Sequence record: MW341595
DNA length: 64,000 nt
Source: Shigella phage Sfk20
Strand: one strand, 5' to 3'
Translations under genes and position numbers: made by a program
The notes under the pieces: generated by a model
The model's database searches: none
What the model was told of the DNA's origin: nothing
What the model saw: only the letters and a program-made list of their open reading frames with translations
Shown here: one piece after another, positions 1 through 64,000 of the stretch
Position numbering within the stretch: the first letter of the stretch is position 1
Layout of the letters: every line of letters starts with the position of its first letter

Positions 1-120
1 AAATTCATTTTCAGCTTTTTCCTTAAAAGAATCAGCAGCAGATTGGACAGCTGTCCAATCTTTTGAATACCAAGCAACTTGATGCTCGTTTAATTGAATA
101 TCATCTTCAAATAAGCTCAT
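1..120 (-). CDS. 62: clamp loader small subunit gp62, N-terminal fragment (gene continues past window start)
   Basis: Reverse-strand translation from ATG at 118-120 reads [40 protein letters not shown], matching recalled T4 gp62 N-terminus; sits directly downstream of gene 44 as in T4. Confidence 0.75.
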
Positions 121-121
121 A

Positions 122-1081
122 TCACTTCCACTGCATTTCGCATGCTAATTGAATGAAAAGATATGCTAAATGTAATTCCGTATTAGCCGCAATTCCATGA
201 TACTGGTTATTTTCACCAACAATTTCATACATACGAATAATACTTTGCGGAGTTACGCGTGTATAGATTTCTTCGGCAAGTTTACCAACGAACCACGAAT
301 AATCAGCTGCATATTTTGGCGCTAAAGCTCTGAGCTGTTTAACATCTTTATTTTTGAGAGATTCAAGAACATCATCAATAGCACCACGATCGTTAGTAAC
401 CAGTGATAAAATACCAGCATCCAAAACACCTTTAGATGAATAACTATCGAGCTCACCAATAGTTTTACGAAAATCAGGAAAATTCTTTTTAACCAAAGCT
501 GCTACAACTTTCATATCAGCTATAGCAATTCCTTCATGCTTGCAGATTTCAGTCAATCGACGAATCATCTGCTTCATCATTTCAATTTTATCTTCATCGG
601 TCGGTTGACCGAATGTAATAACTCGGCAGCGTGACTGAAGCGGTTTAATAATACCATCAATATTGTTAGCAGTAATAATAATACTGCAGTTTGAACTATA
701 AGCTTCCATAAAGGAACGAAGATGTCGCTGAGACTCTGCTAACCCTGAGCGGTCAAATTCATCAATAACGATTACTTTTTGACGACCATCAAATGAAGCT
801 GCACTAGCAAAATTAGTCAAAGGACCACGAACGAAATCAATTTTACAGTCTGATCCATTCACAAACATCATATCAGCATTTACATCATGACACAATGCTT
901 TTGCTACAGTTGTTTTACCTGTTCCTGGAGAAGGAGAATGAAGAATAATATGTGGAATTTTACCTTTACTTGTAATAGATTTAAAGGTTTCTTTATCAAA
1001 GGCGGGAAGAATACATTCATCGATAGTAGATGGACGATATTTCTGTTCAAGAATGTGTTCTTTTTCATTTACAGTAATCAT
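122..1081 (-). CDS. 44: clamp loader large subunit gp44 (AAA+ ATPase)
   Basis: Walker [11 protein letters not shown], Walker [12 protein letters not shown] motif; near-identical to recalled T4 gp44; true ATG at 1079-1081 (MITVNEKEH), the longer track ORF starts at a TTG. Confidence 0.93.
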
Positions 1082-1112
1082 AATTTCCTCATTCAAGTTT
1101 TAGTGTAAATTT

Positions 1113-1128
1113 AAGGGCCGAAGCCCTT
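1113..1128 (-). terminator. C(UUCG)G tetraloop hairpin 3-prime of gene 45
   Basis: Minus-strand RNA AAGGGC-UUCG-GCCCUU just after stop codon. Confidence 0.5.
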
Positions 1129-1130
1129 TA

Positions 1131-1817
1131 TTAAAAGTCGTGGGTAGAATCAGCTTCAAGAGCTACTACATAATTCGCGTGTTCACCTTCAAATTTAGCA
1201 GCACCTTGTTTACCTTTTGCCCAGAGCAGAAGTTTATAATTTCCTGGTTGCATTTTCATATTTGCCATGTTGATAATGAAATTAAATGTATTTTCACCAT
1301 CATAATCACCAAGAGTCAAAGAATATTTAACACGGGTCAAAGCAGAATCTTCTACTTTATTAAAACCGTTAATTACGATTTTACCTTCTTTTACTGTGAT
1401 AGCAATTGTATCAATCTGCAGACCACGAGATACACGCAACAGCTGTTGAAGGTCTTCAGCTTTAATTTCAGTAACAACAGATGCTACCGGGAATGGAATT
1501 GGTTTATTAGGAGCAACTACTGTGCTCGGATCGGCTGCTGGCCAAAAAATTGTTGAACGAGCATCAGCAATTTTAATATTTCCATCTTCTGACTGGGAAA
1601 TTTCTGCATCGTCATTAACTAGGGACAGAATACCGAGAAAACCGTTCAAATCGTAAATTGCTACATCAAAATCAATAGTGTCAGAAATATTTGCTTCCGC
1701 ATAAGTTGTACCATTAACTGCGCGAGTCATAATAAATTGACCAGATTTAAGCATAATACCAGAGTTAATAGTAGCGAAATTTTTAAGCAGAGCAGTAGTA
1801 TCTTTAGACAGTTTCAT
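1131..1817 (-). CDS. 45: sliding clamp gp45
   Basis: 228 aa, sequence matches recalled T4 gp45; position between 44 and rpbA. Confidence 0.93.
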   Translation of the reverse strand: MKLSKDTTALLKNFATINSGIMLKSGQFIMTRAVNGTTYAEANISDTIDFDVAIYDLNGFLGILSLVNDDAEISQSEDGNIKIADARSTIFWPAADPSTVVAPNKPIPFPVASVVTEIKAEDLQQLLRVSRGLQIDTIAITVKEGKIVINGFNKVEDSALTRVKYSLTLGDYDGENTFNFIINMANMKMQPGNYKLLLWAKGKQGAAKFEGEHANYVVALEADSTHDF

Positions 1818-1872
1818 GTAATTTCCTTCAATTCAAATGAGATTTAATTTTATAACTAATTTAATAAAGCAA

Positions 1873-2262
1873 TTAACGATTAAAATCGGCAGCAATTGTT
1901 TCCGCGACAATTTGAGCAGCAACAATTAGACGTTCATCTGCATTACCGCAATAATCATCTTCAAGGCGTTCACCACATGAAGTCATAATAAATTTAGCAC
2001 CAGCATTTAAAGATTCTGTCGTATGTTTGCGCATTAGTTCAATCCATTTATTACTTACTTCACGATCGATAGCTTCATAATACGCATGACGAGCAGGTGC
2101 AGATTTAATTTTGTTCTGAATAACTTCCATCGCGTTATCAGAAAGAGACAAAACCCATGCTCGACGAATTTTATTTTGGTTTTGTGGATTTGAATCAGAA
2201 CGCACGTGTTTTGGCTGAATATCTTTTACATCAACAGTATAATTCACAGTAATTTTAGTCAT
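1873..2262 (-). CDS. rpbA: RNA polymerase binding protein RpbA
   Basis: 129 aa ORF in the T4 rpbA position between genes 45 and 46. Confidence 0.7.
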
Positions 2263-2271
2263 AATACACCT

Positions 2272-2460
2272 TTAGTCATAATAATCAGTAACAGTCCAAG
2301 CTTCATTTCTGTTGGACATTATTTTCGTATATTCTGCTTTAAATGCATTCTTAAGCATAGATTCAGTAACTATATGCTCTTCATTAGAAAAATTATTTCT
2401 CAGAATATATCGTTTTATTTCAGGAATAGTTAATAGATGCTGTCCAGTTGAATATTCCAT
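2272..2460 (-). CDS. hypothetical protein (T4 45.2 position)
   Basis: 62 aa ORF, tight spacing with neighbours. Confidence 0.5.
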   Translation of the reverse strand: MEYSTGQHLLTIPEIKRYILRNNFSNEEHIVTESMLKNAFKAEYTKIMSNRNEAWTVTDYYD

Positions 2461-2515
2461 GTTTTTCCTCCATAGAGATTATACTCTAATAAATTAAAGC
2501 ATAATCTCTTATAAA

Positions 2516-4198
2516 TTAAACCATTACAGTAAATCGACCAACTTTCTTCATTTGAAGATGCTGACCATATGCTTGCGGGTCGTGGTCTCTATGTGAAATA
2601 ACAAAAACATTAGTATTTTTTAAACTATCTAAAATAGTTGAAATAGCTTTTACACCTTCAACATCAGTTGCTGAATCAAAAACTTCATCGAGAATTAGTG
2701 TGTTTATTTTAACACCTGAAACTTTTTCAGCAATATCACGCCAAGTAAATAGAAGAGCAATATCAATTCGTGCTTTTTCGCCTTGACTAAATGAAGCATA
2801 ACTAAAATCTTCGCGACCGCGGGATTTAATTGTCTCATTAAATTCTTCATCTAATGTAAACACATAATCCGCTTCCATTATTTTAAGATAATGGTTAATC
2901 TGCTTATTAAATAATGGAATGTACTTTTTAATAATAGCACCTTTAATACCAGAATCTTTGAGCATATCAGTCAAAATTCCTCTGTGGTATTTTTCCATTA
3001 CTAAATTAGTTTTTGTCTTAACAATTTTATCAAGTTCTTCTTGAAGCAGTGCTATTTCATCAGCATGGTCAATAAACTCAGATGATGCTTTTTCTATAGC
3101 TGCTTTAACTTTTTTAGCTTTATCTACAGTCGTGATTAGAGATTGCTTTTTATTGCGAATATCATTCGCCAACGTCTGTTGGGTTTTAATATTATCTCGG
3201 TATTCATCAACGAGAACTTTTAAATTATCACGATGTGTTGAAAGCTGTTCAAACGAATGCGTGCATTCAGAAACTTTATCTTTAATTTTAGAAACAACTT
3301 TATCGCCGGAACTTAATTGTGACAAACAGGTTGGACATAATCCACCTTCGTGATACATATTAATGACTTTATTATATGAGTCAATTTTTGATTTAATTAA
3401 AAATGCTTCTTGACCAATTTTATTAAATGCATCAGTCGGGTCTTCATCCAAAACAATATTAACTAATCTTTCATTAGCTTCTTCTATTTCCGATTTTAGC
3501 GTTCTAGCTTCTTTTGCCAAATCATCATACATATTCTGTAGACGAGTAAGGTTATCACCAGTTAATTTTTTCTGGCGTTCAACGTTATCATTATATATTT
3601 TAATTTGTTGGATAATACTATCTTTTTTAACATCAAGCACTTGGTTTTGTGAATTCAATTCACGTATTAGTGCTTTATTAAGCTTATCCATTTCAGCTAA
3701 TGTTCCTACCTCGAGCAGGTCTTCGACGAGTTTTCTTCTTGCAGGAGTGGATAGGCCCATAAAAGGGGTATATCCAGCCGTGCCGAGTACGACGATCTGT
3801 TTGAAACTGGCATATGACATTCCGATAAGCTGTTCAAATTCTGCTTGGAAATCTTTACTGCTGGCAGATTCATTAAGACGTGTACCGTTAACGGTGATTT
3901 CGAAAACGTTTGGTTTTTGTCCTCTTTTGATATAGTACTTTTTCTCATCATATTCCATCCACAGTTCAACTAAAAGTTCTTTCTTATTCGTGCTGTTTAT
4001 TAATTGACCTTTCTTTACATCACGAAATGGCTTGCCAAAAAGCCCAAATGTGATGGCTTCTAACATAGTAGACTTACCACCGCCATTTCGCCCAGTAATA
4101 AGAGTTTTTTGAACCTTATCTAGTTGAATGTCAATAGGATTTCCACCTACTGACATTATATTTTGATACCTAACTCGGTTTAGTTTAAAATTCTTCAC
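2516..4198 (-). CDS. 46: recombination endonuclease subunit gp46 (Rad50/SbcC-like ATPase)
   Basis: 560 aa; N-terminal Walker A GRNGGGKST, long central coiled coil with CPTC zinc hook, C-terminal signature/Walker B (LILDEVFD). Confidence 0.93.
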   Translation of the reverse strand: MKNFKLNRVRYQNIMSVGGNPIDIQLDKVQKTLITGRNGGGKSTMLEAITFGLFGKPFRDVKKGQLINSTNKKELLVELWMEYDEKKYYIKRGQKPNVFEITVNGTRLNESASSKDFQAEFEQLIGMSYASFKQIVVLGTAGYTPFMGLSTPARRKLVEDLLEVGTLAEMDKLNKALIRELNSQNQVLDVKKDSIIQQIKIYNDNVERQKKLTGDNLTRLQNMYDDLAKEARTLKSEIEEANERLVNIVLDEDPTDAFNKIGQEAFLIKSKIDSYNKVINMYHEGGLCPTCLSQLSSGDKVVSKIKDKVSECTHSFEQLSTHRDNLKVLVDEYRDNIKTQQTLANDIRNKKQSLITTVDKAKKVKAAIEKASSEFIDHADEIALLQEELDKIVKTKTNLVMEKYHRGILTDMLKDSGIKGAIIKKYIPLFNKQINHYLKIMEADYVFTLDEEFNETIKSRGREDFSYASFSQGEKARIDIALLFTWRDIAEKVSGVKINTLILDEVFDSATDVEGVKAISTILDSLKNTNVFVISHRDHDPQAYGQHLQMKKVGRFTVMV

Positions 4199-4458
4199 AA
4201 AAGATTCCTTTTAATGTATCTTTTAGACCATTCTATCATATCATCATAATCTAAAAAGTATTCATCAAATTCAGCCATGCAAACAACACCTTGTGCTGCT
4301 TTTGATGTGATATAAATTATTCCAACATATCTAGAATCTTCTTCGGTGTAATCAATATTTGCTATGAATTCATCGTTAATGTCAAATGTCGAAAACTTCA
4401 CAGTATGCATCCTTAATACAAGATACAGCCATATCTTGTAATGATTTAGGTGTGTCAT
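4195..4458 (-). CDS. hypothetical protein
   Basis: 87 aa ORF overlapping next ORF; true start probably internal (possible ATG at 4408-4410). Confidence 0.45.
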   Translation of the reverse strand: MTHLNHYKIWLYLVLRMHTVKFSTFDINDEFIANIDYTEEDSRYVGIIYITSKAAQGVVCMAEFDEYFLDYDDMIEWSKRYIKRNLL

Positions 4459-4645
4459 TATCTAAAATGTTGAAGTTAAAAGATACAGCCCAGTCAGTGC
4501 AGACCGTAACCTTTTTAATACAATTATCTTCAACCTCTAGCGGTTCAAACCAATATTCAATAATTTCTTTATGCCCAATATCATCTTTTACTTCGCATTC
4601 AAAATGCTGACTCATCATAACATTTTTAAATTCATCAAAAGTCAT
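4382..4645 (-). CDS. hypothetical protein
   Basis: 87 aa acidic ORF immediately downstream of gene 47. Confidence 0.5.
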   Translation of the reverse strand: MTFDEFKNVMMSQHFECEVKDDIGHKEIIEYWFEPLEVEDNCIKKVTVCTDWAVSFNFNILDNDTPKSLQDMAVSCIKDAYCEVFDI

Positions 4646-5661
4646 TGTGTTGCCTCTACATATAACTGATTTGCATATTGAATAAGTGCTTCGCGATCAG
4701 AATCAGTGATGTCTGGAATTGCATTAATGTATTCTTCCATCAATGTCTGGAGAGATTGAACTTCAACTTCTTCACTATCATCTGACTCGACAGAGTTATC
4801 AATCTTTGACACAACTCGTAATGAATGCACAACTTTTTCTAGTTCAGATTCGAACTTCGTTAGATTTTTGTCTACTTCAGTTACTATAACACGCACTGAT
4901 AGATTTGTAAAATCTTTATAGTCAATTTTTCCCTTAAATGGATATTGAATTCGACGATGCCAGGTAGTGTTGTTTGGAATAAATTCCATTCGTTCTGTTT
5001 CTGTATCAAACATCCAGAACCCACGAGGGTCATTCTCGTCACCCGCAGTTAGTGTCCATGGTGTCCCAATATATCTGACGTTAGCAGCCTCAGAGATAGT
5101 ATGGAAGTGACCAGACCACACCTCTTTATAAGTCTTAAGGAAATCAGGTTCAAGACCGTGAGATTTCATTCCTTTATAAAAATAAAATCCATTCAGTTCC
5201 CAGTGACCAACACAAAAAGAAGCAGATGAAGTTTTGATGTGTTCAAGAATTTCACCAGTATTTTCTTCGCACATCCAAGGAATTAAATCAATCAAACATC
5301 CGTCAAAATCTACTGTAGTAGGCTTATCATATACTTTAACATTAGGATATTTAGCCAAAAGCTCAGTAGAAGCATTTGGAGTTAAAGTATTTTTAAAGTG
5401 CATATCATGGTTTCCTACGACAGTATGTAGGGTAATACCAGCATCATCAAGCATTTGAACTATTTCACGAGCGAACTCCATAGTTTTATGTGTGATTGCT
5501 TTTCGCACATCAAAAATATCGCCGTATTGAATCCATGTAGTAATTCCGTTTTTCTTAGAATATTCTATTGCTTGTTTAATTCCATCCAACTGAATGGATT
5601 GAACCCACTCATCATCGGCTTTAACACCTAAATGCCAATCACCTAAATTTAAAATTTTCAT
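4642..5661 (-). CDS. 47: recombination nuclease gp47 (Mre11-like phosphoesterase)
   Basis: 339 aa; calcineurin-like motifs (LGDWHLG, GDIFD, GNHD, GHWE/GHFH). Confidence 0.93.
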   Translation of the reverse strand: MKILNLGDWHLGVKADDEWVQSIQLDGIKQAIEYSKKNGITTWIQYGDIFDVRKAITHKTMEFAREIVQMLDDAGITLHTVVGNHDMHFKNTLTPNASTELLAKYPNVKVYDKPTTVDFDGCLIDLIPWMCEENTGEILEHIKTSSASFCVGHWELNGFYFYKGMKSHGLEPDFLKTYKEVWSGHFHTISEAANVRYIGTPWTLTAGDENDPRGFWMFDTETERMEFIPNNTTWHRRIQYPFKGKIDYKDFTNLSVRVIVTEVDKNLTKFESELEKVVHSLRVVSKIDNSVESDDSEEVEVQSLQTLMEEYINAIPDITDSDREALIQYANQLYVEATQ

Positions 5662-5821
5662 ATATCAAGAACCGTCATTGAAATGCAAAATAAAATTATT
5701 GAAATAAATCCATCTGGAGTGCTAAAGAACCCAATCCAACATGCTCTAGTGAATAGATAAAACGCGAGAAAAAGTATCACATATCCAAGAAATATCATTA
5801 TATCAAACTCCGTATAAAGCT

Positions 5822-5839
5822 AAAGGGCCGAAGCCCTTT
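5822..5839 (-). terminator. C(UUCG)G tetraloop hairpin 3-prime of a-gt
   Basis: AAAGGGC-UUCG-GCCCUUU directly after stop. Confidence 0.5.
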
Positions 5840-7040
5840 ATTTTGTAATAATGTCAAACTGTTCTTTAAAGCAGAAGCTTGAATCTTGATGCTGATACAA
5901 AAATTCATAAGCTTTTTCGCGTTCACGGTCATAAAGATTTCGGTCAGATGACAGTTCTTTAATACGCTCAAATGTTGATTCCATGTCATTTTCATCAAAC
6001 CAAACGATACCGCTATCATGAGAAATTAACGGAGTATTATCAACACGGAATTTTAAATTTTCGCCAGTAGATTTCCAAAATACTGGAATTGTTCCACATG
6101 CACCAAGCTCGAGATGAGTATATTCTAAAGAACGTTGTAGATATTTTTTATCCAACTTACTCAGCTGATAACCAAATCCGGATTTACTCATGCGTTCAAG
6201 CATTTCGCTATTTACATAACGGTCAAGAATTTGCGTTGGCAAATTAGGAGCAATTTTAATTTGGTCTACTTGATGAAGACGATAATACTCATATGGAATT
6301 CCTTTTTCTTTAATAGGAATGAACGCAGGAGAACGTTCCAGACCTTCCATAATAGTACTTAGCCCAGCAGGTTTAAGATGTTTTTCGTGAAAATCAAACA
6401 TCTGATAAAAACCTTTCCATGTAGTCGTACGACCAATCCAACGGTTGACATTCATGTTAATTTCAGAAACATCTTTCCAGTAGGTTGATCGAACTTTCGC
6501 AATATCCATAGGAGGCTGAAAGTTGTATACGGTCGGTGCTTCTTCAATATCATCAAACAGAGAAACGGTTTCTGGATACCATTCTTTCATCAGAACTTTA
6601 TTAAAATCACCATTATCAGAATGACTAAAAATAACATCTGCTCGACGAACAGTTTCTTCTAATCCCAAATTTCGGCGCAAAGAAAGAGAAGAATGGTCAT
6701 GTTGATAAACTACAACACGAACCGAAGGTTTAATGTTATCAATAATTTTTTTATAGTTATTAATAGTGTCTTCTTCGACTGAAGTAGCAGGAACTGAATT
6801 GATAATTAGAATATCACAATCATTTACCAGCTTAAGTGTTTTATCGTATTCTTTTGCCAATAAAACCGGAATTGAAAATGATTTATAATCATGCGCGCAA
6901 TTACGGGTAAATGATTTATCTTTAGCATAAACCAAAGTTACTTCATGACCATTTTTAATAAACCAATCACGCTGCTCGAGAGAAAATTTAGTTACGCCGC
7001 AACCTTCAAGACCTCGAGCCATAAAAATGCATACTTTCAT
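5838..7040 (-). CDS. a-gt: DNA alpha-glucosyltransferase
   Basis: 400 aa ORF in the a-gt position after gene 47; sequence consistent with recalled T4 alpha-glucosyltransferase. Confidence 0.85.
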   Translation of the reverse strand: MKVCIFMARGLEGCGVTKFSLEQRDWFIKNGHEVTLVYAKDKSFTRNCAHDYKSFSIPVLLAKEYDKTLKLVNDCDILIINSVPATSVEEDTINNYKKIIDNIKPSVRVVVYQHDHSSLSLRRNLGLEETVRRADVIFSHSDNGDFNKVLMKEWYPETVSLFDDIEEAPTVYNFQPPMDIAKVRSTYWKDVSEINMNVNRWIGRTTTWKGFYQMFDFHEKHLKPAGLSTIMEGLERSPAFIPIKEKGIPYEYYRLHQVDQIKIAPNLPTQILDRYVNSEMLERMSKSGFGYQLSKLDKKYLQRSLEYTHLELGACGTIPVFWKSTGENLKFRVDNTPLISHDSGIVWFDENDMESTFERIKELSSDRNLYDREREKAYEFLYQHQDSSFCFKEQFDIITK

Positions 7041-7090
7041 TTAATATCCTCATTGTTTTGGTTTATTTTACCAAAAATTTATAAAGCAAT

Positions 7091-7110
7091 ATAGGAGCCG
7101 AAGCTCCTAT
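7091..7110 (-). terminator. C(UUCG)G tetraloop hairpin
   Basis: AUAGGAGC-UUCG-GCUCCUAU after small ORF stop. Confidence 0.45.
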
Positions 7111-7280
7111 CCGCATAATACACCATACAGAGGCTCATTAGAGCTTCTAAATTTTATACGCTTATATGTTATAGTTCCTTCTGCTTTAGCTTTATCATGA
7201 GACTCTTTAAAGCGTCTCATCATTTCTGCTTTAGAGGAACGAATTTTATTATAATCTATTTCAGAAGTCTGGGTGTTCAT
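7107..7280 (-). CDS. hypothetical small protein (57 aa, below ORF-track cutoff)
   Basis: ATG at 7278-7280, reads MNTQTSEIDYNKIRSSKAEMMRRFKESHDKAKAEGTITYKRIKFRSSNEPLYGVLCG; stop followed at once by a UUCG hairpin. Confidence 0.35.
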   Translation of the reverse strand: MNTQTSEIDYNKIRSSKAEMMRRFKESHDKAKAEGTITYKRIKFRSSNEPLYGVLCG

Positions 7281-7283
7281 CTT

Positions 7284-7490
7284 TCACAGTTGCCACCATT
7301 TTTTGACTTGATAGGAATCAACCCACACTTTCATATTAGGGTCTGCTCTTACAATAGGAGGATTAACTTCTTTAATTGAACTATCATGGTATTCTTTTTC
7401 AGAAATTTTCACACAAAGATGACCGTTCAAAGATTCAGTAAATCCTGCATTAATTTTAAGACGCTTGAATTTTACGTGTGTAAGCATCAA
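7284..7490 (-). CDS. hypothetical protein
   Basis: 68 aa ORF. Confidence 0.4.
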   Translation of the reverse strand: MMLTHVKFKRLKINAGFTESLNGHLCVKISEKEYHDSSIKEVNPPIVRADPNMKVWVDSYQVKKWWQL

Positions 7491-7773
7491 TCATATCCTC
7501 AATCTGCGATCTAGTAGTCTTCCAAAGAATACTAATGAGTTCATCGTTATATGGCTGTTTTAGAATATCCCGACTTTTCTTGATAGCATATTCGTATTGA
7601 GCAAAATTATTGTTTTCAGCTGCAATCTGAGCGTGTTTATAAAGACGGTTCAGTTCGCGTTTGTTTTTAGACAATAACTTATTTGCTTTTCTTTCTGCTT
7701 CAAGACGGTTCTTTTCTTCAATAGAAGAAATAAGCTTTTCCACTTCATCATTAATTTCGGGTTTATCAGTCAT
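7456..7773 (-). CDS. hypothetical protein
   Basis: 105 aa ORF. Confidence 0.5.
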   Translation of the reverse strand: MTDKPEINDEVEKLISSIEEKNRLEAERKANKLLSKNKRELNRLYKHAQIAAENNNFAQYEYAIKKSRDILKQPYNDELISILWKTTRSQIEDMIDAYTRKIQAS

Positions 7774-7774
7774 A

Positions 7775-7993
7775 TTATTTCTCTAATATAAAATAAAAAT
7801 CATCATCTGTTAAATGATACCGATAGTTTAATTCTACACCATTAGATTTAAAAGCGGTATCGTACGGATTTTCTGGATCAATATCAATGTCAAGAGCTAA
7901 AACTTCCCTGAGATACATTTTAAGTAAATAGGGAATAGCTTCAACTTCAGGTATTTCTTCCAAGAATCCGGAGAGGTTAATCGTTAGCCTCAT
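7775..7993 (-). CDS. hypothetical protein
   Basis: 72 aa acidic ORF directly downstream of gene 55. Confidence 0.5.
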
Positions 7994-8534
7994 ATAAAAA
8001 ATCCAAACTAGGAGAATCGTCTACAACACTTTTCTTTTCAGCCCCCGGTGTTCTATAGGTTGATTCTTCGTAATGCGTCATTTTATCGTAGATGTCTTGA
8101 ATAAAAGTTTCATCTACTAACGCAACCATATCGTCGTCACGACTGTCATAGACATTGTGAACGAAGTAACTGTATTTCTTTGCAACTTCCTTACGTTCTT
8201 TTTTAATACGTTGGACGAATGCATTAAAACAAGCTTGAGTTATATATGCATGCGGGTTTTTATATTTCGTTTCATCAAAATTATGAAGCCCCTTAATAGA
8301 AGCTTCTATACCATCTGCAATCATTTCTTGTTTCCAGGATTGGGTGTATCCTGAAAAGTTGAAACGTTTAGATAAGCCTTCTGCAATAAGCATAATGGCT
8401 AATCCGATAGTATCATTCTGACGAACTACTTTATTTGGGTCTTTATTATTTGCTAATTCTGTTTTCCAATCAATAATAGCTTGTAAAAGCTCTTTATTGT
8501 TTACGTAATTATATTTAGGCTTAGTTTCTGACAT
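7977..8534 (-). CDS. 55: late-transcription sigma factor gp55
   Basis: 185 aa from ATG at 8532-8534 ([23 protein letters not shown]); matches recalled T4 gp55. Confidence 0.93.
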
Positions 8535-8612
8535 TTTCACCTCTTAGCTCAATTCATAGATCTATTATATCATAATATTTGAAGATCTATCTTAAAGCAT
8601 AGAGGATATCAG

Positions 8613-8882
8613 TTATCTAAGTAAGCAGTATGCTTGGAACACTTTCTCCATCATCTTTTTAAATTCATGAATATCTATGTAATGACTAGTTAAATCAGCG
8701 TGATATAAAAAGTCTAAAAACTTTTCATGCGTGCTAACATATTCACTTTCATTTAATTCAGAAACATGGCTTTCCCAATATCCAACACCAGTCTTATTTG
8801 GGAAAAATGAAATTTTCATGTATTGATCAACATAGAAAATGCCATAATTTTCAATAGTAATAGAAATATTAATAAATTTCAT
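8613..8882 (-). CDS. hypothetical protein
   Basis: 89 aa ORF. Confidence 0.5.
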   Translation of the reverse strand: MKFINISITIENYGIFYVDQYMKISFFPNKTGVGYWESHVSELNESEYVSTHEKFLDFLYHADLTSHYIDIHEFKKMMEKVFQAYCLLR

Positions 8883-9100
8883 GCATTCATCAACTTAGCC
8901 GCTTCAAGAGCTGCATCTAGTGAATCAAACTGGTCAACGTATTCAATCAATTCGCCATAATTAGCGTATAACCACCATTGGCTAAATTCATACTCAAGGA
9001 TGAATCCATTTCCTTCAATTTGAGTTAAACCAATGCCATTTGTATTTACTTCATATCCGGCAAGACGTAAATCGTTAATAAGAGCTTCGTTCATATTCAT
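8879..9100 (-). CDS. hypothetical protein
   Basis: 73 aa ORF, 4-nt overlap with neighbours. Confidence 0.5.
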   Translation of the reverse strand: MNMNEALINDLRLAGYEVNTNGIGLTQIEGNGFILEYEFSQWWLYANYGELIEYVDQFDSLDAALEAAKLMNA

Positions 9101-9423
9101 ACCTTAGCAATTTTCAGATCAGCAAATTTTTTCTTGCGTTGATTTTTCATACGACGAATAGTTTTATCAGAAATTTCATGCTTTTGATAAGCTTTAGATT
9201 CTACGCCAAAAGCTTTAACATCAAATTCTGACAAGATATATTGAACCAACAATTCACGGACAGTATTGCGACCAATTTTCTGATCATTCTGTTTCATCGT
9301 CTGATGAAGCTCTTTTTCCCATTTATCCAAAATTTGAGGAGTTACAATATTGCCTTTTTCTAGCAAAGAAACTACTTTATCATATGCGTAAGAATTGATG
9401 GCGTTTTTAATTTGAATAGTCAT
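9097..9423 (-). CDS. hypothetical protein
   Basis: 108 aa ORF. Confidence 0.5.
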   Translation of the reverse strand: MTIQIKNAINSYAYDKVVSLLEKGNIVTPQILDKWEKELHQTMKQNDQKIGRNTVRELLVQYILSEFDVKAFGVESKAYQKHEISDKTIRRMKNQRKKKFADLKIAKV

Positions 9424-9462
9424 ACATTATCCTCAATTTCATTAAAATTTTATTATCCAAAA

Positions 9463-9476
9463 AGGGCCGAAGCCCT
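9463..9476 (-). terminator. C(UUCG)G tetraloop hairpin
   Basis: AGGGC-UUCG-GCCCU followed by U-rich tract. Confidence 0.5.
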
Positions 9477-9676
9477 TAGCTAAACTGTTTGGCACCCTTC
9501 CAGCCTTCGTACATCATTGCAGCTGATATTAATATTGCTCCTGCGCATTTTGAATATTTGTGATTCCAAAACCAATTTAGAAAAACTTCGTCATCAATAC
9601 CTTGGGCTATCATATTTTCAAAGAACTGACGACGAGCTTCAGCAATTCGTTGCGATAATTTAGATTCAGGATTCAT
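9476..9676 (-). CDS. hypothetical protein
   Basis: 66 aa ORF, UUCG hairpin directly after stop. Confidence 0.45.
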   Translation of the reverse strand: MNPESKLSQRIAEARRQFFENMIAQGIDDEVFLNWFWNHKYSKCAGAILISAAMMYEGWKGAKQFS

Positions 9677-9892
9677 TTAAATTTTCCAGTTACCATTTTC
9701 ATCAATAAATTTAATCCAATCATTTACTGACCACTTGGTCGTATCGCCTTTTGGAGCAACATTTAAAGTGTATAATCCTTGTTTAAAAAGCATGCGTTTG
9801 ATATTCATATTTTCCTCAGCTGTAACGATAGCACTCGTTTGATTTGCGCTTAGCAACTCGTTGAGAAGTATTATAATCAAAATCATCATCAA
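9677..9892 (-). CDS. hypothetical protein
   Basis: 71 aa ORF. Confidence 0.45.
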   Translation of the reverse strand: MMMILIIILLNELLSANQTSAIVTAEENMNIKRMLFKQGLYTLNVAPKGDTTKWSVNDWIKFIDENGNWKI

Positions 9893-10148
9893 TGTAAACT
9901 GATTTTTTCAACTTTCTTACTTCACCACGTAATTGGCGATTTAGCTCATCTTTAACTTCTGAATCAATGCCTTTCATTCTACGCCATTTATCTGAGCGAA
10001 AAATGTTTTCAACCATATCTTTATGACTTACACCATCAGGAGCTTTACGCTTTCCGAAATAGTCATAATCACGAACTTTCAAGTCTTTACGACGATACGT
10101 TTTACCCATGGAGTTTAATTTCCTTAGCAACTGAACTAAATACAGCAC
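9816..10148 (-). CDS. hypothetical basic protein
   Basis: K/R-rich ORF; likely true start at internal Met (MGKTYRRKD). Confidence 0.45.
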   Translation of the reverse strand: MLYLVQLLRKLNSMGKTYRRKDLKVRDYDYFGKRKAPDGVSHKDMVENIFRSDKWRRMKGIDSEVKDELNRQLRGEVRKLKKSVYIDDDFDYNTSQRVAKRKSNECYRYS

Positions 10149-10304
10149 GATCGCAAATCATCTGTTTATTCCATTTAAGTACAGTATAATGAACATCTAG
10201 ATCATCTACTGCTGTAACAATAACAATATGTCCGTTAACACGATAATACTGATCTCTTTTAATCTCTTTATCAACCATATCAAATCCTCAAAGGCAATTC
10301 ATAT

Positions 10305-10340
10305 GTTAATAATACCACAGTTTGAACTTGTTGTAAACAA
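10305..10340 (-). promoter_or_regulatory. T4-type early (sigma70) promoter
   Basis: Minus-strand GTTTAC -35 with TATTAT-like -10 about 18 nt downstream and A/T-rich UP region; upstream 30 bp near-identical to elements at 42241 and 42571. Confidence 0.5.
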
Positions 10341-10411
10341 CTTTGTGAAAATTATTTTAGGGAATGATAAGAAGGGAACGATAGTTAGAATGGTAATATA
10401 CAGAATGTGAG

Positions 10412-10433
10412 AAAGAAAGGCCCAGAGGGCCCA
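10412..10433 (-). terminator. rho-independent terminator after nrdH
   Basis: GGGCCC-UCU-GGGCC hairpin followed by UUUCUUUCU. Confidence 0.6.
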
Positions 10434-10435
10434 TC

Positions 10436-10744
10436 TTAGTCTTCTATGATATCTCTATCATATCCAAGTGAAATGAGAGTTTCTTTGAAGTGTTTAATGT
10501 TCTTTTGTCTAGAATCATTGATGAAAATGACTGGATAACGAATGTTAAGAGATGTGAATCCAGCGCGTTTAGCAAGAGATACAATCAGTGGACGATCATA
10601 CTCAATCTTACCATTATTTGTAAGAACTTTATAGAAAGTAAAAGGAGCATTGAGCTCCTTTAGAAGTTTTGTAACTGATTGACATCCAGGACAACGACCT
10701 ACTTCATCTGGAATTCCATAGACTTCAATCTTGTTCTGTTTCAC
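10436..10744 (-). CDS. nrdH: glutaredoxin-like protein (NrdH position)
   Basis: 102 aa with CPGC redox motif, upstream of nrdG/nrdD operon end. Confidence 0.7.
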   Translation of the reverse strand: MKQNKIEVYGIPDEVGRCPGCQSVTKLLKELNAPFTFYKVLTNNGKIEYDRPLIVSLAKRAGFTSLNIRYPVIFINDSRQKNIKHFKETLISLGYDRDIIED

Positions 10745-10746
10745 AA

Positions 10747-10959
10747 CTATTCCTTACTAAGAGCAGAATTCAGCTTATTAGTAATTTTATCCAGACGCTC
10801 ATTGAACTCGCTAGAAGACAGTCCTTTTTCTGGAGAAATCAAACTAATCACGAAAAATATAGCAATAAAAGGAATAAGGAAAATAGCTCCAACTGCCATA
10901 AACAGAAAGAATGTTACAGTTGTAAGAAAATCAGCTAAACCTTTGCGAAATTTATACAT
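10747..10959 (-). CDS. hypothetical small membrane protein
   Basis: 70 aa, long hydrophobic segment TVTFFLFMAVGAIFLIPFIAIFFVISLI. Confidence 0.5.
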   Translation of the reverse strand: MYKFRKGLADFLTTVTFFLFMAVGAIFLIPFIAIFFVISLISPEKGLSSSEFNERLDKITNKLNSALSKE

Positions 10960-11074
10960 ATTTTACCCTTAATTGATTAACCAAGCATTGATAAGCACTA
11001 AACTATATTGCGAATAAAATTCTGGACCAAAATGAAAAATCATATCATTTATAGTGTCCATAATATAATTCAAT

Positions 11075-11545
11075 TTAATCATGTTTCCACACCCCATCGG
11101 TATTTGACCAAAGTCGCTGATTATCTGATCCTCGCCACAGCTTTTTAGTCGGAAGATTTTTCTCATACTTCCCATCAATAATAACATCAACATATTTAAG
11201 CATTTCTAGTTGTTTAATATCTTCAAATTTATATCCTGTCCACAACCAAATGCTTTTATTGGGATAAAGATTTTTTACTGTTTGAACCACAGAGTGAACA
11301 ACATCTCGGTTATCAGGATAGAGAGGGTCTCCTCCAGTTATAGTTAATCCTTCTATATAATCGTTATTCAAACATTCAATTAATTGTTCCAGTGTTTCAC
11401 CAGTGAATGGAACGCCATTTCTAGCATTCCATGTTGATTTATTATAACACCCTTCGCATTTATGCAAACAGCCTGTGACGAAAAGAACGACCCTGCATCC
11501 AGGGCCATTCACAAAATCGCATGGATAAAATCTATCATAATTCAT
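11075..11545 (-). CDS. nrdG: anaerobic ribonucleotide reductase activating protein NrdG (radical SAM)
   Basis: 156 aa; CLHKCEGC (Cx3Cx2C) radical-SAM cluster motif. Confidence 0.9.
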   Translation of the reverse strand: MNYDRFYPCDFVNGPGCRVVLFVTGCLHKCEGCYNKSTWNARNGVPFTGETLEQLIECLNNDYIEGLTITGGDPLYPDNRDVVHSVVQTVKNLYPNKSIWLWTGYKFEDIKQLEMLKYVDVIIDGKYEKNLPTKKLWRGSDNQRLWSNTDGVWKHD

Positions 11546-13359
11546 TGGTGTTTAACCCTATGCATGATTTCTTTATTTTTGCCGAGATTAAATCCGCGTT
11601 CGTTCGGATTTCCTAAATAACCGCAAGTTCTTCTTATTGTGTTCATCTTTTTAGGATCAGTTTCTCCACAAATAGAACAAACAAACCCGTTTTCAGTAGG
11701 AGTCATTTCATGTGTACTTCCGCATGTAAAACACTTATCTACTGGCATATTAACGCCAAAATAATCTAAATGCTGTGCAGCATAATCCCATACAGCCTCA
11801 AGACCTTTTAGGTTATTTTTCATATCAGGAAGTTCAACATAAGAAATGTGACCACCTGTCGCAATGAAATGATATGGAGCTTCGCGGGAAATCTTTTCAA
11901 ATGGAGTAATATTTTCTTCTACTGAAACATGGAAACTATTAGTGTACCAGCCTTTATCAGTAACATCCTTTACACTTCCATATTTTTCAGTATCAAGTTT
12001 ACAGAAGCGATAGCACAGGTTTTCAGCAGGTGTAGAATACAAACTAAAAGCAAAACCGGTTCTTTCAGTCCACTGCTTAAGACGAGCATTCATTTTAGTT
12101 AAAATTTCCTGTCCAATATCACGACCGACAAGAATATTCAATTCGTGAATACCAATGTATCCCAAAGACACTGAACTTCTACCGTTTTTAAATAACTCAA
12201 TTATGTCGTCATCAGGTTTAAGACGAACCCCGAATGCACCTTCTTGGTAAAGAATAGGAGCAACAGTCGCTTTAACTCCTTTTAAAGAATTAATTCTACA
12301 CATCAAAGCTTCAAAGCATAAATCCATTCGCTCATTGAACAATTCGGCAAATTTTTGTTCATTGAACTGTGTTCCAATATAAGAATCTAACGCAATGCGA
12401 GGAAGATTCAGTGTTACAACACCAAGATTATTACGTCCATCAAGAATTTCATTACCAGTCGAATCTTTCCATACGCTTAAGAAACTACGGCAACCCATTG
12501 GAGAAACAGGAATAGATGAACCAGTGATAGCTTTATTGTTCTTAGCTGAAATAATATCAGGATACATTCTTTTGCTTGCACACTCTAGAGCAAGCTGCTT
12601 AATATCATAGTTCGGATCATCTTTATAAAGATTAACACCTTCTTCAACGAACATAACAAGCTTAGGGAAAATAGGAGTTATCCCATCGCGACCAAGACCT
12701 TTAATACGATTTTTCAGAATTGCTTTCTGAATCATTCGTTCAGTCCAGTCAGTTCCCGTACCAAATGTAATTGTTACAAAAGGCGTTTGTCCGTTTGAAC
12801 TAAAAAGAGTATTTACTTCATATTCATAAGCTTGGAATGCATCGTATACGTCTTTTTCTGTTTTAGATTGAGCATAATTCAACGCATCAGCGATTTGCCA
12901 TTTTTCTGCGTCCTCAATATGTTTTGCATAGGTGCGTTTAACATAAGGAGAAAGTACTTTATCTACATTCGCAAAAGTCGTTCCACCATATTGGTGAGAA
13001 GCAACCTGTGCAGTAATTTGTGCCATAATTGCAGTAGCAACGCCGATTGATTTAGGAGTTTCAATCTGTGCATTACCGAGCTTAAATCCGTTTTCAAGCA
13101 TTCCTTTTAAATCTACTAAACAGCAATTAGTAAATGGAAGAGCAGGGGAATAATCAATATCATGGAAATGGATAATTCCGCTTTCATGCGCTTTCATAAT
13201 AAAAGACGGGACCATATTTTTGGCAATGTGTTTAGACACAATACCAGCCATAAGGTCCCGTTGAGTTGGAAAAACACGAGAATCTTTATTAGCATTCTCG
13301 TTCAAAAGGTCTTTATTAGTTTTATGAATCAATCCTTCAATTTCTTTTTCAATTGTCAT
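11542..13359 (-). CDS. nrdD: anaerobic ribonucleoside-triphosphate reductase NrdD (class III, glycyl radical)
   Basis: 605 aa uninterrupted ORF; C-terminal CxxC...CxxC zinc site and glycyl-radical motif RRTCGYLG. Confidence 0.93.
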   Translation of the reverse strand: MTIEKEIEGLIHKTNKDLLNENANKDSRVFPTQRDLMAGIVSKHIAKNMVPSFIMKAHESGIIHFHDIDYSPALPFTNCCLVDLKGMLENGFKLGNAQIETPKSIGVATAIMAQITAQVASHQYGGTTFANVDKVLSPYVKRTYAKHIEDAEKWQIADALNYAQSKTEKDVYDAFQAYEYEVNTLFSSNGQTPFVTITFGTGTDWTERMIQKAILKNRIKGLGRDGITPIFPKLVMFVEEGVNLYKDDPNYDIKQLALECASKRMYPDIISAKNNKAITGSSIPVSPMGCRSFLSVWKDSTGNEILDGRNNLGVVTLNLPRIALDSYIGTQFNEQKFAELFNERMDLCFEALMCRINSLKGVKATVAPILYQEGAFGVRLKPDDDIIELFKNGRSSVSLGYIGIHELNILVGRDIGQEILTKMNARLKQWTERTGFAFSLYSTPAENLCYRFCKLDTEKYGSVKDVTDKGWYTNSFHVSVEENITPFEKISREAPYHFIATGGHISYVELPDMKNNLKGLEAVWDYAAQHLDYFGVNMPVDKCFTCGSTHEMTPTENGFVCSICGETDPKKMNTIRRTCGYLGNPNERGFNLGKNKEIMHRVKHQ

Positions 13360-13829
13360 TTTAAACTCTTTCTAAGCTGCTTCTTAAATGAAGCTATTAA
13401 TTGTGTTTTAGTGTCAGATTCATTATATTCAAATCCTCTTTGAAGCATCTCAGCCATCATTTCCTCTTTTCCTAAACGAGAAAATTCCTTTGATTTATCT
13501 CCAACGAAGTTAGGGTGAATATTATTTTGGGTGTAATCGGATTTTAAATAAGTAAGTAAATTTTCTAACCATTCAAGATAATCAACGCCTTGTCCCTTTA
13601 AGCCAGAACGATTAAATTTGTGCTTCATTTGACCTTCCGCTGCATTGCAAAGATTACAGAGCAATCCACGCACCTTTCCTGCTTTTGGTCCATTTAATTC
13701 ATGGTCATGGTCAAGGTGATTAGCTTGAACATCAGGATTTAGTTCTCGTTGGCAAATTAAGCATTTACCATTTTGTGCATTATAAAATTTTTGTTTTTCT
13801 TCTTTGTATAATTTGCCAGTCAATAACAT
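13356..13829 (-). CDS. 49: endonuclease VII (Holliday junction resolvase) gp49
   Basis: 157 aa; matches recalled T4 endo VII including zinc-binding CLICQ...CNLCN and HLDHDH motif. Confidence 0.93.
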   Translation of the reverse strand: MLLTGKLYKEEKQKFYNAQNGKCLICQRELNPDVQANHLDHDHELNGPKAGKVRGLLCNLCNAAEGQMKHKFNRSGLKGQGVDYLEWLENLLTYLKSDYTQNNIHPNFVGDKSKEFSRLGKEEMMAEMLQRGFEYNESDTKTQLIASFKKQLRKSLK

Positions 13830-13870
13830 AATAAAACCCTTACCTTGAATAGATAAGGGTATTTATTATT
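13830..13870 (-). promoter_or_regulatory. hairpin covering the gene 49 translation initiation region
   Basis: ACCCUUA...UAAGGGU inverted repeat (13837-13862) immediately upstream of the gene 49 ATG; AATAAATA late-promoter-like octamer overlaps it. Confidence 0.4.
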
Positions 13871-13871
13871 T

Positions 13872-14048
13872 TCAAGTATTGTAAAACATTCGATGCAATC
13901 GCTTATATTGCCGAATCATCTTTTTAGTAGGACGAGAATAAGTTCCTACACAAGTGGTCATATTAGAGTCGGTATGACTTCCTTTAATAAAAAGTTTCCA
14001 AACCTTACCACCATTTAACTTTTCAGTATAAATTAATTCGGTTTTCAT
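13872..14048 (-). CDS. hypothetical small protein (58 aa, below ORF-track cutoff)
   Basis: ATG overlaps upstream stop (TAATG); translated by eye as MKTELIYTEKLNGGKVWKLFIKGSHTDSNMTTCVGTYSRPTKKMIRQYKRLHRMFYNT. Confidence 0.3.
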   Translation of the reverse strand: MKTELIYTEKLNGGKVWKLFIKGSHTDSNMTTCVGTYSRPTKKMIRQYKRLHRMFYNT

Positions 14049-14512
14049 TAAAACGCTCGGTCAGAAAAAGAATTTTGAGTTTCAAGCCATTCAATATATT
14101 CTGCCGCAGCTTGCATCAAATTTCCTTCATAACCATCGTTATTTTCTTGTGCAGCTAATTTAGCTAATGCGTATGAAATACGTTCACCTTGAAAAGCGGC
14201 TTCAGGTTTATGAATAACTTGATCAACTCGTTCTACGACCTCTTCAATTTCGCCATTTTCTACTGATTCAGTATTCCATAAGCACCAATAGGCAGTTGGC
14301 TTATCGTAGATGTTAATAATCTTTCCACCAGAAAGTTCAATTTCAATAATTCCAGTATCAGGTTCTATATCATCTTCACATTCTTTTACAAGTTCACGAA
14401 CTTTAAAGACAGTACCTGCACCAAGTTCCGGCCAGTAATTACACAGCTCTTTATCAGCACGATTAATTTTAAACCACTTATCTACTGCAATCATATCCCA
14501 TCTCCATATCAA
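14048..14512 (-). CDS. hypothetical protein (in the position of T4 pin, protease inhibitor)
   Basis: 154 aa acidic ORF between nrdC side and gene 49; identity by position only. Confidence 0.45.
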   Translation of the reverse strand: MIWRWDMIAVDKWFKINRADKELCNYWPELGAGTVFKVRELVKECEDDIEPDTGIIEIELSGGKIINIYDKPTAYWCLWNTESVENGEIEEVVERVDQVIHKPEAAFQGERISYALAKLAAQENNDGYEGNLMQAAAEYIEWLETQNSFSDRAF

Positions 14513-14617
14513 TTAAGTCGTTTATCGTTGGTTCATTATATACTGTTTCTTCATCAGTGTAAACCGGTTCTTCCGGCTCTGGCTCTACAGTTTCCCATCT
14601 AGCCGCCCACCAAGGTT

Positions 14618-14938
14618 TTATAGCGTAATCCATTCTCGTACTGTCTGAGTTACTACACGTTCACGGGGCTCGACTAGTTCAACAGTCGGAACTGCATAAT
14701 ACCAGTCAGAATGGTAAGAACCTGAGCGAGTTTCATTTACTGAAACATGTACATTGTGTTTTGGACTAAAATAAACACACTGGCGATATTGGCATTTACC
14801 ATCTTGTACCCAATCTTCTATTTCGATAGGTTTAAGATAATCCGAAAAATCGAAATCATAATTTTCTGAAAATGCATCATGGTCTTCGATGATTTCACTC
14901 AGAACTGCATCAACATCTAATTTATTTTCAATATTCAT
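14618..14938 (-). CDS. hypothetical protein
   Basis: 106 aa ORF. Confidence 0.5.
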   Translation of the reverse strand: MNIENKLDVDAVLSEIIEDHDAFSENYDFDFSDYLKPIEIEDWVQDGKCQYRQCVYFSPKHNVHVSVNETRSGSYHSDWYYAVPTVELVEPRERVVTQTVREWITL

Positions 14939-14948
14939 TTTTCACCAA

Positions 14949-15158
14949 TTAATTTCGCAATTTATTAAGTTCTTCATAATCAATCCAGGATTCTAGTCCT
15001 GATGGCAAATCAGATTCAATTTCCCAAAGAAGTTCTTCAATTTTCTGAAGACGATCCAGTTCTTCAGCTGGAATAGTAACCATTGATGGAGCTCTTGATA
15101 CACTAATATCGTAAATCATATTTACCCCAGTTTGACCATACAATCGCCATATTTCCAT
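14949..15158 (-). CDS. hypothetical protein
   Basis: 69 aa ORF. Confidence 0.45.
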   Translation of the reverse strand: MEIWRLYGQTGVNMIYDISVSRAPSMVTIPAEELDRLQKIEELLWEIESDLPSGLESWIDYEELNKLRN

Positions 15159-15337
15159 TTAGAAATAGACTTTTCACCATTAGAATAATAAACTTCGAGT
15201 TTAGCGCGGCCATTTTTAATTTGAATAACCTTTGCTGTCATCAAAGTTCCATATCCATAATAAACTGCAACCTCATCACCTACATATACCGCGCTTCCGC
15301 GGTAGTCATGGATATAATCAGTTCTTTCGAGCATCAT
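15122..15337 (-). CDS. hypothetical protein
   Basis: 71 aa ORF. Confidence 0.45.
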   Translation of the reverse strand: MMLERTDYIHDYRGSAVYVGDEVAVYYGYGTLMTAKVIQIKNGRAKLEVYYSNGEKSISKWKYGDCMVKLG

Positions 15338-15597
15338 TTAAAGTATTCCCGCAATTGATCAAATCCACCAATATGACTTCCATCAGGAGCAAATACTTGT
15401 GGCATTGTCAAACCAATTTGAGTATCACGACCTAGTTTCGTCAGAAGCTCAGCGATTTTCTCATCATCAAAAACACCTTTTTCCGGCATAATATTGATAA
15501 ATTCAAACGGTTGTTTCTTAACAGTCAAAAGACGTTTTGCATTATCGCAATACACACATTTGTGGATGTTGCTATCATAACCATATACTTTAAACAT
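15334..15597 (-). CDS. nrdC: thioredoxin/glutaredoxin NrdC
   Basis: 87 aa; CVYC active site; matches recalled T4 thioredoxin. Confidence 0.85.
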   Translation of the reverse strand: MFKVYGYDSNIHKCVYCDNAKRLLTVKKQPFEFINIMPEKGVFDDEKIAELLTKLGRDTQIGLTMPQVFAPDGSHIGGFDQLREYFK

Positions 15598-15598
15598 A

Positions 15599-15856
15599 TT
15601 ATTCCTTAATTCCTAGTACTTGTTTAAAAGTCTCGTCGTAATCAAGACTTTGGCCCGTTTGTTCTTTATGTTTGTATATAATATCACTTACTTCTGATAG
15701 CATATTTTTATATGAACGAGTTAAAGCAGATTTAAGCACGCTGTATCTATCAGGAAATTTACCGTGTTCATTATAATACGCTATTGCTAATTCACGGACT
15801 GCCTTTTCAGCAATCTCCATATATTCTTTACGCTTGGTCATTTTCTTCTCGGTCAA
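15599..15856 (-). CDS. hypothetical protein
   Basis: 85 aa ORF. Confidence 0.5.
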
Positions 15857-16145
15857 ATCGGTGTTTGCAATGACGGCATTTATAACGAAGATTACTAGTC
15901 TGCCAATGGACTAATTGAACCTGTTCAGTACCGCATTCAGGACAATTAGGAACGTTTTTAGAAGCCCTTTCGCGACGTTCAACCATAGTCATAATAGCAT
16001 CCCAGGCTGGAGGTTTAAAATCTAAATCATCACAACCATGAATCTTTCCACGCATTTCCAGATCGTCTTCTTCACCATCCATAATAATTTTAATTAGACT
16101 GGAATTACTTGAAGCTGCAATGTCTTCTAATAGACGCTTTTTCAT
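15828..16145 (-). CDS. hypothetical zinc-ribbon protein
   Basis: 105 aa; CPECG...CRHCKH four-Cys motif. Confidence 0.5.
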
Positions 16146-17071
16146 TTCAATACCTCAATGGCATTACGTAAACCATTTGCTTTTGCATTAAGAGCTTTTA
16201 ACAATTTGGTGTGTTCTGCAATTTGGGCTTCAACTTCAATCAAACGAGCATTGAGATATTCGCGTTCTTCGCTCAGGTTATCAACCTTTTCTACTTTAGG
16301 TTCTTTTACAACTGGCTTATACGTATTAGGGTTCTTCAGTTTAATTAGAATGCGTGAGCTGTATAACATTGAACCATTATCTTCGGTTTCATCATACATT
16401 TCCACTACGTCCATGATTTTTAACATCATGCGGAGTTTATAAGACAACGAACGAATAGTTTTGTTGTGCTTATTAATTTCTCTAGAGTTCATGGTGCCGA
16501 GATTACGTGAGTAATAATAAGGAACCTGGATATTAATTAACACTGATGAACCACCTGACTTGTGTGTTACTTCATCAGCAATAACCCAATCCTTAACATG
16601 AACTGTATTTGTACGGTCATCGCCTGCGGTAAATAGTTTGCGAGCATGCTTAAAAAGCATATTCACTTGGGTATTGAATTGACAAGCAAATTTATCAGCA
16701 AATTTAGTTTCAGGAATGGTAGATAACCAATCAGCTAAATGGGTCTTTTTAACATCGTTAACAATAGTAAATTCAACCAAATCGGTTATAGATGTCGCAG
16801 ATTTAATGAAGCTCGGCTTCATAAAGTTTTTAATGTTATCGCGAGCTACAGTAGAAGATAACATACGAGAACGTTTAAACCATTCAAGCAAATTGCCTAA
16901 CGAATGAGAATAAGCGTTTTGAGTATCTTTACAGATATGATTTTCCTGGCCAACATATTGAAGGAAATCACGAAGAATATTATTGATTACTGCTCTGTGT
17001 CCGATCTGATAATTACGGTGTTTAGTAATAAGACTGTCAAAATAATCAATATAATGTTTACGAGTTTTCAT
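16142..17071 (-). CDS. hypothetical protein with C-terminal coiled coil
   Basis: 309 aa; last ~45 residues heptad-like ([42 protein letters not shown]). Confidence 0.55.
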   Translation of the reverse strand: MKTRKHYIDYFDSLITKHRNYQIGHRAVINNILRDFLQYVGQENHICKDTQNAYSHSLGNLLEWFKRSRMLSSTVARDNIKNFMKPSFIKSATSITDLVEFTIVNDVKKTHLADWLSTIPETKFADKFACQFNTQVNMLFKHARKLFTAGDDRTNTVHVKDWVIADEVTHKSGGSSVLINIQVPYYYSRNLGTMNSREINKHNKTIRSLSYKLRMMLKIMDVVEMYDETEDNGSMLYSSRILIKLKNPNTYKPVVKEPKVEKVDNLSEEREYLNARLIEVEAQIAEHTKLLKALNAKANGLRNAIEVLK

Positions 17072-17123
17072 GTTCTTCTCACTTGGTTAATGATTTATAC
17101 TCCGAGCCATCCTTGGCTTTAAA

Positions 17124-18125
17124 TTACTTAATTAATTGTAAAGCTTGTTCAAGACGATCCAGGCGATTAACAGATTCTTCCCAAATCCTTTTAGCCTGCT
17201 CATATTCTTTCTGCGCTTTATTAGAAATTTCTAGAACTTCCTTATAAGCTTTTTCTAATGCAATAACTTCTGGACGAATTTCTACCGGTTCAGGTGAATC
17301 ATCAAGATTATCCATTAGTTCCTCAAGGGTAGTTTCTTCTTTAGGAGTATTCACAATTTCTTCACATTTTTGTTGGTAAATTTCTTTATCAGTCGGTGAG
17401 TACGCACATTTCACTTCACGAAGGCTAATTATAATTTTATATCCTTCCCAACCACACATATTTTTGAAAGGATATGTATGAATACTTTTTACAGTTTCCA
17501 TACAGCCCAAAGCCGCCTCTAATTGATAAGTTATAGTGCTAGCAATTGAGAAAAATTTATTAATATTCTTTTGGTTAGCGTTTGGTGTAAAAAATCCATA
17601 ATTCACAAAAATAGCTACTTTATTTTTATCAAGCTCATTTTCTTTTACGATAATCATATCAGAAGCCAAAGGATGAATTTGACGATAATCGCCATAACAT
17701 AATTTAGAAGCTGATTTTAGAATTTGTCCTTTGAAAAGTCTGAAATTACTAATCCACCGACGAGTAAAAATATTCTCAGGGTCTTCTTTATTATTAAGAT
17801 GATAAGAATTAACATCACCGAACCAATTATATCCTACTACATCTTTAGTTCGTTTAATTTCTTTCCCAAATTTACTAAGAATATCTCTGTTGACTAAGTA
17901 TGAAAGAAGACGAGAACCTTTAAAGGTTTCCTTAATGTCATCTTTATATGTACGACTAGAAATTTCACAAACTTCATAAATAAATTTGTCGGAAGAAACA
18001 ATACTTGCACTAGTATTATTGATCCATTGATTGATAATAGAAATCACACTATTCTGACTAGACATAGGTTTAACTTTATCATCAATAACGCTATTGAACG
18101 ATTTGATATATTCGTTACGAGTCAT
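17124..18125 (-). CDS. hypothetical protein with C-terminal coiled coil
   Basis: ATG at 18123-18125 behind GAGGAG RBS (MTRNEY...); track ORF extends into the promoter; C-terminal heptad segment. Confidence 0.55.
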   Translation of the reverse strand: MTRNEYIKSFNSVIDDKVKPMSSQNSVISIINQWINNTSASIVSSDKFIYEVCEISSRTYKDDIKETFKGSRLLSYLVNRDILSKFGKEIKRTKDVVGYNWFGDVNSYHLNNKEDPENIFTRRWISNFRLFKGQILKSASKLCYGDYRQIHPLASDMIIVKENELDKNKVAIFVNYGFFTPNANQKNINKFFSIASTITYQLEAALGCMETVKSIHTYPFKNMCGWEGYKIIISLREVKCAYSPTDKEIYQQKCEEIVNTPKEETTLEELMDNLDDSPEPVEIRPEVIALEKAYKEVLEISNKAQKEYEQAKRIWEESVNRLDRLEQALQLIK

Positions 18126-18151
18126 ATTAATCTCCTCAGTAGAAAGTAAGA

Positions 18152-18185
18152 ACATTATACCACATCCTTGTGGCAAAGTAAACTA
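18152..18185 (-). promoter_or_regulatory. T4-type early (sigma70) promoter
   Basis: GTTTAC - 18 nt - TATAAT then GAGGAG RBS and ATG at 18125. Confidence 0.65.
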
Positions 18186-19205
18186 GTTCAGTGCATTTAG
18201 TGCATTGTTCAGTTTAGAACGTTGCTTTGTCAGATTTTGAACCCTTGACTGAGCTTGTTCTAACACCTTTTCAGCTTCTAGCACTTCATTGGTCGCTTTA
18301 ACGAGTTCATCATCTACTGCCTTAAGAGACTTCTCAATCGCGTCAGCGTGCCATTTTTCTACAGGTTTAAAATTTGAATTTTCAGTAGGAAGAAAACTCA
18401 CTTTATTAAGTTTACATGCATCTATATTGCTTGAGCTATACATCCAAAATTTAGGATCGTTTGATGAGTAATTGGATAAATTTAAGTTATCTTGCACTTC
18501 CTGCTTTTTCTCTTGCGGGACTTCGTCCTTTCTCAAAAAATCGTATTTAAATGAAACGATCATATCAAGTTCATATGTTGTTGTGTCTAATTTAAATCGC
18601 TCAAAACGAGGTAAAATCTTAGACTGAACAGCGGCAACAACATTCATATACTTAAATGCTTCTGTCAACTGCGATTTAAGGCATTCGCAAATTGAAAGAG
18701 AATTTTTTGTATTAGGTTTAAAGCTAATTCGCGCAGTTCTGTTATTTTCTTTTAATGGTCTTACTTCCATCTGAAGAGTATAACCATCAAATTTCAGGTT
18801 CTTTAAGTTAATGTCAGAACCTTTTAATCGACTAGCAGTCGACAAAATTTGCTTTAATTGTCTACGGAACAGAGCAATAAATCTCCATTCAATACGATAA
18901 TGATTTGGATTAAAAAATCCAGATGATAAATCGACCTTACTTTGACCAACACCTTGAACAAATAGAGGATTTTTATAATCAATAGTTTTACAGAAATTGG
19001 TGAGTTGCTCACGAGCCGTCATTTGTGTAATATACCCCGCTTTACTAAAATTACTCACCCATTCACTGCTATTTAGATATTTAAAGTGATGAATAGCACG
19101 ATTAACTTTATCAGGGTCTAAATTATTTTCGCACAAAAATGTCATAACATTACGAGTATCGCTGGCAGTACGAACCATATCTTCAATTTGAGAACGAGTT
19201 TTCAT
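18183..19205 (-). CDS. hypothetical protein with C-terminal coiled coil
   Basis: 340 aa; C-terminal heptad segment (VLEAEKVLEQAQSRVQNLTKQRSKLNNALNALN). Confidence 0.55.
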   Translation of the reverse strand: MKTRSQIEDMVRTASDTRNVMTFLCENNLDPDKVNRAIHHFKYLNSSEWVSNFSKAGYITQMTAREQLTNFCKTIDYKNPLFVQGVGQSKVDLSSGFFNPNHYRIEWRFIALFRRQLKQILSTASRLKGSDINLKNLKFDGYTLQMEVRPLKENNRTARISFKPNTKNSLSICECLKSQLTEAFKYMNVVAAVQSKILPRFERFKLDTTTYELDMIVSFKYDFLRKDEVPQEKKQEVQDNLNLSNYSSNDPKFWMYSSSNIDACKLNKVSFLPTENSNFKPVEKWHADAIEKSLKAVDDELVKATNEVLEAEKVLEQAQSRVQNLTKQRSKLNNALNALN

Positions 19206-19213
19206 GGTATTCC

Positions 19214-20119
19214 TTAAGATTTAAGTAAATCGACAATTTTAATTAACTTTTCACGCTCAGATTTAGCTTTACTACTCAGTCCAGATAGTCTGAAAATTTC
19301 ATCATCATATTGTTGAATAGAAATATTCAGCTCTTCAATCTGTTTATTAAAATAATCAATTTGTTCAGAATGTTTTTCGTTACTACGAACTGGTACAGGT
19401 GTCGTAGGCAATGTAGTTGAACTGGATTCATCCGGGCGATAAATTAAAATACAACTTGAACCAATAGGGCATTTTGCACCAGATGAATATTCTAATGTTC
19501 CAGCTTCTTTTAAAACTTCAAAAGCTAAACAGAGATGATGACCCATATTGACATAATCTGTAGAGTGAGCTCTGATATAATAATCATCGCCACGAGTAAT
19601 AAATTTAAAGCATTTAAGGTCTTCTGTATTATTAGTCTTAAAAATCATTTGTTTATCTAGACCTTTAGCTAATCGAGCGCCTAATGCTAATAATCGTCTT
19701 TGATTTTCCCACAAATCCACAATCATTTGATCGAATGATAATTTTGGCATTAGTCGACCATAAAGGTCATATCCTTTATTATAATTACGAAGGATTTCAC
19801 TCGCGTTAATACGAGACAATGCTCCAATTTTATTAAGGGCTTTCATAATGCGATTAGATAAACTCATTCCAGACCCATTTGTTCGCTGCAAATGTTTTTC
19901 TAATCCAAATCCAATATCAACTTTAAACTTATCTAAAATTTCTGCATGAACATCTCTGTCAATAACATTCAAATCCAAAGTTGGGTTAAATCTATGAAAA
20001 AATTTATCCGGCTCTCCACGGCGAAATACAGTCCATTCATTCATCATTTTTTTATTAACTAAAGATTTAATTACTACATTGACATTATTAATTACTACTG
20101 ACATATTTTCCTCACTCAA
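19214..20119 (-). CDS. hypothetical protein with C-terminal coiled coil
   Basis: 301 aa; C-terminal heptad segment (IEELNISIQQYDDEIFRLSGLSSKAKSEREKLIKIVDLLKS). Confidence 0.55.
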   Translation of the reverse strand: MSEENMSVVINNVNVVIKSLVNKKMMNEWTVFRRGEPDKFFHRFNPTLDLNVIDRDVHAEILDKFKVDIGFGLEKHLQRTNGSGMSLSNRIMKALNKIGALSRINASEILRNYNKGYDLYGRLMPKLSFDQMIVDLWENQRRLLALGARLAKGLDKQMIFKTNNTEDLKCFKFITRGDDYYIRAHSTDYVNMGHHLCLAFEVLKEAGTLEYSSGAKCPIGSSCILIYRPDESSSTTLPTTPVPVRSNEKHSEQIDYFNKQIEELNISIQQYDDEIFRLSGLSSKAKSEREKLIKIVDLLKS

Positions 20120-20513
20120 TTTTACTAATTACGCGAAATAAGATTGAACAGACTATATAAGTACCGCATATAGACTGAACTAATGCCATTCCAAAGAACC
20201 AAATAATATTATCAAACCATGTCTGTTTTACGTCGAAAGGACGTAAACTTACAGTAATATTATCACCTTTTTCTATTGAAGAATACATCTCTGGGGAAAT
20301 ATATTCACTAAATCTATAACCGTCTTTGAGTTCATATACGGCAATAAACGATAAACTAGACCCTTTTCCTTGTGTTCCTGTAATGGTATTAACTACAGTA
20401 GCATCATAATCTTTATAATGCATATAATCATTAATTGCGTAATAACCATATGCAATTACTACACATAAACAACATATCAATAAATTCAATCTTTTAATTA
20501 TCAACTGTTTCAT
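20112..20513 (-). CDS. hypothetical membrane protein
   Basis: 133 aa; N- and C-terminal hydrophobic helices. Confidence 0.5.
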   Translation of the reverse strand: MKQLIIKRLNLLICCLCVVIAYGYYAINDYMHYKDYDATVVNTITGTQGKGSSLSFIAVYELKDGYRFSEYISPEMYSSIEKGDNITVSLRPFDVKQTWFDNIIWFFGMALVQSICGTYIVCSILFRVISKIE

Positions 20514-20568
20514 AATAATCTCAATTAAAAGGGCTTAGAACCATTATACCATCCTTGGTATAAAGCGG

Positions 20569-21096
20569 TTATGCGAGTACCGTCTTTAACCGTTCTTCAA
20601 ACTTCCGAAGAGTATTTTGGCGTTCAGCTCTTTGCTTTTTGTAAGTTTCAATACGCTCTGAAATGAGAGTGTATCGTTCATTTACCGATTCTTTCATAAA
20701 ATCAGGAATTTCACGAGAAGCTTTAATCTCGTCAAATTTATCAATAACAGCTTGCTCTTCAGCAATTAAGTTATCATACATCAAAATATCTTTCTTGATG
20801 AACTCAATATCTTCTTGAGTTACACGAGATAATTTAGATGCTTTATCCTTTTTGTACTGTTCATTAGTATCACGAGACCAGTGTAATGTACGATTTTTAT
20901 TCGTATTCTTGTAAATTTCTACAATACCGATCTCATCGATAATAACGATCCAATTCCAACGGGATTTGTAAATTTGTCCTCCATCAACAGTGATTTCACC
21001 TCCGATTGAGATGTCATTAAAGAACTTGCTTTGTGCCTCAGATTTAAATTTACCATCGTTGTAATTTACCAAGTTGAAAATATCTTTAGCGTTCAT
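20569..21096 (-). CDS. hypothetical protein
   Basis: 175 aa ORF with GGAGG RBS and early promoter upstream. Confidence 0.5.
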   Translation of the reverse strand: MNAKDIFNLVNYNDGKFKSEAQSKFFNDISIGGEITVDGGQIYKSRWNWIVIIDEIGIVEIYKNTNKNRTLHWSRDTNEQYKKDKASKLSRVTQEDIEFIKKDILMYDNLIAEEQAVIDKFDEIKASREIPDFMKESVNERYTLISERIETYKKQRAERQNTLRKFEERLKTVLA

Positions 21097-21122
21097 TTTC
21101 TGTTCCTCCGTAGTTGATAGTT

Positions 21123-21156
21123 GTATAGTACCACAGAGGAACAGTCTTGTAAACCA
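21123..21156 (-). promoter_or_regulatory. T4-type early promoter with conserved leader
   Basis: GTTTAC - 18 nt - TACTAT followed by conserved leader ACAACTATCAACTAC and GGAGG RBS. Confidence 0.55.
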
Positions 21157-21471
21157 CTAAAAGAAACTTCTTTCACAATTTTTTCCACTGAACCATGCAC
21201 TTACCGCTTTCTTAGTCTCAGGAGCAGTGTTATCCATAAACCATTCAAAGGCAGCCTTTTTGTGATTCTGGAGGGCTTCTCGGGCTTTAATCTGCTCACG
21301 GTCTATTAACACTAACATATGAGCCTTTCTTGTCACCATGGGCTTCTTATGATTTTTTGAATACTCCCAGTCATTTGTCCATCGCATTGTCGTTGCGAAC
21401 TGAAATACTGCTTCTTTAATTTTAGTTTCGTAAATTTCACGAGCCTTTGAGTATAACATCACTACCTCCAT
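21157..21471 (-). CDS. hypothetical protein
   Basis: 104 aa ORF. Confidence 0.5.
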   Translation of the reverse strand: MEVVMLYSKAREIYETKIKEAVFQFATTMRWTNDWEYSKNHKKPMVTRKAHMLVLIDREQIKAREALQNHKKAAFEWFMDNTAPETKKAVSAWFSGKNCERSFF

Positions 21472-21560
21472 TCACCAGTTTAATTCTAGTCATCTTTTTA
21501 ATGGCAGTCCATATAATCTATTTCTGAACTGCCTTTTTGTCATAGAAGTCCTCTTATGAA

Positions 21561-22529
21561 TTATTTCAGAAGAGTAACCTCAGCGATTTCTTCCCAACCA
21601 TTTTTGTCGGTCATAATAAAGTCAGCAAGATAAAGAGCAGTACGCAGTGAAACATTGCGTAAACGATTAACATTAACTTTCATCCATGATAATGCTTTAT
21701 AAGTTTCTTCATCAGAAAGACCACGCTTTTGCATCATGTCAGTTGAAAGAATAACATCTTCAACCCTGACCATAATTTCTTCATTAGTGTGAACACCCAA
21801 ATCTAAATAAACTGAGCGGGACACTAATGCTTGTAAATGTGGAGCAAGTTTAGTACCACGGTCTAATTCGCGGTCAATGTCAACGTTTGTGATAAAAACA
21901 ATCGTTCCTTTAAATTCAAACTCACGCTCAATGCCTTTTTCTTCTAAGTAAGAAGATGCAGTGCTCCAGCAGACTTTACGGGTCTCTCCAGTGTCCAGAG
22001 CGGCTTTTAGAAGATTAAGAATGTCCATATCAGAGAAAACATCCACATCATCAATCAAAAGGACAGAATTCTCTTCACGATTATTCCAAAGCTGCTCATA
22101 AAGACCAATACCAGAGATTTTACCATTAATGCTTTTATATTCAATGTATCCAATATCATTTGCTTTATTTAAAGCTTTATCTAAAGAATACGTTTTACCA
22201 ATACCTGCTGCGCCAGAGATAATTAATGAACGAATATTTCCGTTAATAATACCATTCGTCATCATTCCCATAACATTAAATCTTTTATTAATGCGGGTTT
22301 TCATATCTTCATATGATTCTTTAACTTCTTCAACTTTTACACCATCATATGAAATATCTGATTTGTAAACCCAAACACCGCGACGTTTACCGTCAATTTC
22401 AACAAAAACTTTACCATCTCCTTGCGCATCTACTGGAGCATTATCTGGGAACCATTCGCCTAAGAGCTCAAAAGTTCCAGAGATTTCTTTACCGAAGTAG
22501 ATACCCTTATTGATAGTTACAGTTTTCAT
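21561..22529 (-). CDS. P-loop/AAA-type ATPase
   Basis: Walker A ISGAAGIGKT and Walker B VLLIDDVD; likely start ATG 22527-22529 (MKTVTINKG) behind GGAG RBS. Confidence 0.6.
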   Translation of the reverse strand: MKTVTINKGIYFGKEISGTFELLGEWFPDNAPVDAQGDGKVFVEIDGKRRGVWVYKSDISYDGVKVEEVKESYEDMKTRINKRFNVMGMMTNGIINGNIRSLIISGAAGIGKTYSLDKALNKANDIGYIEYKSINGKISGIGLYEQLWNNREENSVLLIDDVDVFSDMDILNLLKAALDTGETRKVCWSTASSYLEEKGIEREFEFKGTIVFITNVDIDRELDRGTKLAPHLQALVSRSVYLDLGVHTNEEIMVRVEDVILSTDMMQKRGLSDEETYKALSWMKVNVNRLRNVSLRTALYLADFIMTDKNGWEEIAEVTLLK

Positions 22530-22573
22530 TTTATTCTCCAAATCCGTATCAGTTGATAGTTGTATAGTACCAT

Positions 22574-22595
22574 AGGGAGCCCGAAGGCTCCCTAT
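22574..22595 (-). terminator. C(UUCG)G tetraloop hairpin between NTase and ATPase genes
   Basis: UAGGGAGCC-UUCG-GGCUCCCUA directly after NTase stop. Confidence 0.45.
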
Positions 22596-23608
22596 CATTT
22601 ATAATAACTTCGGTGGTTTTCAAGATAAACCCTCTCAAGGAAGTCATCCCAGAAACCCATGTCTACTTTTTGCTGCATACCGTTCTTAGAAGCTTCAATG
22701 GATGCTGCTTCTACTTGATCGACCACATCTTCCAAAAACTCTTGAACAGTTTTAAATGGATGTTTACCCAACTTCACGTCGAGAATAAATGGAGCGTCTT
22801 GAAGTGGATAGACTAAGTCACCAGTTTTGTAAATTTCCAATAGTTGGAGCCCACCACGACAAGCATGACTCAGAGCTTTCCAGTCAATGCCCTCATTCGC
22901 TTCAGCCTTACGAGCACGTTCGCCGTATTCAGCATCAAGTTTATTCAAAGATTGCTTAAGCTCGATAAGAGAAAGTGTTGTTTGATATTTACGACCCAAC
23001 ACAGTGTAGAACGTTTGTGGACCTGTTTTCTCATGATTATGGAATACCCATTCACAGAATTCGTTCTCTGGAAGACGATGCTTAATATCTTCAACTTTAG
23101 TTCGACGCTGCTTAATGGAACCGTCTTCTTGGTAATCAACCCATTGCTCAGGGATTTGATTAACTACTTTCAATACATCACGTAATGCGGCCAAACGAGA
23201 ACCCTTAACACCGTATTTAGAAGCTTGCTTGCGAACATATCCTAAGTAGGATTTCATGTTAGTCGTATAAAAACGAGAACGATTGTCTTGAATAAACTTC
23301 CATACATCAGGCAAATCAGATTTAATTACTAGTTCCGGTGGAGTGTGGAGCATATCCAATGCTACAGTTTCACCATCTGCTGCTAATTTAAAGAAATACT
23401 TAAGACTGTATAGTTCATGGTCAATATCATCTTTAGTGTTTTTAGATGATGTGTTGTTAGTGTTTTTACTCATATGCTCTTTAACATTTCCGATAAGAAT
23501 ATCACGAGCAGGAGGAACAAAGATTTCTTTAAAATCTACATCAGATTCTGGAGTAGAAGTTCCATAAAGATGACTACCAAAATAGCTTTTCATTACTGTT
23601 TTCATCAT
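22595..23608 (-). CDS. nucleotidyltransferase-fold protein (pol-beta superfamily)
   Basis: N-terminal FGSHLYGTSTPESDVDF = hG[GS]...DxD minimal NTase signature; 337 aa; stop overlaps the ATPase ORF region. Confidence 0.55.
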   Translation of the reverse strand: MMKTVMKSYFGSHLYGTSTPESDVDFKEIFVPPARDILIGNVKEHMSKNTNNTSSKNTKDDIDHELYSLKYFFKLAADGETVALDMLHTPPELVIKSDLPDVWKFIQDNRSRFYTTNMKSYLGYVRKQASKYGVKGSRLAALRDVLKVVNQIPEQWVDYQEDGSIKQRRTKVEDIKHRLPENEFCEWVFHNHEKTGPQTFYTVLGRKYQTTLSLIELKQSLNKLDAEYGERARKAEANEGIDWKALSHACRGGLQLLEIYKTGDLVYPLQDAPFILDVKLGKHPFKTVQEFLEDVVDQVEAASIEASKNGMQQKVDMGFWDDFLERVYLENHRSYYK

Positions 23609-24066
23609 TCAGCCTTATATTCAATAACAGGACATACTTTAGCTTTACGCACTTTTAAAAATTCGACGATAATAGATTTCTTGGGTTGAATAGGAGGTAA
23701 ACCTTTATACGCCCTATCAATATTTTCTACATGTAAAGCATAATCCTTTTTCCATTTATAATCTTTATATTTTTCATGCAGTTGTGCAGGAATAACAAAT
23801 GAACCAATAATAAGTAAAACAAGCAAAATGGCAAGTATAAATGCTGATGGAATAAGAGTCCATAAACTACCAAAAATAAACCATTTCTGCATGATTTCTG
23901 CACAGATAATAGTTAGACCTGTGAGTATAGTACATCCGAAAAAAGAAACGAAAAATGTAGGGATAACAATAGACCAAAAGTATGCGCACAGTGTCTTAGG
24001 TCGTTTCCATTCATCATTAAACAGTTTGAATAATTTATAGTGCCAAGAGTTTTCATTAATAATCAT
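23605..24066 (-). CDS. hypothetical multi-pass membrane protein
   Basis: 153 aa; three or four hydrophobic helices. Confidence 0.5.
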   Translation of the reverse strand: MIINENSWHYKLFKLFNDEWKRPKTLCAYFWSIVIPTFFVSFFGCTILTGLTIICAEIMQKWFIFGSLWTLIPSAFILAILLVLLIIGSFVIPAQLHEKYKDYKWKKDYALHVENIDRAYKGLPPIQPKKSIIVEFLKVRKAKVCPVIEYKAE

Positions 24067-24068
24067 AA

Positions 24069-24590
24069 TTATCCTTTCATTGAAGGTGTAACAGTTGTTA
24101 AATACTTAATCATAGCTTCAGCTTCTGATTTTGATAATGAAATTTCTCCATTGTTTTGACGAATAGAAATAAAATCCGGATGACGGTCACCACCAGCTTT
24201 TAAAACACACATATAAGTATCAGTTTCATCTTCAATATCTGAAATAATTGAAGCAGTTCCGCATGAATGTGGTTTTTGATAAATCAATGCAGCTTTTCTT
24301 CCACCGTTTGACTGTTCATAAACTTTTAACACATCAAACAAATCGCTTCTTTTATCAATAGCTAAGATGTTGTTTTCATCTTCAATGTTAAATCCTTCGG
24401 ATACTTCATAAAGTGTCACCCATAAATCACCTATATCGATAGTAGCATTTCCTTTTCCACGACTTTCAAGAATGTGACAAATTTTCTTAATTTCATCATA
24501 ACTCATTTTAATAATATCATCTCCTTGACTAAGGAAGATGTCATTTTTAAATTCAACGCGAATTAAACCACTTCCACTTGAAATAAACAT
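24069..24590 (-). CDS. hypothetical protein (paralogue of next ORF)
   Basis: 173 aa; C-terminus SEAEAMIKYLTTVTPSMKG resembles the neighbouring ORF. Confidence 0.5.
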   Translation of the reverse strand: MFISSGSGLIRVEFKNDIFLSQGDDIIKMSYDEIKKICHILESRGKGNATIDIGDLWVTLYEVSEGFNIEDENNILAIDKRSDLFDVLKVYEQSNGGRKAALIYQKPHSCGTASIISDIEDETDTYMCVLKAGGDRHPDFISIRQNNGEISLSKSEAEAMIKYLTTVTPSMKG

Positions 24591-24596
24591 ATTTCC

Positions 24597-25154
24597 TCAC
24601 TTTGAAATCATAGTTGGAATGACAGAATCAAGATAAGTCTTTAGCGCAATAGCTTCGTCTTTGGTAAATGTGACAATATGCGATCGAAAATCATCAATTT
24701 GACGAATAGTTAAGACATCACCATCTTCATAGCATTTTGATACGTTTAAAACAGTTTCATCATTCTGATTGCAAGCGTTAGTAATAATAGCATTGCAATT
24801 TTTGAGCCATTTTAAACTATGTTTTCTTTCATTAGAATAATAAAAATATTTAATCTTATCTATAAAACTATCCCAATGAATAACTGATAAACATATTGAC
24901 TCGCTTTCAATATTAAATCCTGGGCATGAAGAATAAAAATGAATTTTATGCTCATCATTAATGCTTACAATTTTATCAGTATAAGGATTTTCAATTTGGG
25001 TTAAATGAATGATTTCACTAGGCGTAAAATACATCATATCATCTTCTTGCGTCAAACGATACATATTATTTACTTTTTCTATAGCTAATTCACCAAAAAG
25101 TGAACTAACTTCTAATACTAATCGTTTCATATTGATTCTCTTCGACTCACTCAC
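24597..25154 (-). CDS. hypothetical protein (paralogue of previous ORF)
   Basis: 185 aa; C-terminus DEAIALKTYLDSVIPTMISK. Confidence 0.5.
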   Translation of the reverse strand: MSESKRINMKRLVLEVSSLFGELAIEKVNNMYRLTQEDDMMYFTPSEIIHLTQIENPYTDKIVSINDEHKIHFYSSCPGFNIESESICLSVIHWDSFIDKIKYFYYSNERKHSLKWLKNCNAIITNACNQNDETVLNVSKCYEDGDVLTIRQIDDFRSHIVTFTKDEAIALKTYLDSVIPTMISK

Positions 25155-25287
25155 AATTACATACTCCTTTGAATAATATCAATAATGTTGTTCACCAGAT
25201 TATAAGTAAACATTGGGTAATTATATTGAATCATCACATACACAACAAACAAAACTTTCATTCTCTTCTCCTTGACAGTTGACAAGA

Positions 25288-25321
25288 TTACTATACCATA
25301 ACCTTGCCAACTTGTAAACCA
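25288..25321 (-). promoter_or_regulatory. T4-type early promoter
   Basis: GTTTAC - 18 nt - TATAGT on minus strand. Confidence 0.45.
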
Positions 25322-25484
25322 TTAAATGACGTTTTCAATAAAATTCTGAAGCTTTGTGTGAGCATCAACCATGATTTTCATTTCTTCCTTTGCGAAAGCT
25401 GTACCTCTTTCTCGAGCAGAATACTCATAGTCAGAAACTGCATTAGCATATTCTTCAATTAGCTTCATTAAAAACATCTGCTTT

Positions 25485-25679
25485 TCAGTTTTCATTATTC
25501 CACCTAATCATTTCAAGATATTGAACTAACTTAGCTTTGGATTTATCCAAATCCTTTTTAGCTGCTTCTATACCATCGTATGAGTATCCTTCACAATGCT
25601 CAACTGCTAATTGGTATGAATCTATTTCAATATCACGTGCTAATTTAATGATTTTTTCAAACTGTTCACGTGTTAGCAT
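25485..25679 (-). CDS. hypothetical protein
   Basis: 64 aa ORF. Confidence 0.4.
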   Translation of the reverse strand: MLTREQFEKIIKLARDIEIDSYQLAVEHCEGYSYDGIEAAKKDLDKSKAKLVQYLEMIRWNNEN

Positions 25680-25681
25680 AC

Positions 25682-25921
25682 TTAAACTCTCGTATTATGA
25701 TCGATAATTTCATCAAGAAACATATCTAAAGCTTCTACAGCATTATCAACTTTAGCTTCAAGTTCTTCAGCACCTTTATTTGCAATGCCCGACGAAAACC
25801 AAGCAAAGTCACTAAGTTCCTCATCTGCTTTGCGAATTAAAGCTACCAATTCTTTAATTTTATCTGCTTGTTCAATGCTAATCATTATTCCACCACATAT
25901 GAAAGAGAGAATATTGCACAC
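25682..25921 (-). CDS. hypothetical protein
   Basis: 79 aa ORF. Confidence 0.4.
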
Positions 25922-26073
25922 GCCATGTGAGTTGCAGCTTCATCACACATATCATAACGTTTCTTAAGAAGTTCTACAAGTTCTTCACTAGTAACGTCAT
26001 CCATGTTGACGAAAAAATCACCATTAATGATGACGTAGATGTTTCCTTCTTGATTGAGTGCTTCAATTTTCAT
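25885..26073 (-). CDS. hypothetical protein
   Basis: Start at ATG 26071-26073 behind GAGGAG RBS (MKIEALNQ...); longer track ORF runs into promoter. Confidence 0.4.
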
Positions 26074-26099
26074 GATGTTCTCCTCTTTATCCGATAGTT

Positions 26100-26133
26100 G
26101 TATAGTATCACAGCTCAAATGGAAAGTAAACCG
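26100..26133 (-). promoter_or_regulatory. T4-type early promoter with conserved leader
   Basis: GTTTAC - 18 nt - TACTAT then ACAACTATC leader and GAGGAG RBS; immediately downstream of terminator 26141-26163. Confidence 0.55.
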
Positions 26134-26140
26134 GTAAAAT

Positions 26141-26163
26141 GAAAAAAGTCTCCCGAAGGAGAC
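26141..26163 (-). terminator. rho-independent terminator
   Basis: GUCUCC-UUCG-GGAGAC followed by UUUUUU. Confidence 0.65.
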
Positions 26164-26168
26164 TAATG

Positions 26169-26555
26169 TTATTCGAGGGAAAGAAGATATTTGCTCTGGT
26201 AAAACATCCCAGTAATATCATCTATCGTGCTTTGAATGGCTGGAGGCATTTCTTTATAAATGCTGTTAGATTGGTCTAGTATGCGATCAATCATTTTAAT
26301 TGTGTCGGTAGGAAGTTTACTGGCATCTGGAATAGAAGGCGTGTATTTTCTACCAGAATACCCCAAATATTGCTCACCAAATTTATCAATCAAATCTGGC
26401 AACTCAGAGAAAATAAAATCGTATGCTTTGTGTCTAGCATAACTTTTAGTTTCAAAATGCGCAGAATGAAAATAAGCTTGTGCAGCCATTAATAAACCTA
26501 AGTATTCATCTGCCTTTGAAGGTTTTCCACTTTGTGAAAAGTCGCTGAATTTCAT
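26169..26555 (-). CDS. hypothetical protein
   Basis: 128 aa ORF upstream-adjacent to rI; terminator hairpin after stop. Confidence 0.5.
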
Positions 26556-26845
26556 TCAGTCTCCAATTTAATGTTCATAATTCTAGCGTATGATTGTGCC
26601 ATCTCCGCGCCTCGCTCTATACATTCAAAATCGGAAGAGCACGGGTCATTTTTATAAGTCGTTCGCATAAAACTATAGAACTGTTCAGATGATTCTACGC
26701 TTTTATTTTCAAAAAGCGTGTAAACATGTCTAATACCAGATTCCATAAATTTATCAAAATGAGGATCGACATTCGCTTCAATTGGTGGAGATAAAGCAAA
26801 CGCTAATCCTAGCATGGCAAATAGTGCCGTTGCTTTTAAGGCCAT
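26552..26845 (-). CDS. rI: lysis inhibition regulator RI
   Basis: 97 aa; N-terminal signal-anchor (ALKATALFAMLGLAFALSP); matches recalled T4 RI. Confidence 0.75.
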   Translation of the reverse strand: MALKATALFAMLGLAFALSPPIEANVDPHFDKFMESGIRHVYTLFENKSVESSEQFYSFMRTTYKNDPCSSDFECIERGAEMAQSYARIMNIKLETE

Positions 26846-26857
26846 AAAGGCCTCCTA

Positions 26858-27070
26858 TCATTTTTGTCCTGTATTTACTTTATGCCGATGCACGGCCTTA
26901 ACTTTATCAAGGTATTTTTCAAAATTTCGCAATCTAGTATAGTCTGCCGGAGATTGGTTGAGTGATACTTCTCGACGCAAAGCTGAAATGATATTTCCAA
27001 CTTCCCTACGAATTTCATCTAATTGAAGAACAGTAAGATTGCGAAGTTGCTTTTCAGTTAATTGTAGCAT
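26858..27070 (-). CDS. hypothetical protein
   Basis: 70 aa ORF. Confidence 0.45.
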
Positions 27071-27112
27071 ATATACCCCTTTAGTTAGATAAACCTATTT
27101 ATAACTTTTGCA

Positions 27113-27694
27113 CTAACCGAGCTTTTTAGTTAATTCATTCCAATGTTTTCTACACAAAGAAACATAAATTTCATCACCAATACAGATTTGATTACCTTCT
27201 TTAACTGGTGTTCCATCTTCCATTAATCGAGCTGTCATAATCGCTTTTTTACCACAATGACAAACTGCCTTTAGTTCAATAAGTTTATCTGCAATCGCCA
27301 AAAGTTCTTTAGAACCTTCAAATAATTTTCCAGCGAAATCAGTCCTTAGCCCATAAGCCATAACAGGAACATTATATGTATCAACAATTCGGCTTAATTG
27401 ATGCACCTGTTCAGTTTTTAAAAACTGGGCTTCATCTACAAATACGCAATGAATATCTTTTTGTGCTTCAGCCCATTTATAGAACTCAAAAATATCCATA
27501 TCATCCGTAATAATATTCGCTTCCTGTTTAATTCCAATGCGAGAAACGACTTCACAGACAGAATCGCGAGTATCAATAGCAGGCTTAAGAACTAATACAC
27601 CCATTCCACGTTCTTTATAATTATGTGCAGCAGTCAAAAGAGAAGCAGATTTTCCAGCATTCATTGCTGCATAAGTAAAAATTAAACTCGCCAT
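27113..27694 (-). CDS. tk: thymidine kinase
   Basis: 193 aa; P-loop MNAGKS and C-terminal zinc ribbon CHCG...C motifs. Confidence 0.92.
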   Translation of the reverse strand: MASLIFTYAAMNAGKSASLLTAAHNYKERGMGVLVLKPAIDTRDSVCEVVSRIGIKQEANIITDDMDIFEFYKWAEAQKDIHCVFVDEAQFLKTEQVHQLSRIVDTYNVPVMAYGLRTDFAGKLFEGSKELLAIADKLIELKAVCHCGKKAIMTARLMEDGTPVKEGNQICIGDEIYVSLCRKHWNELTKKLG

Positions 27695-27695
27695 C

Positions 27696-27884
27696 TTAGT
27701 CCTTAGTTAAATTTTCTAAATATGTTTCTAAATCATTTTCAGCTTTATCGATAGATTTTACTAATTCGTAATATGTTTCGGCATCTCCATAATCTGAAGC
27801 CGCTTCAAAAGATAAATCTCGTTCTAAACTAATAATTTCACCAACTAAAAATAATATTTCGTTCTTTTGTTCGCGGGTAATCAT
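27696..27884 (-). CDS. hypothetical protein
   Basis: 62 aa acidic ORF. Confidence 0.45.
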   Translation of the reverse strand: MITREQKNEILFLVGEIISLERDLSFEAASDYGDAETYYELVKSIDKAENDLETYLENLTKD

Positions 27885-28066
27885 AAGGAATTTATATAAT
27901 CAATAAGTTCTTGTTCTTTATCGTCGAAATCTTTACACAGTTCTTCGTATTCGTCAGTATTAAAAGGACCGCATTCATCACAAACTTTTTCCAATTCACT
28001 GTTTTTATCCATAACTTCGTGAATAAGAGAAAACAGCTTGTCTTTTTGTTCTTTACTTAGGCTCAT
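27881..28066 (-). CDS. hypothetical protein
   Basis: 61 aa acidic ORF. Confidence 0.45.
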   Translation of the reverse strand: MSLSKEQKDKLFSLIHEVMDKNSELEKVCDECGPFNTDEYEELCKDFDDKEQELIDYINSL

Positions 28067-28232
28067 ATATTAATTTCCAAAAGTTTTAAAATAATTCGCT
28101 TTTGCTTAAATATTTCCATAGTTAAATGATCAGTATCTTTTTGGCCAATTCCAATTGCAAAACCTTTATTAACAGCTAGTTCAATTAAATTATCAAGTTC
28201 ACGTAACACTTCATATTGTAGCTCAGAACTAT

Positions 28233-28460
28233 TCATTTCGGTTTACCTTCTTTAACGAAATCAGGATAAGGATAAAATCCTGAATAAAATCCTTCACCTT
28301 TATGATTGATGCATCCTTTATTAGAACAATAGCACCAATAATCGAAATCACAAGCCATTTCATCATTACATAAAGCAAAAACAACCGGCCATTCACACTT
28401 TTCGCAGTGGGCATTTTTAAGAATACTAGTTTGACTCATAACCATGTAACCTTTAAGCAA
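28233..28460 (-). CDS. hypothetical Cys-rich protein
   Basis: 75 aa with 8 Cys (CEKCEW...CYCSNKGC). Confidence 0.45.
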   Translation of the reverse strand: MLKGYMVMSQTSILKNAHCEKCEWPVVFALCNDEMACDFDYWCYCSNKGCINHKGEGFYSGFYPYPDFVKEGKPK

Positions 28461-28648
28461 TATTCTTCTACATGTTGTTTACGACCTTTTTTATCAATAA
28501 AGGTATATTCAACGAATGTTCCAATATAATCTTTATCTACATCATGTGGACTATTAATTGGGCATTTAGTACGGCAAATGCGTTCCCATTGACGAATAAT
28601 TTCCACTTTGTTTTTAGGATCAAACGGATGCGGGTAATGTACTTTCAT
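28436..28648 (-). CDS. hypothetical protein
   Basis: 70 aa ORF. Confidence 0.45.
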   Translation of the reverse strand: MKVHYPHPFDPKNKVEIIRQWERICRTKCPINSPHDVDKDYIGTFVEYTFIDKKGRKQHVEEYCLKVTWL

Positions 28649-29099
28649 AATCCACCACTATTAAATCAATATCAGGAGTAAACATGTCGATTAATTTAGA
28701 AACCTTATCCCAATCGCCGCCAGCAATACCACAACCGATGCGTGGAATGTAAATTACTGGTTTAAACAAAAGGGTTTCTGCCTGTAGATTTAATTCTATC
28801 ATACAGTTTACTAAAGCACCATAATCAAGATTAGGACCCGGTTCGTATTGCGTATACAAATTATAGCACATACTAAATCCTGTAGGATTATGTTTAAAAA
28901 CAATAGACATATCGCCTAATTTATCACGAGAACCGTACTCGGTAGTGGTTTTATCTATTTCTAAAATTTTGGGATAGGCTCTTGCTAATTGACCTGCTAC
29001 GCCAGAGCCCATTGTGTGGAAGCAATTACACCCGTGCGCAATAATATTACCTTGAAGAAATAGGGCGACAATATCGCCCTTGATATATTTTACAATCAT
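28620..29099 (-). CDS. hypothetical protein, possibly macro-domain-like
   Basis: 159 aa; N-terminal KGDIV...HGCNCFHTMGSGVAGQLA loosely resembles macro-domain GDI...NAAN...GGGV pattern. Confidence 0.4.
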   Translation of the reverse strand: MIVKYIKGDIVALFLQGNIIAHGCNCFHTMGSGVAGQLARAYPKILEIDKTTTEYGSRDKLGDMSIVFKHNPTGFSMCYNLYTQYEPGPNLDYGALVNCMIELNLQAETLLFKPVIYIPRIGCGIAGGDWDKVSKLIDMFTPDIDLIVVDYESTLPASV

Positions 29100-29443
29100 C
29101 TAGTACTCAATCCTCGATTATAAGAATCTACTAAACGGTCAACCATTGAATGACAAGCGGCTTTATCTTTCTCCTCCGCAACTGAACATTCTAAGGTATT
29201 CCACTTTTTAGCATATCGTTTTAACAATGTATCATTTTTGTATCTGCTTGATTTATCTCTTTCTCCGTCTTTATATGCATATATTAATTTCTGTGCAAAT
29301 TCAGCTTGGCATGCTTTATTTTTCCCGCAATAATCTGCGGCAGTACGGTTTACATACTCTCTAATTTCAGTATATGATGTATCTGCTGATGCAGAAGCAG
29401 AAAATGAAATTAATCCTATACATAAAACCAAAATTTTAGTCAT
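29096..29443 (-). CDS. hypothetical secreted protein
   Basis: 115 aa; N-terminal signal peptide MTKILVLCIGLISFSASASA. Confidence 0.5.
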   Translation of the reverse strand: MTKILVLCIGLISFSASASADTSYTEIREYVNRTAADYCGKNKACQAEFAQKLIYAYKDGERDKSSRYKNDTLLKRYAKKWNTLECSVAEEKDKAACHSMVDRLVDSYNRGLSTR

Positions 29444-29981
29444 TTACTATTTCCAAAAGTTTATTATTTTTAAGGTAATTAGCCTTTTCTAGGACTTCAG
29501 AAGCATATTTAGAACCTGCTTTAACGTTCCATCCCGAATTATAAGAGGATATCGCCTTTCTTATATCGCCCTTATGTATATTTAACCAATAAGAAAGTTC
29601 AATGTACGCCCAGGAAGCTGAATTGGATCGTTTATTCAACATTCTTTTTATTTCAGCATCGGTCATATTATAACCAAGTTCCTTAACTCTCGCTCGCATA
29701 GTCGGCAAATAATTTTGGAACATTCCATAGGCATGATGCTTTGGTTTAGATTTTAAATTAACTCCGGCAGAGCTTTCTTGCCATAAAATAGCAGCCATTA
29801 TATGACCCAATCCGCTCTTGTGGATATTTTTGTGTGTTTTATATTTTCCATCCTTAGAAAATTGTTCCCCGAATTGATATGCGTAGCGCATGTTATCGAG
29901 TTGGACATTACTGAAAGTATGCTCGGAGCTATGTGCCATCATTGAAATGGCCAATAGACCAGCGAGTAGTGCTTTTCTCAT
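29436..29981 (-). CDS. lytic transglycosylase-like secreted protein
   Basis: 181 aa; signal peptide plus SLT-type catalytic motif AAILWQESSAG. Confidence 0.6.
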   Translation of the reverse strand: MRKALLAGLLAISMMAHSSEHTFSNVQLDNMRYAYQFGEQFSKDGKYKTHKNIHKSGLGHIMAAILWQESSAGVNLKSKPKHHAYGMFQNYLPTMRARVKELGYNMTDAEIKRMLNKRSNSASWAYIELSYWLNIHKGDIRKAISSYNSGWNVKAGSKYASEVLEKANYLKNNKLLEIVND

Positions 29982-29988
29982 GCTTACC

Positions 29989-30450
29989 TCATTGAGTTTT
30001 AATTACTGCTTTAGAAGCCTTTCCTGGTAAACGACGACTGTTGATAATTGCCATCCTACATTGAAGCGACGGGTCTTTGAACTTCGCATTAGGTTTACAA
30101 ACTGTAAATCCAAGCCAAAGATTTCCATCTGTGATTTCTAAACGTCCAGGGCGATATTCAACCCCATCAATAAAATCCTCGTCAATGTCAGGACGCGGAG
30201 GCATACTCAGGAATTCATTAACTTCTAAAACATGGTCTTTTATTTTGTGGAATAATTCAAAAACATATGTCTCATCAATCTCTCGTTGAATTGCACGATC
30301 AAGAAGATGCTGAGAATATTTTAGATGAAACGATGAGACCCCTGCTGCTTTTGATGCCTCACGAATCTCATTGTTAATTTGACGAAACTCCGACTCAAAG
30401 TGACGACGAAGCTTATTTCGACGGATAAAAACTTCTGTGTTGATAGTCAT
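29989..30450 (-). CDS. regB: endoribonuclease RegB
   Basis: 153 aa; matches recalled T4 RegB; early promoter immediately upstream. Confidence 0.88.
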   Translation of the reverse strand: MTINTEVFIRRNKLRRHFESEFRQINNEIREASKAAGVSSFHLKYSQHLLDRAIQREIDETYVFELFHKIKDHVLEVNEFLSMPPRPDIDEDFIDGVEYRPGRLEITDGNLWLGFTVCKPNAKFKDPSLQCRMAIINSRRLPGKASKAVIKTQ

Positions 30451-30475
30451 GTTATTCTCCTCTTAACTGATAGAA

Positions 30476-30509
30476 AAATTATACCACAGTCAAGAGGAAA
30501 AGTAAACAG
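30476..30509 (-). promoter_or_regulatory. T4-type early promoter upstream of regB
   Basis: GTTTAC - 18 nt - TATAAT on minus strand, about 25 nt upstream of regB ATG. Confidence 0.6.
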
Positions 30510-30788
30510 TTATTCTTTAAATCTAATCAATTTATTCATAGACTTTGAAACTTCTGCACGGACCTCATGTAGGTTTTTAAGCTGTTCAAGACGTTGCTCA
30601 TAATAAGCAATTTCATCTTCTTCAAGACAGTCCTGTGAATCTTCTTTAAGATAACGCGCATAGTCCTGGAAAGCTTTACGGACTACTTCCTGGAAGTCAT
30701 CAAGACTTTGAATTTTCTTAGGAGCAACAGATACACGACGAGGGGCAGTATAATACTCATAACCAAACCCTGCGCTTAATTGAGCCAT
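30510..30788 (-). CDS. hypothetical protein
   Basis: Start ATG 30786-30788 overlapping upstream stop (TAATG). Confidence 0.45.
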
Positions 30789-31090
30789 TAATATTTTTCC
30801 TCTGGTTGGAACACAGCACGACAAGCCCACATACTGGCTTCTTTGAGTTTCGTTTTAGCAATAGTTAACTGATCGAGGCTTTCAGCATAATTCTTCGCGA
30901 ATTCACAGTCTTCACAATTATCCAGTGCTTCCCAGAATTCATCGTATAAAGCGTCAAAGATAAGTCCTAAACGAACTTCAGCATCTTTGATAGCATTCAC
31001 TTTACCGATTTTCTCTTCAGTATGTGGCTTATAACCTTTAATATCTTCAATCATATTTGACTTCCTCACCAGTACATAAATCATATTCAA
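30788..31090 (-). CDS. hypothetical protein (T4 vs.4 position)
   Basis: 100 aa acidic ORF. Confidence 0.45.
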
Positions 31091-31268
31091 CTAAACGAAT
31101 AGGTTCATGAATGCCATATCCTTGAACAGAAATTTCTGTCGTAGGATAAATTCCATCAATATCACCCATGGTCCACGCTTCATTAAATTGCTGTTCGCCT
31201 GAATTACTAAACCACTCGGCGAAAGCATTTAACACATCTTTAGAACCTTCAATAATTATCTTTGCCAT
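31047..31268 (-). CDS. hypothetical protein
   Basis: 73 aa ORF. Confidence 0.4.
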   Translation of the reverse strand: MAKIIIEGSKDVLNAFAEWFSNSGEQQFNEAWTMGDIDGIYPTTEISVQGYGIHEPIRLVEYDLCTGEEVKYD

Positions 31269-31630
31269 TACAAGCTCTCAGTAAAGGTACGAGCGATAAC
31301 GTCGCGCTGCTGTTCCGGAGTCAGAGAGTTAAAGCGAACTGCATAACCGGATACACGGATGGTCAGCTGCGGATATTTTTCCGGATGCTTAACTGCATCT
31401 TCCAGAGTTTCACGACGCAGAACGTTAACGTTCAGGTGCTGACCACCTTCAATTTTAACTGTAGGCTGTGGTTCAATTTCAATTTCACGGGTGTGCAAAC
31501 CGTAGAAAATTTCTGGGTCTACAAAAGAGTCCTCTTTAAAGGTTTTAGAAACAATAATTCGTGCTTGAATACCATCTTCAAAATAAATAGTACCTTTATG
31601 TGTGCCTTCAAGAATTTGATATGCTTTCAT
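31268..31630 (-). CDS. autonomous glycyl radical cofactor (GrcA/YfiD-like)
   Basis: 120 aa; C-terminus [33 protein letters not shown] matches pyruvate formate-lyase glycyl-radical domain. Confidence 0.8.
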
Positions 31631-31636
31631 ATAACC

Positions 31637-32017
31637 TCAATTAGAAAATAAATTTATCCAAGACTGTTCTTTAATTAAAAATGGCTCAGAATCATATGCC
31701 ATTAAACTTTGGGTGATTAGTCCTTTAAAAGGTCCATCAATAAATTCCATGGTAAAATATGGAATTTTATTCATTAATCTTGCATTAGGAGCAGTACACA
31801 AAACTCTGCATCCTTTGAATACACCTTTTTGTAATTTGTATTGCTTAGGATAAAATTCGCTCAAGACGTTGTTATTTGCCAAAATTTCAAAATGATTCAC
31901 CAATTTATTTTTAATAGTTTTTGGCGAAAAATAAAGATATTCGAAAAGCTGTGTGTCTGTCATCATTGCATTCCGATTACGAAAAACTGCGGACGAGTAA
32001 TACCACCAGTGCAACAT
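31637..32017 (-). CDS. hypothetical protein
   Basis: 126 aa ORF. Confidence 0.45.
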   Translation of the reverse strand: MLHWWYYSSAVFRNRNAMMTDTQLFEYLYFSPKTIKNKLVNHFEILANNNVLSEFYPKQYKLQKGVFKGCRVLCTAPNARLMNKIPYFTMEFIDGPFKGLITQSLMAYDSEPFLIKEQSWINLFSN

Positions 32018-32550
32018 TTACTATTGCAACAGTATTGTACAGTTTCAATATGAATATCGTAAATTTTATCCATATCGGGAGATTTAACCGGCTCATCGAT
32101 TATATACAAAATCCGCGAAAGCGATAAACCTCTGAACTTGCTGCCTCTATTACCAACAAAACTACGGACAGAATCAGTAAATAAGCGGAATCGAATATCG
32201 TCACTAGAATAACGAGAAAATTCTTTTTTAATGTGGCCTGCAGAAATTTTAGCGTAAGCTGAAGTATTAGAAAGAACAATAACTGTTCCACCATCATACA
32301 GCCAATTAGCAGCAAAGTTAGTCACAGCAGTTGATTTACCGGATTGACGTCCACCATCTAGTCGAAGTGTGCAATACTGTTTGAGTAAGTCTTCAAATGG
32401 TAGGATATAATCGTTTTTACAAATTTCTTCTACTCTAGCATCAGAATGGTATGTAAAAGCATTCATCAGGGATAGATAAGGACCAGTTAAAAATGTTCTC
32501 ATTTTATTCTCTCTAAATTTGGGCCATTCCATGGCGCATGAATTGTCCAT
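31963..32550 (-). CDS. hypothetical P-loop NTPase
   Basis: Walker A GGRQSGKST and Walker B-like ILYIIDEP; start ambiguous among three Met. Confidence 0.5.
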   Translation of the reverse strand: MDNSCAMEWPKFRENKMRTFLTGPYLSLMNAFTYHSDARVEEICKNDYILPFEDLLKQYCTLRLDGGRQSGKSTAVTNFAANWLYDGGTVIVLSNTSAYAKISAGHIKKEFSRYSSDDIRFRLFTDSVRSFVGNRGSKFRGLSLSRILYIIDEPVKSPDMDKIYDIHIETVQYCCNSKCCTGGITRPQFFVIGMQ

Positions 32551-32655
32551 TTCTGTATTTACCCATTACCGCACTTGGGCTCGACCTTATTACAGGTTGG
32601 CGGGAATCCCTCATAGAATCATGAGGTCCAGCTTGTTCCCATATTTCTTATTTGC

Positions 32656-33129
32656 TTATTTGAATGATTTGACGTACTGAATAGAGCCTTTGCTATTCAC
32701 GAAAGCGATTTTACCATTTTTGTTATACATGGTAGCAGTACGCTGATAACCATAAGTTTGTTTACCAGATTGATAACCAACTAATGCAAAATTATCTTCA
32801 CCCATTTTATTCTGCTTCGCGCGGATACGTTCATGACCATGTGCCATAAGAACCTTAGCGTCGCCAGTTGCAATGGATCTACGAGTTTTTTCATCTTCAA
32901 CTGTATTAACAAAGTCGTCAAATGAATCAAATTTAGCGTGAGATTTATTATACAGTTTTCCATCTACTGCATAATTATATCCCTGTACATCCATCTCAAC
33001 TTCTGTACCATCATCCAATACAGCAGTGATTTTTTGACCTTTTTTAAATTTCAAAAGATCAGTAAAAGATTCAGCGATAATTTGAGAATTAATAGCTGCT
33101 TCAGTGATAAATTCTTGATATGTTTTCAT
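32656..33129 (-). CDS. candidate internal (capsid-packaged) protein with capsid targeting sequence
   Basis: N-terminus MKTYQEFITEA matches T4 internal-protein CTS consensus MKTYQEFIAE-A with (L/I)xE cleavage site. Confidence 0.6.
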   Translation of the reverse strand: MKTYQEFITEAAINSQIIAESFTDLLKFKKGQKITAVLDDGTEVEMDVQGYNYAVDGKLYNKSHAKFDSFDDFVNTVEDEKTRRSIATGDAKVLMAHGHERIRAKQNKMGEDNFALVGYQSGKQTYGYQRTATMYNKNGKIAFVNSKGSIQYVKSFK

Positions 33130-33138
33130 GTGTTTCCT

Positions 33139-33555
33139 TTAAATGTAAATAGTTTTACCGTAGTATTTATACCAGTGTGGCTTCATTAAAATTTTTTCAT
33201 CGAGTCGTTGTTGACTCAACTTAATAGCTGATTTGCATGGATTATAATCATTTTTCCATTCTGCTGGAATATCGCTGATGTCAGGAACTTCAGTATCTTT
33301 TATATTAAACCCACGTTTTAAGCATTCTGTTATAATGTCTGATTGACGCTTTCGCAAAAATTCTAACTTATCATAAAAGAACGTAACATGACCAGAGCCT
33401 AAAATAAACTCGGAAGATATTTTAAAATCTTTAACTCGCTTACCATTTGCAACATGTTTACGAACTATACCAAAAACACGCGGCAGTTCACGGTATTCTG
33501 CGATTAAATGTTGATCAGCAAGTTCAGATACTAAAGTCAAATTAATACGAGTCAT
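33139..33555 (-). CDS. denV: endonuclease V (pyrimidine dimer DNA glycosylase)
   Basis: 138 aa; N-terminus [29 protein letters not shown] matches recalled T4 DenV. Confidence 0.93.
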
Positions 33556-33578
33556 TTTATCCCTCCAAGTAACTGTGA

Positions 33579-33612
33579 ATATACTATCACAGTTCTAGAA
33601 GAAAGTAAACAA
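33579..33612 (-). promoter_or_regulatory. T4-type early promoter upstream of denV
   Basis: GTTTAC - 18 nt - TAGTAT on minus strand. Confidence 0.5.
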
Positions 33613-33614
33613 CT

Positions 33615-34145
<531 letters not shown>

Positions 34146-34601
34146 TTAAAAGAGGCTGTTCATTATTCGGTAAAGTGAAGGACCCATCACATATTGCCAC
34201 TGAGTACGAGGAATAAGAGCAAAAGCATCCATCTCTGGAATCATAACGCCATCTTTATTTTCAAAATAAGACTCGCAATGGCAATTTCTAAACATCTCAT
34301 GCTCTACTGGAATCGTATAATAAAATAACTGTAAGTCTTTATTACTGGAATATTTAAATACACCTAGGTCTTCTAGAAGGTCTGAATTATAATCGATAAA
34401 ACCAGTCTCTTCTGAGCATTCTCTTTTTGCAGCTTCCAGTGCATTCAAATCAGAACTTTCTACACGGCCCTTTGGAATATCCCAGCGATGTGCCATCATT
34501 CCAGGTTTACGAGAACCAGTAACTCGTCCCATAAATAAATCTTTATCTTCTGTCATAAAGATAATACCAGCTGATAATGTTTTCATTTTAATTTCCTGCA
34601 T
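34146..34601 (-). CDS. nudE: Nudix hydrolase
   Basis: 151 aa; Nudix box GRVESSDLNALEAAKRECSEETG. Confidence 0.75.
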   Translation of the reverse strand: MQEIKMKTLSAGIIFMTEDKDLFMGRVTGSRKPGMMAHRWDIPKGRVESSDLNALEAAKRECSEETGFIDYNSDLLEDLGVFKYSSNKDLQLFYYTIPVEHEMFRNCHCESYFENKDGVMIPEMDAFALIPRTQWQYVMGPSLYRIMNSLF

Positions 34602-35071
34602 TCAGTGATAAAGTTATTTAAATTTTGAGTATATTTCTTTTCATCAAAAATCTTTTGTTGTCTGCGTAGCCGCCATGGCATTTCAATGAACGTGTACCAT
34701 ATCCCAGATAATATTGCTGCTGTAAAAATATTAACAAGTATGGTTAAAAGAATCCAATCTCCTATTCTGTCCATTGGATTTTTTATAAAAAAGTAAAATA
34801 CGAATGATGTCACAGGAAGACTAATAATATACCACAGAATCATAATTTTATCTGTGAACCAATCAGCGTTCGTTAACTTAGCGCGACCATTATGAATACA
34901 CACGAATTTATCGTCTGTTATAGTAGATGGCTTAACTGGTTGATATCCCATTCTAAACTCCCTAATCAACAAATTTTTCATATCTTCGGAACAGCCATTC
35001 CAGTCAACTCTATCAACTGGAATGCCATCATCCCCATCATCTAAATCATACCAGCGAGTTTTTAAAATCAT
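34583..35071 (-). CDS. hypothetical membrane protein (family of three)
   Basis: 162 aa; two TM helices; C-terminal motif NNFITECRKLK. Confidence 0.5.
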   Translation of the reverse strand: MILKTRWYDLDDGDDGIPVDRVDWNGCSEDMKNLLIREFRMGYQPVKPSTITDDKFVCIHNGRAKLTNADWFTDKIMILWYIISLPVTSFVFYFFIKNPMDRIGDWILLTILVNIFTAAILSGIWYTFIEMPWRLRRQQKIFDEKKYTQNLNNFITECRKLK

Positions 35072-35430
35072 TTGATTTTCCTACAATCATTCACGAATTC
35101 TTTCATTGATTCATTTTCAATATAAGACATGTAGCTATTGTATTCTTTTAATTGTATTTTGTAATCCTTTTTTCTTTGCCAATTTATTTTAAAATTATCA
35201 TAATGAAAATATAGTATAGTACCAAAGAATGAAAATAATGAAATCGCTATAGTATAACGAAGTTCGCTCCAAACCTCTGTTATAATTGCTGAACTATCGA
35301 CGTTTAAAATAAAACAGTCAATCATTAGTCCAATAAGACTACCCGCAAGAGCTGCAAATACTGATACGGCAAGAATTAATAGTGCCTCAAGAAACGAATA
35401 TTTGACTTTATTTAGTTTTGGCTTTTGCAT
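35068..35430 (-). CDS. hypothetical membrane protein (family of three)
   Basis: 120 aa; two TM helices; C-terminal motif KEFVNDCRKIK. Confidence 0.5.
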   Translation of the reverse strand: MQKPKLNKVKYSFLEALLILAVSVFAALAGSLIGLMIDCFILNVDSSAIITEVWSELRYTIAISLFSFFGTILYFHYDNFKINWQRKKDYKIQLKEYNSYMSYIENESMKEFVNDCRKIK

Positions 35431-35825
35431 CGTGATTCCTTAACAAATTTCATAATTTCGTTAAATTCATACATATCTAGTTTAAGCTGGTGTTCCTTTT
35501 TAATCTTTTTACACTGAGCTTTCCATTCACGTACGCGTTTACGATAATGTCTTCCTTGATACCAGTATCCTACCCAATTTACAGGTACTAATAAAAATGG
35601 AACTACCAATGGAAGAATTAGTGTTGCTCCAAATATTACACCAGATTCAATATCAGTCATAACGTCTATAACCATTCCAGCAATCAGCAGAATCACAAAT
35701 GATACAGCTACCACAGGACCTATTAACACATCAGTAGAAATTAGCTGACGCTTTGGTTCATACTTCACAGGTTTACTTGGAAGGTATAGTGATGGCTTTG
35801 ACATATTCTCTACATTCCTTAACAA
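35412..35825 (-). CDS. hypothetical membrane protein (family of three)
   Basis: 137 aa; two TM helices; C-terminal motif MKFVKESRCK. Confidence 0.5.
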   Translation of the reverse strand: MLRNVENMSKPSLYLPSKPVKYEPKRQLISTDVLIGPVVAVSFVILLIAGMVIDVMTDIESGVIFGATLILPLVVPFLLVPVNWVGYWYQGRHYRKRVREWKAQCKKIKKEHQLKLDMYEFNEIMKFVKESRCKSQN

Positions 35826-36393
35826 ATTTTTCTAATAATAAATCGCTTTCAAAATTGGGATTTTCTACGAATTTATCAAAAAGATCATCAACAATAGTTA
35901 AGATATTCTTTTTACTAAGAATACGTTTATTTTCATGCTTTGTTTCAGAATCAACTATAAGAGTAAAGAAATATTTCTTTCCCTGAAATTTTACCGTAGT
36001 ATCAATATAGAACAAATTTGACTTTTGTAAATTACGTTTAAACCATGCATCACTTAAACTATAAACGCCAAGATAATCATAATCGTCGTTTAAATAACAA
36101 ACCGTCCATTCAGGAGAAATGAAATCAGTAAATTCAACATCAAAATCACACGTCAATGAATGAATTGATTCAATACTGTTAATGAGTATTCCAGGACGTA
36201 TTAAAGACTTTTTACCTCTAGAAAATCTTCCGGAAAGGCTTTCATCAGTTTCATATGAAGACCCCCAATAGTAATTACGTCCTTCTGCCATGCGTTTAAG
36301 AGCATTTAGTAATTGGTCTGGAACATCAACCTGTCTTTGGAACTCTTCAAACATTGAATTGAAATCACTTTGCATTTTCATTTTCATTTTCAT
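35773..36393 (-). CDS. hypothetical protein
   Basis: 206 aa ORF. Confidence 0.5.
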   Translation of the reverse strand: MKMKMKMQSDFNSMFEEFQRQVDVPDQLLNALKRMAEGRNYYWGSSYETDESLSGRFSRGKKSLIRPGILINSIESIHSLTCDFDVEFTDFISPEWTVCYLNDDYDYLGVYSLSDAWFKRNLQKSNLFYIDTTVKFQGKKYFFTLIVDSETKHENKRILSKKNILTIVDDLFDKFVENPNFESDLLLEKFVKECREYVKAITIPSK

Positions 36394-36410
36394 TCCTATT
36401 TACTCCAAGT

Positions 36411-36432
36411 ATAAGGGGCCGAAGCCCCTTAT
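36411..36432 (-). terminator. C(UUCG)G tetraloop hairpin
   Basis: AUAAGGGGC-UUCG-GCCCCUUAU directly after stop. Confidence 0.5.
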
Positions 36433-36434
36433 CA

Positions 36435-37028
36435 TTATTTCAGAGAATTAATGTATTCCTGAACATCGGCAGAGGTAGTTTCAACCCCAGAAATATTACC
36501 GTTAAAGGTTTCAACTCGAGCAAGGGTATCTTCAATATCAACCTTAGTCAGTGCTGCAATTTCAACTACATCATCGGCAGTACTAATTCCAAGGGCATTT
36601 GCTGCACGAGTTTCACGGATATATTCCAATTTAACCGCAAGTTCTTGACGAGCATCATCTAACTCAACTACTTTCTTGGCGATTTCAATTCGCATTTCAG
36701 CATAACCGTCAGCCTTAGTAGTCAACTGCTCAGCTGTTCGACGATATAGTAAACCGAGTTTAGCATGCATTGTTACATCTTGACCTTCGGAAAGAAGTTT
36801 ACGAATTTCACGCTCTTTTGATTCGGCCTGTCGATTCTTTTCGATAACAAGTTCACGAATACGTTTTTCTTCATTAATAGATTTAACAGAAGCAGTTTTT
36901 AGATCTTTAATTTTATCAAGTAGTTTTGCTGCTGCAGCAGTATACTGTTCTTCAACAGATAGATTTTTAGCCATAGCAGAACCAAGTTTAGTGCGAATAA
37001 ACTCAACAATTTTCTTCAGTGTGTTCAT
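36435..37028 (-). CDS. hypothetical coiled-coil protein
   Basis: 197 aa, largely heptad-like charged sequence; UUCG hairpin after stop. Confidence 0.5.
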
Positions 37029-37085
37029 AGTATTTCCTTAGGTTGATACAATTAGATAATATCACGTTTTTAATAGATTGTAAAC

Positions 37086-37421
37086 TTATTCTTCGTCTAT
37101 CTCATCGATAAAGACGTCAATGGCCTCGATAACGGCATCATTGATAGCCAATAAAGTAAAATCATCGTCAGTGCCTTTAGAAGATTCTAAAGCATTGATA
37201 TATGCTTGGTTAGCAAGTTTCCAAGCCTTTTTAAAATAAGGAGCTTCATCATCAGGGCCAACGAAACGTACACCTTCAAAGATACGGTTAGCATAATCCA
37301 ATACCCACTGTACAGGCATGTTTTGAGAACGTTCGTTAAACTCTTTAAATTCCTTAGATTCAAAAAGCTCTTCGGGATAATAATTTCGATTACAAAAAGC
37401 TTTACTAAAGTTACGTTTCAT
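37086..37421 (-). CDS. hypothetical protein
   Basis: 111 aa acidic ORF. Confidence 0.5.
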   Translation of the reverse strand: MKRNFSKAFCNRNYYPEELFESKEFKEFNERSQNMPVQWVLDYANRIFEGVRFVGPDDEAPYFKKAWKLANQAYINALESSKGTDDDFTLLAINDAVIEAIDVFIDEIDEE

Positions 37422-37476
37422 AATGTTCTCCTCAAGTTACAGGCTCATAATATCTCAATCATGAGCCTGTGTAAAC

Positions 37477-37740
37477 TTATTTCATATTATTGAAATATTC
37501 TTCTGCGATTTCGTCGTTATCGTGGTAAACTTTAGAAGACAGTTTAACATAACCTTCAGCAGTGAACATGTTAATCACAACCTTTACAGTATACCACTGA
37601 CCGTCTTCATTACCCATTACTGCATAGGTTTCAAACATCGGATGGTCAGGACCGATAACTTTAATATCATTCACTGTACGACCGAAATCTTCTGAAACAC
37701 ATTTCATAAAGAAGTTGAACAGTTCGCCGTAATTATCCAT
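37477..37740 (-). CDS. hypothetical protein
   Basis: Start ATG 37738-37740 behind GGAG RBS (MDNYGELFN...); longer track ORF overlaps promoter/leader element. Confidence 0.45.
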   Translation of the reverse strand: MDNYGELFNFFMKCVSEDFGRTVNDIKVIGPDHPMFETYAVMGNEDGQWYTVKVVINMFTAEGYVKLSSKVYHDNDEIAEEYFNNMK

Positions 37741-37782
37741 TTCATTCTCCAAGTTGTTTTTCTGTATCAGTAGTTGATAGTT

Positions 37783-37816
37783 GTATAGTACCATGGAAGA
37801 ACAGGGATGTAAATAG
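37783..37816 (-). promoter_or_regulatory. T4-type early promoter with conserved leader
   Basis: ATTTAC - 18 nt - TACTAT followed by ACAACTATCAACTAC leader. Confidence 0.5.
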
Positions 37817-37946
37817 TTTTGTGAAAAAATTTTTAAAAATTTTTAGGGAATTCTAGGGCAGGGAGGGGCAATTAAAAGATAGGATAATATATTATAAAGG
37901 GTATAAACTAAATGATGCCTAGAGAGGTCCAGAAAGGCCTAGATAC

Positions 37947-37972
37947 CAAAAAGCCCTATCATTTAGATAGGG
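37947..37972 (-). terminator. rho-independent terminator after CTS gene 37981-38544
   Basis: CCCUAUC-UAAAU-GAUAGGG followed by CUUUUU. Confidence 0.65.
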
Positions 37973-37980
37973 ATTTAAAA

Positions 37981-38544
37981 TTATTTGCCTAGTTTAGTTA
38001 TTATAGCTTCGGCAGCAGCTTTTAGCTTAGATGCGGTGTTAATACGATTTTTAATTTCAGTATACGCATCGCCAAGAACATCAAGGCTATCAGAATAAAC
38101 ACTTACACTATTGCGTTCGCTATTTGAAATAGAACCTTTAGTTTTACGATCAAAATCGGTGTACACGTCTTGAAGATCGCGGGCTGCCTTCTTTGCATCA
38201 TCCAATGCATCAAGAGCTTTATTCAAAGCATTAACGTATTTTTTAGTGTCGAACATATTCTTAGAAATTTTAACAGGTGCACGTTCAGGAGTAGCTAATA
38301 CAGATTTAGGAACCTGAGCGCCAGATGCCAATTTCTTAGAAATTTTGAAAAATGCTTTATTGAATTTATTTTCTTGACTCATTGTAAAAGAACTATTATC
38401 GATGTTGTACATTTCAATAGCTTTAGCTTTCCACTTAAGAAAATCGCCGCGGTCTTTTGGGTCCAATTGGAAGAATACTTTAGTAAGATCTGCTTCAGAT
38501 GGTAATTTTGCTGCTTCGGTTAAAAATTCGGCATAGGTTTTCAT
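37981..38544 (-). CDS. candidate internal (capsid-packaged) protein with capsid targeting sequence
   Basis: N-terminus MKTYAEFLTEA (CTS consensus with LTE-A cleavage site); own terminator hairpin downstream. Confidence 0.6.
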   Translation of the reverse strand: MKTYAEFLTEAAKLPSEADLTKVFFQLDPKDRGDFLKWKAKAIEMYNIDNSSFTMSQENKFNKAFFKISKKLASGAQVPKSVLATPERAPVKISKNMFDTKKYVNALNKALDALDDAKKAARDLQDVYTDFDRKTKGSISNSERNSVSVYSDSLDVLGDAYTEIKNRINTASKLKAAAEAIITKLGK

Positions 38545-38634
38545 TTAAAATCCTTGAAATAATTTATCGGTTGGTTATTAATTATTTATTACTTTGTTAC
38601 TATCCGTAGCAGCATTCTCTATGTGATTCAAACT

Positions 38635-38662
38635 AAAAAAGCCCCAACCTTTCAGTCGGGGC
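38635..38662 (-). terminator. rho-independent terminator after CTS gene 38671-39144
   Basis: GCCCCGAC-UGAAAGG-UUGGGGC followed by UUUUUU. Confidence 0.7.
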
Positions 38663-38670
38663 TAAGAATG

Positions 38671-39144
38671 TTATTTGATTTGTTTAGCAGACCAAATGCG
38701 GTCTTTAATAATTTTTTGAATGTCTTCAACATACTCAAGAGAGTGAACATGTGGATTATCTTTGAAACTATAAGCACGGGCTAACTTTTGGCCTTCGGTT
38801 TTGATTACTAAAAGCTCTTTAAGGATAGCTTCATATTTAGAGATAATTCCTTTAACAATATTTTTTTCTTGTGCAACTTTAGGATCTGCTTTAGGAGCAG
38901 GTTTACCCGAAGCCTTTGCAAAAGCAGCGCCAGTAGCAACTAGACTTTTCCAGGCCATACTAACTGCATTTCCCGTAAATCCTTCTGCTTTCATGTCGCG
39001 AGCAAATTGGAATCGTGATTCGTCAGAAGCATCTTTATAGGAATATTTACCCGCTGCAATGGCTGCTTTTGCGACAGCTTGAATTTCGGTGCTAGATGCT
39101 TCATTTAACACCGCTTCATTTAAAAATTGAGCATATGATTTCAT
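38671..39144 (-). CDS. candidate internal (capsid-packaged) protein with capsid targeting sequence
   Basis: N-terminus MKSYAQFLNEA (CTS-like with LNE-A cleavage site); TATAAATA late promoter upstream and terminator hairpin downstream. Confidence 0.6.
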   Translation of the reverse strand: MKSYAQFLNEAVLNEASSTEIQAVAKAAIAAGKYSYKDASDESRFQFARDMKAEGFTGNAVSMAWKSLVATGAAFAKASGKPAPKADPKVAQEKNIVKGIISKYEAILKELLVIKTEGQKLARAYSFKDNPHVHSLEYVEDIQKIIKDRIWSAKQIK

Positions 39145-39184
39145 CTTATTTCCTGTTTTAATTCGTGGATTTAATATACTACTA

Positions 39185-39192
39185 TATTTATA
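39185..39192 (-). promoter_or_regulatory. late promoter (TATAAATA) for CTS gene 38671-39144
   Basis: Plus strand reads TATTTATA = minus-strand TATAAATA, about 40 nt upstream of ATG. Confidence 0.6.
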
Positions 39193-39194
39193 CT

Positions 39195-39221
39195 AAAAAG
39201 CCCCAACCTTTCGGTCGGGGC
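39195..39221 (-). terminator. rho-independent terminator ending the tRNA/small-RNA transcription unit
   Basis: GCCCCGACC-GAAAGG-UUGGGGC followed by UUUUU; near-duplicate of the 38635-38662 hairpin. Confidence 0.7.
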
Positions 39222-39239
39222 TAAGCCTTGCGGCAACCT

Positions 39240-39520
39240 TGTCGGGATTCCACCTGCTAAGGCAAGTGTTTGTACGAAACGCCGGGATTCGAACCCGGTT
39301 ATTAAGCAGTTGACGCTACTCAATATTTTTAAAAGGCCATATCTCGACCATATCCGAACGTTCCGTCAAAAACGCTACTCGGCTTACGGCAAAGATATTT
39401 CCTCGAATCGATAATTCGGTGCGCCGTTTCAGCTGTGATAGTAAAGAACCAGAACACAGTAAAACTGTGGGAGGAACTATACTCCAGGGAACATCAGTCC
39501 GACGACTTACCGGTAGCGAC
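39240..39520 (-). ncRNA. candidate small stable RNA region (position of T4 species 1/2 RNAs) including a tRNA-like element
   Basis: No ORF; sits downstream of tRNA array and upstream of a strong terminator; T-arm-like CCGGG-ATTCGAA-CCCGG at 39282-39298 with pairable acceptor-like ends (about 39275-39365). Confidence 0.35.
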
Positions 39521-39528
39521 CCGGTTTC

Positions 39529-39879
39529 TTAATATTCTTTTAAAGCATCAATCTGTTCACGGCGTTTACGCCATAAATCAATTGCTTCATACGCAGATTC
39601 AGCATTTCGAATTAGTCGGCATTTGTGTAAAGACTTGTGATTTTGATATTGTGTAGATAACGAAATTTTATCTAAAAGGTCTTTACGTTCAAAGTATTCG
39701 TAACCATCTAAGCCAAATGAACGATTTTTGAGAAATTGCCAATGACCATATTCGTTTTCGACATAAACATAATCCGCGTGTTGATAAAGCAAATTAATTA
39801 CACGTTCAGAAATAACAGTGTCATTGTGATTAAAATAGAATGTTAAATCATGAACTACTAAATAAACATTACCTTTCAT
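39529..39879 (-). CDS. hypothetical protein
   Basis: 116 aa ORF directly downstream of tRNA-Arg. Confidence 0.45.
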   Translation of the reverse strand: MKGNVYLVVHDLTFYFNHNDTVISERVINLLYQHADYVYVENEYGHWQFLKNRSFGLDGYEYFERKDLLDKISLSTQYQNHKSLHKCRLIRNAESAYEAIDLWRKRREQIDALKEY

Positions 39880-39895
39880 ATTTTCCTCACTTAAT

Positions 39896-39971
39896 TGGTC
39901 GAGGCAGTAGGGATCGAACCTACGACCTAGGACTTAGAAGGTCCTTGCTCTTCCTTCTGAGCTATGCCTCG
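39896..39971 (-). tRNA. tRNA-Arg (anticodon UCU)
   Basis: 76 nt cloverleaf; acceptor CGAGGCA/UGCCUCG, anticodon stem AGGAC/GUCCU, loop CUUCUAA, T-arm GUAGG-UUCGAUC-CCUAC, CCA encoded. Confidence 0.9.
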
Positions 39972-39975
39972 GATT

Positions 39976-40050
39976 TGGCGGACGTGATAGGATTCGAACC
40001 TATAACCAATCGCTTAACAGGCGATCGCTCTGCCATTGAGCTACACATCC
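39976..40050 (-). tRNA. tRNA-Asn (anticodon GUU)
   Basis: 75 nt; acceptor GGAUGUG/CACGUCC, D-arm GCUC-AAUGGCA-GAGC, anticodon stem AUCGC/GCGAU, loop CUGUUAA, T-arm AUAGG-UUCGAAU-CCUAU, CCA encoded. Confidence 0.88.
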
Positions 40051-40054
40051 AAAT

Positions 40055-40141
40055 TGGTGGGGAGTGATGGAGTCGAACCACCCGAGTCGCAATGACAATG
40101 GATTTACAGTCCACACCGCTACCTCTACGGGATAACTCCCC
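40055..40141 (-). tRNA. tRNA-Tyr (anticodon GUA), long variable arm
   Basis: 87 nt; acceptor GGGGAGU/ACUCCCC, anticodon stem-loop GUGGA-CUGUAAA-UCCAU, ~15 nt variable arm, T-arm GGUGG-UUCGACU-CCAUC, CCA encoded. Confidence 0.85.
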
Positions 40142-40150
40142 AAATTAATT

Positions 40151-40225
40151 TGGTGGCCCTGGGTGGAATTGAACCACCATCTGGCGATTATGAGTCGCTT
40201 GCTTGAACCTTCCAGCTACAGGGCC
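40151..40225 (-). tRNA. tRNA with anticodon CAU (Ile2/Met type; T4 tRNA-Ile equivalent)
   Basis: 75 nt; acceptor GGCCCUG/CAGGGCC, anticodon loop CUCAUAA, T-arm GGUGG-UUCAAUU-CCACC, CCA encoded. Confidence 0.85.
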
Positions 40226-40226
40226 T

Positions 40227-40302
40227 TGGTGCTGATTGACGGAATCGAACCGCCGACCTTCTCATTACAAGTGAGTTGCTCTACCTACTGAGCTAAATCA
40301 GC
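40227..40302 (-). tRNA. tRNA-Thr (anticodon UGU)
   Basis: 76 nt; acceptor GCUGAUU/AAUCAGC, D-arm GCUC-AGUAGGUA-GAGC, anticodon loop CUUGUAA, CCA encoded. Confidence 0.88.
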
Positions 40303-40307
40303 AAAAC

Positions 40308-40397
40308 TGGCGGAGGCGATAGGATTTGAACCTATGAGTCGCCGGAGCGACTGCCGGTTTTCAAGACCGGTGCATTAAACCACTCTGCCACGCCTCC
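40308..40397 (-). tRNA. tRNA-Ser (anticodon UGA), long variable arm
   Basis: 90 nt; acceptor GGAGGCG/CGCCUCC, anticodon stem-loop CCGGU-CUUGAAA-ACCGG, long variable arm, T-arm AUAGG-UUCAAAU-CCUAU, CCA encoded. Confidence 0.88.
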
Positions 40398-40399
40398 AG

Positions 40400-40473
40400 T
40401 CTCCATACAAGGATTTGAACCTTGGACCTCCTGATCCCAAATCAGGCGCTCTACCAAACTGAGCTACACGGAG
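40400..40473 (-). tRNA. tRNA-Pro (anticodon UGG)
   Basis: 74 nt; acceptor CUCCGUG/UAUGGAG (two G-U pairs), anticodon stem-loop CCUGA-UUUGGGA-UCAGG, T-arm CAAGG-UUCAAAU-CCUUG, CCA not encoded. Confidence 0.85.
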
Positions 40474-40483
40474 TAAATTAAAT

Positions 40484-40557
<74 letters not shown>

Positions 40558-40562
40558 AAATT

Positions 40563-40649
40563 TGGTGCGAGAAGTGGGACTCGAACCCACAAGGAAATCA
40601 TTCCGCAGCATTTTAAGTGCTGTGCCTTTACCAATTTGACCATTCTCGC
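40563..40649 (-). tRNA. tRNA-Leu (anticodon UAA), long variable arm
   Basis: 87 nt; acceptor GCGAGAA/UUCUCGC, anticodon stem-loop CAGCA-CUUAAAA-UGCUG, T-arm GUGGG-UUCGAGU-CCCAC, CCA encoded. Confidence 0.88.
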
Positions 40650-40650
40650 G

Positions 40651-40723
40651 CTGGGAATAAAGGACTCGAACCTTTGCATCCTGGAATCAAAATCCAGTGC
40701 CTTACCAACTTGGCTAATTCCCA
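40651..40723 (-). tRNA. tRNA-Gln (anticodon UUG)
   Basis: 73 nt; acceptor UGGGAAU/AUUCCCA, anticodon stem-loop CUGGA-UUUUGAU-UCCAG, T-arm AAAGG-UUCGAGU-CCUUU, CCA not encoded. Confidence 0.85.
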
Positions 40724-40809
40724 ATTATTAACAAAGGCTCTTAAGCAAGAACCCTTGATGATAGAGGGTATTAATCAGTGCGATATGAGTTAATAATAAC
40801 AAATAATTC

Positions 40810-41334
40810 TTAAAGCAAATTAAACATTTTAACGGTCGGCAAAACAATTTCTTCTTCTATATAAGAGTATTTAACACTCTCAACTACACGCAAAAAATCA
40901 TAATCATAATACTCAGAAGCATTACCTAAAATATTAATAAGTCCTTCAAGCACTTTATTACCATTCACAAAGAATAAGTCAAATACACGTTCTTCATCTT
41001 CTTCAGATTTATTACCAAGATCAACTTCTATGCGAAAGACCTTTTTAATGAATTCTGGATAAAGCTGGTCTGAGAACAGTCCTTCAACCAAGTATTCATA
41101 AATAAAAAGAGATTGCTCGCTGAACAAACCATTACCACAATAGCGCTCAATTTTAGTACTAGAATATCTGCTTTTAAACTTCTTTAAAAGATACTGAAAT
41201 TGTAAGATTTCATGCTCTTCTACGCCAAACAGTGTTTTAGTTTTATAGTTGTCACCATCATTTTCCCAGGTAGTGACATCAATTACGTAGCCCTGCGGAA
41301 TTGTAGTACCTAAACAAATATTCATTTTCACCAC
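40810..41334 (-). CDS. hypothetical protein
   Basis: 174 aa acidic ORF just upstream of tRNA array. Confidence 0.5.
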   Translation of the reverse strand: MVKMNICLGTTIPQGYVIDVTTWENDGDNYKTKTLFGVEEHEILQFQYLLKKFKSRYSSTKIERYCGNGLFSEQSLFIYEYLVEGLFSDQLYPEFIKKVFRIEVDLGNKSEEDEERVFDLFFVNGNKVLEGLINILGNASEYYDYDFLRVVESVKYSYIEEEIVLPTVKMFNLL

Positions 41335-41624
41335 GCTGCATTAATGTAAGTATATTTAATACATTCAAGACCCAAAGGATTCTTGAAAATATCATATTCA
41401 AGAGGACCTTTTTCTGTTTCAATAAAGAAATCAAAATTTACTGTATTAAATGTACGGTCTTCCTTTACTAATTTAACTTGAGAAGATGAACGGCCAATGT
41501 AAACCTTTTCAACTTCAAAATATGTTAAAACGCCATAATCATCAATCAAGGCTTTAGCCGCGTCTTGATCATATTTATATCCATTTTCAATGGATGATAC
41601 TTTCGCATAAAGAATCATTATCAA
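41328..41624 (-). CDS. hypothetical protein
   Basis: 98 aa ORF. Confidence 0.45.
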   Translation of the reverse strand: MIMILYAKVSSIENGYKYDQDAAKALIDDYGVLTYFEVEKVYIGRSSSQVKLVKEDRTFNTVNFDFFIETEKGPLEYDIFKNPLGLECIKYTYINAAW

Positions 41625-42040
41625 CCTTCATCAACAATAGTGTGCGTATTGGCATTTACAATTTGCCACCAATCAAAGCGATTAGAACCATAATCTGGTT
41701 TGTTTTCATTTTCTTTGATAATGTCACGGAGTTCATCTTCGGTAGCGGCTTTCGCTATTAAATCAGCATATCCACCACGAGGATAATAATTATCACCTGC
41801 AAAAAGTAAAAAGTTTGGTTTAATGTTATTGAACTCTTCAAGAGTAATAACTTTTCCTGACGGTTGAACAATCTCTACATATTTATATCCCAATTTTTGA
41901 GCAGCATCTACTGCTTCAAGCAAAGTATCATGAGCCCATCCAATTTGACAACCTGGCTTTTCAGATGGATTAGCCTGATAATCCGCATACACTTTGTACA
42001 TTCTATTCACCTTTAGAAATTTTATCCATAACGATAGCAA
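41621..42040 (-). CDS. hypothetical protein
   Basis: 139 aa ORF; real start may be internal Met (MYKVYADYQ). Confidence 0.45.
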   Translation of the reverse strand: MLSLWIKFLKVNRMYKVYADYQANPSEKPGCQIGWAHDTLLEAVDAAQKLGYKYVEIVQPSGKVITLEEFNNIKPNFLLFAGDNYYPRGGYADLIAKAATEDELRDIIKENENKPDYGSNRFDWWQIVNANTHTIVDEG

Positions 42041-42188
42041 TTAAACCAATTAAAAATGCTACTACAAGTGAAAACACATTTTCTGCTATAGTCAATAATC
42101 CACATATAAATCCAACAAACATTGAAAAACTAAAAGCGGAAGCAGAAATTGCAATAGCAACATTTCGAATTAATTCACAACGTTTCAT
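42003..42188 (-). CDS. hypothetical small membrane protein
   Basis: 61 aa with two hydrophobic segments; GAGGAG RBS and early promoter upstream. Confidence 0.4.
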   Translation of the reverse strand: MKRCELIRNVAIAISASAFSFSMFVGFICGLLTIAENVFSLVVAFLIGLIAIVMDKISKGE

Positions 42189-42214
42189 TTTATTCTCCTC
42201 GGTAGTTGATAGGG

Positions 42215-42248
42215 TAATAGTATCACAACTAAAACCCTATGTAAACAA
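42215..42248 (-). promoter_or_regulatory. T4-type early promoter
   Basis: GTTTAC - 18 nt - TACTAT; GAGGAG RBS; upstream 30 bp identical to 42571 element. Confidence 0.6.
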
Positions 42249-42258
42249 CTTTGTGAAA

Positions 42259-42516
42259 TTATTTTAAATCTTCTAATCGTTTCTTCATCTTAGAACCATT
42301 TTTAGCAATTTCTCCTGCATCGGAGCATAATGCTAAAAGTGCTTTAACTTTAGTTTGGTCTCCTTTAAAAGATGAAGGATCGACTGCAGCAGCAAGTTCT
42401 TTAATACGAGAGAAAAGACGCTCAGCTTCAGCTAAAGCCATTCCAAGCTTTACTTCCATACCGTGAGAAGATTCAGTGATAGTGGTTTTTGTAGCAAACT
42501 CTTTGAAAGTTTTCAT
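42259..42516 (-). CDS. hypothetical protein with variant CTS-like N-terminus (occupies the T4 ipI locus)
   Basis: 85 aa; MKTFKEFATKTTITE-S resembles CTS with an I-x-E cleavage site at residue 15; early promoter upstream. Confidence 0.5.
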   Translation of the reverse strand: MKTFKEFATKTTITESSHGMEVKLGMALAEAERLFSRIKELAAAVDPSSFKGDQTKVKALLALCSDAGEIAKNGSKMKKRLEDLK

Positions 42517-42544
42517 TTTATTTTCCTAATTAATTTTGATGAGA

Positions 42545-42578
42545 TAATAGTATCACTACCTCATCAGCATGTAAACAA
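42545..42578 (-). promoter_or_regulatory. T4-type early promoter
   Basis: GTTTAC - 18 nt - TACTAT upstream of ORF 42259-42516. Confidence 0.6.
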
Positions 42579-42588
42579 CTTTGTGAAA

Positions 42589-43285
<697 letters not shown>

Positions 43286-43286
<1 letters not shown>

Positions 43287-44011
43287 TATAGTACCTTTAG
43301 TGTATTTTTAATTTTAGAAAAAAGTTCTTCAAGAGAACCATCGTTTGTAATTACTAAATCGCCATCACGAATTGGCAATCCAGCTTCTGTAATATGCGTA
43401 TCATTGGATTTTTGACCAGGACGAACTACATGAATTACTGTAGCACCCATCGCCCTAGCCGCATCCATTTCATGATCTTGACGAGTATCAGGAACGATAT
43501 AATAATCATAACCTGAGTTAAATTTATCAAGATAATCTAAAGCAAATAATTTTACCCAATACATGCGGTCGAAGTTATTAACAATCAAATCCGTACCTAG
43601 GGCTTGCATCAGACGACGGACTGACCATTGATCTTCAATATTATTTATAACGTCAGCAATCTTGTTAAATGCTACGAAAGTAACCGATTCTTTTCCTTCG
43701 TCATCAAAAACAAACACACCTTTAATTGGGCTTTTACTATTAAGATAGCAAAATGCTTGTTCCATAATCGTAATTACTTCTAATTTAGTCAGATTTAAAT
43801 TAGTCTCACGATCATAATCAATTCCTTCAAACTCTTTACGAGTTAAGCAAGGATAATCATTGTTTGCTGCAAATACACCCCATGCATAAGCCAATGCATC
43901 TTTAATAGGACCAGCAAGTTGATATTTAACCGCAGAATAATTATTCATGATAAAATCTGCAGTAGTATCTTTTCCACTGCGCTTTACACCACTTAAAAAG
44001 ATTAGTTTCAT
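43286..44011 (-). CDS. 1: deoxynucleoside monophosphate kinase gp1
   Basis: 241 aa; P-loop GVKRSGKDT; matches recalled T4 gp1. Confidence 0.93.
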
Positions 44012-44060
44012 ATGTTTCTCCTCAAATTTAGTTAAGATTATAACACATGAAACTGAAGCA

Positions 44061-44591
44061 TTAAACTTCTGCTATAATTTTGCCATCTTTTTCTACTTGA
44101 AAATACGTATAAGGAATCGTTGCTGTGCATACTAAAGCTGGGTCTGAATCTTCCGTGTAGCTAAATTCTACTTCAGACAGGTCAGAAACCCAAGGCTTAT
44201 AAAAATTTATTGACATCACGATTTCAGTTTTACTATTATCTAAAATGTAAAGCGTAATGTATTCAGGACCTGTTTTTTGGGCAGTATTTTCGCCTGTAAG
44301 ATAGTTACTAGTTCCTAGCATCCATTCATACATTCCTATCCACGACTTAAGCTCTTCATCAACTATAAATCTCACGATGAGTGGATCGTACTCAAATGTA
44401 ACTCCTGGACGTTGTGCTCTGCCTAGTCCAAACGGCCCAGTCACGGTATCAGTAACAGGTATTCTAATTCCCGGAATAGGAACTGACTGAGCATTTAAAG
44501 TAAAAGCAGATGTAGTATTACTATGTGGTATTGATACTACAAAGTTAGTTGTATTTGCTTGGTTAAAAATTTGTTGCAATGCTTGCGACAT
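44061..44591 (-). CDS. 3: tail completion / tail tube terminator protein gp3
   Basis: 176 aa from ATG 44589-44591 (MSQALQQIFNQ); position between genes 1 and 2. Confidence 0.88.
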   Translation of the reverse strand: MSQALQQIFNQANTTNFVVSIPHSNTTSAFTLNAQSVPIPGIRIPVTDTVTGPFGLGRAQRPGVTFEYDPLIVRFIVDEELKSWIGMYEWMLGTSNYLTGENTAQKTGPEYITLYILDNSKTEIVMSINFYKPWVSDLSEVEFSYTEDSDPALVCTATIPYTYFQVEKDGKIIAEV

Positions 44592-44697
44592 ATATTCCTC
44601 ATAATGCTTTATAAATGTTGGTGGTATAATGGGTCTAAGTCCCTTCCATTCAATTCCAATTAGAACAAACAATAGAAAAGAATGGAAGATAATAGAA

Positions 44698-45522
44698 TTA
44701 GATATTTGACCAGACTTTGTTTGCAGAGAAACGTTTTCCTTTTGAAACGAACTGCTGAAGTGGCATTAACACAACGTTCGCCCAGTCTTTCGGGGCGATT
44801 TCAACAAGGCTACCCATAATATTACCGGGTATATATGCCTTAATCATTTGGTCTGCACCCCTAAATCCTTTCACTTGACTCCAATCAATTTTTAATTTCG
44901 TTTTATTAGTAATAGTAGGTGTATTTGAATATTGCTTTAAAAGCTCTTCTAAAAATTGCTGACGAGCTTTAGGTGGAATATAGTGCAAGTTCAACCCGTA
45001 CATTAAATTATGTTTACCTAAACCAAGGTAAATTATCAAAGGAAATTTATCCCAGTAAGGAAGAGTTTCCTTGTGTTTAGCATCATAAGCAAAAGCATAT
45101 ATTCGTCCCGGCTGCGGGCGAACAACCTTATGTCCTTTTACTTGCTTAATAGTTTCAGCAAACCACTTTCTGGTTTTATTATTAATTGCTGCACCTTCAT
45201 TACGAATTTTATCACGCAATGTTTGCCTGAATGAATTTATCATAAGCAGTTGTCTTTCTTGCTTATTGAGTTTATTCATTGGTTTTGATTCAAGCTTTTG
45301 AATCTTTTCAGCTGTTTTAATTCCTGAAGCATATTTTGACATTGCTGAAGTAAACGTAGAGTATTTGATTCCTCTTTCTTCGGCAAATTGCTTTCCTGTC
45401 ATTCCTTTTGCTTTGGCCTTTCTGTATTCAAGACCTATCTGAATCCATTTCTTTTCGTTTAATGATTGCTTAACCTTTGGAACTTGGGGAGTGCTTTCAT
45501 TAATTATTTGAAAAATAGCCAT
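44698..45522 (-). CDS. 2: DNA end protector protein gp2
   Basis: 274 aa basic protein between genes 3 and 4. Confidence 0.85.
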
Positions 45523-45974
45523 TATGCCCCCTTAAAGCCAAGAGCTCTTAATCCATCTTCTGTTAGAATTCTAAATTTTATTCCACGCTTTTCAGCTAAA
45601 GCTTGAGCTGCTTTCCATTTGTCAGTATTAACGGAATATGTATAAATTTCATTCATAAATCTTTTCTTCGCTGCAGTTGTTAGATGTGCTGGTTTAACTG
45701 GTGGTTGTGTTTCTTTTTTAGGCTTTATTTCAATAAAAAATTCTTGTCCAGAAGAATCTTTCATCCAAATATCCATGAAGTATCTACGTTTTTTCCCTTC
45801 TGCATTACAAAAATAAGGAATTACTGCTGTTTCACTACCCCATGCAATAATTTCTGGATTTTTATCTAACCATTCAAAAAAGAATTTTTCCCAATTTGAT
45901 CTATACGTAATTTTTTTAGGGTCACCTCTATATTTTGATATATTTTTAGGAACCCATTTTCCAGAATATGCCAT
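45522..45974 (-). CDS. 4: head completion protein gp4
   Basis: 150 aa; divergent late promoters in the 4/53 spacer. Confidence 0.88.
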
Positions 45975-45985
45975 TGGATTCTCCT

Positions 45986-45993
45986 TATAAATA
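45986..45993 (+). promoter_or_regulatory. late promoter (TATAAATA) for gene 53
   Basis: Exact TATAAATA 28 nt upstream of gene 53 ATG. Confidence 0.7.
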
Positions 45994-46000
45994 GATAATA

Positions 46001-46008
46001 TATTTATA
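46001..46008 (-). promoter_or_regulatory. late promoter (TATAAATA) for gene 4
   Basis: Plus strand TATTTATA = minus TATAAATA, 27 nt upstream of gene 4 ATG; divergent with gene 53 promoter. Confidence 0.65.
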
Positions 46009-46021
46009 AACAGGAGGGCCC

Positions 46022-46612
46022 ATGCTCTTTACATTTTTTGATCCGATTGAATATGCGGCCAAAACGGTGAATAAAAACGCGCCGACTATTCCTATGACAG
46101 ATATTTTTAGAAACTATAAAGACTATTTCAAACGTGCTCTTGCGGGATACCGCTTACGTACTTATTATATTAAAGGTTCACCACGCCCGGAAGAATTAGC
46201 AAATGCTATATATGGAAATCCGCAGTTGTATTGGGTTTTATTGATGTGTAATGATAATTATGATCCGTATTATGGATGGATTACTTCGCAAGAAGCTGCT
46301 TATCAAGCATCTATACAAAAATACAAAAACGTAGGTGGAGACCAAATAGTATATCATGTGAATGAGAATGGTGAAAAATTTTATAATTTAGTATCATATG
46401 ATGATAATCCATATGTTTGGTATGACAAAGGCGATAAAGCTAGAAAATATCCTCAATATGAAGGAGCACTTGCTGCGGTCGATACGTATGAAGCTGCTGT
46501 TCTTGAAAATGAAAAACTTCGTCAAATAAAAATAATAGCAAAATCAGACATCAATTCATTTATGAACGACCTTATACGTATAATGGAGAAATCTTATGGA
46601 AATGATAAGTAA
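46022..46612 (+). CDS. 53: baseplate wedge protein gp53
   Basis: 196 aa; first gene of plus-strand late baseplate block. Confidence 0.93.
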   Translation: MLFTFFDPIEYAAKTVNKNAPTIPMTDIFRNYKDYFKRALAGYRLRTYYIKGSPRPEELANAIYGNPQLYWVLLMCNDNYDPYYGWITSQEAAYQASIQKYKNVGGDQIVYHVNENGEKFYNLVSYDDNPYVWYDKGDKARKYPQYEGALAAVDTYEAAVLENEKLRQIKIIAKSDINSFMNDLIRIMEKSYGNDK

Positions 46613-48323
46613 TAACCTTAATTGGTTTGTTGGTGTTGTTGAAGATAGAATGGACCCATTAAAATTAGGTCGTGTTCGTGTTCGTGTAGTTGGTCTGCAT
46701 CCACCTCAAAGAGCGCAAGGCGATGTAATGGGTATTCCAACTGATAAATTACCATGGATGTCAGTTATTCAACCTATAACTTCTGCAGCAATGTCTGGAA
46801 TTGGAGGCTCCGTTACTGGTCCGGTAGAAGGAACTAGAGTTTATGGTCATTTTTTAGACAAATGGAAAACTAACGGAATTGTCCTTGGCACGTATGGTGG
46901 AATAGTTCGCGAAAAACCGAATAGACTTGAAGGATTTTCTGACCCGACTGGACAGTATCCTAGACGTCTAGGAAATGATACTAACGTATTAAACCAAGGT
47001 GGAGAAGTAGGATATGATTCGTCTTCTAATATTATCCAAGATAGTAATCTAGACACTGCGATAAATCCCGATGATAGACCGCTATCAGAGATTCCAACTG
47101 ATGATAATCCAAATATGTCAATGGCTGAAATGCTTCGCCGTGATGAAGGATTAAGACTAAAAGTTTATTGGGATACTGAAGGATATCCGACAATTGGTAT
47201 TGGTCATCTTATCATGAAGCAGCCAGTTCGTGATATGACTCAAATTAATAAAGTTTTATCAAAACAAGTTGGTCGTGAAATTACCGGAAATCCAGGTTCT
47301 ATTACAATGGAAGAAGCGGTAACTTTATTTGAACGTGATTTAGCTGATATGCAACGTGACATTAAATCACATTCTAAAGTTGGTCCAGTTTGGCAAGCGG
47401 TTAATCGTTCTCGTCAAATGGCGTTAGAAAATATGGCATTTCAGATGGGTGTTGGCGGTGTAGCTAAATTTAACACAATGTTAACTGCTATGTTAGCCGG
47501 AGATTGGGAAAAAGCATATAAAGCTGGTCGTGATTCATTGTGGTATCAACAAACAAAAGGCCGTGCATCCCGTGTTACCATGATTATTCTTACAGGGAAT
47601 TTGGAATCATACGGTATTGAAGTGAAAACACCGGCTAGGTCTTTGTCAGCAATGGCTGCTACTGTAGCAAAGTCTTCTGATCCAGCTGACCCTCCTATTC
47701 CGAATGATTCGAGAATTTTATTTAAAGAACCTGTTTCTTCATATAAAGGTGAATATCCGTATGTTCACACAATGGAAACTGAAAGCGGTCATATTCAGGA
47801 ATTTGATGATACCCCTGGGCAAGAACGATACAGATTAGTTCATCCGACTGGAACATATGAGGAAGTATCACCGTCAGGAAGAAGAACAAGAAAAACTGTT
47901 GATAATTTGTATGATATAACAAATGCTGATGGTAATTTTTTGGTAGCCGGTGATAAAAAGACTAACGTCGGTGGATCAGAAATTTATTACAACATGGATA
48001 ATCGTCTCCACCAAATAGATGGAAGCAATACAATATTTGTGCGTGGCGATGAAACTAAGACGGTTGAAGGTAATGGAACTATCCTAGTCAAAGGTAATGT
48101 TACTATTGTAGTTGAAGGTAATGCTGACATTACAGTTAAAGGAGATGCTACCACTTTAGTTGAAGGAAATCAGACTAATACAGTAAATGGAAATCTTTCT
48201 TGGAAAGTTGCTGGGACAGTTGATTGGGACGTTGGCGGTGATTGGACAGAAAAAATGGCATCTATGAGTTCTATTTCATCTGGTCAATACACAATTGATG
48301 GATCGAGGATTGACATTGGCTAA
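46596..48323 (+). CDS. 5: baseplate hub / tail-associated lysozyme gp5
   Basis: 575 aa; internal lysozyme domain MAEMLRRDEGLRLKVYWDTEGYPTIGIGHL; C-terminal beta-helix VEGN repeats. Confidence 0.96.
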   Translation: MEMISNNLNWFVGVVEDRMDPLKLGRVRVRVVGLHPPQRAQGDVMGIPTDKLPWMSVIQPITSAAMSGIGGSVTGPVEGTRVYGHFLDKWKTNGIVLGTYGGIVREKPNRLEGFSDPTGQYPRRLGNDTNVLNQGGEVGYDSSSNIIQDSNLDTAINPDDRPLSEIPTDDNPNMSMAEMLRRDEGLRLKVYWDTEGYPTIGIGHLIMKQPVRDMTQINKVLSKQVGREITGNPGSITMEEAVTLFERDLADMQRDIKSHSKVGPVWQAVNRSRQMALENMAFQMGVGGVAKFNTMLTAMLAGDWEKAYKAGRDSLWYQQTKGRASRVTMIILTGNLESYGIEVKTPARSLSAMAATVAKSSDPADPPIPNDSRILFKEPVSSYKGEYPYVHTMETESGHIQEFDDTPGQERYRLVHPTGTYEEVSPSGRRTRKTVDNLYDITNADGNFLVAGDKKTNVGGSEIYYNMDNRLHQIDGSNTIFVRGDETKTVEGNGTILVKGNVTIVVEGNADITVKGDATTLVEGNQTNTVNGNLSWKVAGTVDWDVGGDWTEKMASMSSISSGQYTIDGSRIDIG

Positions 48324-48357
48324 TATACTTCCAATGAGCGCTGATTTAGGAGAATCC

Positions 48358-48852
48358 ATGGAAGGTTCTTCTATCGACGTCACCTTTACCGCTCAATTAG
48401 AAACAGGTGAAACGTTAGTATCTATAAATATAACTAGTTACGAAGAAACTCCTGGGGTTTTAGTAGAAGAAAATCGTTTATATGGAACGTATGAATCTGT
48501 ATTTGGATTTGGAAATGATGCGTTGAAATATCGTTTAGATAATGAATTTAAAACTGCTGCTTCATGGGAAGACCTTCCAACTGATTCTAATACTCAGTTA
48601 TATTTATGGAAAGCTCCTCAAAACCTCCAGAAGACATTCACTTACGAAGTAACATTAATATATGACTATCAAGAACAAGGTGAATCTGGAGGTTCTGGCA
48701 GTAATTCTAGGTCATCTTCTGATACTACTGAACCAACGAATCCTCCAGCTCCAATAAGAAAAACTCTTGTTAAAAATTACACAAAAACTATAGTTGGAAA
48801 TTGGAGTCGTTGGGCTAATAAATTGAGAAGCTACGTGTATGAGAGGCCATAA
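48358..48852 (+). CDS. 5.1: hypothetical protein (T4 5.1 position)
   Basis: Chosen start ATG 48358 preceded by GGAG; track ORF begins at 48295 overlapping gene 5. Confidence 0.6.
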
Positions 48853-49146
48853 ATGTCAGGATTAAGTTATGATAAGTGTGTTACTGCCGGCCATGAAGCA
48901 TGGCCTCCAACAGTTGTGAATGCTACACAAAGTAAAGTATTCACTGGAGGAATTGCTGTTCTCGTAGCAGGTGATCCAATTACAGAACACACAGAAATTA
49001 AAAAGCCATATGAAACACATGGCGGAGTGACACAACCTAGAACTTCTAAGGTATATGTCACTGGAAAGAAAGCTGTTCAAATGGCTGATCCAATATCATG
49101 CGGTGATACAGTGGCTCAGGCATCATCTAAAGTATTCATTAAATAG
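48853..49146 (+). CDS. 5.4: PAAR-repeat spike tip protein gp5.4
   Basis: 97 aa with PAAR-type motifs ([26 protein letters not shown]). Confidence 0.85.
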
Positions 49147-49154
49147 GATTTAAA

Positions 49155-51137
49155 ATGGCAAATACCCCTGTAAATTATCAATTAACAAGAACAGCAAATG
49201 CTATTCCCGAGATATTCGTCGGGGGTACATTTGCTGAAATAAAACAAAACCTCATTGAATGGCTTAATGGTCAAAATGAATTTTTGGATTATGATTTTGA
49301 AGGCTCAAGATTAAACGTTCTGTGCGACCTTTTGGCTTATAATACATTATACATTCAGCAGTTTGGTAATGCTGCCTTGTATGAAAGCTTTATGCGTACT
49401 GCTAATTTGCGTAGTTCAGTAGTTCAAGCTGCACAAGATAATGGATATTTACCTACTTCAAAATCAGCTGCTCAAACTGAAATTATGCTAACTTGCACAG
49501 ACGCATTGAATAGAAATTACATTACTATTCCTCGTGGTACTCGCTTTTTAGCATATGCAAAAGATACTTCCGTTAATCCTTACAACTTTGTATCTACCGA
49601 AGATGTTATTGCTATTCGCGATAAAAATAACCAATATTTTCCACGTTTAAAATTAGCCCAGGGGCGTATAGTAAGAACTGAAATCATTTATGATAAATTA
49701 ACACCTATTATCATTTATGACAAAAATATAGATAGAAACCAAGTTAAACTATACGTTGATGGAGCAGAATGGATTAACTGGACAAGAAAGTCAATGGTTC
49801 ATGCTGGTTCTACATCAACAATTTACTACATGCGTGAAACTATTGATGGAAATACTGAGTTTTATTTTGGTGAAGGTGAGATTTCTGTTAATGCGGCAGA
49901 AGGAGCATTGACTGCTAATTATATTGGAGGTCTTAAACCTACCCAGAACTCTACGATTGTTATTGAGTACATCAGTACTAACGGTGCAGATGCGAATGGC
50001 GCAGTCGGATTTTCATATGCAGATACATTAACAAATATAACTGTCATCAATATTAATGAAAATCCAAACGATGACCCAGATTTTGTTGGGGCAGATGGCG
50101 GCGGCGATCCAGAAGATATTGAACGTATTCGCGAATTGGGTACTATTAAACGCGAAACCCAGCAACGCTGCGTAACTGCGACTGACTATGATACATTCGT
50201 TTCAGAGAGATTTGGTTCTATTATTCAAGCAGTTCAGACTTTCACTGATTCTACTAAACCTGGTTATGCATTTATTGCTGCTAAACCTAAATCAGGATTG
50301 TATTTAACTACCGTACAGCGTGAAGATATTAAAAATTATCTCAAAGACTATAATTTAGCTCCTATTACACCATCAATTATTTCTCCTAATTATCTTTTTA
50401 TTAAGACTAATTTAAAGGCCACATATGCTTTAAATAAGCTACAAGAATCTGAGCAGTGGCTCGAAGGTCAAATAATTGATAAAATTGATCGTTATTATAC
50501 CGAAGATGTAGAAATTTTTAACTCATCTTTCGCTAAATCTAAGATGTTGACATATGTAGATGATGCAGATCATTCTATCATTGGCTCATCAGCGACAATT
50601 CAAATTGTTCGTGAAGTACAAAACTTCTATAAAACGCCTGAAGCAGGTATTAAATACAATAATCAAATAAAAGATCGTTCTATGGAATCTAATACGTTTT
50701 CATTTAATTCTGGACGAAAGGTTGTAAATCCTGATACTGGTTTAGAAGAAGATGTATTATATGACGTTCGCATAGTATCAACAGACCGAGATTCTAAAGG
50801 AATTGGTAAAGTTATTATTGGTCCATTTGCTTCTGGCGATGTTACAGAAAATGAAAACATTCAGCCATATTCAGGCAACGATTTTAACAAATTAGCAAAT
50901 TCTGATGGACGCGACAAATACTATGTTATCGGTGAAATAAATTATCCAGCTGATGTGATTTATTGGAATATCGCTAAAATTAATTTAACATCTGAAAAAT
51001 TTGAAGTTCAGACTATTGAATTATATTCTGACCCAACCGATGATGTTATCTTTACTCGCGATGGTTCGCTGATTGTATTTGAAAATGACTTACGTCCACA
51101 ATACTTAACTATCGATTTGGAGCCTATATCACAATGA
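49155..51137 (+). CDS. 6: baseplate wedge protein gp6
   Basis: 660 aa; position and length as T4 gp6. Confidence 0.93.
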   Translation: MANTPVNYQLTRTANAIPEIFVGGTFAEIKQNLIEWLNGQNEFLDYDFEGSRLNVLCDLLAYNTLYIQQFGNAALYESFMRTANLRSSVVQAAQDNGYLPTSKSAAQTEIMLTCTDALNRNYITIPRGTRFLAYAKDTSVNPYNFVSTEDVIAIRDKNNQYFPRLKLAQGRIVRTEIIYDKLTPIIIYDKNIDRNQVKLYVDGAEWINWTRKSMVHAGSTSTIYYMRETIDGNTEFYFGEGEISVNAAEGALTANYIGGLKPTQNSTIVIEYISTNGADANGAVGFSYADTLTNITVININENPNDDPDFVGADGGGDPEDIERIRELGTIKRETQQRCVTATDYDTFVSERFGSIIQAVQTFTDSTKPGYAFIAAKPKSGLYLTTVQREDIKNYLKDYNLAPITPSIISPNYLFIKTNLKATYALNKLQESEQWLEGQIIDKIDRYYTEDVEIFNSSFAKSKMLTYVDDADHSIIGSSATIQIVREVQNFYKTPEAGIKYNNQIKDRSMESNTFSFNSGRKVVNPDTGLEEDVLYDVRIVSTDRDSKGIGKVIIGPFASGDVTENENIQPYSGNDFNKLANSDGRDKYYVIGEINYPADVIYWNIAKINLTSEKFEVQTIELYSDPTDDVIFTRDGSLIVFENDLRPQYLTIDLEPISQ

Positions 51138-54100
51138 CAGTAAAAGCACCTTCAGTCACTAGTCTCAGAATTTCCAAGTTATCCGCAAATCAGGTGCAAG
51201 TACGCTGGGATGACGTTGGTGCTAATTTCTACTATTTTGTAGAAATCGCTGAGACAAAAACAAACTCGGGGGAAAATCTCCCGAGTAATCAATACAGATG
51301 GATTAACTTAGGATATACTGCAAATAACAGCTTCTTTTTTGATGATGCTGACCCATTGACATCATACATTATTAGAGTGGCTACAGCTGCACAAGATTTT
51401 GAGCAGTCTGATTGGATTTATACCGAAGAGTTTGAAACTTTTGCTACAAATGCTTATACATTTCAAAACATGATTGAAATGCAATTAGCTAATAAATTCA
51501 TTCAGGAAAAATTTACTCTTAATAATTCTAACTATGTTAATTTTAATAATGACACTATAGTGGCTGCATTGATGAATGAATCATTCCAATTTAGCCCATC
51601 ATATGTTGACGTTTCATCAATAAGTAATTTTATTATTGGTGAAAATGAGTATCATGAAATACAGGGTTCTATTCAGCAAGTATGTAAGGATATTAACCGA
51701 GTTTATTTGATGGAATCAGAAGGGGTTCTATATCTTTTTGAGCGCTATCAGCCTGTAGTTAAAGTATCCAATGATAAAGGACAAACCTGGAAAGCTGTAA
51801 AGCTCTTCAATGACCGTGTAGGATATCCTTTATCTAAGACAGTATATTACCAATCTGCAAACACAACATACGTTCTAGGATACGACAAGATTTTCTATGG
51901 CCGCAAATCTACTGATGTCAGATGGTCAGCTGACGATGTCAGATTTAGTTCGCAGGATATAACATTCGCTAAACTTGGCGATCAATTACATTTAGGATTT
52001 GATGTAGAAATTTTTGCCACTTACGCGACTTTACCAGCGAATGTATATCGCATTGCAGAAGCTATTACTTGCACCGATGATTACATTTACGTTGTCGCCA
52101 GAGACAAAGTTAGATACATAAAAACGAGTAATGCACCTATAGATTCTGATCCATTATCTCCAACATATTCGGAAAGGCTTTTTGAACCTGATACTATGAC
52201 TATAACTGGAAATCCTAAAGCAGTATGCTATAAAATGGATTCTATCGGTGATAAAGTTTTTGCTCTTATTATTGGCGAAGTTGAAACATTAAATGCTAAT
52301 CCTAGAACATCAAAAATAATTGATTCTGCTGATAAAGGAATATATGTTTTAAATCATGACACAAAAACATGGAAAAGAGTTTTTGGCAACACTGAAGAAG
52401 AAAGAAGACGTATTCAACCAGGGTATGCGAATATGTCAACTGACGGTAAATTAGTTTCGCTATCTTCGAGTAATTTTAAATTTTTAAGTGATAATATTGT
52501 TAATGACCCTGAAACTGCATCAAAATACCAGTTAATCGGTGCCGTTAAATATGAATTTCCTCGTGAATGGTTAGCTGATAAGCATTATCATATGATGGCA
52601 TTTATAGCAGATGAAAAATCTGATTGGGAAACTTTTACGCCTCAGCCAATGAAATACTATGCAGAACCATTCTTTAATTGGTCTAAAAAATCTAACACAC
52701 GATGTTGGATAAACAACTCTGATAGAGTTGTAGTAGTTTATGCTGATTTAAAATACACTAAAGTTATTGAAAATTTTCCAGAAACATCTCCAGATAGATT
52801 AGTTCATGAATACTGGGATGACGGCGATTGCACTATAGTAATGCCAAATGTTAAATTCACTGGATTTAAAAAATATGCATCTGGGATGCTTTTTTATAAA
52901 TCCTCCGGTGAAATAATTTCTTACTATGATTTTAATTATCGTGTTAGAGATACAGTAGAAATTATTTGGAAGCCAACTGGAGTATTTTTAAAGGCATTTT
53001 TACAAAACCAAGAACATGAAACTCCTTGGTCGCCTGAAGAAGAGCGTGGATTAGCTGACCCTGATTTAAGACCATTAATTGGCACAATGATGCCTGATTC
53101 TTATTTGTTGCAGGATTCGAATTTTGAAGCATTTTGCGAAGCATATATTCAATATCTTTCTGATGGATATGGAACTCAGTATAACAATTTACGAAATTTA
53201 ATTCGTAACAAATATCCACGAGAAGAGCATGCATGGGAATATTTGTGGTCAGAGATATATAAAAGAAACATTTATTTAAATGCTGACAAACGTGATGCTG
53301 TCGCAAGATTTTTCGAATCACGCAGCTATGATTTTTATTCTACTAAAGGAATTGAAGCATCATACAAATTTCTTTTTAAAGTTCTTTATAATGAAGAAGT
53401 TGAAATTGAAATCGAATCTGGGGCTGGTACTGAATATGATATAATCGTTCAATCTGATTCTTTGACCGAAGACTTAGTAGGACAAACGATTTATACAGCT
53501 ACAGGAAGATGTAATGTTACTTATATAGAAAGAAGCTATTCTAATGGTAAATTGCAATGGACCGTAACTATTCATAATCTTTTGGGAAGATTAATTGCTG
53601 GTCAAGAAGTTAAAGCAGAAAGACTTCCTAGTTTTGAAGGCGAAATTATTCGTGGAGTTAAAGGAAAAGATTTGCTTCAAAATAATATAGACTATATTAA
53701 TAGAAGTAGATCATATTATGTAATGAAAATTAAATCCAATTTACCTTCTTCCCGCTGGAAATCTGACGTTATTCGTTTTGTTCATCCAGTAGGATTTGGA
53801 TTTATAGCAATTACCCTTTTAACAATGTTTATTAATGTTGGTTTAACTCTTAAACATACAGAGACTATAATTAATAAATACAAAAACTATAAATGGGATT
53901 CTGGATTGCCTACTGAATATGCTGATAGAGTAGCCAAATTGACTCCAACCGGTGAAATTGAGCATGATTCAGTAACAGGCGAAGCAATTTATGAACCTGG
54001 CCCAATGGCTGGTGTAGAATATCCTCTTCCTGATGACTATAATGCTGAAAATAACAATTCAATATTTCAAGGTCAATTGCCGTCTGAACGACGCAAATTA

Positions 54101-54232
54101 ATGAGTCCTCTATTTGACGCATCTGGAACAACGTTTGCGCAATTTAGAGATTTAGTTAATAAACGTCTAAAAGATAATATAGGAAATCCAAGAGACCCTG
54201 AAAATCCAACACAGGTTAAAATAGATGAATGA
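51134..54232 (+). CDS. 7: baseplate wedge protein gp7
   Basis: 1032 aa; 4-nt overlap with gene 6. Confidence 0.93.
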   Translation: MTVKAPSVTSLRISKLSANQVQVRWDDVGANFYYFVEIAETKTNSGENLPSNQYRWINLGYTANNSFFFDDADPLTSYIIRVATAAQDFEQSDWIYTEEFETFATNAYTFQNMIEMQLANKFIQEKFTLNNSNYVNFNNDTIVAALMNESFQFSPSYVDVSSISNFIIGENEYHEIQGSIQQVCKDINRVYLMESEGVLYLFERYQPVVKVSNDKGQTWKAVKLFNDRVGYPLSKTVYYQSANTTYVLGYDKIFYGRKSTDVRWSADDVRFSSQDITFAKLGDQLHLGFDVEIFATYATLPANVYRIAEAITCTDDYIYVVARDKVRYIKTSNAPIDSDPLSPTYSERLFEPDTMTITGNPKAVCYKMDSIGDKVFALIIGEVETLNANPRTSKIIDSADKGIYVLNHDTKTWKRVFGNTEEERRRIQPGYANMSTDGKLVSLSSSNFKFLSDNIVNDPETASKYQLIGAVKYEFPREWLADKHYHMMAFIADEKSDWETFTPQPMKYYAEPFFNWSKKSNTRCWINNSDRVVVVYADLKYTKVIENFPETSPDRLVHEYWDDGDCTIVMPNVKFTGFKKYASGMLFYKSSGEIISYYDFNYRVRDTVEIIWKPTGVFLKAFLQNQEHETPWSPEEERGLADPDLRPLIGTMMPDSYLLQDSNFEAFCEAYIQYLSDGYGTQYNNLRNLIRNKYPREEHAWEYLWSEIYKRNIYLNADKRDAVARFFESRSYDFYSTKGIEASYKFLFKVLYNEEVEIEIESGAGTEYDIIVQSDSLTEDLVGQTIYTATGRCNVTYIERSYSNGKLQWTVTIHNLLGRLIAGQEVKAERLPSFEGEIIRGVKGKDLLQNNIDYINRSRSYYVMKIKSNLPSSRWKSDVIRFVHPVGFGFIAITLLTMFINVGLTLKHTETIINKYKNYKWDSGLPTEYADRVAKLTPTGEIEHDSVTGEAIYEPGPMAGVEYPLPDDYNAENNNSIFQGQLPSERRKLMSPLFDASGTTFAQFRDLVNKRLKDNIGNPRDPENPTQVKIDE

Positions 54233-55229
54233 TTCAAGTGTTATCTATCGTGCGATAGTTACTTCAAAATTTAGAACAGAAAAAATGTTGAATTTTTATA
54301 ATTCAATTGGAAGTGGTCCGGATAAAAACACTATCTTTATCACATTTGGAAGATCAGAACCGTGGTCATCAAATGAAAATGAGGTGGGCTTTGCTCCACC
54401 TTATCCAACTGATTCTGTATTAGGTGTAACTGACATGTGGACTCATATGATGGGAACTGTAAAGGTTCTTCCGTCTATGCTTGATGCAGTTATTCCTCGT
54501 AGAGATTGGGGAGATACTAGATATCCGGATCCATACACATTTAGAATTAACGATATTGTAGTGTGTAACTCAGCTCCTTACAATGCTACTGAATCAGGCG
54601 CAGGCTGGTTAGTATATCGTTGTTTAGATGTTCCTGATACCGGAACGTGTTCAATAGCATCTTTAACTAATAAGGATGAATGTCTTAAGTTAGGTGGAAA
54701 ATGGACTCCTTCTGTTAGGTCAATGACTCCTCCTGAAGGTCGAGGAGACGCTGAAGGAACAATCGAACCCGGCGACGGTTATGTTTGGGAATATCTTTTT
54801 GAGATTCCGCCTGATGTATCTATAAATAGATGCACGAATGAATATATCGTAGTTCCTTGGCCTGAGGAATTAAAAGAAGACCCTGCTAGATGGGGGTATG
54901 AAGATAATCTCACTTGGCAACAAGATGATTTTGGATTAATTTATCGCGTTAAGGCAAATACTATCCGTTTTAAAGCATATTTAGATTCAGTTTACTTTCC
55001 TGATGCTGCATTACCGGGAAATAAAGGATTTAGACAAATATCAATAATCACGAATCCTCTTGAAGCTAAAGTTCATCCAAATGACCCAAACGTTAAAGCT
55101 GAAAAGGATTATTATGATCCGGAAGATTTAATGAGGCATTCGGGCGAAATGATTTATATGGAAAATAGGCCACCTATTATCATGGCAATGGATCAAACAG
55201 AAGAAATCAATATTCTGTTTACATTTTAA
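54225..55229 (+). CDS. 8: baseplate wedge protein gp8
   Basis: 334 aa; followed by plus-strand terminator hairpin. Confidence 0.93.
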   Translation: MNDSSVIYRAIVTSKFRTEKMLNFYNSIGSGPDKNTIFITFGRSEPWSSNENEVGFAPPYPTDSVLGVTDMWTHMMGTVKVLPSMLDAVIPRRDWGDTRYPDPYTFRINDIVVCNSAPYNATESGAGWLVYRCLDVPDTGTCSIASLTNKDECLKLGGKWTPSVRSMTPPEGRGDAEGTIEPGDGYVWEYLFEIPPDVSINRCTNEYIVVPWPEELKEDPARWGYEDNLTWQQDDFGLIYRVKANTIRFKAYLDSVYFPDAALPGNKGFRQISIITNPLEAKVHPNDPNVKAEKDYYDPEDLMRHSGEMIYMENRPPIIMAMDQTEEINILFTF

Positions 55230-55234
55230 CTTAA

Positions 55235-55259
55235 GGGAGCCCATGGGCTCCCTTTTTCT
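55235..55259 (+). terminator. rho-independent terminator after gene 8
   Basis: GGGAGCCC-AU-GGGCUCCC followed by UUUUUCUUU. Confidence 0.7.
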
Positions 55260-55260
55260 T

Positions 55261-55268
55261 TATAAATA
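55261..55268 (+). promoter_or_regulatory. late promoter (TATAAATA) for gene 9
   Basis: Exact TATAAATA 24 nt upstream of gene 9 ATG, immediately after gene 8 terminator. Confidence 0.7.
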
Positions 55269-55292
55269 CTATAAACTCATAAGGAAACCGCT

Positions 55293-56159
55293 ATGTTCAT
55301 TCAAGAACCAAAGAAATTGATTGATACCGGCGAAATTGGTAACGCTTCTACTGGTGATATCTTATTCGACGGTGGTAATAAAATTAATAGTGATTTTAAC
55401 GCAATTTATAATGCGTTTGGCGATCAACGTAAAATGGCAGTAGCAAATGGCACTGGAGCAGATGGCCAAATTATTCATGCTACTGGATATTATCAAAAAC
55501 ACTCTATTGCAGAGTACGCAACTCCAGTAAAAGTTGGCACTAGACATGATATTGATACCTCTACTGTAGGTGTTAAAGTTATCATTGAAAGAGGCGAACT
55601 TGGTGACTGCGTTGAATTTATTAACTCAAATGGATCTATATCAGTTACTAATCCTTTAACGATTCAAGCAATTGATTCAATTAAAGGTGTTTCAGGCAAT
55701 TTAGTAGTAACTAGCCCATATAGTAAAGTAACTTTACGCTGTATTTCATCTGATAATTCTACATCGGTTTGGAATTATTCTATTGAAAGTATGTTTGGAC
55801 AAAAGGAATCACCAGCTGAAGGTACATGGAATATTTCTACATCCGGATCAGTTGATATTCCATTATTTCATCGTACTGAATACAATATGGCTAAATTGCT
55901 AGTTACATGCCAGTCAGTAGATGGAAGAAAAATTAAAACAGCAGAAATAAATATTCTTGTGGATACTGTTAATTCAGAGGTAATTTCTTCTGAATATGCT
56001 GTCATGCGGGTTGGAAATGAAACCGAAGAAGACGAAATCGCTAATATTGCATTTAGTATTAAAGAAAATTATGTAATGGCGACTATAAGTTCTTCTATTG
56101 TTGGCATGAGAGCAGCAGTTAAAGTTATCGCTACGCAGAAAATCGGGGTGGCTCAATAA
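55293..56159 (+). CDS. 9: baseplate wedge / long tail fibre socket protein gp9
   Basis: 288 aa; TATAAATA late promoter 24 nt upstream. Confidence 0.93.
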   Translation: MFIQEPKKLIDTGEIGNASTGDILFDGGNKINSDFNAIYNAFGDQRKMAVANGTGADGQIIHATGYYQKHSIAEYATPVKVGTRHDIDTSTVGVKVIIERGELGDCVEFINSNGSISVTNPLTIQAIDSIKGVSGNLVVTSPYSKVTLRCISSDNSTSVWNYSIESMFGQKESPAEGTWNISTSGSVDIPLFHRTEYNMAKLLVTCQSVDGRKIKTAEINILVDTVNSEVISSEYAVMRVGNETEEDEIANIAFSIKENYVMATISSSIVGMRAAVKVIATQKIGVAQ

Positions 56160-57964
56160 TGAAACAAAATATTAATATCGGTAATGTTGTAGATGATGGT
56201 ACCGGTGACTACCTGCGTAAAGGTGGTATAAAAATAAATGAAAACTTTGATGAGCTTTATTATGAACTTGGTGATGGGAATGTTCCATATTCAGCCGGTG
56301 CCTGGAAAACTTATAATGCTTCATCTGGGCAAACACTAACGGCAGAATGGGGAAAATCATACGCTATTAATACTTCGTCTGGGAGAGTAACACTACAACT
56401 TCCTAAAGGAACTGTTAATGATTACAACAAGGTAATTAGAGCTAGAGACGTATTCGCTACATGGAACATCAATCCAGTTACTTTAGTAGCTGCTTCTGGT
56501 GATACGATTAAAGGATCGTCATCATCTGTTGAAATTAATATTCAATTTAGTGATTTGGAGCTAGTTTATTGTGCTCCAGGACGTTGGGAATATGTCAAAA
56601 ATAAGCAAATTGACAAAATTATCAGTTCAGACATTAGTAATGTAGCTCGTAAAGAATTTTTAGTTGAAGTTCAAGGACAAACTGACTTTTTAGATATTTT
56701 CCGTGGAACTAGTTATAATGTCAATAACATCAGAGTAAAACATCGTGGTAACGAATTGTATTACGGCGATGTATTTAGCGAAAACAGTGACTTTGGTTCT
56801 CCAGGGGAAAATGAAGGAGAATTAATTCCTCTAGATGGATTTAATATTAGGCTAAGACAGCCTTGTAATATTGGTGATACTGTTCAAATTGAAACATTTA
56901 TGGATGGTGTATCACAATGGAGAAGTTCATATACAAGACGCCAAATAAAAGTATTAGATTCAAAACTAACATCAAAGACTTCTTTAGAAGGAAGCATTTA
57001 TGTTACTGATTTATCGGCGATGAAATCAATTCCATTCTCCGCATTTGGATTAATTCCTGGCGAACCCATTAATCCTAATTCTCTTGAGGTTCGTTTTAAT
57101 GGAATTTTACAGCAGCAGGCTGGAACAGCTGGATATCCTCTGTTTTTGTGCGAAGGCGCTAATTCAGATACGCAAGAAGGATGTATATCTCTTGGCGGCG
57201 AATGGAAAGAATCAAACACCGATTATTCTATAGAATATGAAGACGGAAAACCTATCAGTCTTTTATTTGATAGAAAATTTGAATCCGGTGACATTATCGT
57301 TATAACATGGTTCAATAATGATTTAGGAACTCTTTTAGAAAAAGATGACATCATTGAATTGACTGATGACCGTTATGTTAGTAAAGGATCATCTACTGAA
57401 GTTACTGGTGATGTGGCCTTAACAGATTTTGATAAAATCGGTTGGCCAAATGTTGAAAAAGTTGATTCTTATACTAGAACGTATAATTCAATGTCATCTA
57501 TTTTCGACAGCATTTATCCTGTTGGTTCAATTTATGAAAATGCTATAAACCCAAATAATCCGGTGACTTATATGGGATTTGGTTCATGGAAATTATTTGG
57601 TAAAGGACAAGTTTTAGTAGGATGGAATGATGATGTTACGGATCCAAACTTTGCTTTAAACAATAATGATTTAGATTCTAGCGGAAATCCTTCACATACG
57701 GCAGGTGGAACGGTTGGAACAACATCAGTAACGCTTGAAAACGCAAATCTTCCTGCAACTAAAACCGACGAAAGAGTTTTAATTGAAGACGAAAATGGAT
57801 CGGTTATTATTGGAGGTTGTCAATATGACCCAGATGAAACTGGTCCTATATATACAAAATATCGTGAAGACTATGCAACAACAAACTCTTCACATACTCC
57901 TCCTGCTAATATTAGTAATATTCAACCGTCTATTACTGTATACCGTTGGATAAGGATTGCATAA
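56159..57964 (+). CDS. 10: baseplate wedge protein gp10
   Basis: 601 aa. Confidence 0.93.
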
Positions 57965-58623
57965 TGAGTTTACTTAATAATAAAGCGGGAGTCATTTCCC
58001 GCTTAGCAGATTTTCTCGGTTTTAGAACTAAGAAAAATGATATTTCGGTTATGAATAATCAACCGGTAGGCGCTGTAACAATATCACAAATAGCAAAAGG
58101 TTTTTATGACCCAAATGTCGAATCAGCTATTAATGATGTTAGAAATATGGCAGAGCAACAGGTTGGAGCTGTATTAGTTAATATAAGCGGCGTATCTCCT
58201 ACTGGCGTGCAGCAAACAGACTATTGGTCATTTGAAGGAACTGTTACTGATACTTCAGCCAAACCAGGTGACCCAGTTATTGTTAACATGTTTGGCATTC
58301 CTGTTAAAGCTACTAATGGAATGACTTCAATCGAATTCACGAGTGCCGTTAGAACAGCTCTACAGGAAATGGTTGCAAAATTTATTGCAATTGATTCATT
58401 TGAAGACCATCCTACTATAGGAAATAAAATACAAGTTAAGTATTTAGATAACCAAGAACATATCTTAGAACAATACTCTGATAAAGGAATTACTTTCAAA
58501 CAAGAAATAATTTCTCCTTCTAAACCTGGGTATGGAACTTGGCAATTATTAGGTGCGCAAACTGTTACGCTAGATAGTCACACACAACCTACAGTATTTT
58601 ATTATTTTGAGAGAATAGCATGA
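57964..58623 (+). CDS. 11: baseplate wedge protein gp11 (short tail fibre connector)
   Basis: 219 aa from ATG 57964 overlapping gene 10 stop (TAATG); [20 protein letters not shown]. Confidence 0.93.
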
Positions 58624-60170
58624 GTAACAATACATATCAGCACGTATCAAATGAATCAAAATATGTTAAATTCGATCCTACTGGATCGAATTTTCCTGAC
58701 ACTGTCACGACAGTGCAGTCTGCATTATCAAAAATAAGTAATATCGGCGTAAATGGTATTCCTGATGCAACTATGGAAGTTAAAGGAATAGCAATGATTG
58801 CGTCAGAGCAAGAGGTTTTAGATGGAACTAATAATTCTAAAATCGTTACACCCGCTACATTAGCAACAAGATTATTGTATCCAAATGCTACTGAAACTAA
58901 ATATGGTTTAACGCGCTATTCAACAAATGAAGAAACATTAGAAGGCTCAGATAATAATTCATCAATAACGCCGCAAAAACTGAAATACCATACTGACGAT
59001 GTGTTCCAAAATAGATATTCGTCTGAGTCATCAAATGGAGTTATTAAAATATCATCTACACCTGCAGCTTTAGCTGGAGTTGATGATACTACGGCAATGA
59101 CTCCATTAAAAACGCAAAAACTTGCAATAAAATTAATTTCACAAATAGCTCCTTCCGAAGATACTGCATCAGAATCTGTGAGAGGTGTAGTTCAATTATC
59201 TACTGTTGCGCAAACTCGTCAAGGAACTCTCCGCGAAGGATATGCAATTTCTCCGTATACCTTTATGAATTCTGTTGCAACACAAGAATATAAGGGTGTT
59301 ATACGTTTAGGAACACAATCGGAAATTAACAGTAATTTAGGAGATGTTGCAGTAACAGGCGAAACATTAAATGGTCGAGGAGCTACTGGTTCTATGCGCG
59401 GTGTAGTAAAATTAACGACGCAAGCCGGTATTGCCCCCGAGGGTGATGGCTCTGGAGCATTAGCATGGAACGCAGATGTAATTAATACACGCGGTGGACA
59501 AACTATTAATGGTTCTTTAAATTTAGACCATCTTACAGCAAATGGAATTTGGTCGCGCGGCGGTATGTGGAAAAATGGTGATCAACCTGTTGCCACTGAA
59601 AGATATGCGTCTGAAAGGGTTCCAGTTGGAACTATTATGATGTTTGCGGGTGATTCTGCACCTCCAGGTTGGATTATGTGCCATGGTGGAACCGTGTCAG
59701 GAGATCAATATCCTGATTATAGAAACACAGTTGGAACAAGATTTGGTGGTGATTGGAATAACCCTGGCATTCCTGATATGCGAGGTCTTTTCGTCAGAGG
59801 AGCTGGCACAGGAGGTCATATTTTAAATCAACGAGGACAAGATGGTTATGGAAAGGATAGACTTGGCGTAGGATGTGACGGAATGCATGTTGGCGGTGTT
59901 CAAGCACAACAAATGTCATACCATAAACATGCTGGTGGCTGGGGAGAATACCAAAGACATGAAGCTCCATTTGGCGCGTCCGTTTATCAAGGATATCTTG
60001 GAACTAGAAAATATGCCGACTGGGATAACGCTTCATACTTCACTAATGATGGATTTGAATTAGGTGGACCGAGAGATGCCCTTGGTACACTTAATCGTGA
60101 AGGATTAATTGGTTATGAAACTAGACCATGGAATATATCATTAAACTATATTATTAAAATTCATTACTAA
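58620..60170 (+). CDS. 12: short tail fibre protein gp12
   Basis: 516 aa; [23 protein letters not shown]-terminus and C-terminal receptor-binding region resembling recalled T4 gp12. Confidence 0.93.
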
Positions 60171-60179
60171 GGATTACAA

Positions 60180-61637
60180 ATGATTGAATTAAAAGAGTTA
60201 CCTTTTGTTGATAGCGTTCCTGGCGAAGGTCAGGAACGTATTTCATGGATTAAAAATGGTGAAGAAATATTAGGAGCTAGTACTAAGTATGGAAACGATG
60301 GGTCAATGAATAGACCAACTGTTTCCGTGTTTAAAAACGTCGAGGTTCTCGACGAAAATGTAGGAATTCTTAAAACTGCCATTGAAACATCTCAGGAAGA
60401 TATTAAAACTATTCAAGGCATTTTAGATGTATCAGGAGATATAGAAGCGCTATCACAGATCAGCGTTAATAAAAATGATATATCAAGTTTAAAGACGCTC
60501 ACAAGTGAACATACTGATATATTAAATGGTACAAATACTACGGTTGATAATATTCTTTCTGATATTGGTCCATTTAATTCGCAAGCAAATTCAGTTTATA
60601 GAACGATTAGAAATGATTTGCTGTGGATTAAAAGGGAACTAGGACAATATGCTGGACAAGATATTAATGGTCTTCCTGTTGTAGGAAATAGCAGCACGGG
60701 GATGAAGCACCGTATCATTAATAATACAGATGCTATAACTTCCCAAGGAATACGTCTAAGTGATTTGGAAGAAAAATTTATTGAATCTGATGTAGGTTCG
60801 CTTACAATCGAAGTAGGAAATCTTAGACAGGAATTAGGACAAAGACCGCCTTCATTTAGTGAAAGTATATATTCACGTGTGCATAATTTAGATCAATCAC
60901 AAATTAATCTTAATTCCGAAATTAAATCTATCAAAACTTCTATTGGATATCCAGGAAATACTTCAATAATCACAGATGTTAACACTAATACACGAGAAAT
61001 TTCAGCTTTAACTGATGAGCTAAATAAAAGCGGAGGTGTTAAACAGCGATTAACTGTCATTGAAACATCAATTGGCTCAGATGATATTCCTTCTAGTATT
61101 AAAGGTAAAATTAAAGATAATACAACATCTATTGAGTTTTTAAATGGAATTGTTGGTGAAAACACTTCATCTGGACTACGAGCAAACGTTTCATGGCTAA
61201 ATCAAATCGTTGGAACTGATTCTAGTGGAGGTCAGCCTTCTCCTCCTGGGTCTCTTTTAAATAGGGTTTCAACTATTGAAACTTCTGTTAATAGACTTAA
61301 CAATGATGTTCAAAACTTGCAAGTTGAAATTGGTAATAACACTACTGGAATTAAAGGACAGGTTGTAACATTAAATAAATTAGTAAATGGAACAAATCCA
61401 AATGGTTCAACGGTAGAAGAGCGTGGATTAACTAATTCAATAAAAGCTAATGAAACTAACATTTCTTCTATTAATCAAGAAATGCGTAGTATTAAAAGTA
61501 ATGTATCTTCATTACAGGCGGATGTTCAGACTTTACAGGAAGCAGGTTATATTCCTGAAGCTCCAAAAGATGGTCAAGCTTACGTTCGTAAAGACGGCGA
61601 ATGGGTATTACTTTCTACCTTTTTATCACCAGCATAA
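60180..61637 (+). CDS. wac: fibritin (whisker) protein Wac
   Basis: 485 aa coiled-coil protein ending in foldon [27 protein letters not shown]. Confidence 0.95.
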
Positions 61638-61639
61638 CA

Positions 61640-61667
61640 GGGGCCGCAAGGCCCCAAAGGATTTTTT
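61640..61667 (+). terminator. stable hairpin / possible terminator after wac
   Basis: GGGGCC-GCAA-GGCCCC then U-run a few nt downstream. Confidence 0.45.
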
Positions 61668-61669
61668 AA

Positions 61670-63371
<1,702 letters not shown>

Positions 63372-63412
63372 TAAATATTATAAACTAATTAAAGCCCAGA
63401 TTAGGAGAAATC

Positions 63413-64000
63413 ATGTTTGGTTATTTTTATAATTCGTCTTTTAGACGATATGCTACCTTGATGGGCGATTTGTTTTCAAATATCCAAATCAAACGTCAGT
63501 TAGAATCTGGTGATAAGTTTATACGTGTTCCTATTACGTATGCATCAAAGGAACACTTCATGATGAAATTAAATAAATGGACATCGATAAATTCGCAAGA
63601 AGATGTAGCTAAAGTTGAAACTATTCTACCTCGTATAAATTTACATTTAGTTGATTTTAGCTATAATGCTCCATTTAAAACAAACATTTTAAATCAGAAT
63701 TTACTGCAAAAAGGCGCAACTTCTGTAGTATCACAGTATAATCCATCTCCTATTAAAATGATTTATGAATTGAGTATCTTTACTCGTTACGAAGACGATA
63801 TGTTTCAAATAGTTGAACAGATTCTTCCATATTTTCAACCTCATTTTAATACAACTATGTACGAACAGTTTGGAAATGATATTCCATTTAAAAGGGATAT
63901 TAAAATTGTACTGATGTCTGCTGCTATAGATGAAGCTATAGATGGAGATAATTTATCTCGTCGTAGAATCGAATGGTCACTAACATTTGAAGTAAACGGA
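63413..64000 (+). CDS. 15: tail sheath stabiliser / tail terminator gp15 (5-prime fragment, continues past window end)
   Basis: ATG 63413 behind AGGAG RBS; open frame to window end (MFGYFYNSSFRRYATLMGDLF...). Confidence 0.85.
   Translation, partial: MFGYFYNSSFRRYATLMGDLFSNIQIKRQLESGDKFIRVPITYASKEHFMMKLNKWTSINSQEDVAKVETILPRINLHLVDFSYNAPFKTNILNQNLLQKGATSVVSQYNPSPIKMIYELSIFTRYEDDMFQIVEQILPYFQPHFNTTMYEQFGNDIPFKRDIKIVLMSAAIDEAIDGDNLSRRRIEWSLTFEVNG

Follow-up and report, generated by a model that had tools for sequence, protein, structure and literature searches.

The window analysed here is a 64,000-nucleotide (nt) stretch of Shigella phage Sfk20 (MW341595), a Tequatrovirus segment with approximately 98.6% identity to Ec_MI-02 and pSs-1 and 88–98% identity to T4. 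Annotation of this stretch yielded 15 promoter and translation-start cassettes, all on the minus strand (Table 1). A sequence-only reading of the same DNA had proposed at least ten minus-strand promoters with the motif GTTTAC-N18-TA(C/T)TAT, five of them followed by the same leader and a ribosome-binding site. A motif search of the window returned seven minus-strand sites for this strict motif (−35 positions 10338, 21154, 26131, 37085, 37476, 42246 and 42576) versus 0.17 expected, and the proposed number is reached only with a looser −10: GTTTAC-N17–19-TAnnAT gave 13 matches in the window, 12 of them on the minus strand, versus about 0.87 expected. The site at 37814 is an eighth, its −35 reading ATTTAC rather than GTTTAC, and the site at 25319 (−10 TATAGT) is one more beyond the TAnnAT matches. 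The recurring minus-strand motif is thus real and far above chance. Consistently, the cassettes formed the top three direct-repeat families in a repeat search over 36 kb, and this unbiased search grouped precisely the five leader sites of the sequence-only reading as one family (D3). A generic sigma-70 scan scored the region about as its shuffles (81 versus 78; 70 versus 68) and so failed to separate the two; only the T4-specific −35 separates them. An Rfam scan returned ten tRNA genes only, with no match at the cassettes.

Table 1. Cassettes of the early-promoter class annotated in the Sfk20 window (window coordinates; elements read 5′ to 3′ on the minus strand)
Feature	Span	Strand	−35	−10	Leader	Shine-Dalgarno	ATG	Other elements	T4 orthologue
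nrdC.8-homologue early promoter cassette	21094..21184	−	GTTTAC 21154-21149	TACTAT 21130-21125	ACAACTATCAACTAC 21124-21110	GGAGG 21109-21105	21096		−35/−10 signals in U76612
Degraded nrdC.10-homologue cassette	22527..22595	−		TGG+TACTAT 22572-22564	ACAACTATCAACTGA 22563-22549	RegB-type GGAGAATAAAA 22539-22529	22529	hairpin 22595-22572	'early promoter 54.4' and terminator (U76612)
mobD.5-homologue terminator and early promoter	26071..26164	−	26131-26126	TACTAT 26107-26102	partial, ACAACTATCGG	GAGGAG	26073	terminator hairpin 26164-26147	'terminator / early promoter 57.9' (U76612)
regB early promoter	30448..30537	−	30507-30502	TATAAT 30483-30478		GGAGAATAACA 30460-30450	30450		
denV chimeric early promoter	33553..33640	−	33610-33605	TAGTAT 33586-33581			33555		
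e.7- and e.6-homologue early promoters	37026..37506	−	37476 / 37085	TATTAT 37452-37447 / 37061-37056					annotated in L13089
e.8-homologue early promoter cassette	37738..37844	−	ATTTAC 37814-37809	TACTAT 37790-37785	37784-37770	GGAGAATGAAA 37750-37740	37740	UP element AAAAATTTTTTCACAAAAC	−35/−10 signals in L13089
trna.4-homologue early promoter cassette	42186..42276	−	42246-42241	TACTAT 42222-42217	variant, TACCCTATCAACTAC 42216-42202	RegB-type GGAGAATAAAA 42198-42188	42188		
Early promoter 5′ of ipI-type internal-protein gene	42514..42606	−	42576-42571	TACTAT 42552-42547			42516		
Other promoters of the class, homologues of mobD.2, nrdC.4, pin, 55.6 and 55.4 (five short sites within the span)	9806..25349	−	25319, 18183, 14564, 10338, 9899						25319 and 18183 annotated in U76612, the latter as 'early promoter 50.0'

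Comparison with T4 identified these sites as T4-like immediate-early sigma-70 promoters, an already known class, which makes the finding real but ordinary; both the T4 early-promoter architecture and orthology to T4 promoters with a GenBank annotation bear out the promoter assignment made from the sequence. The window sites match T4 sites one-to-one. In U76612 and L13089, −35/−10 signals are recorded for eight or more of these T4 sites, and three entries, all in U76612, bear the name 'early promoter' ('57.9', '54.4' and '50.0'); U76612 has two more −35/−10 pairs besides, and the e.8, e.7 and e.6 promoters are annotated in L13089. T4 early promoters consist of an UP element, a −35, a TGn and a −10, with additional consensus regions (Hinton 2010, PMC2988021). 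A T4 NAD-cap study reports 150 start sites from dRNA-seq (bioRxiv 10.1101/2024.04.04.588121). GTTTAC is exact at 13 window sites, T occupies −15 in 76% and G occupies −14 in 84%, and the family consensus before the −10 is TGTG. At −40, all window sites (100%) have A, and A-tracts between −41 and −54 form an A/T-rich, UP-like region. Downstream of the −10, the whole family has the start-region consensus C−2 T−1 A+1 T+2 C+3 A+4 A+5. The compact module comprises an A/T-rich UP element, G−36 and a TTTAC(A/T) −35, a 17- or 18-nt spacer ending in TGn, TAnnAT, approximately 28 nt and the ATG. Each promoter is thereby joined to the sequences that start translation of a small early gene, and it would be read by the unmodified host sigma-70 RNA polymerase. 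Promoter activity in Sfk20 itself, and the exact +1, are predicted from the sequence.

The leader that had been described as common to five of the sites stands in full at three. Two copies, at 21110-21131 and 37770-37791, are exact and a third, at 22549-22570, has two mismatches, versus 0 expected; the other two sites have it in part only, the 26131 cassette having only TACTATACAACTATC and the 42246 cassette differing at four positions (TACTATtaccCTATCAACTAC). By the canonical −10 to +1 spacing, +1 is predicted at the final A of ACAACT|A, which would place the first six of the 15 leader bases upstream of the start site and leave them untranscribed. On this prediction, ACAACTATCAACTAC corresponds to the discriminator (−6 to −1) followed by the nine bases transcribed first in promoters of the TACTAT sub-class. 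On the minus strand of T4 (NC_000866), +1 is predicted at 70660 (e.8), 163637 (motA), 27044 (imm.1), 53907 (nrdC.8), 55348 (nrdC.10) and 167050. As the leader core follows the start-site consensus of the whole family, the leader is probably not a separate RNA element. Among T4 TACTAT-type promoters (n=14), mean pairwise identity was 0.62 for the leader block, 0.55 for the UP element and 0.35 for the spacer, which is background, and the same block in promoters with another −10 scored 0.33. The 21-nt block of −10 plus leader is exact in six T4 copies the spacers of which are at background identity, a combination that simple recent duplication does not predict and that leaves some selection on the block unexplained.

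Overall, we favour, with a probability of roughly 0.78, the reading that the cassettes are early promoters fused to translation starts, that the leader is their start-site region and that the module serves in addition as a homology patch. The start region would be held constant because it is optimal for initiation and for escape from the promoter, with the 5′ end free of structure, and recombination among copies would reinforce its constancy. Initial-transcribed sequence affects strong phage promoters of the T5 N25 type. Folding predictions for transcripts begun at their own +1 fit an unstructured 5′ end: 12 of 13 were near-unstructured (minimum free energy 0 to −3 kcal/mol; −8.3 kcal/mol at 9899), with the Shine-Dalgarno mostly unpaired.

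The same predicted openness, with the Shine-Dalgarno free, would also suit a translational enhancer, one of two functions that the sequence-only reading had offered for the leader: the G-free, unstructured transcribed portion (AUCAACUAC) would aid ribosome or S1 loading on 5′ untranslated regions of approximately 22 nt. Two half-cassettes, one at 22570 in the window and one in STML-198, lack a −35 but retain the −10, the leader and the Shine-Dalgarno, which agrees with such a role, and the downstream half-cassette may have independent value beyond promoter function; extra 5′ sequence also non-specifically speeds RegB/S1 action (Durand 2006, PMC1702504). However, leaders are just as unstructured at early promoters whose sequence past the −10 is unrelated, the block co-varies with the −10 type TACTAT and not with the Shine-Dalgarno type, and six of its 15 bases fall before the predicted +1. 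Complementarity of the leader to 16S rRNA ran to at most 5 nt and was equalled or bettered by 1,000 of 1,000 shuffles, whereas the T7 epsilon control gave 9 nt at 16S position 458. We therefore regard an enhancer as distinctly unlikely, and the enhancer proposal is not supported.

The second proposed function, an RNA-processing site for RegB or RNase E/G, is extremely unlikely for the leader. Its attraction is that T4 motA and motB, which belong to the leader family, are classic good RegB substrates (PMC1702504), and such mRNAs are processed. However, RegB cuts inside GGAG and the leader contains no GGA; the documented site is the 11-mer GGAGAAUAAAA, and in truncation experiments nothing specific 5′ of GGAG proved necessary (PMC1702504). 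The leader would moreover extend only nine bases from the 5′ end, which leaves little to process. The predicted processing site of the cassettes is instead the Shine-Dalgarno itself. The RegB/S1 target is GGAGRAYARAA, with no need for sequence 5′ of GGAG (Durand 2006, PMC1702504), and two of the five cassettes contain perfect sites (GGAGAATAAAA at 22539-22529 and 42198-42188), with one-mismatch sites at 37750-37740 in the 37814 cassette and at 30460-30450 behind the regB promoter (30507). The cassettes at 21154 (GGAGGAACAGA) and 26131 (GGAGAACATCA) fit the RegB consensus more poorly. The RegB-type sites are predicted to be unpaired in RNA begun at the cassette's own start. A GGAG-type Shine-Dalgarno follows the leader, and its GGAGAATAAAA form would double as the site at which RegB/S1 cuts early mRNAs and so inactivates them. 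The ribosome-binding sites GAGGAG or GGAGG that had been read behind all five leaders were recovered at 21154 (GGAGG) and at 26131 and 42246 (GAGGAG); the 22570 and 37814 cassettes have TTGGAGAAT.

The conservation figures for the sub-class (0.62 mean identity, exact copies, spacers at background) can also be read as a DNA site. Here the block TGGTACTATACAACTATCAACTAC would be contacted by something other than the standard sigma-70 determinants, for instance a phage or host factor or the Alt-modified polymerase, and would confer regulation specific to the TACTAT sub-class, such as selective Alt stimulation or early shut-off. Early promoters whose core elements are identical differ in whether Alt stimulates them, and the mechanism of shut-off is unexplained (reviews including PMC2988021); the block also reads as three tandem 7-mers, TACTATA/CAACTAT/CAACTAC. 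On the other side, no factor is known, and recombination between copies can homogenise the block without any function, which makes a DNA site of this kind quite improbable. The block is largely confined to Tequatrovirus and is therefore no general requirement of T4-type early transcription. The more specific proposal, that the −15 to +9 block (TGGTACTATACAACTATCAACTAC) is a regulatory DNA element marking a sub-class that includes T4 motA and motB, for example as an Alt-response determinant or a shut-off target, is very doubtful.

Homogenisation taken to its limit would leave the leader similarity functionless, a residue of repeated copying and gene conversion among cassettes. This would account for the sharing of the spacer AAGCATAAAGCTTTATGG between two T4 loci and of AAGACTGTTCTTCC among others, for homology that extends into TGATACGGATTTGGAGAATAAAATGAAAA and for junctions that lie inside cassettes. 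Against it, the similarity is sub-class-wide, with the leader above and the spacers at background identity, and the leader core matches the start-site consensus of the whole promoter family; we consider this explanation unlikely.

Inverted repeats accompany many of the promoters. In 46% of the window promoters and 35% of the T4 promoters, the spacer can form a perfect stem of 7 bp or more with the downstream region of the same promoter, versus 4.5% and 2.7% of cross-pairs (permutation p<0.0005). An ATAGGGT/ACCCTAT stem covers the −10 of the trna.4 cassette and a TGATGAG/CTCATCA stem that of the ipI-type promoter at 42576; these two cassettes also have in common a 31-nt upstream block (repeat family D1). 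Upstream hairpins lie at 26164-26147, 22595-22572 and 37972-37954; the promoters at 37814, 37085, 14564 and 10338 have a weak stem or none. In read-through RNA, pairing between the spacer and the Shine-Dalgarno region is predicted at 21154 (where CTGTTCCTC pairs with GAGGAACAG), 30507, 33610, 37814, 18183 and 9899, and at all six the pairing spacer is missing from RNA begun at the cassette's own +1. Comparison of the −10-spanning stems across T4, T6, pSs-1, the window and IMG/VR fragments gave mixed covariation: in favour of the stems, the trna.4 stem has a relocated arm, e.7 has a different inverted repeat and the changes at 25319 are G-U-compatible; against them, all four base combinations occur at the end of the 21154 stem.

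One of the five leader sites is no longer a complete promoter. The nrdC.10-homologue cassette at 22570 is without a −35, UP element, spacer and terminator T-run, and in this case the promoter assignment of the sequence-only reading failed. Relative to T4, pSs-1 and T6, a 49-bp deletion fuses the upstream hairpin straight to ATGGTACTAT. A 39-nt query confined to the junction matched no other phage record, and on this search the deletion is private to the window phage. Little or no initiation would be expected at 22570, with nrdC.10 reached by read-through now that the terminator T-run has gone.

This deletion is one of three rearrangements observed at the cassettes. The ipI allele has been swapped between two cassettes, and the denV promoter is a chimera that follows the T4 ipIII promoter from upstream through +16 and then continues with a different Shine-Dalgarno (GGAGGGATAAA). 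In other contigs, different ORFs stand behind the same cassette. Nevertheless, by our count only about 3–4 of about 24 window-versus-T4 breakpoint ends fall in or at cassettes, versus about 1 expected. The indels that separate the window from T4 are for the most part homing-endonuclease genes or located outside cassettes, so that cassette shuffling accounts for only a small share of the divergence. The cassette was found in 574 records, at 6–9 places in each, essentially all of them Tequatrovirus; a 19-mer scan of IMG/VR gave 26 copies, of which three are chance matches in an unrelated coding sequence. Because a module of approximately 110 bp recurs 6–9 times per Tequatrovirus genome, it would also be a homology patch for gene swap, deletion and re-promotion of the promoter-early stem-loop (PeSL) type.

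The resemblance to mobile PeSLs that had been noted from the sequence is correct, and it is already published for the T4/PST pair, in which a PeSL comprises an AT-rich stretch, TTTACW-N17-TAYWAT, a Shine-Dalgarno and the ATG (Comeau et al. 2014, PMC4122927). The window cassettes have the same anatomy, packed into about 100 bp, with 25–30 nt from −10 to ATG at 12 of 15 sites. Crossovers at PeSLs were mapped to the interval from the −10 to the Shine-Dalgarno or ATG, and the stem-loops overlap the −10 (Arbiol 2010, PMC2839356). Like PeSLs, the window cassettes have a stem-loop upstream of or over the promoter, lie in plastic early regions and contain swap junctions; they differ in that most window–T4 differences lie away from them. 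For the PeSLs of RB49 and phi1, inverse PCR and reporter assays demonstrated mini-circles, the terminator activity of the stem-loop and the strength of the promoter (PMC2839356). Both the T4 early-promoter class and a PeSL-like modularity could be recovered blind from raw sequence, with little new added.

Other known systems share single features. In T4 e, soc, 49 and I-TevI, a hairpin hides the ribosome-binding site in the long RNA, and initiation at a promoter located within that hairpin yields a short RNA that can be translated (PMC3014915); those published internal promoters are late or middle, whereas the promoters of the window are early and their hairpins a prediction only. The RegB/S1 site of the cassettes corresponds to the Shine-Dalgarno with its A-rich tail and not to the ACAACTATCAACTAC leader. 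T5 N25-type promoters likewise place a conserved segment across +1 beside a very strong promoter, which for the T4 block is an analogy only. The closest relatives are the T4 early (Pe) promoters. Departures are confined to single loci, namely 22570 without its upstream half, ATTTAC in place of GTTTAC at 37814 and the denV chimera, which is without a T4 equivalent. Nothing of substance differs otherwise: like T4 Pe promoters, the window sites have a GTTTAC −35, a TGn-extended −10 and an A/T-rich UP region, and they stand on the minus strand directly 5′ of small early ORFs.

The 15-nt segment that recurs after the −10 element of the early-promoter cassettes, which the sequence-only reading had taken as a conserved 5′ leader and a candidate translational enhancer or RNA-processing site, is best interpreted as the start-site region of those T4 early promoters that belong to the TACTAT sub-class, after which comes a RegB-type Shine-Dalgarno sequence. 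An 8-kb piece of the window matched 766 phage records, nearly all Tequatrovirus, with Escherichia phage Ec_MI-02 and Shigella phage pSs-1 as best matches (98.5–98.6% identity), and the window is collinear with approximately 30.8–96 kb of T4 (AF158101, whole genome) at 88–98% identity. The flagged interval, 10305–42578, corresponds to the early region of the minus strand, which extends from gene 55.x via nrdC.x, mobD.x, rI, tk, vs, regB, denV, e, e.x and the tRNA cluster to ipI/57B. Two kinds of difference from T4 were seen: the window lacks homing-endonuclease genes plus one intron (mobB, mobC, the I-TevII intron, mobD and segB), and it has a few small replacements. The tRNA cluster, without an internal segB, contains ten genes (Arg, Asn, Tyr, Met, Thr, Ser, Pro, Gly, Leu and Gln) versus eight in T4.

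Scanning for GTTTAC-N18-TA(C/T)TAT revealed seven exact sites in the window, all on the minus strand, versus 0.17 expected. Relaxing the −10 to TAnnAT gave 13 matches (12 on the minus strand; 0.87 expected), and a still looser scan added 37814 (−35 ATTTAC) and 25319 (−10 TATAGT), sites being named by the window position of their −35. The recurrent minus-strand motif is therefore real, but as originally written it occurs only seven times rather than at least ten. A generic sigma-70 consensus scan gave no enrichment over shuffles, indicating that the signal resides in the T4-specific promoter form. The cassettes made up the three largest direct-repeat families in an unbiased repeat search (36 kb), one of which, D3, comprised exactly the five positions said to share a leader; the sharing itself was uneven, with two exact copies of the 22-nt leader and one with two mismatches (zero expected), and partial copies at 26131 and 42246. 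Every site lies directly 5′ of an ORF and is matched by an orthologous site at the equivalent T4 locus. Their identification as early promoters was correct and already known, since at least eight of the orthologues are annotated in T4 records U76612 and L13089, the latter also annotating an upstream stem-loop along with the e.8, e.7 and e.6 promoters. One further pattern match, with GTTTAA as −35 upstream of the gene 1 homologue, holds a MotA-box-like TGCTTCA ahead of TATAAT and is probably a middle promoter, not an early one.

Alignment of 13 window and 35 T4 sites gave a consensus of A-tracts at −40 to −54, an invariant G−36 followed by TTTAC, and TGTG preceding the −10, with a weaker consensus 3′ of the −10 (C−2, T−1, A+1, T+2, C+3, A+4, A+5). 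The core of the leader ACAACTATCAACTAC (CTATCAA, −2 to +5) agrees with this family-wide start-region consensus. By the canonical 7-nt spacing we infer that +1 is the A following ACAACT, so that approximately 6 of the 15 leader bases would be promoter discriminator and only AUCAACUAC would be RNA. The −10 to ATG distance is 25–30 nt at 12 of 15 sites, from which 5′ UTRs of approximately 19–24 nt are predicted. According to the T4 dRNA-seq preprint (bioRxiv 10.1101/2024.04.04.588121), 90 of 150 start sites begin with A and early promoters bear TGTG(A/G)TA(C/T)(A/T)AT; T4 early promoters have been reviewed as a UP/−35/TGn/−10 type with additional consensus regions (Hinton 2010, PMC2988021). The −10 and leader are also readable as three tandem 7-mers, TACTATA / CAACTAT / CAACTAC; the A and T most important in a −10 hexamer are present in the middle unit, AACTAT.

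T4 has the exact 21-mer TACTATACAACTATCAACTAC at five early promoters of the minus strand (upstream of ndd.6, motA, e.8, nrdC.8 and imm.1); the copy upstream of nrdC.10, the sixth, deviates only in the last two bases, and partial copies occur at approximately eight further promoters, including motB, denV, trna.4, mobD.5, frd.3 and sp. This block accompanies a TACTAT −10. Mean pairwise identity among 14 T4 TACTAT-type promoters versus 21 promoters with another −10 was 0.62 versus 0.33 for the leader (15 nt after the −10), 0.55 versus 0.35 for the UP region and 0.35 (background) versus 0.34 for the spacer. Because the spacer is at background, recent duplication of whole cassettes alone fails to explain the block; several promoter pairs do have spacer and post-leader detail in common, such as TGATACGGATTTGGAGAATAAAATGAAAA, which is evidence of copying. 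That the block stays invariant while spacers drift could also reflect a sub-class-specific regulatory role, to which we give a small chance. A 49-nt query (−10 to ATG) matched 574 phage records, essentially all Tequatrovirus and typically at 6–9 places per genome, with single copies outside Tequatrovirus in a Mosigvirus (e.8 orthologue) and a Gelderlandvirus.

Complementarity between the leader and E. coli 16S rRNA was unremarkable (longest run 5 nt, every shuffle equal or better) in a test that recovered the 9-nt target of the T7 epsilon control, and Rfam gave no family match at the cassettes. Transcripts begun at a cassette's own +1 are predicted to be nearly unstructured, their Shine-Dalgarno free, and the same holds equally for early promoters with unrelated start regions. 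The proposed enhancer function is not supported. The cassette does contain a processing site, but it lies outside the leader. RegB cuts within GGAG; the complete target for S1-dependent cleavage is GGAGRAYARAA (in T4, GGAGAAUAAAA). By deletion analysis nothing specific is required on the 5′ side of GGAG, and both motA and motB serve as good substrates (Durand 2006, PMC1702504). In the window, cassettes 22570 and 42246 have a perfect GGAGAATAAAA at their Shine-Dalgarnos, and sites with one mismatch occur in cassette 37814 and at the Shine-Dalgarno of regB itself, placing the processing site in the Shine-Dalgarno and its A-rich tail.

Positions of cassettes and neighbouring features in the window
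Feature	Window position	Strand	T4 annotation or content
Missing mobB, mobC and nrdD intron with I-TevII; replaced mobD	7031–7056, 11522–11545, 12821–12824, 23609–24572		mobD replaced by ~960 bp of other sequence
Promoter	18183		U76612 early promoter 50.0
Promoter	21154		U76612 −35/−10 pair upstream of nrdC.8
Promoter without −35	22570		U76612 terminator / −35 / −10, early promoter 54.4
Promoter	25319		U76612 −35/−10 pair upstream of mobD.2
Promoter	26131		U76612 terminator / −35 / −10, early promoter 57.9
Promoter	37085		L13089 e.6 promoter
Promoter	37476		L13089 e.7 promoter
Promoter	37814		L13089 e.8 promoter
Predicted spacer/Shine-Dalgarno pairing	9806–9899	minus	
Predicted spacer/Shine-Dalgarno pairing	18123–18183	minus	
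Predicted spacer/Shine-Dalgarno pairing	21094–21154	minus	
Predicted spacer/Shine-Dalgarno pairing	30448–30507	minus	
Predicted spacer/Shine-Dalgarno pairing	33553–33610	minus	
Predicted spacer/Shine-Dalgarno pairing	37738–37814	minus	
Tandem 7-mers (and other copies)	21110–21130		
nrdC.10 promoter deletion	22564–22595		
Internal-protein/denV locus	32644–33640		
1.2-kb insertion	37948–39225		
Insertion hairpins	38666–38636, 39225–39195		
Late-promoter-like sequence	~39190		
tRNA genes	39896–40723		
Probable middle promoter	44037–44066		

The ipI gene body is an unrelated allele in place of that of T4, with flanking cassettes 42576 and 42246 still approximately 98% identical to T4 and the right junction within the UP element of the next cassette. 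Between e and denV, ipIII and ipII are missing, and the denV promoter is the T4 ipIII promoter through +16, followed by a different Shine-Dalgarno. The arrangement of this internal-protein/denV locus differs from T4, and approximately 620 bp downstream of denV have no T4 match; pSs-1 annotates an internal virion protein there. At 22570, the nrdC.10 early promoter, a clean 49-bp deletion has removed the terminator T-run, UP element, −35 and spacer. The segment is intact in pSs-1, T6 and T4, and the intact form in at least 431 records, and a search of 50,697 phage records for the deletion junction found none, so the deletion is either private to the Sfk20 genome or an assembly error. Other contigs carry the same cassette ahead of different ORFs. 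In Salmonella phage STML-198 (L006 1190–1250), a Gelderlandvirus, an ADP-ribosylase gene is immediately followed by a segment with the −10, leader and GGAGAATAAAAT but no −35, and a related contig (L009, IMG/VR contig 2974573174) has the full cassette before the same ORF; the STML-198 segment is a second, independent half-cassette. By our count, the comparison of the window with T4 has roughly 24 breakpoint ends, of which only approximately 3–4 are located in or at cassettes, versus approximately 1 expected, which counts against over-reading cassette rearrangements. A 1.2-kb insertion relative to T4 encodes two ORFs of 187 and 157 aa, starting MKTYAEFLTEA and MKSYAQFLNEA, which we take to be the internal-head-protein targeting signature. 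Downstream of each ORF is a terminator hairpin, the two being 97% identical. Hairpin copies bound the insertion, and the T4 late-promoter-like TATAAATA lies after the hairpin.

The suggested resemblance to promoter-early stem-loop (PeSL) cassettes was correct and is already in print for the T4/PST pair, where PeSLs comprise an AT-rich stretch, TTTACW-N17-TAYWAT, Shine-Dalgarno, ATG and stem-loop, and concentrate in hyperplastic regions, with "degraded" half-elements near indels (Comeau, Arbiol and Krisch 2014, PMC4122927). Crossovers were mapped between the −10 and the Shine-Dalgarno or ATG, and the stem-loops mostly lie between −35 and −10 or overlap the −10 (Arbiol et al. 2010, PMC2839356). 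Here, classic terminator hairpins lie ahead of 26131 and 22570, and another approximately 130 nt upstream of 37814. In a direct test of the stem-loop feature, spacers were complementary to their own downstream region far more often than to those of other promoters (permutation p<0.0005), with perfect runs of at least 7 bp at 46% of window and 35% of T4 promoters versus 4.5% and 2.7% of cross-pairs. For read-through RNA, pairing between the spacer and the Shine-Dalgarno region is predicted at six cassettes, regB among them, and the predicted unpaired probability of the Shine-Dalgarno drops from 0.4–0.9 to approximately 0, whereas RNA from the cassette's own +1 is without the 5′ arm of this hairpin. 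Such pairing is kept through some between-phage changes, the arm being relocated at the trna.4 promoter and changes at 25319 being G-U-compatible. These predicted hairpins follow a logic like that of T4 e, soc, 49 and I-TevI (PMC3014915), with the difference that here an early promoter lies inside the hairpin.

Follow-up and report, generated by a model that had tools for sequence, protein, structure and literature searches.

An uninterrupted nrdD gene and T4 homing loci without endonucleases in a 64-kb stretch of Shigella phage Sfk20

The nrdD gene and its intron insertion site

The DNA analyzed here, referred to as the window, is a stretch of 64,000 nucleotides from Shigella phage Sfk20 (MW341595), i.e., 64 kb out of a genome of roughly 166 kb. 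It includes gene 49, nrdD and nrdG, in the order found in T4 and in a genomic setting also shared with T4 (Table 1). Gene 49, upstream, and nrdG, downstream, each share a 4-nt ATGA overlap with nrdD. The earlier note on this DNA, made from the letters, had described nrdD as a single uninterrupted ORF of 605 codons. This description is borne out by the ORF itself and by its alignment with the T4 gene, as follows.

The Pfam NRDD profile (PF13597) matches the window NrdD over its full length (E=1.3e-171). Spliced T4 NrdD and the window protein are identical at 599 of 605 residues, and the nucleotide identity to the spliced T4 CDS is 95.5%. A C-terminal RxCGY glycyl-radical motif and a Cys4 zinc site, as in T4 NrdD, are what we take to be the hallmarks of the family. 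Both are legible in the translation, the former as RRTCGYLG and the latter as CFTCG...CSICG. The neighbors are likewise unremarkable. The NrdG translation contains the motif CLHKCEGC, and the window gp49 is 99.4% identical to that of T4.

Table 1. Features of the nrdD region and of the six T4 homing-endonuclease positions in the window
Feature	Position	Strand	State in the window	Evidence
nrdG (radical-SAM activase)	11075..11545	(-)	start overlaps nrdD stop by 4 nt, 11542..11545	ORF list; aligns to T4 nrdG; Fer4_12 4.2e-49
nrdD (class III anaerobic ribonucleotide reductase large subunit)	11542..13359	(-)	single ORF, 605 codons + stop, 1818 nt	
gene 49, endonuclease VII	13356..13829	(-)		Pfam Endonuclease_7 8.4e-22, Endonuc-dimeris 1.5e-33
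Equivalent of the T4/SP1-type intron insertion site	12821..12822	(-)	codon 180, phase 1; unoccupied	
Junction flanks, 60 nt per side	12762..12881	(-)	T2/T6-type intron-less haplotype	
mobB slot	7031..7056	(-)	between a-gt and a-gt.2; about 24 nt vs 861 nt in T4	blastn breakpoints at T4 37817 and 38679
mobC slot	11542..11545	(-)	empty; nrdD/nrdG overlap	blastn segments overlap across T4 42916 to 43515
I-TevII intron slot	12821..12822	(-)	nothing inserted	
mobD slot	23609..24572	(-)	filled by two non-nuclease ORFs	blastn breakpoints, Pfam, PHROGs
segB slot	39896..40225	(-)	tRNA-Arg, Asn, Tyr, Met; segB and tRNA-Ile absent	ARAGORN; blastn gap at T4 71168 to 72014
segC (and 5.3) slot	48849..48854	(+)	empty; between 5.1 and 5.4	blastn breakpoints at T4 80217 and 80775

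In T4, nrdD (sunY) is split by a 1033-nt group I intron that encodes I-TevII, and mobC accompanies the gene; the window has none of the three. A MAFFT alignment with the T4 gene, which the earlier note had proposed as the way to locate the intron site, contains one gap, of exactly 1033 nt, corresponding to the T4 intron (44815..45847 of the T4 record). On the sense strand of the window the junction reads ...GCTTATGAAT | ATGAAGTAAAT..., with the break between bases 12822 and 12821. The same point is occupied by a second type of intron, 1045 nt long, in the SP1/F2-type phages (MT682709, NC_054913). These phages are about 95% identical to the window, and their intron carries an ORF 56% identical to I-TevII, whereas the window site is vacant.

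The sequence flanking the junction is that of intron-less T-even phages. Over the 120 nt the window and T2 agree at 119 positions; the junction is continuous and matches a known intron-less allele, as is expected of an empty homing site. The sole change is a silent C-to-T at +17, a T that is absent from both T2 and T6. The haplotype is common to T2, T6, JE01, and Ec_MI-02. The nrdD genes of T2 (MH751506) and T6 (AY262137) are uninterrupted and 605 codons long, like that of the window, and the nucleotide identity between the window and T2 over this gene is 96.4%. The T2 genes nrdD and nrdG overlap with no endonuclease gene between them, as they do here, whereas T6 has segH at that place.

The T4 exons differ from the window flanks at position -2 and at eight silent positions in +8..+38, and T2 and T6 display the same cluster of differences from T4 3′ of the site. 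It is there that silent differences separating T4 from the intron-less alleles are densest: the first 60 nt hold 8, whereas 60 nt hold on average 2.7 in the window and 1.5 in T2. At exon position -2, the base is G (GAG|T) in the two intron-bearing haplotypes and A (GAA|T) in all five of the intron-less alleles compared. In the P1 helix given by RNAalifold, exon AUGAGU pairs with the intron guide GCUCAU, with the customary U-G pair at the splice site. The -2 G of the intron-bearing alleles takes part in this pairing; the window, with GAAT, is without it. Co-conversion of flanking sequence accompanies homing (PMC2988022), and the silent-change cluster fits better with a co-conversion tract on the T4 side.

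Introns and homing endonucleases in the window

In a megablast search with window positions 10000..15000, 1084 phage records were matched, all T4-like, the closest being Shigella phage ESh16 (98.4%) and other Tequatrovirus isolates. Local blastn indicates that the window is collinear with T4 (NC_000866) from 30786 to 95954, i.e., from gene 44 to gene 15, at 88–98% identity. According to the T4 annotation, the homing-endonuclease genes of this interval are six, namely mobB, mobC, I-TevII, mobD, segB, and segC. The six enzymes are also listed in Table 1 of PMC2988022. The blastn breakpoints coincide exactly with each of the six genes.

The contents of the six positions vary. The last 4 nt of nrdD are also the first 4 of nrdG, so that the mobC slot is empty. 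In other phages the nrdD/nrdG slot is occupied by mobC (T4), segH (T6), or another endonuclease gene (Ec_MI-02). The mobD slot holds ORFs at 23605..24066 and 24069..24590, whose products are a membrane protein of 153 aa and a T4_y05I-like protein of 173 aa. At the segB slot there are tRNA genes. A Met-Tyr-Asn-Arg tRNA set without segB is the arrangement of the T2L/RB1/RB3 type, in which the preferred SegB cleavage site sits in tRNA-Asn (PMC2330249). The presence of this type of cluster shows a "recipient" state at a second homing locus, outside nrdD. The earlier note had stated that segB and mobD have no endonuclease counterpart here and had called the genome an intron- and endonuclease-poor T-even allele in these regions. 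Both statements stand, and the latter extends to all six T4 positions.

The tRNA cluster as a whole spans 39896..40723 (-) and has ten genes versus eight in T4, in the order Arg, Asn, Tyr, Met, Thr, Ser, Pro, Gly, Leu, Gln.

A group I intron is absent from the window. An Rfam search of the slice 11400..13500 at a permissive E<=10 gave no Intron_gpI (RF00028), and in a control the T4 nrdD intron was recovered at 105 bits. Whole-window Rfam scans, at the gathering threshold and at E<=5, also gave no group I intron, and these negatives are not relied on. The reason lies in the SP1-type intron (MT682709), likewise used as a control. In a 1.3-kb slice its score was 70.6 bits, above the gathering score of 50, and it was missed by both a 6-kb scan at the gathering threshold and a 50-kb E-value scan. 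Since a genuine 70.6-bit intron was missed, Rfam negatives over long stretches do not exclude introns. The whole-window scans were therefore replaced by a covariance search without filters, with controls, and by the collinearity argument.

The covariance model was built from the cores of the T4 and SP1 nrdD introns and run with filters off. On T4 DNA that had not been used in training, it found the td intron at 67.2 and 35.9 bits and the nrdB intron at 46.2 bits, with noise of at most 7.6 bits. Over the whole 64 kb of the window, no score exceeded 11.5 bits, a value reached antisense to gene 46. At 0 or 1 mismatch the window contains no copy of the conserved core motif GAAGATATAGTC; at 2 mismatches there are 6 matches versus 7.2 expected, with no excess over chance. 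In addition, any intron should be visible as extra DNA compared with T4, and the unaligned stretches hold only continuous ORFs or tRNAs.

The search for endonucleases used both sequence and profile comparisons. Thirteen T-even homing-endonuclease queries were compared with the window by tblastn, including the six T4 enzymes, I-TevI, I-TevIII, mobE, the SP1 homologue of I-TevII, the Ec_MI-02 endonuclease, and T6 SegH. They gave no real match and no remnants in the window, with nothing better than E=1 for I-TevII and its SP1 homologue. For the Pfam scan, all 288 stop-to-stop frames of at least 55 aa were run in two batches, each spiked with the six T4 endonucleases. The scan reports the 25 most frequently matched families, among which the spike-ins force the endonuclease families to appear. 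At E<=0.1 the counts over these frames equal those of the spike-ins alone: HNH 3, HNH_5 2, GIY-YIG 2, SegE_GIY-YIG 3, NUMOD1 2, NUMOD3 3, and I-HmuI_NUMOD-like 2. For families that no spike-in matches, such as HNH_3 and LAGLIDADG, exclusion rests on T4 collinearity and on direct scans of the window-specific ORFs; in the latter, nuclease domains are absent by both Pfam and PHROGs.

Several candidates were examined and rejected. The weak tblastn matches all fall within conserved T4 genes and were judged to be due to chance; for example, a mobC match (E=0.02) at 5347..5505 lies inside gene 47, and segB and segC matches (E about 0.2) lie inside gene 6. The Ec_MI-02 endonuclease has a 13-aa match at 11507..11545, which is the NrdG N-terminus. 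Regular expressions for GIY...YIG or HNH-like spacing gave two spurious matches, gp49 and mobD.1.

A group I intron or a degenerate endonuclease ORF, either of which the earlier note had named as capable of overturning it, was thus looked for and not found. Its claim that the 64 kb contain no GIY-YIG or HNH endonuclease ORF holds for homing endonucleases; for HNH, it needs a footnote for gp49. The gp49 endonuclease VII is a Holliday-junction resolvase with the Endo VII fold and no homing enzyme, and it is the sole Endo VII or His-Me-type nuclease within the window. Per Pfam, the Endonuclease_7 family presumably belongs to the His-Me finger clan, alongside HNH. Beyond the 64 kb, the phage may carry endonuclease genes.

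Status of the intron-less allele

Intron mobility first came to light in the late 1980s through the finding that T-even phages differ in which of the T4 introns they carry. The frequency of split and intact nrdD was determined with a 400-nt query centered on the junction, where a gene was counted as intact if one place covered at least 80% of the query and as split if two places matched. This query matched 1325 phage records, of which 1065 are uninterrupted and 71 match at two places (about 70 split). By intron type, 25 records have the T4-type intron and 44 the SP1/F2-type, a sum that agrees with the split count. If only the 681 records with a junction identity of 90% or more are considered, roughly 10% have the split form.

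The T4 endonuclease genes of the interval are each found in just 25–126 records; for the free-standing ones, counted at 80% coverage or more, the numbers are 26 for mobB, 32 for mobC, 47 for mobD, 126 for segB, and 38 for segC. T4, with 15 homing endonucleases, is an outlier, and most T-even genomes have few (PMC2988022). Split ribonucleotide reductase genes have been reported in 16 of 128 phage genomes that carry such genes (PMC3653736). Intron-less nrdD is the majority state among T4 relatives, as is already known, and T4 is the exception.

Very probably, then, the window belongs to a Tequatrovirus with the common intron-less nrdD, and the T4 intron site is here a vacant homing site with the T2/T6 haplotype. 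Such an nrdD would be transcribed and translated directly, with no need for splicing, and would be coupled to gene 49 and nrdG through the ATGA overlaps. The product is expected to be a normal glycyl-radical class III ribonucleotide reductase. The remaining five homing-endonuclease slots are either vacant or filled with unrelated cargo.

The 120-nt junction segment is the presumed target of I-TevII. I-TevII presumably cleaves 13–15 nt 3′ of the insertion point. If an intron-bearing phage infected the same cell, the enzyme would be expected to cut the window allele a short way 3′ of that point, and repair of the break would bring in the intron together with flanking silent changes, including the -2 A-to-G change that completes P1. 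We infer that homing must co-convert the -2 base because an A at that position would mismatch in P1. Susceptibility of the window allele to I-TevII is likewise a prediction from the sequence.

A different history is that the allele formerly carried an intron and lost it by precise deletion, e.g., when a spliced copy recombined with the gene. Homing elements are proposed to go through cycles in which introns are gained and lost (PMC2988022), and a precise loss would leave a continuous ORF like the one aligned here. However, loss from either of the known intron-bearing alleles should retain the co-converted flanks, and the window has the flanks of the intron-less T2/T6 haplotype: its -2 base is A, and the silent changes of the T4 and SP1 types at +8..+38 are all missing. 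The few flanks compared suggest a place for the allele outside the intron-bearing clades, without intron-type silent markers. We consider precise loss very unlikely. A recombinational replacement by DNA from an intron-less phage is a separate matter; it cannot be told apart from a never-invaded state.

Two further proposals concern the site itself. In the milder of them, the haplotype would be partly refractory to the intron, either through the +17 T in the presumed cleavage region or through an A-C mismatch that the -2 A would cause in P1 if it were not co-converted. The chance of this is smaller again than that of precise loss. If it were true, homing endonucleases would be missing from the 64 kb because homing elements were selected against, and not because the phage had never been exposed to them. 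The stronger proposal is that the silent differences, or the private +17 T, protect the site from I-TevII, such that absence of the intron is a selected immunity. The density of differences from T4 directly 3′ of the site, in what is presumably the I-TevII cutting region, would favor this, as would the lack of the +17 change in T2 and T6. Yet the same difference cluster occurs in T2 and T6, and T2 reportedly served as the recipient when mobility of the nrdD intron was demonstrated. GIY-YIG endonucleases tolerate many substitutions in their target sites, and the +17 change is a lone silent transition. The demonstration of mobility is recorded in a review (PMC2988022). A fully resistant site is accordingly the more improbable of the two proposals.

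An artefact, in which an intron or an endonuclease gene vanished through collapse or removal during assembly or annotation, is a negligible possibility, and nothing in its favor was found. At least 1065 independent phage records have the same uninterrupted junction, the 400 nt tested are 100% identical in the closest record, ESh16, and the reading frame and the overlaps with gene 49 and nrdG are intact.

The practical value lies in annotation, where nrdD is to be entered as a single CDS. At the six homing loci the phage may be termed a T2-like "recipient," a description that predicts exclusion of these markers in co-infection with T4. As a discovery this carries small weight, the state being ordinary and long known among T-even phages. 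Two side results may be more useful, namely, the failure of long Rfam scans to find a genuine intron and the existence of a second lineage of I-TevII-like introns (44 records).

Other elements in Sfk20 and related phages

The second nrdD intron lineage is represented by the 1045-nt intron at 2824..3870 (-) of the Escherichia phage SP1 segment and is also found in 236Ecol005PP, where the I-TevII-like intron ORF is annotated as two pieces. The SP1-type intron has a 42-nt identical stretch in common with the T4 td intron. The location concerned in the long-scan Rfam miss is 3669..3904 (-) of the SP1 segment.

In Escherichia phage Ec_MI-02, a close relative, a free-standing gene for a 279-aa endonuclease lies between nrdG and nrdD (1537..2376 (-) of its segment). 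The protein has a NUMOD-like C-terminus, and over its first 13 residues it matches the N-terminus of NrdG exactly. The products of T4 mobB, mobC, mobD, and mobE also begin with MNY.

Other differences among the phages lie away from the homing loci. At 10737..10759, between nrdH and the 55.8 homologue, the window is without an insertion of about 300 bases that some close relatives carry. In JE01 and 236Ecol005PP this insertion (about 740..1060 in their segments) includes an ORF of roughly 100 aa. The KNP and UFV phages, which also gave two-part matches, probably have it as well. Between e.8 and the rnaC/rnaD homologues, the window has a 1.2-kb stretch absent from T4, with tandem paralogous ORFs of 187 and 157 aa at 37981..38544 and 38671..39144 (-), both matching phrog_2280 (function unknown). 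A 174-aa ORF at 40810..41334 (-), inserted relative to T4 between tRNA-Gln and trna.2, matches phrog_2290 and has no Pfam match. Finally, in the stretch that replaces T4 49.3, a 69-aa ORF at 14949..15158 (-) matches phrog_3402, "antitoxin from a toxin-antitoxin system" (E=1.2e-39).

What the first reader, a model, noticed from the sequence alone, without database searches (positions are those of the whole stretch)
28620..29981. Possible macro-domain protein next to a secreted protein and a lytic-transglycosylase-like protein
ORF 28620-29099 has KGDIV...HGCNCFHTMGSGVAGQLA, loosely matching the macro-domain ADP-ribose-binding pattern; T-even phages ADP-ribosylate host proteins, so an ADP-ribose-processing enzyme would be notable. 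The next two ORFs have signal peptides; 29436-29981 carries an SLT-type motif (AAILWQESSAG), a third muralytic activity besides lysozyme e and the gp5 lysozyme domain. The macro assignment is weak and needs a profile search.
Basis: inference. Interest (0 to 1): 0.45.

Follow-up and report, generated by a model that had tools for sequence, protein, structure and literature searches.

The report
T4 tk.4/adfM, vs and vs.1 genes
The three reading frames are the already catalogued phage T4 genes tk.4 (a macrodomain recently shown in T4 to defeat the bacterial DarTG2 DNA-ADP-ribosylating defence), vs and vs.1 (a predicted secreted cell-wall-cutting enzyme), so the domain calls are right but nothing new is found.

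Summary
The window is a T4-like phage (Tequatrovirus). The three minus-strand ORFs exist as described. They are the orthologues of T4 tk.4 (58% identical), vs (100%) and vs.1 (99%).

- **vs:** The "secreted protein" is the valyl-tRNA synthetase modifier. It has a textbook signal peptide and four invariant cysteines. This conflicts with its cytoplasmic partner and is unexplained.
- **vs.1:** It has a signal peptide, all four SLT motifs and a profile match to the lytic transglycosylase EtgA.

The three genes do not form an obligate module. The local peculiarities are a sharply bounded divergent tk.4 allele and a two-ORF insertion beside it. Verdict: correct but already known; low interest.

The parts
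28620..29099 (-). tk.4 / adfM: stand-alone 159-aa macrodomain of the ALC1/TARG1-like class, Gln-type like SCO6735. Key codons: D9, H22, N25 (29027-29025), Q84 (28850-28848), and the loop P119-W130 (PRIGCGIAGGDW).
29096..29443 (-). vs: 'valyl-tRNA synthetase modifier', 115 aa. Predicted mature part is 95 aa (11.0 kDa) with four invariant Cys.
   Evidence: 100% identical to T4 Vs. phrog_1256 E 1.7e-39. Homologue alignment. Computed masses.
29384..29443 (-). Predicted Sec signal peptide of Vs (MTKILVLCIGLISFSASASA, cleavage ASA|DT).
   Evidence: Heuristic n/h/c analysis. The property is kept in 12 of 12 homologues while the sequence varies.
29436..29981 (-). vs.1: 181-aa predicted periplasmic SLT/GH23-type lytic transglycosylase. 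Catalytic Glu69 is at 29777-29775. Motifs: E69-S70, G86-M-F-Q89, S146-Y-N-S-G150, Y159.
   Evidence: 99% identical to T4 Vs.1. Pfam SLT 23.4 bits. 34 of 39 homologues hit SLT. Invariant residues. A wide profile hits EtgA (8urn) at E 3e-7.
29928..29981 (-). Predicted Sec signal peptide of Vs.1 (MRKALLAGLLAISMMAHS, cleavage AHS|SE).
   Evidence: Heuristic analysis; kept in 39 of 39 homologues.
28560..29075 (.). Sharply bounded divergent cassette relative to T4, covering most of tk.4 and the start of tk.3. Nucleotide identity is 45-78% inside it and 93-100% in the flanks.
   Evidence: Sliding identity of the window against T4. The window-type allele is found at full length in 316 phage records.
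28067..28434 (-). Insertion relative to T4 between tk.2 and tk.3. It carries two small ORFs of unknown function (57 aa, and 68 aa rich in Cys).
   Evidence: BLASTN breakpoints against T4. phrog_3452 and phrog_2306.
29989..30450 (-). regB endoribonuclease, the gene immediately upstream in the same transcription direction (context).
   Evidence: Pfam REGB_T4 E 1.4e-68.
30478..30506 (-). Promoter-like site (TTTACT, 17-nt spacer, TATAAT, with TG) upstream of regB. It may drive regB, vs.1, vs and tk.4, which fits early expression.
   Evidence: Consensus scan and sequence. This is a consensus match only.

Best explanation
The three ORFs are three separate, non-essential early-region accessory genes of a T4-like phage.

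(1) tk.4/adfM encodes a cytoplasmic single-domain macrodomain hydrolase of the ALC1/TARG1-like class. It most likely binds the ADP-ribose that the host DarT2 toxin attaches to thymidines in single-stranded phage DNA. It then cleaves the N-glycosidic bond and restores replicable DNA, so the phage escapes the DarTG2 defence. The chemistry is probably that of SCO6735: an invariant Gln (Q84) positions the distal ribose and a backbone-held water does the chemistry. This differs from the catalytic Lys of DarG and TARG1.

(2) vs.1 encodes a small basic enzyme that is exported by the Sec pathway. It most likely cuts peptidoglycan glycan strands as a lytic transglycosylase, using Glu69. Its role in infection is unknown; local remodelling of the wall of the infected cell is the best guess.

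(3) vs is the classical valyl-tRNA synthetase modifier.

Shown here: gene identity, domain folds and motifs, conservation, allele structure. Shown by others: the T4 tk.4 knockout becomes sensitive to DarTG2, and SCO6735 cleaves dT-ADPr with Q85 essential. Inferred: that this 58%-identical allele has the same activity, and that Vs.1 is active and periplasmic.
For: Identity: Tequatrovirus synteny tk, tk.1-4, vs, vs.1, regB, with alignments to T4 of 58%, 100% and 99%.

Active site: 81 homologues keep H22, G23, N25, Q84, P119, G122, G124 and W130. Q84 lies where TARG1 K84 and the DarG PTK lysine lie (TARG1 sequence verified). The PRIGCGIAGGDW loop matches SCO6735 PRIGCGLAGGTW and BT1257. SCO6735 has Gln85 at the lysine position, Q85A is inactive, and the enzyme cleaves dT-ADPr and protects against DarT. 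The Asn equivalent to N25 matters in PhiKZ AdfM (N23A).

Genetics: T4 tk.4 was the single hit against DarTG2, and a clean knockout is sensitised.

Vs.1: Pfam SLT in 34 of 39 homologues. Invariant E69, G86, F88, Q89, Y147, N148, G150 and Y159. A profile hit to the type III secretion lytic transglycosylase EtgA at E 3e-7, aligning AIAW-ES. Signal peptide features.
Against: No enzymology exists for any T4-type Tk.4; the preprint infers hydrolysis from homology. The window allele is only 58% identical to the tested T4 protein, and the divergence is concentrated in this gene, so its specificity could differ. The family lacks the DarG/TARG1 catalytic Lys and TARG1 Asp125, with Q84 and A126 in their places. 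It also lacks the Lys-bearing mobile loop invoked for DNA binding by SCO6735. The Q84-Q85 equivalence rests on matching residue spacing and shared motifs, not on a printed residue-by-residue alignment. For Vs.1, the single-sequence Pfam score is marginal. The protein alone and a narrow family profile found no solved structure. Its fold was not modelled, and no phenotype is known beyond non-essentiality in T4.
Confidence: 0.8

Rival explanations
1. Tk.4 is an ADP-ribose-1''-phosphate phosphatase like yeast Poa1p. This is the legacy 'phosphatase / A1pp' annotation. It would clear a small-molecule by-product of RNA repair or NAD metabolism rather than repair DNA.
Against: The only phenotype of the T4 orthologue is loss of DarTG2 resistance. 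The Gln-type active site and the PRIGCGxAGGxW loop match SCO6735, a DNA dT-ADPr hydrolase. The phosphatase label comes from a 2003-2006 domain name, not from an assay.
Confidence: 0.07
2. Tk.4 reverses or tunes ADP-ribosylation made by the phage's own transferases (Alt, ModA, ModB) on host proteins or RNA.
For: T4-like phages do encode such transferases (established knowledge). SCO6735 and TARG1 can also de-modify Asp/Glu-linked proteins and uracil in RNA.
Against: The T4 transferases mainly modify arginine, a linkage that macrodomains of this class are not known to cleave (established knowledge). The T4 tk.4 mutant has no defect without DarTG2: 45 of 46 TA sites tolerated insertions. No genomic linkage to those genes was seen in the loci examined.
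Confidence: 0.05
3. The window-type tk.4 allele is a specificity variant. It was exchanged as a cassette because it counters a different DarT2 lineage or another ADP-ribosylating defence (for example RNA-base modification) than the T4 allele does.
For: The divergent cassette is sharply bounded and confined to tk.4, within flanks 93-100% identical to T4. Both allele classes are common among Tequatroviruses. The phosphate-loop residues differ: CGIAGGD here and AGIGKGN in T4. Related enzymes act on both thymine and uracil ADP-ribose.
Against: All family-invariant residues are kept in both alleles. Mosaic exchange of accessory genes is routine in T4-like phages and need not change function.
Confidence: 0.2
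4. Vs.1 is not an active muralytic enzyme. It would be a binding or structural protein that only retains an SLT-like fold.
For: The Pfam score is marginal. No solved structure is found with the protein alone or with the narrow family profile. The gene is non-essential in T4.
Against: The catalytic Glu and the other three SLT motifs are invariant or nearly so across 39 to 91 homologues down to 23% identity. That is the pattern expected of a maintained active site.
Confidence: 0.12

Closest known systems
T4 Tk.4 = AdfM (anti-DarT factor Macrodomain; bioRxiv 10.1101/2025.11.20.689424)
   Same: Same genomic slot between vs and tk.3. Similar length (159 against 155 aa). 58% identical, with every family-invariant residue kept.
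   Different: It is a different allele class. The phosphate-loop residues differ and the protein is four residues longer at the C-terminus, so its 3' end overlaps tk.3 by 29 nt. This allele has not been tested.
Streptomyces coelicolor SCO6735 (PDB 5e3b) and Bacteroides BT1257 (PDB 2afc/2fg1)
   Same: Stand-alone ALC1-like macrodomains. SCO6735 has the His-x-x-Asn motif, Gln at the catalytic-lysine position and the PRIGCGLAGGxW loop, and it cleaves dT-ADPr on DNA. BT1257 shares the His-x-x-Asn motif and the loop, and is the best fold match.
   Different: About 25-29% identical. They are bacterial chromosomal genes. Tk.4 lacks the SCO6735 mobile loop with Lys89 and Lys94. BT1257 has no known function.
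DarG antitoxin macrodomain (PDB 5m3i, 5m31) and PhiKZ gp104 'AdfM' (Cell Rep 2026, PMC13309987)
   Different: DarG and gp104 have the PTK catalytic lysine and a PPLG-type loop. gp104 matches DarG at E 9e-25, whereas Tk.4 reaches only 2.5e-5. Tk.4 has no DarT-binding C-terminal domain. The two phage proteins named AdfM therefore belong to different sub-families.
Human TARG1/OARD1 (PDB 4j5r)
   Same: Top Foldseek match (E 3.8e-10, TM 0.72-0.82). Shares the KGD and PRIGCG motifs.
   Different: TARG1 catalytic K84 and D125 correspond to Q84 and A126 here.
SLT/GH23 lytic transglycosylases, especially the secretion-system-associated EtgA (PDB 8urn/4xp8)
   Same: Small secreted single-domain enzymes with AIAW-ES, G-x-x-Q and Y-N-x-G motifs. 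The profile match is E 3e-7.
   Different: Vs.1 has an extra N-terminal segment of about 40 residues, conserved only among T4-like phages. It has Ala where EtgA has Asp in its 'TYDIG' segment. It is not linked to any secretion apparatus.
T4 Vs (valyl-tRNA synthetase modifier)
   Same: Identical protein.
   Different: None. The predicted export signal conflicts with the textbook cytoplasmic role.

Membership tests
Macro domain (Pfam PF01661) | Profile score above the curated gathering threshold | tested here: met
   33.8 bits against 22, E 3.7e-8, covering 2-117 of 118 profile positions.
Macro domain (Pfam PF01661) | Three-layer alpha/beta/alpha macro fold | tested here: met
Macro domain (Pfam PF01661) | ADP-ribose binding | not testable with these tools
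   The ligand-contacting motifs are present (D9, N25, G31-S-G33, G122-x-G124). Binding itself needs an assay.
ALC1/TARG1-like macrodomain class, Gln-type (SCO6735-like) | Closest structures are TARG1, DarG, Poa1p, BT1257 or SCO6735 rather than MacroD or PARG types | tested here: met
ALC1/TARG1-like macrodomain class, Gln-type (SCO6735-like) | Gln at the position of the DarG K80 / TARG1 K84 catalytic lysine, plus the His-x-x-Asn motif and the PRIGCGxAGGxW loop | tested here: met
   Q84, H22 and N25 are invariant in 81 homologues. Alignment to TARG1 and DarG. Loop identity to SCO6735 and BT1257. SCO6735 residues H24, N27 and Q85.
ALC1/TARG1-like macrodomain class, Gln-type (SCO6735-like) | Hydrolysis of thymidine-linked ADP-ribose on ssDNA | not testable with these tools
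   Known for SCO6735. Only inferred for T4 Tk.4.
DarG antitoxin (NCBIfam NF048014 equivalog) | Full-length score above the curated cut-off, which includes the C-terminal DarT-binding domain | tested here: not met
   28.9 bits against a cut-off of 250. Only positions 2-142 of 338 match, and the protein is 159 aa. The PADLOC DarG model matches positions 3-144 of 329.
DarG antitoxin (NCBIfam NF048014 equivalog) | Catalytic lysine (K80) in a PTK motif | tested here: not met
   YTQ replaces PTK.
DarG antitoxin (NCBIfam NF048014 equivalog) | Encoded next to a darT toxin gene | tested here: not met
   The neighbours are vs and tk.3.
AdfM of T4 (tk.4 orthologue) | Orthologous position and full-length similarity to T4 Tk.4 | tested here: met
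   It lies between vs and tk.3 and is 58% identical over the full length.
AdfM of T4 (tk.4 orthologue) | Protects the phage against DarTG2 | not testable with these tools
   Shown for the T4 allele only.
SLT / GH23 lytic transglycosylase (Pfam PF01464) | Profile score above the gathering threshold | tested here: met
   23.4 bits against 21.3, which is marginal. 34 of 39 homologues match at E 0.01 or better, with a best value of 1.3e-7.
SLT / GH23 lytic transglycosylase (Pfam PF01464) | Family-1 motifs: E-S (catalytic Glu), G-L-M-Q, A-Y-N-x-G, and a downstream Tyr (motif definitions from established knowledge) | tested here: met
   E69-S70, G86-M-F-Q89, S146-Y147-N148-S-G150 and Y159. E69, Y147, G150 and Y159 are invariant in 91 sequences.
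SLT / GH23 lytic transglycosylase (Pfam PF01464) | Significant relation to a solved lytic transglycosylase | tested here: met
   The wide family profile hits EtgA (8urn) at E 3e-7. The narrow profile and the single sequence found nothing.
SLT / GH23 lytic transglycosylase (Pfam PF01464) | Lysozyme-like alpha-helical fold and muralytic activity | not tested
Activity needs an assay.
Sec-type cleavable signal peptide (Vs and Vs.1) | Basic n-region, hydrophobic h-region of 10 or more residues, small residues at -3/-1, and no lipobox | tested here: met
   Heuristic only. Vs is MTK / ILVLCIGLISF / ASA|D and Vs.1 is MRK / ALLAGLLAISMMA / AHS|S. The property is kept in 12 of 12 and 39 of 39 homologues, whereas the Tk.4 family scores low.

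The most novel reading that the evidence does not exclude
Vs is really an exported, disulfide-bonded periplasmic protein, not primarily a cytoplasmic valyl-tRNA synthetase modifier. It has a canonical cleavable signal peptide and four invariant cysteines, and its start codon overlaps the stop of the secreted transglycosylase gene vs.1. It may work in the envelope, possibly together with or on Vs.1. In that case the 50-year-old functional label, and the newly reported minimal-medium phenotype of vs, would need a different explanation.
Probability: 0.12. Interest if true: 0.55.

Novelty: already known. Interest (0 to 1): 0.17.

Why it matters
The finding mainly confirms existing annotation. The macrodomain is the T4-family counter-defence gene adfM, and the SLT-like protein and vs are long-catalogued genes. 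Three smaller points are useful.

- T4-type AdfM belongs to the Gln-type (SCO6735/BT1257) branch. It is not in the Lys-type DarG branch, to which the PhiKZ protein of the same name belongs. The two AdfM proteins therefore probably use different chemistry.
- The gene is exchanged among Tequatroviruses as a sharply bounded allele cassette, which is typical of genes in an arms race. This offers a natural test of specificity.
- The export signal on Vs conflicts with its textbook role.

Tried and rejected
- **Single-sequence AlphaFold of Tk.4:** the model was useless (pLDDT 33.7).
- **Solved structures for Vs.1:** the protein alone and the 39-sequence family profile found no significant match. Only the wider 91-sequence profile, built from the 1.84-billion-protein search, reached EtgA.
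- **Solved structures and families for Vs:** there was no PDB, NCBIfam or local Pfam match.
- **'DarG orthologue' rejected:** Tk.4 lacks the lysine, the C-terminal domain and a darT neighbour, and its score is far below the equivalog cut-off.
- **'Three-gene functional module' rejected:**
  - Aeromonas phage 44RR has regB, vs.1, two other ORFs and tk.4, but no vs.
  - Acinetobacter phage Henu6 and Felixounavirus FM4b carry the macrodomain alone.
  - The family sizes differ greatly: at least 795, 13 and 77 clusters for Tk.4, Vs and Vs.1.
- **Residue-level alignment to SCO6735 around Q85:** the tool printed only the C-terminal loop, so the equivalence rests on residue spacing and shared motifs.
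- **Original Vs biochemistry:** the paper PMC354445 is not held.
- **Literature on Vs.1:** the search found only the 2006 comparative-genomics prediction.
Full report
**What is there.** The window is a T4-like myovirus. The 4 kb around the finding matches 761 phage records. The best is Shigella phage KNP5 at 98%, and 476 records are 95-99% identical, almost all of them Tequatrovirus. All genes in the stretch lie on the minus strand. Comparison with the annotated records of Escherichia phage Ec_MI-02 and T4 gives the order tk, tk.1, tk.2, two extra small ORFs, tk.3, tk.4, vs, vs.1, regB. The three ORFs of the finding are:
- tk.4 at 28620-29099, 159 aa;
- vs at 29096-29443, 115 aa;
- vs.1 at 29436-29981, 181 aa.

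Vs is 100% identical to the T4 protein and Vs.1 is 99% identical, but Tk.4 is only 58% identical. The genes are tightly packed. The vs start overlaps the vs.1 stop by 8 nt, and the tk.4 start overlaps the vs stop as ATGA. A promoter-like site (TTTACT, 17 nt, TATAAT, with TG) lies upstream of regB.

**The macrodomain.**
- Pfam Macro scores 33.8 bits against a gathering threshold of 22 (E 3.7e-8) over the whole profile.
- Sequence search of the PDB finds BT1257 (9e-11), yeast Poa1p (2e-9), SCO6735 (8e-8), M. tuberculosis DarG (2.5e-5) and human TARG1 (0.01).
- A single-sequence AlphaFold run failed. With 81 homologues the model reached pLDDT 94.6.
- The DarG models of NCBIfam and PADLOC match the macro part only, at about 5e-7 and far below the equivalog cut-off.

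**Active site.** Across 81 homologues, H22, G23, N25, C26, G33, A35, D49, N80, Y82, Q84, P119, G122, G124 and W130 are invariant. I aligned Tk.4 with TARG1, the two DarG macrodomains and PhiKZ gp104. The TARG1 sequence was recalled from memory and then verified as identical to PDB 2lgr. In this alignment Q84 occupies the place of the catalytic lysine (TARG1 K84, the DarG PTK motif), and A126 replaces TARG1 D125. That looked like a problem until the literature on SCO6735 was read:
- It has Gln85 at the lysine position, and Q85A is completely inactive.
- Its probed active-site residues are H24, V25 and N27.

Tk.4 has H22, N25 and Q84 at essentially the same spacing (H-to-N identical, N-to-Q one residue longer). 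Its PRIGCGIAGGDW loop is nearly identical to SCO6735 PRIGCGLAGGTW and BT1257 PRIGCGLAGGKW. TARG1 has PRIGCGLDRLQW and DarG has PPLGAGNGGLPW. Tk.4 is therefore a Gln-type, SCO6735/BT1257-like member of the ALC1/TARG1-like class.

**What it does.** A November 2025 preprint (HIDEN-SEQ) challenged a saturated T4 transposon library with DarTG2 and found tk.4 as the single hit. A clean knockout became sensitive, and the gene was renamed adfM. Enzymatic removal of ADP-ribose from DNA was proposed but not assayed. An independent 2026 paper gave the same name to PhiKZ gp104. That paper showed in vitro removal of DarT2-made ADP-ribose and reduced activity of an N23A mutant. The gp104 protein is a Lys-type DarG relative: it matches DarG at E 9e-25 and has the PTK motif. 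The two AdfM proteins therefore belong to different branches.

The best explanation for the window's gene is a cytoplasmic dT-ADPr DNA glycohydrolase that neutralises DarTG2. The T4 mutant has no defect without DarTG2.

**Allele structure.** Against T4, nucleotide identity is 93-100% through tk.3, vs, vs.1 and regB. It falls to 45-78% between about 28560 and 29075, which covers most of tk.4. The window-type allele occurs at full length in 316 phage records. At the protein level, 312 records are at least 90% identical, and the T4-type allele sits at about 58%. The window allele is closer to the family consensus in the phosphate loop than the T4 allele is: CGIAGG here and AGIGKG in T4. Directly beside it, 28067-28434 is an insertion absent from T4 that carries two small ORFs of unknown function. 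Homologues of Tk.4 are very widespread, with tblastn matches in 2767 of 50,697 phage records.

**Vs.1.**
- The Pfam SLT score is marginal (23.4 against 21.3), but 34 of 39 homologues match independently.
- E69, G86, F88, Q89, Y147, N148, G150 and Y159 are invariant. These correspond to the E-S, G-L-M-Q, A-Y-N-x-G and Tyr motifs of family-1 lytic transglycosylases (motif definitions from established knowledge).
- The protein alone and a narrow profile hit no solved structure.
- A profile search of 1.84 billion proteins gave 414 relatives. Some of these also match SLT.
- The resulting 91-sequence profile hits the type III secretion lytic transglycosylase EtgA at E 3e-7, aligning the AIAW-ES catalytic segment. 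It hits goose-type lysozymes weakly.

The N-terminus is a typical Sec signal, kept in 39 of 39 homologues. The prediction was already published in 2006, and T4 vs.1 is non-essential. I commit to a periplasmic lytic transglycosylase. Its biological role is unknown.

**Vs.** The 'secreted protein' is the classical valyl-tRNA synthetase modifier. It has a textbook signal peptide (cleavage ASA|DT) whose sequence varies but whose character is kept in 12 of 12 homologue clusters. The 95-aa (11.0 kDa) mature part has four invariant cysteines. This predicts export and disulfide bonding, which conflicts with binding a cytoplasmic enzyme. The preprint reports that a vs deletion impairs plaques only on minimal glucose medium. 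I could not resolve the conflict.

**Not a module.** Aeromonas phage 44RR has regB, vs.1, two other ORFs and tk.4, but no vs. Acinetobacter phage Henu6 and a Felixounavirus carry only the macrodomain. Family sizes differ by more than an order of magnitude.

**Verdict.** The macrodomain's role has recently been established genetically in T4. Novelty: already known. Interest: low.

Noticed in passing
window 28067-28434 (ORFs 28063-28236 and 28233-28439, minus strand): An insertion of about 367 bp relative to T4 between tk.2 and tk.3. It carries two small ORFs of unknown function: 57 aa (phrog_3452), and 68 aa rich in Cys (phrog_2306). It lies directly beside the divergent tk.4 cassette, so this spot looks like a hot spot of accessory-gene exchange.
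   Followed up: partly
window 29096-29443 (vs), signal peptide 29384-29443: The classical 'valyl-tRNA synthetase modifier' has a canonical cleavable signal peptide and four invariant cysteines. This predicts a periplasmic protein, at odds with its cytoplasmic partner.
   Followed up: partly
window 29062-29080: A perfect palindrome, AGGGCGATATTGTCGCCCT, lies inside the 5' end of tk.4 and codes for KGDIVAL. The scan flagged it as terminator-like on both strands. It lies close to the 5' edge of the divergent cassette.
   Followed up: no
window 27696-27884 (tk.1) and 27881-28066 (tk.2): Both small proteins match the same PHROG family (phrog_653), so they are tandem paralogues of unknown function.
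   Followed up: no
L005 2995-3780 (Salmonella phage FM4b, Felixounavirus): A Tk.4-like macrodomain forms the N-terminal half of a 261-aa protein that has an extra C-terminal region, which I did not characterise.
   Followed up: no
window 28436-28648 (tk.3) and 28620-28648: In this allele tk.4 is four residues longer than in T4. Its 3' end overlaps the start of tk.3 by 29 nt, instead of the 4-nt ATGA overlap seen in T4. tk.3 matches Pfam DUF7202.
   Followed up: no
window 30452-30463 (minus strand), upstream of the regB start at 30450: The ribosome-binding region of regB reads AAGAGGAGAATAAC ATG. It contains the GGAG motif that RegB itself cleaves, according to the T4 annotation note.
   Followed up: no

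Follow-up and report, generated by a model that had tools for sequence, protein, structure and literature searches.

The 120-residue protein encoded at positions 31268..31630 of the Shigella phage Sfk20 sequence (record MW341595; coordinates refer to the whole 64,000-nucleotide stretch that was analysed, hereafter the window) is the orthologue of bacteriophage T4 Vs.6. We consider it highly probable (roughly 0.88) that this protein is a spare part for host pyruvate formate-lyase (PFL) and that its gene is a mosaic, in which the DNA for the glycyl-radical domain was overwritten from the host grcA gene by gene conversion. The gene belongs to established T4 biology, as do its family and biochemical activity, and re-identification of a characterised T4 gene by itself adds little. 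The chimeric origin, in which a host-copied radical domain sits on a phage-specific N-terminal half and which arose separately from E. coli and K. pneumoniae DNA, is robust. No description of a host-identical tract in vs.6 was found in the searchable literature, and older T4 papers could mention one.

Position of vs.6 and its translation signals

The features of the gene, all read from the minus strand, are as follows.

31268..31630, minus strand: vs.6 (Y06I) orthologue, phage GrcA; an ATG-to-TAA open reading frame of 120 amino acids
31268..31452, minus strand: the tract of vs.6 assigned to the host, comprising codons 60/61-120 and the stop codon, which encodes the structured glycyl-radical domain
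31453..31630, minus strand: the phage-specific 5′ half of vs.6, residues 1-59/60, AT-rich
31346..31348, minus strand: GGT codon for Gly95, the predicted radical site, placed by alignment register and sequence reading
31635..31638, minus strand: GAGG Shine-Dalgarno sequence of vs.6, placed by sequence reading
31047..31268, minus strand: vs.5 orthologue, from the open reading frame list, alignment and PHROG 1986

The window is a segment of a Tequatrovirus genome, with 99.6% DNA identity to Escherichia phage ECp13 over 2.1 kb, and its gene order is that of T4 (vs.8, vs.7, vs.6, vs.5, vs.4, vs.3, regB), the neighbours being identified through RegB, Acb2/vs.4 and PHROG matches for vs.5, vs.7 and vs.8. 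The GAGG sequence lies 4 nt before the ATG of vs.6 and overlaps the TGA stop codon of vs.7, while the ATG of vs.5 overlaps the stop codon of vs.6 (TAATG), so that vs.6 and vs.5 are probably translationally coupled. Since there are overlaps at both of its ends, vs.6 is a member of a tightly packed minus-strand operon. A scan for sigma-70 promoters and terminators around vs.6 gave counts no higher than those for shuffled sequence.

Some details of the flanking genes were also apparent. The program-made open reading frame for vs.7 (31637..32017, minus strand) has 126 amino acids against 109 for T4 vs.7, and PHROG 2049 aligns to it from residue 18 only; the true start is probably an internal methionine near 31966-31969. 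The vs.8 orthologue (31963..32550, minus strand; PHROG 1488) carries a Walker-A-like GGRQSGKST motif and is weakly matched by phrog_2, a terminase large-subunit family (6e-6); these features point to an uncharacterised P-loop NTPase. The vs.4 orthologue (30788..31090, minus strand), which lies two genes downstream of vs.6 and is listed with a TTG start and 100 amino acids, matches the Pfam Acb2/Tad1 hairpin domain (PF24729, 1.1e-19), a family of phage sponges against cyclic-nucleotide immune signals.

The product is a Vs.6 protein of the GrcA/YfiD family

The Sfk20 protein is identical to T4 Vs.6 (Y06I, NP_049730) at 118/120 residues (98%), and the RefSeq name of the T4 orthologue is 'autonomous glycyl radical cofactor GrcA'. 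The two phages share the 120-residue length, the neighbouring genes and an E. coli-like 3′ tract whose boundary is identical. They differ at residue 47 (threonine in Sfk20, alanine in T4) and at residue 73 (arginine in Sfk20, histidine in T4), where the Sfk20 copy agrees with E. coli GrcA whereas the T4 copy does not, and their vs.6 DNA shows a few synonymous changes besides these substitutions. The protein matches PHROG 1209, the T4 vs.6 group, over its full length (residues 1-120, E=1.4e-62) and its gene stands between vs.7 and vs.5, upstream of regB, as expected of that group.

The first-pass annotation had described an open reading frame of 120 amino acids ending in the PFL glycyl-radical domain, and this description is supported by the frame itself, by Pfam, which finds Gly_radical PF01228 alone (E=2.6e-18, residues 61-101), and by structure matches to E. 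coli GrcA (6OWR, E=8.4e-42) and PflB (1H16, E=4.9e-26). The protein has the architecture of the GrcA/YfiD family (TIGR04365 / IPR011140), namely that of a small stand-alone protein of the ~14 kDa class whose sole domain is a C-terminal glycyl-radical domain. Among NCBIfam models the GrcA equivalog TIGR04365 scores best (153.4 bits, residues 20-120), but divergence of the N-terminal half keeps the score below the trusted cut-off of 170. HMM alignments to GrcA reach N-terminally to residue 20-22 of the Sfk20 protein, and in one pairwise comparison the N-terminal half shared 13/40 residues (~33%, E=1e-5) with residues 28-67 of GrcA; the two N-terminal halves are thus probably homologous, though far diverged.

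Conservation of the C-terminal half is far higher. Residues 61-120 are 100% identical to residues 68-127 of E. coli GrcA (YfiD, 6OWR), and counted over the C-terminal 61 residues (60-120) identity is 60/61 to GrcA and about 80% to PflB; every residue of the structured radical domain is kept. An alignment to E. coli GrcA, which had been put forward earlier as a check on the spare-part assignment, retains the radical glycine: Gly95 aligns with GrcA G102, and with PflB G734, inside an identical RVSGYAV motif. Compared with GrcA, the Sfk20 protein is 7 residues shorter and the DNA for its N-terminal half is AT-rich, and vs.6 lies in a phage early-region operon whereas host grcA lies between ung and eamB.

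Residues 58-120 align ungapped to PflB 697-759 (1H16), the piece, including G734, that the spare part replaces. A complete glycyl radical enzyme of the PFL/TdcE type was considered and rejected, as matches cover the last 63-65 residues of PFL only (TIGR01255 680-744 of 744). The vs.6 product has neither the ~750-aa ten-stranded barrel nor the catalytic Cys418/Cys419 and, unlike PflB, is no enzyme by itself; the label 'pyruvate formate-lyase' in many phage records is therefore a misnomer.

Homologues, all of them intact, were found by tblastn in 1588 phage records from T4-like, T5-like, Aeromonas and Vibrio phages. vs.6 is among the few open reading frames kept in all T4-like genomes compared in an earlier study (PMC1524935), and its 5′ half is conserved among T4-like genera. 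The GrcA-like genes of Slopekvirus, Pseudotevenvirus, T5-like Demerecviridae, Aeromonas and Vibrio phages have the same two-part design, with a C-terminal domain that includes RTFT, and as in Sfk20 the C-terminal domain is conserved while the N-terminal half is variable. In Morganella phage vB_Mm5 (PP397179; L087 37-690) the homologue is annotated with 217 amino acids, including an N-terminal extension of ~95 residues, which is either a fusion with the upstream gene or a wrongly called start.

The radical domain is encoded by E. coli-like DNA

When vs.6 was compared with complete E. coli genomes by blastn, grcA was matched in 5426/5426 of them at 97.8-98.9% identity. The match covers nt 179-363 of the gene only (the last 185 nt, 31268..31452), and the first 178 nt gave no detectable DNA match in any of the 5426 genomes. 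A three-way alignment shows that identity runs from the EGGQH codons to the stop codon, with none upstream or downstream, and the maximum chi-square breakpoint falls at 31452/31453, its two sides having 47.8% and 98.9% identity. Over a 183-nt block, 181/183 nucleotides and 58/60 codons are identical to E. coli grcA. Composition changes at the same place. Between the tract and the 5′ half, GC content falls from 0.50 to 0.33 and GC3 from 0.47 to 0.20, the mean GC3 of 12 other open reading frames of the window being 0.26 +/- 0.04.

Constraint on the protein was evaluated as a cause of the DNA identity and discarded. The Slopekvirus protein block is also 100% identical to GrcA, yet 30/60 of its codons are identical to those of E. 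coli, against 58/60 in Sfk20 (Fisher p=3e-9). The same 60 residues are encoded in Slopekvirus and Pseudotevenvirus with 30-33/60 identical codons, so protein constraint cannot explain the identity at the DNA level.

Out of 183 positions, the Sfk20 block is identical to E. coli at 181, to Citrobacter at 169 and to K. pneumoniae at 161, and the tract of a sister Tequatrovirus is identical to Salmonella grcA at 151/183. For E. coli grcA itself, divergence from its relatives is about the same in the two halves. Because the tract has host composition and is closest to E. coli, and because the two halves of E. coli grcA are evenly diverged, sequence comparison gives the direction of transfer as host to phage. 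One host record deserves comment: in NZ_JBQPOM010000029.1 ('Vagococcus sp. WN89Y', Gram-positive) the grcA product is 91% identical to that of E. coli and the DNA is close to enterobacterial copies, and this assembly is likely to be contaminated or its organism misidentified.

A short island of host composition could in principle be an artefact in which host reads were merged into the phage contig during assembly, and phage preparations do contain host DNA. However, the T4 reference and 627 other phage records, T2 included, contain this tract in frame and with an identical 5′ boundary; it carries phage-specific substitutions, and phage sequence flanks it on both sides within a single open reading frame, including the overlapping start of vs.5. 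We regard an artefact as having a negligible chance of being the explanation.

The vs.6 tract is the sole match to E. coli chromosomes when the whole 64 kb is searched by megablast, with no other host-like DNA on those chromosomes. Separately, part of the cluster of 10 tRNA genes at 39896..40723 (minus strand), at ~39990-40146, is 83-90% identical to Tyr/Thr/Asn/Arg tRNA arrays on ~75-110-kb plasmids in 255 E. coli genomes; this segment matches plasmids only and no chromosome. Those plasmids may be phage-plasmids with a tRNA cassette in common with T-even phages.

A second host-like tract occurs in Klebsiella phages

A block 95-99% identical to E. coli grcA is present in 628 phage records, T4 and T2 included. 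The best phage block reaches 98.9%, none exceeds 99%, and the distribution of identities has a gap between 95% and 89%.

Jiaodavirus, which infects Klebsiella, is the exception among the other phages. Its block has a GC content of 0.56 and is 96% identical to K. pneumoniae grcA against 86.7% to E. coli grcA; over the first 150 nt it agrees with K. pneumoniae at 147/150 positions and with E. coli at 131/150. Residues L77 and E81, which are specific to Klebsiella, are encoded in it, and the final ~30 nt are AT-rich and of 'old phage' type. Judged by these comparisons, the Jiaodavirus tract was derived from a host independently of the E. coli-like tract, with which it shares its 5′ boundary, and the structured radical domain would have been overwritten from host genes at least twice. 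The K. pneumoniae grcA used here was taken from PLSDB 'plasmid' entries that include chromosomal sequence. Several PLSDB entries, CP125156.1 and LR134122.1 among them, are chromosomes or large chromosomal pieces labelled as plasmids, for example a 5.37-Mb K. pneumoniae 'plasmid unnamed2'.

Unlike Sfk20, the T5-like, Aeromonas, Vibrio, Krischvirus, Slopekvirus and Pseudotevenvirus copies have no host-like tract, their best C-terminal block identities being 70-85% at the DNA level among 81 sampled host grcA genes, a set drawn from hosts other than Vibrio and Aeromonas.

Neither tract extends beyond the coding region, and the most conserved stretches form the borders of each; for this reason we infer homologous conversion of a pre-existing phage homologue and not illegitimate insertion. 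The N-terminal half would on this account be an old, AT-rich phage grcA homologue, into which E. coli chromosomal grcA was copied across the radical-domain DNA by homologous recombination (gene conversion). The part that has to fit host PflB and PflA would thereby have become a near-exact copy of the host's own.

Single acquisition or continuing exchange

The tract may have been acquired once in each lineage or refreshed from time to time. In the latter case the radical domain would be periodically overwritten with the grcA of the principal host (E. coli for Tequatrovirus and Mosigvirus, K. pneumoniae for Jiaodavirus), while the N-terminal 'adaptor' half stays the phage's own. We give this possibility a little less than an even chance. 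The evidence for continuing exchange is suggestive. Four E. coli alleles were sampled, and each of the three sites at which they vary (block positions 12, 39 and 102) varies among phages as well, with the same bases. In addition, the Sfk20 tract differs from E. coli at 2 sites and that of Mosigvirus at 8, despite their common ancestor, and between Tequatrovirus and Mosigvirus the 3′ half is less diverged than the 5′ half.

The alternative is a single old acquisition for each tract, one in the ancestor of Tequatrovirus and Mosigvirus and one in Jiaodavirus, followed by vertical inheritance, which we consider possible but somewhat doubtful. It accords with the absence of any phage record at 99.5% identity to E. 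coli grcA, the 628 E. coli-like blocks all being within 95-99%, and with the modest difference in synonymous divergence between the two halves of Sfk20 and Mosigvirus (40/52 identical codons against 54/61). Tequatroviruses isolated on Salmonella and Yersinia also keep an E. coli-type tract: that of the Salmonella-infecting phage SG1 is identical to E. coli grcA at 177/183 positions, and to Salmonella grcA at 151/183, so the tract is not refreshed at every host change. The shared variable sites and the unequal distances from E. coli (2 against 8) speak against this alternative, although the counts are small.

If repeated conversion is correct, a strictly lytic phage and its host would be undergoing concerted evolution over a tract of ~150-185 bp. 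For T4, which otherwise shares no DNA of the window with the E. coli chromosome, this would also be a rare instance of homologous DNA exchange with the host.

Proposed role in PFL repair

PMC8683613 attributes to Knappe and coworkers (Wagner et al. 2001, pmid 11444864) the observation that E. coli YfiD and T4 Y06I restore PFL that has been cleaved by O2. According to that source, restoration proceeds in a set order, PFL activase first installing the radical and the activated protein then forming a complex with cleaved PFL. PMC12338860, which cites Wagner et al. too, gives the same account and has the radical pass from GrcA G102 to PflB C419. Together with the 118/120 identity and the synteny with T4 vs.6, this reported Y06I biochemistry bears out the first-pass reading of the protein as a GrcA/YfiD-like spare part.

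By analogy with the YfiD/Y06I literature, O2 would cleave host PflB at its radical glycine, G734, and the spare part would bind the damaged enzyme, its C-terminal domain (about residues 54-120) replacing the lost beta-strand, glycyl loop and helix. Host activase PflA would install a radical on Gly95, from where it would move to PflB Cys419, restoring the conversion of pyruvate and CoA to acetyl-CoA and formate. The YfiD N-terminal half governs the binding of cleaved PFL and the efficiency of activation (PMC8683613). This half of YfiD, the equivalent of the phage N-terminal half, is disordered and aids binding and activation.

Vs.6 might instead be a modulator which competes with host GrcA or diverts PflA, cleaved PflB or TdcE and so reprogrammes fermentation. 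An N-terminal half only ~33% identical to that of GrcA, in a region with the regulatory influence just described for YfiD, would suit such a role. Against it, Y06I is reported to reconstitute PFL activity like YfiD (PMC8683613), and the catalytic half is identical to the working part of the host protein, as expected of a functional replacement. A modulator is improbable in our estimation.

For the phage, repair of PFL would be expected to bring a sustained supply of acetyl-CoA and fermentative ATP in a microaerobic infected cell. A search of the literature found no in-vivo phenotype of vs.6 during infection. As a repair factor, vs.6 illustrates well how a phage auxiliary metabolic gene can mend a host enzyme.

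Relation to the anaerobic ribonucleotide reductase

It had also been noted that NrdD and NrdG are encoded in the same window, and both genes were confirmed, about 18 kb from vs.6. The link to the phage's anaerobic dNTP supply that the first-pass annotation drew from them is a reasonable one.

11542..13359, minus strand: NrdD, anaerobic class III ribonucleotide reductase, 605 aa (Pfam NRDD 1.3e-171, and Gly_radical)
11075..11545, minus strand: NrdG, radical-SAM activase of NrdD, 156 aa, with a CxxxCxxC motif (PHROG 626, 6.7e-72, a group labelled 'anaerobic ribonucleotide reductase small subunit')

A group I intron interrupts nrdD in the T4 reference genome. The Sfk20 gene is a single unbroken 605-aa open reading frame and appears to be without the T4 intron at that locus.

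Formate is the reductant of class III ribonucleotide reductases, T4 NrdD included (PMC4493059). As PFL makes formate, its repair would feed anaerobic dNTP synthesis; repair could thus keep up formate for phage NrdD and tie vs.6 to nrdD and nrdG. This probable coupling through formate matters for phages in the low-oxygen gut.

A more direct connection would be that Vs.6 is a spare glycyl-radical domain for phage NrdD, activated by NrdG, and not for host PFL. Nolan et al. 2006 (PMC1524935) speculated on a role in nucleotide metabolism from the common Pfam Gly_radical domain, both NrdD and NrdG are encoded in the window, and in Aeromonas phage 65.2 (KY290955; L093 124-486) the homologue adjoins nrdG directly. 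Membership of the NrdD class of glycyl-radical domains was rejected, however: BLASTP of Vs.6 against the NrdD of the window found no significant similarity (E=2.6), which makes a direct spare-part role for NrdD unlikely. The motif is of the PFL type (RVSGYAV), the C-terminal half is GrcA/PflB-like, and the biochemistry reported in PMC8683613 used PFL and PFL-AE. We therefore consider NrdD a very improbable client. The Aeromonas phage 65.2 gene lies between nrdG and a thioredoxin gene, a placement unlike that in T4.

Wider implications

T-even phages share almost no sequence with host DNA. If the tract holds up and proves to be unpublished, its importance would be that these phages, though they degrade host DNA, can gain short host coding stretches by homologous recombination, and it would offer a natural clock and a marker for phage-host association. 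There is also a practical consequence. A 2026 paper proposes grcA as a core-gene qPCR marker for E. coli Straboviridae (PMC12845203), and primers placed in the 3′ half of vs.6 would also amplify host DNA, because every E. coli genome carries a chromosomal grcA with 95-99% identity to that half.
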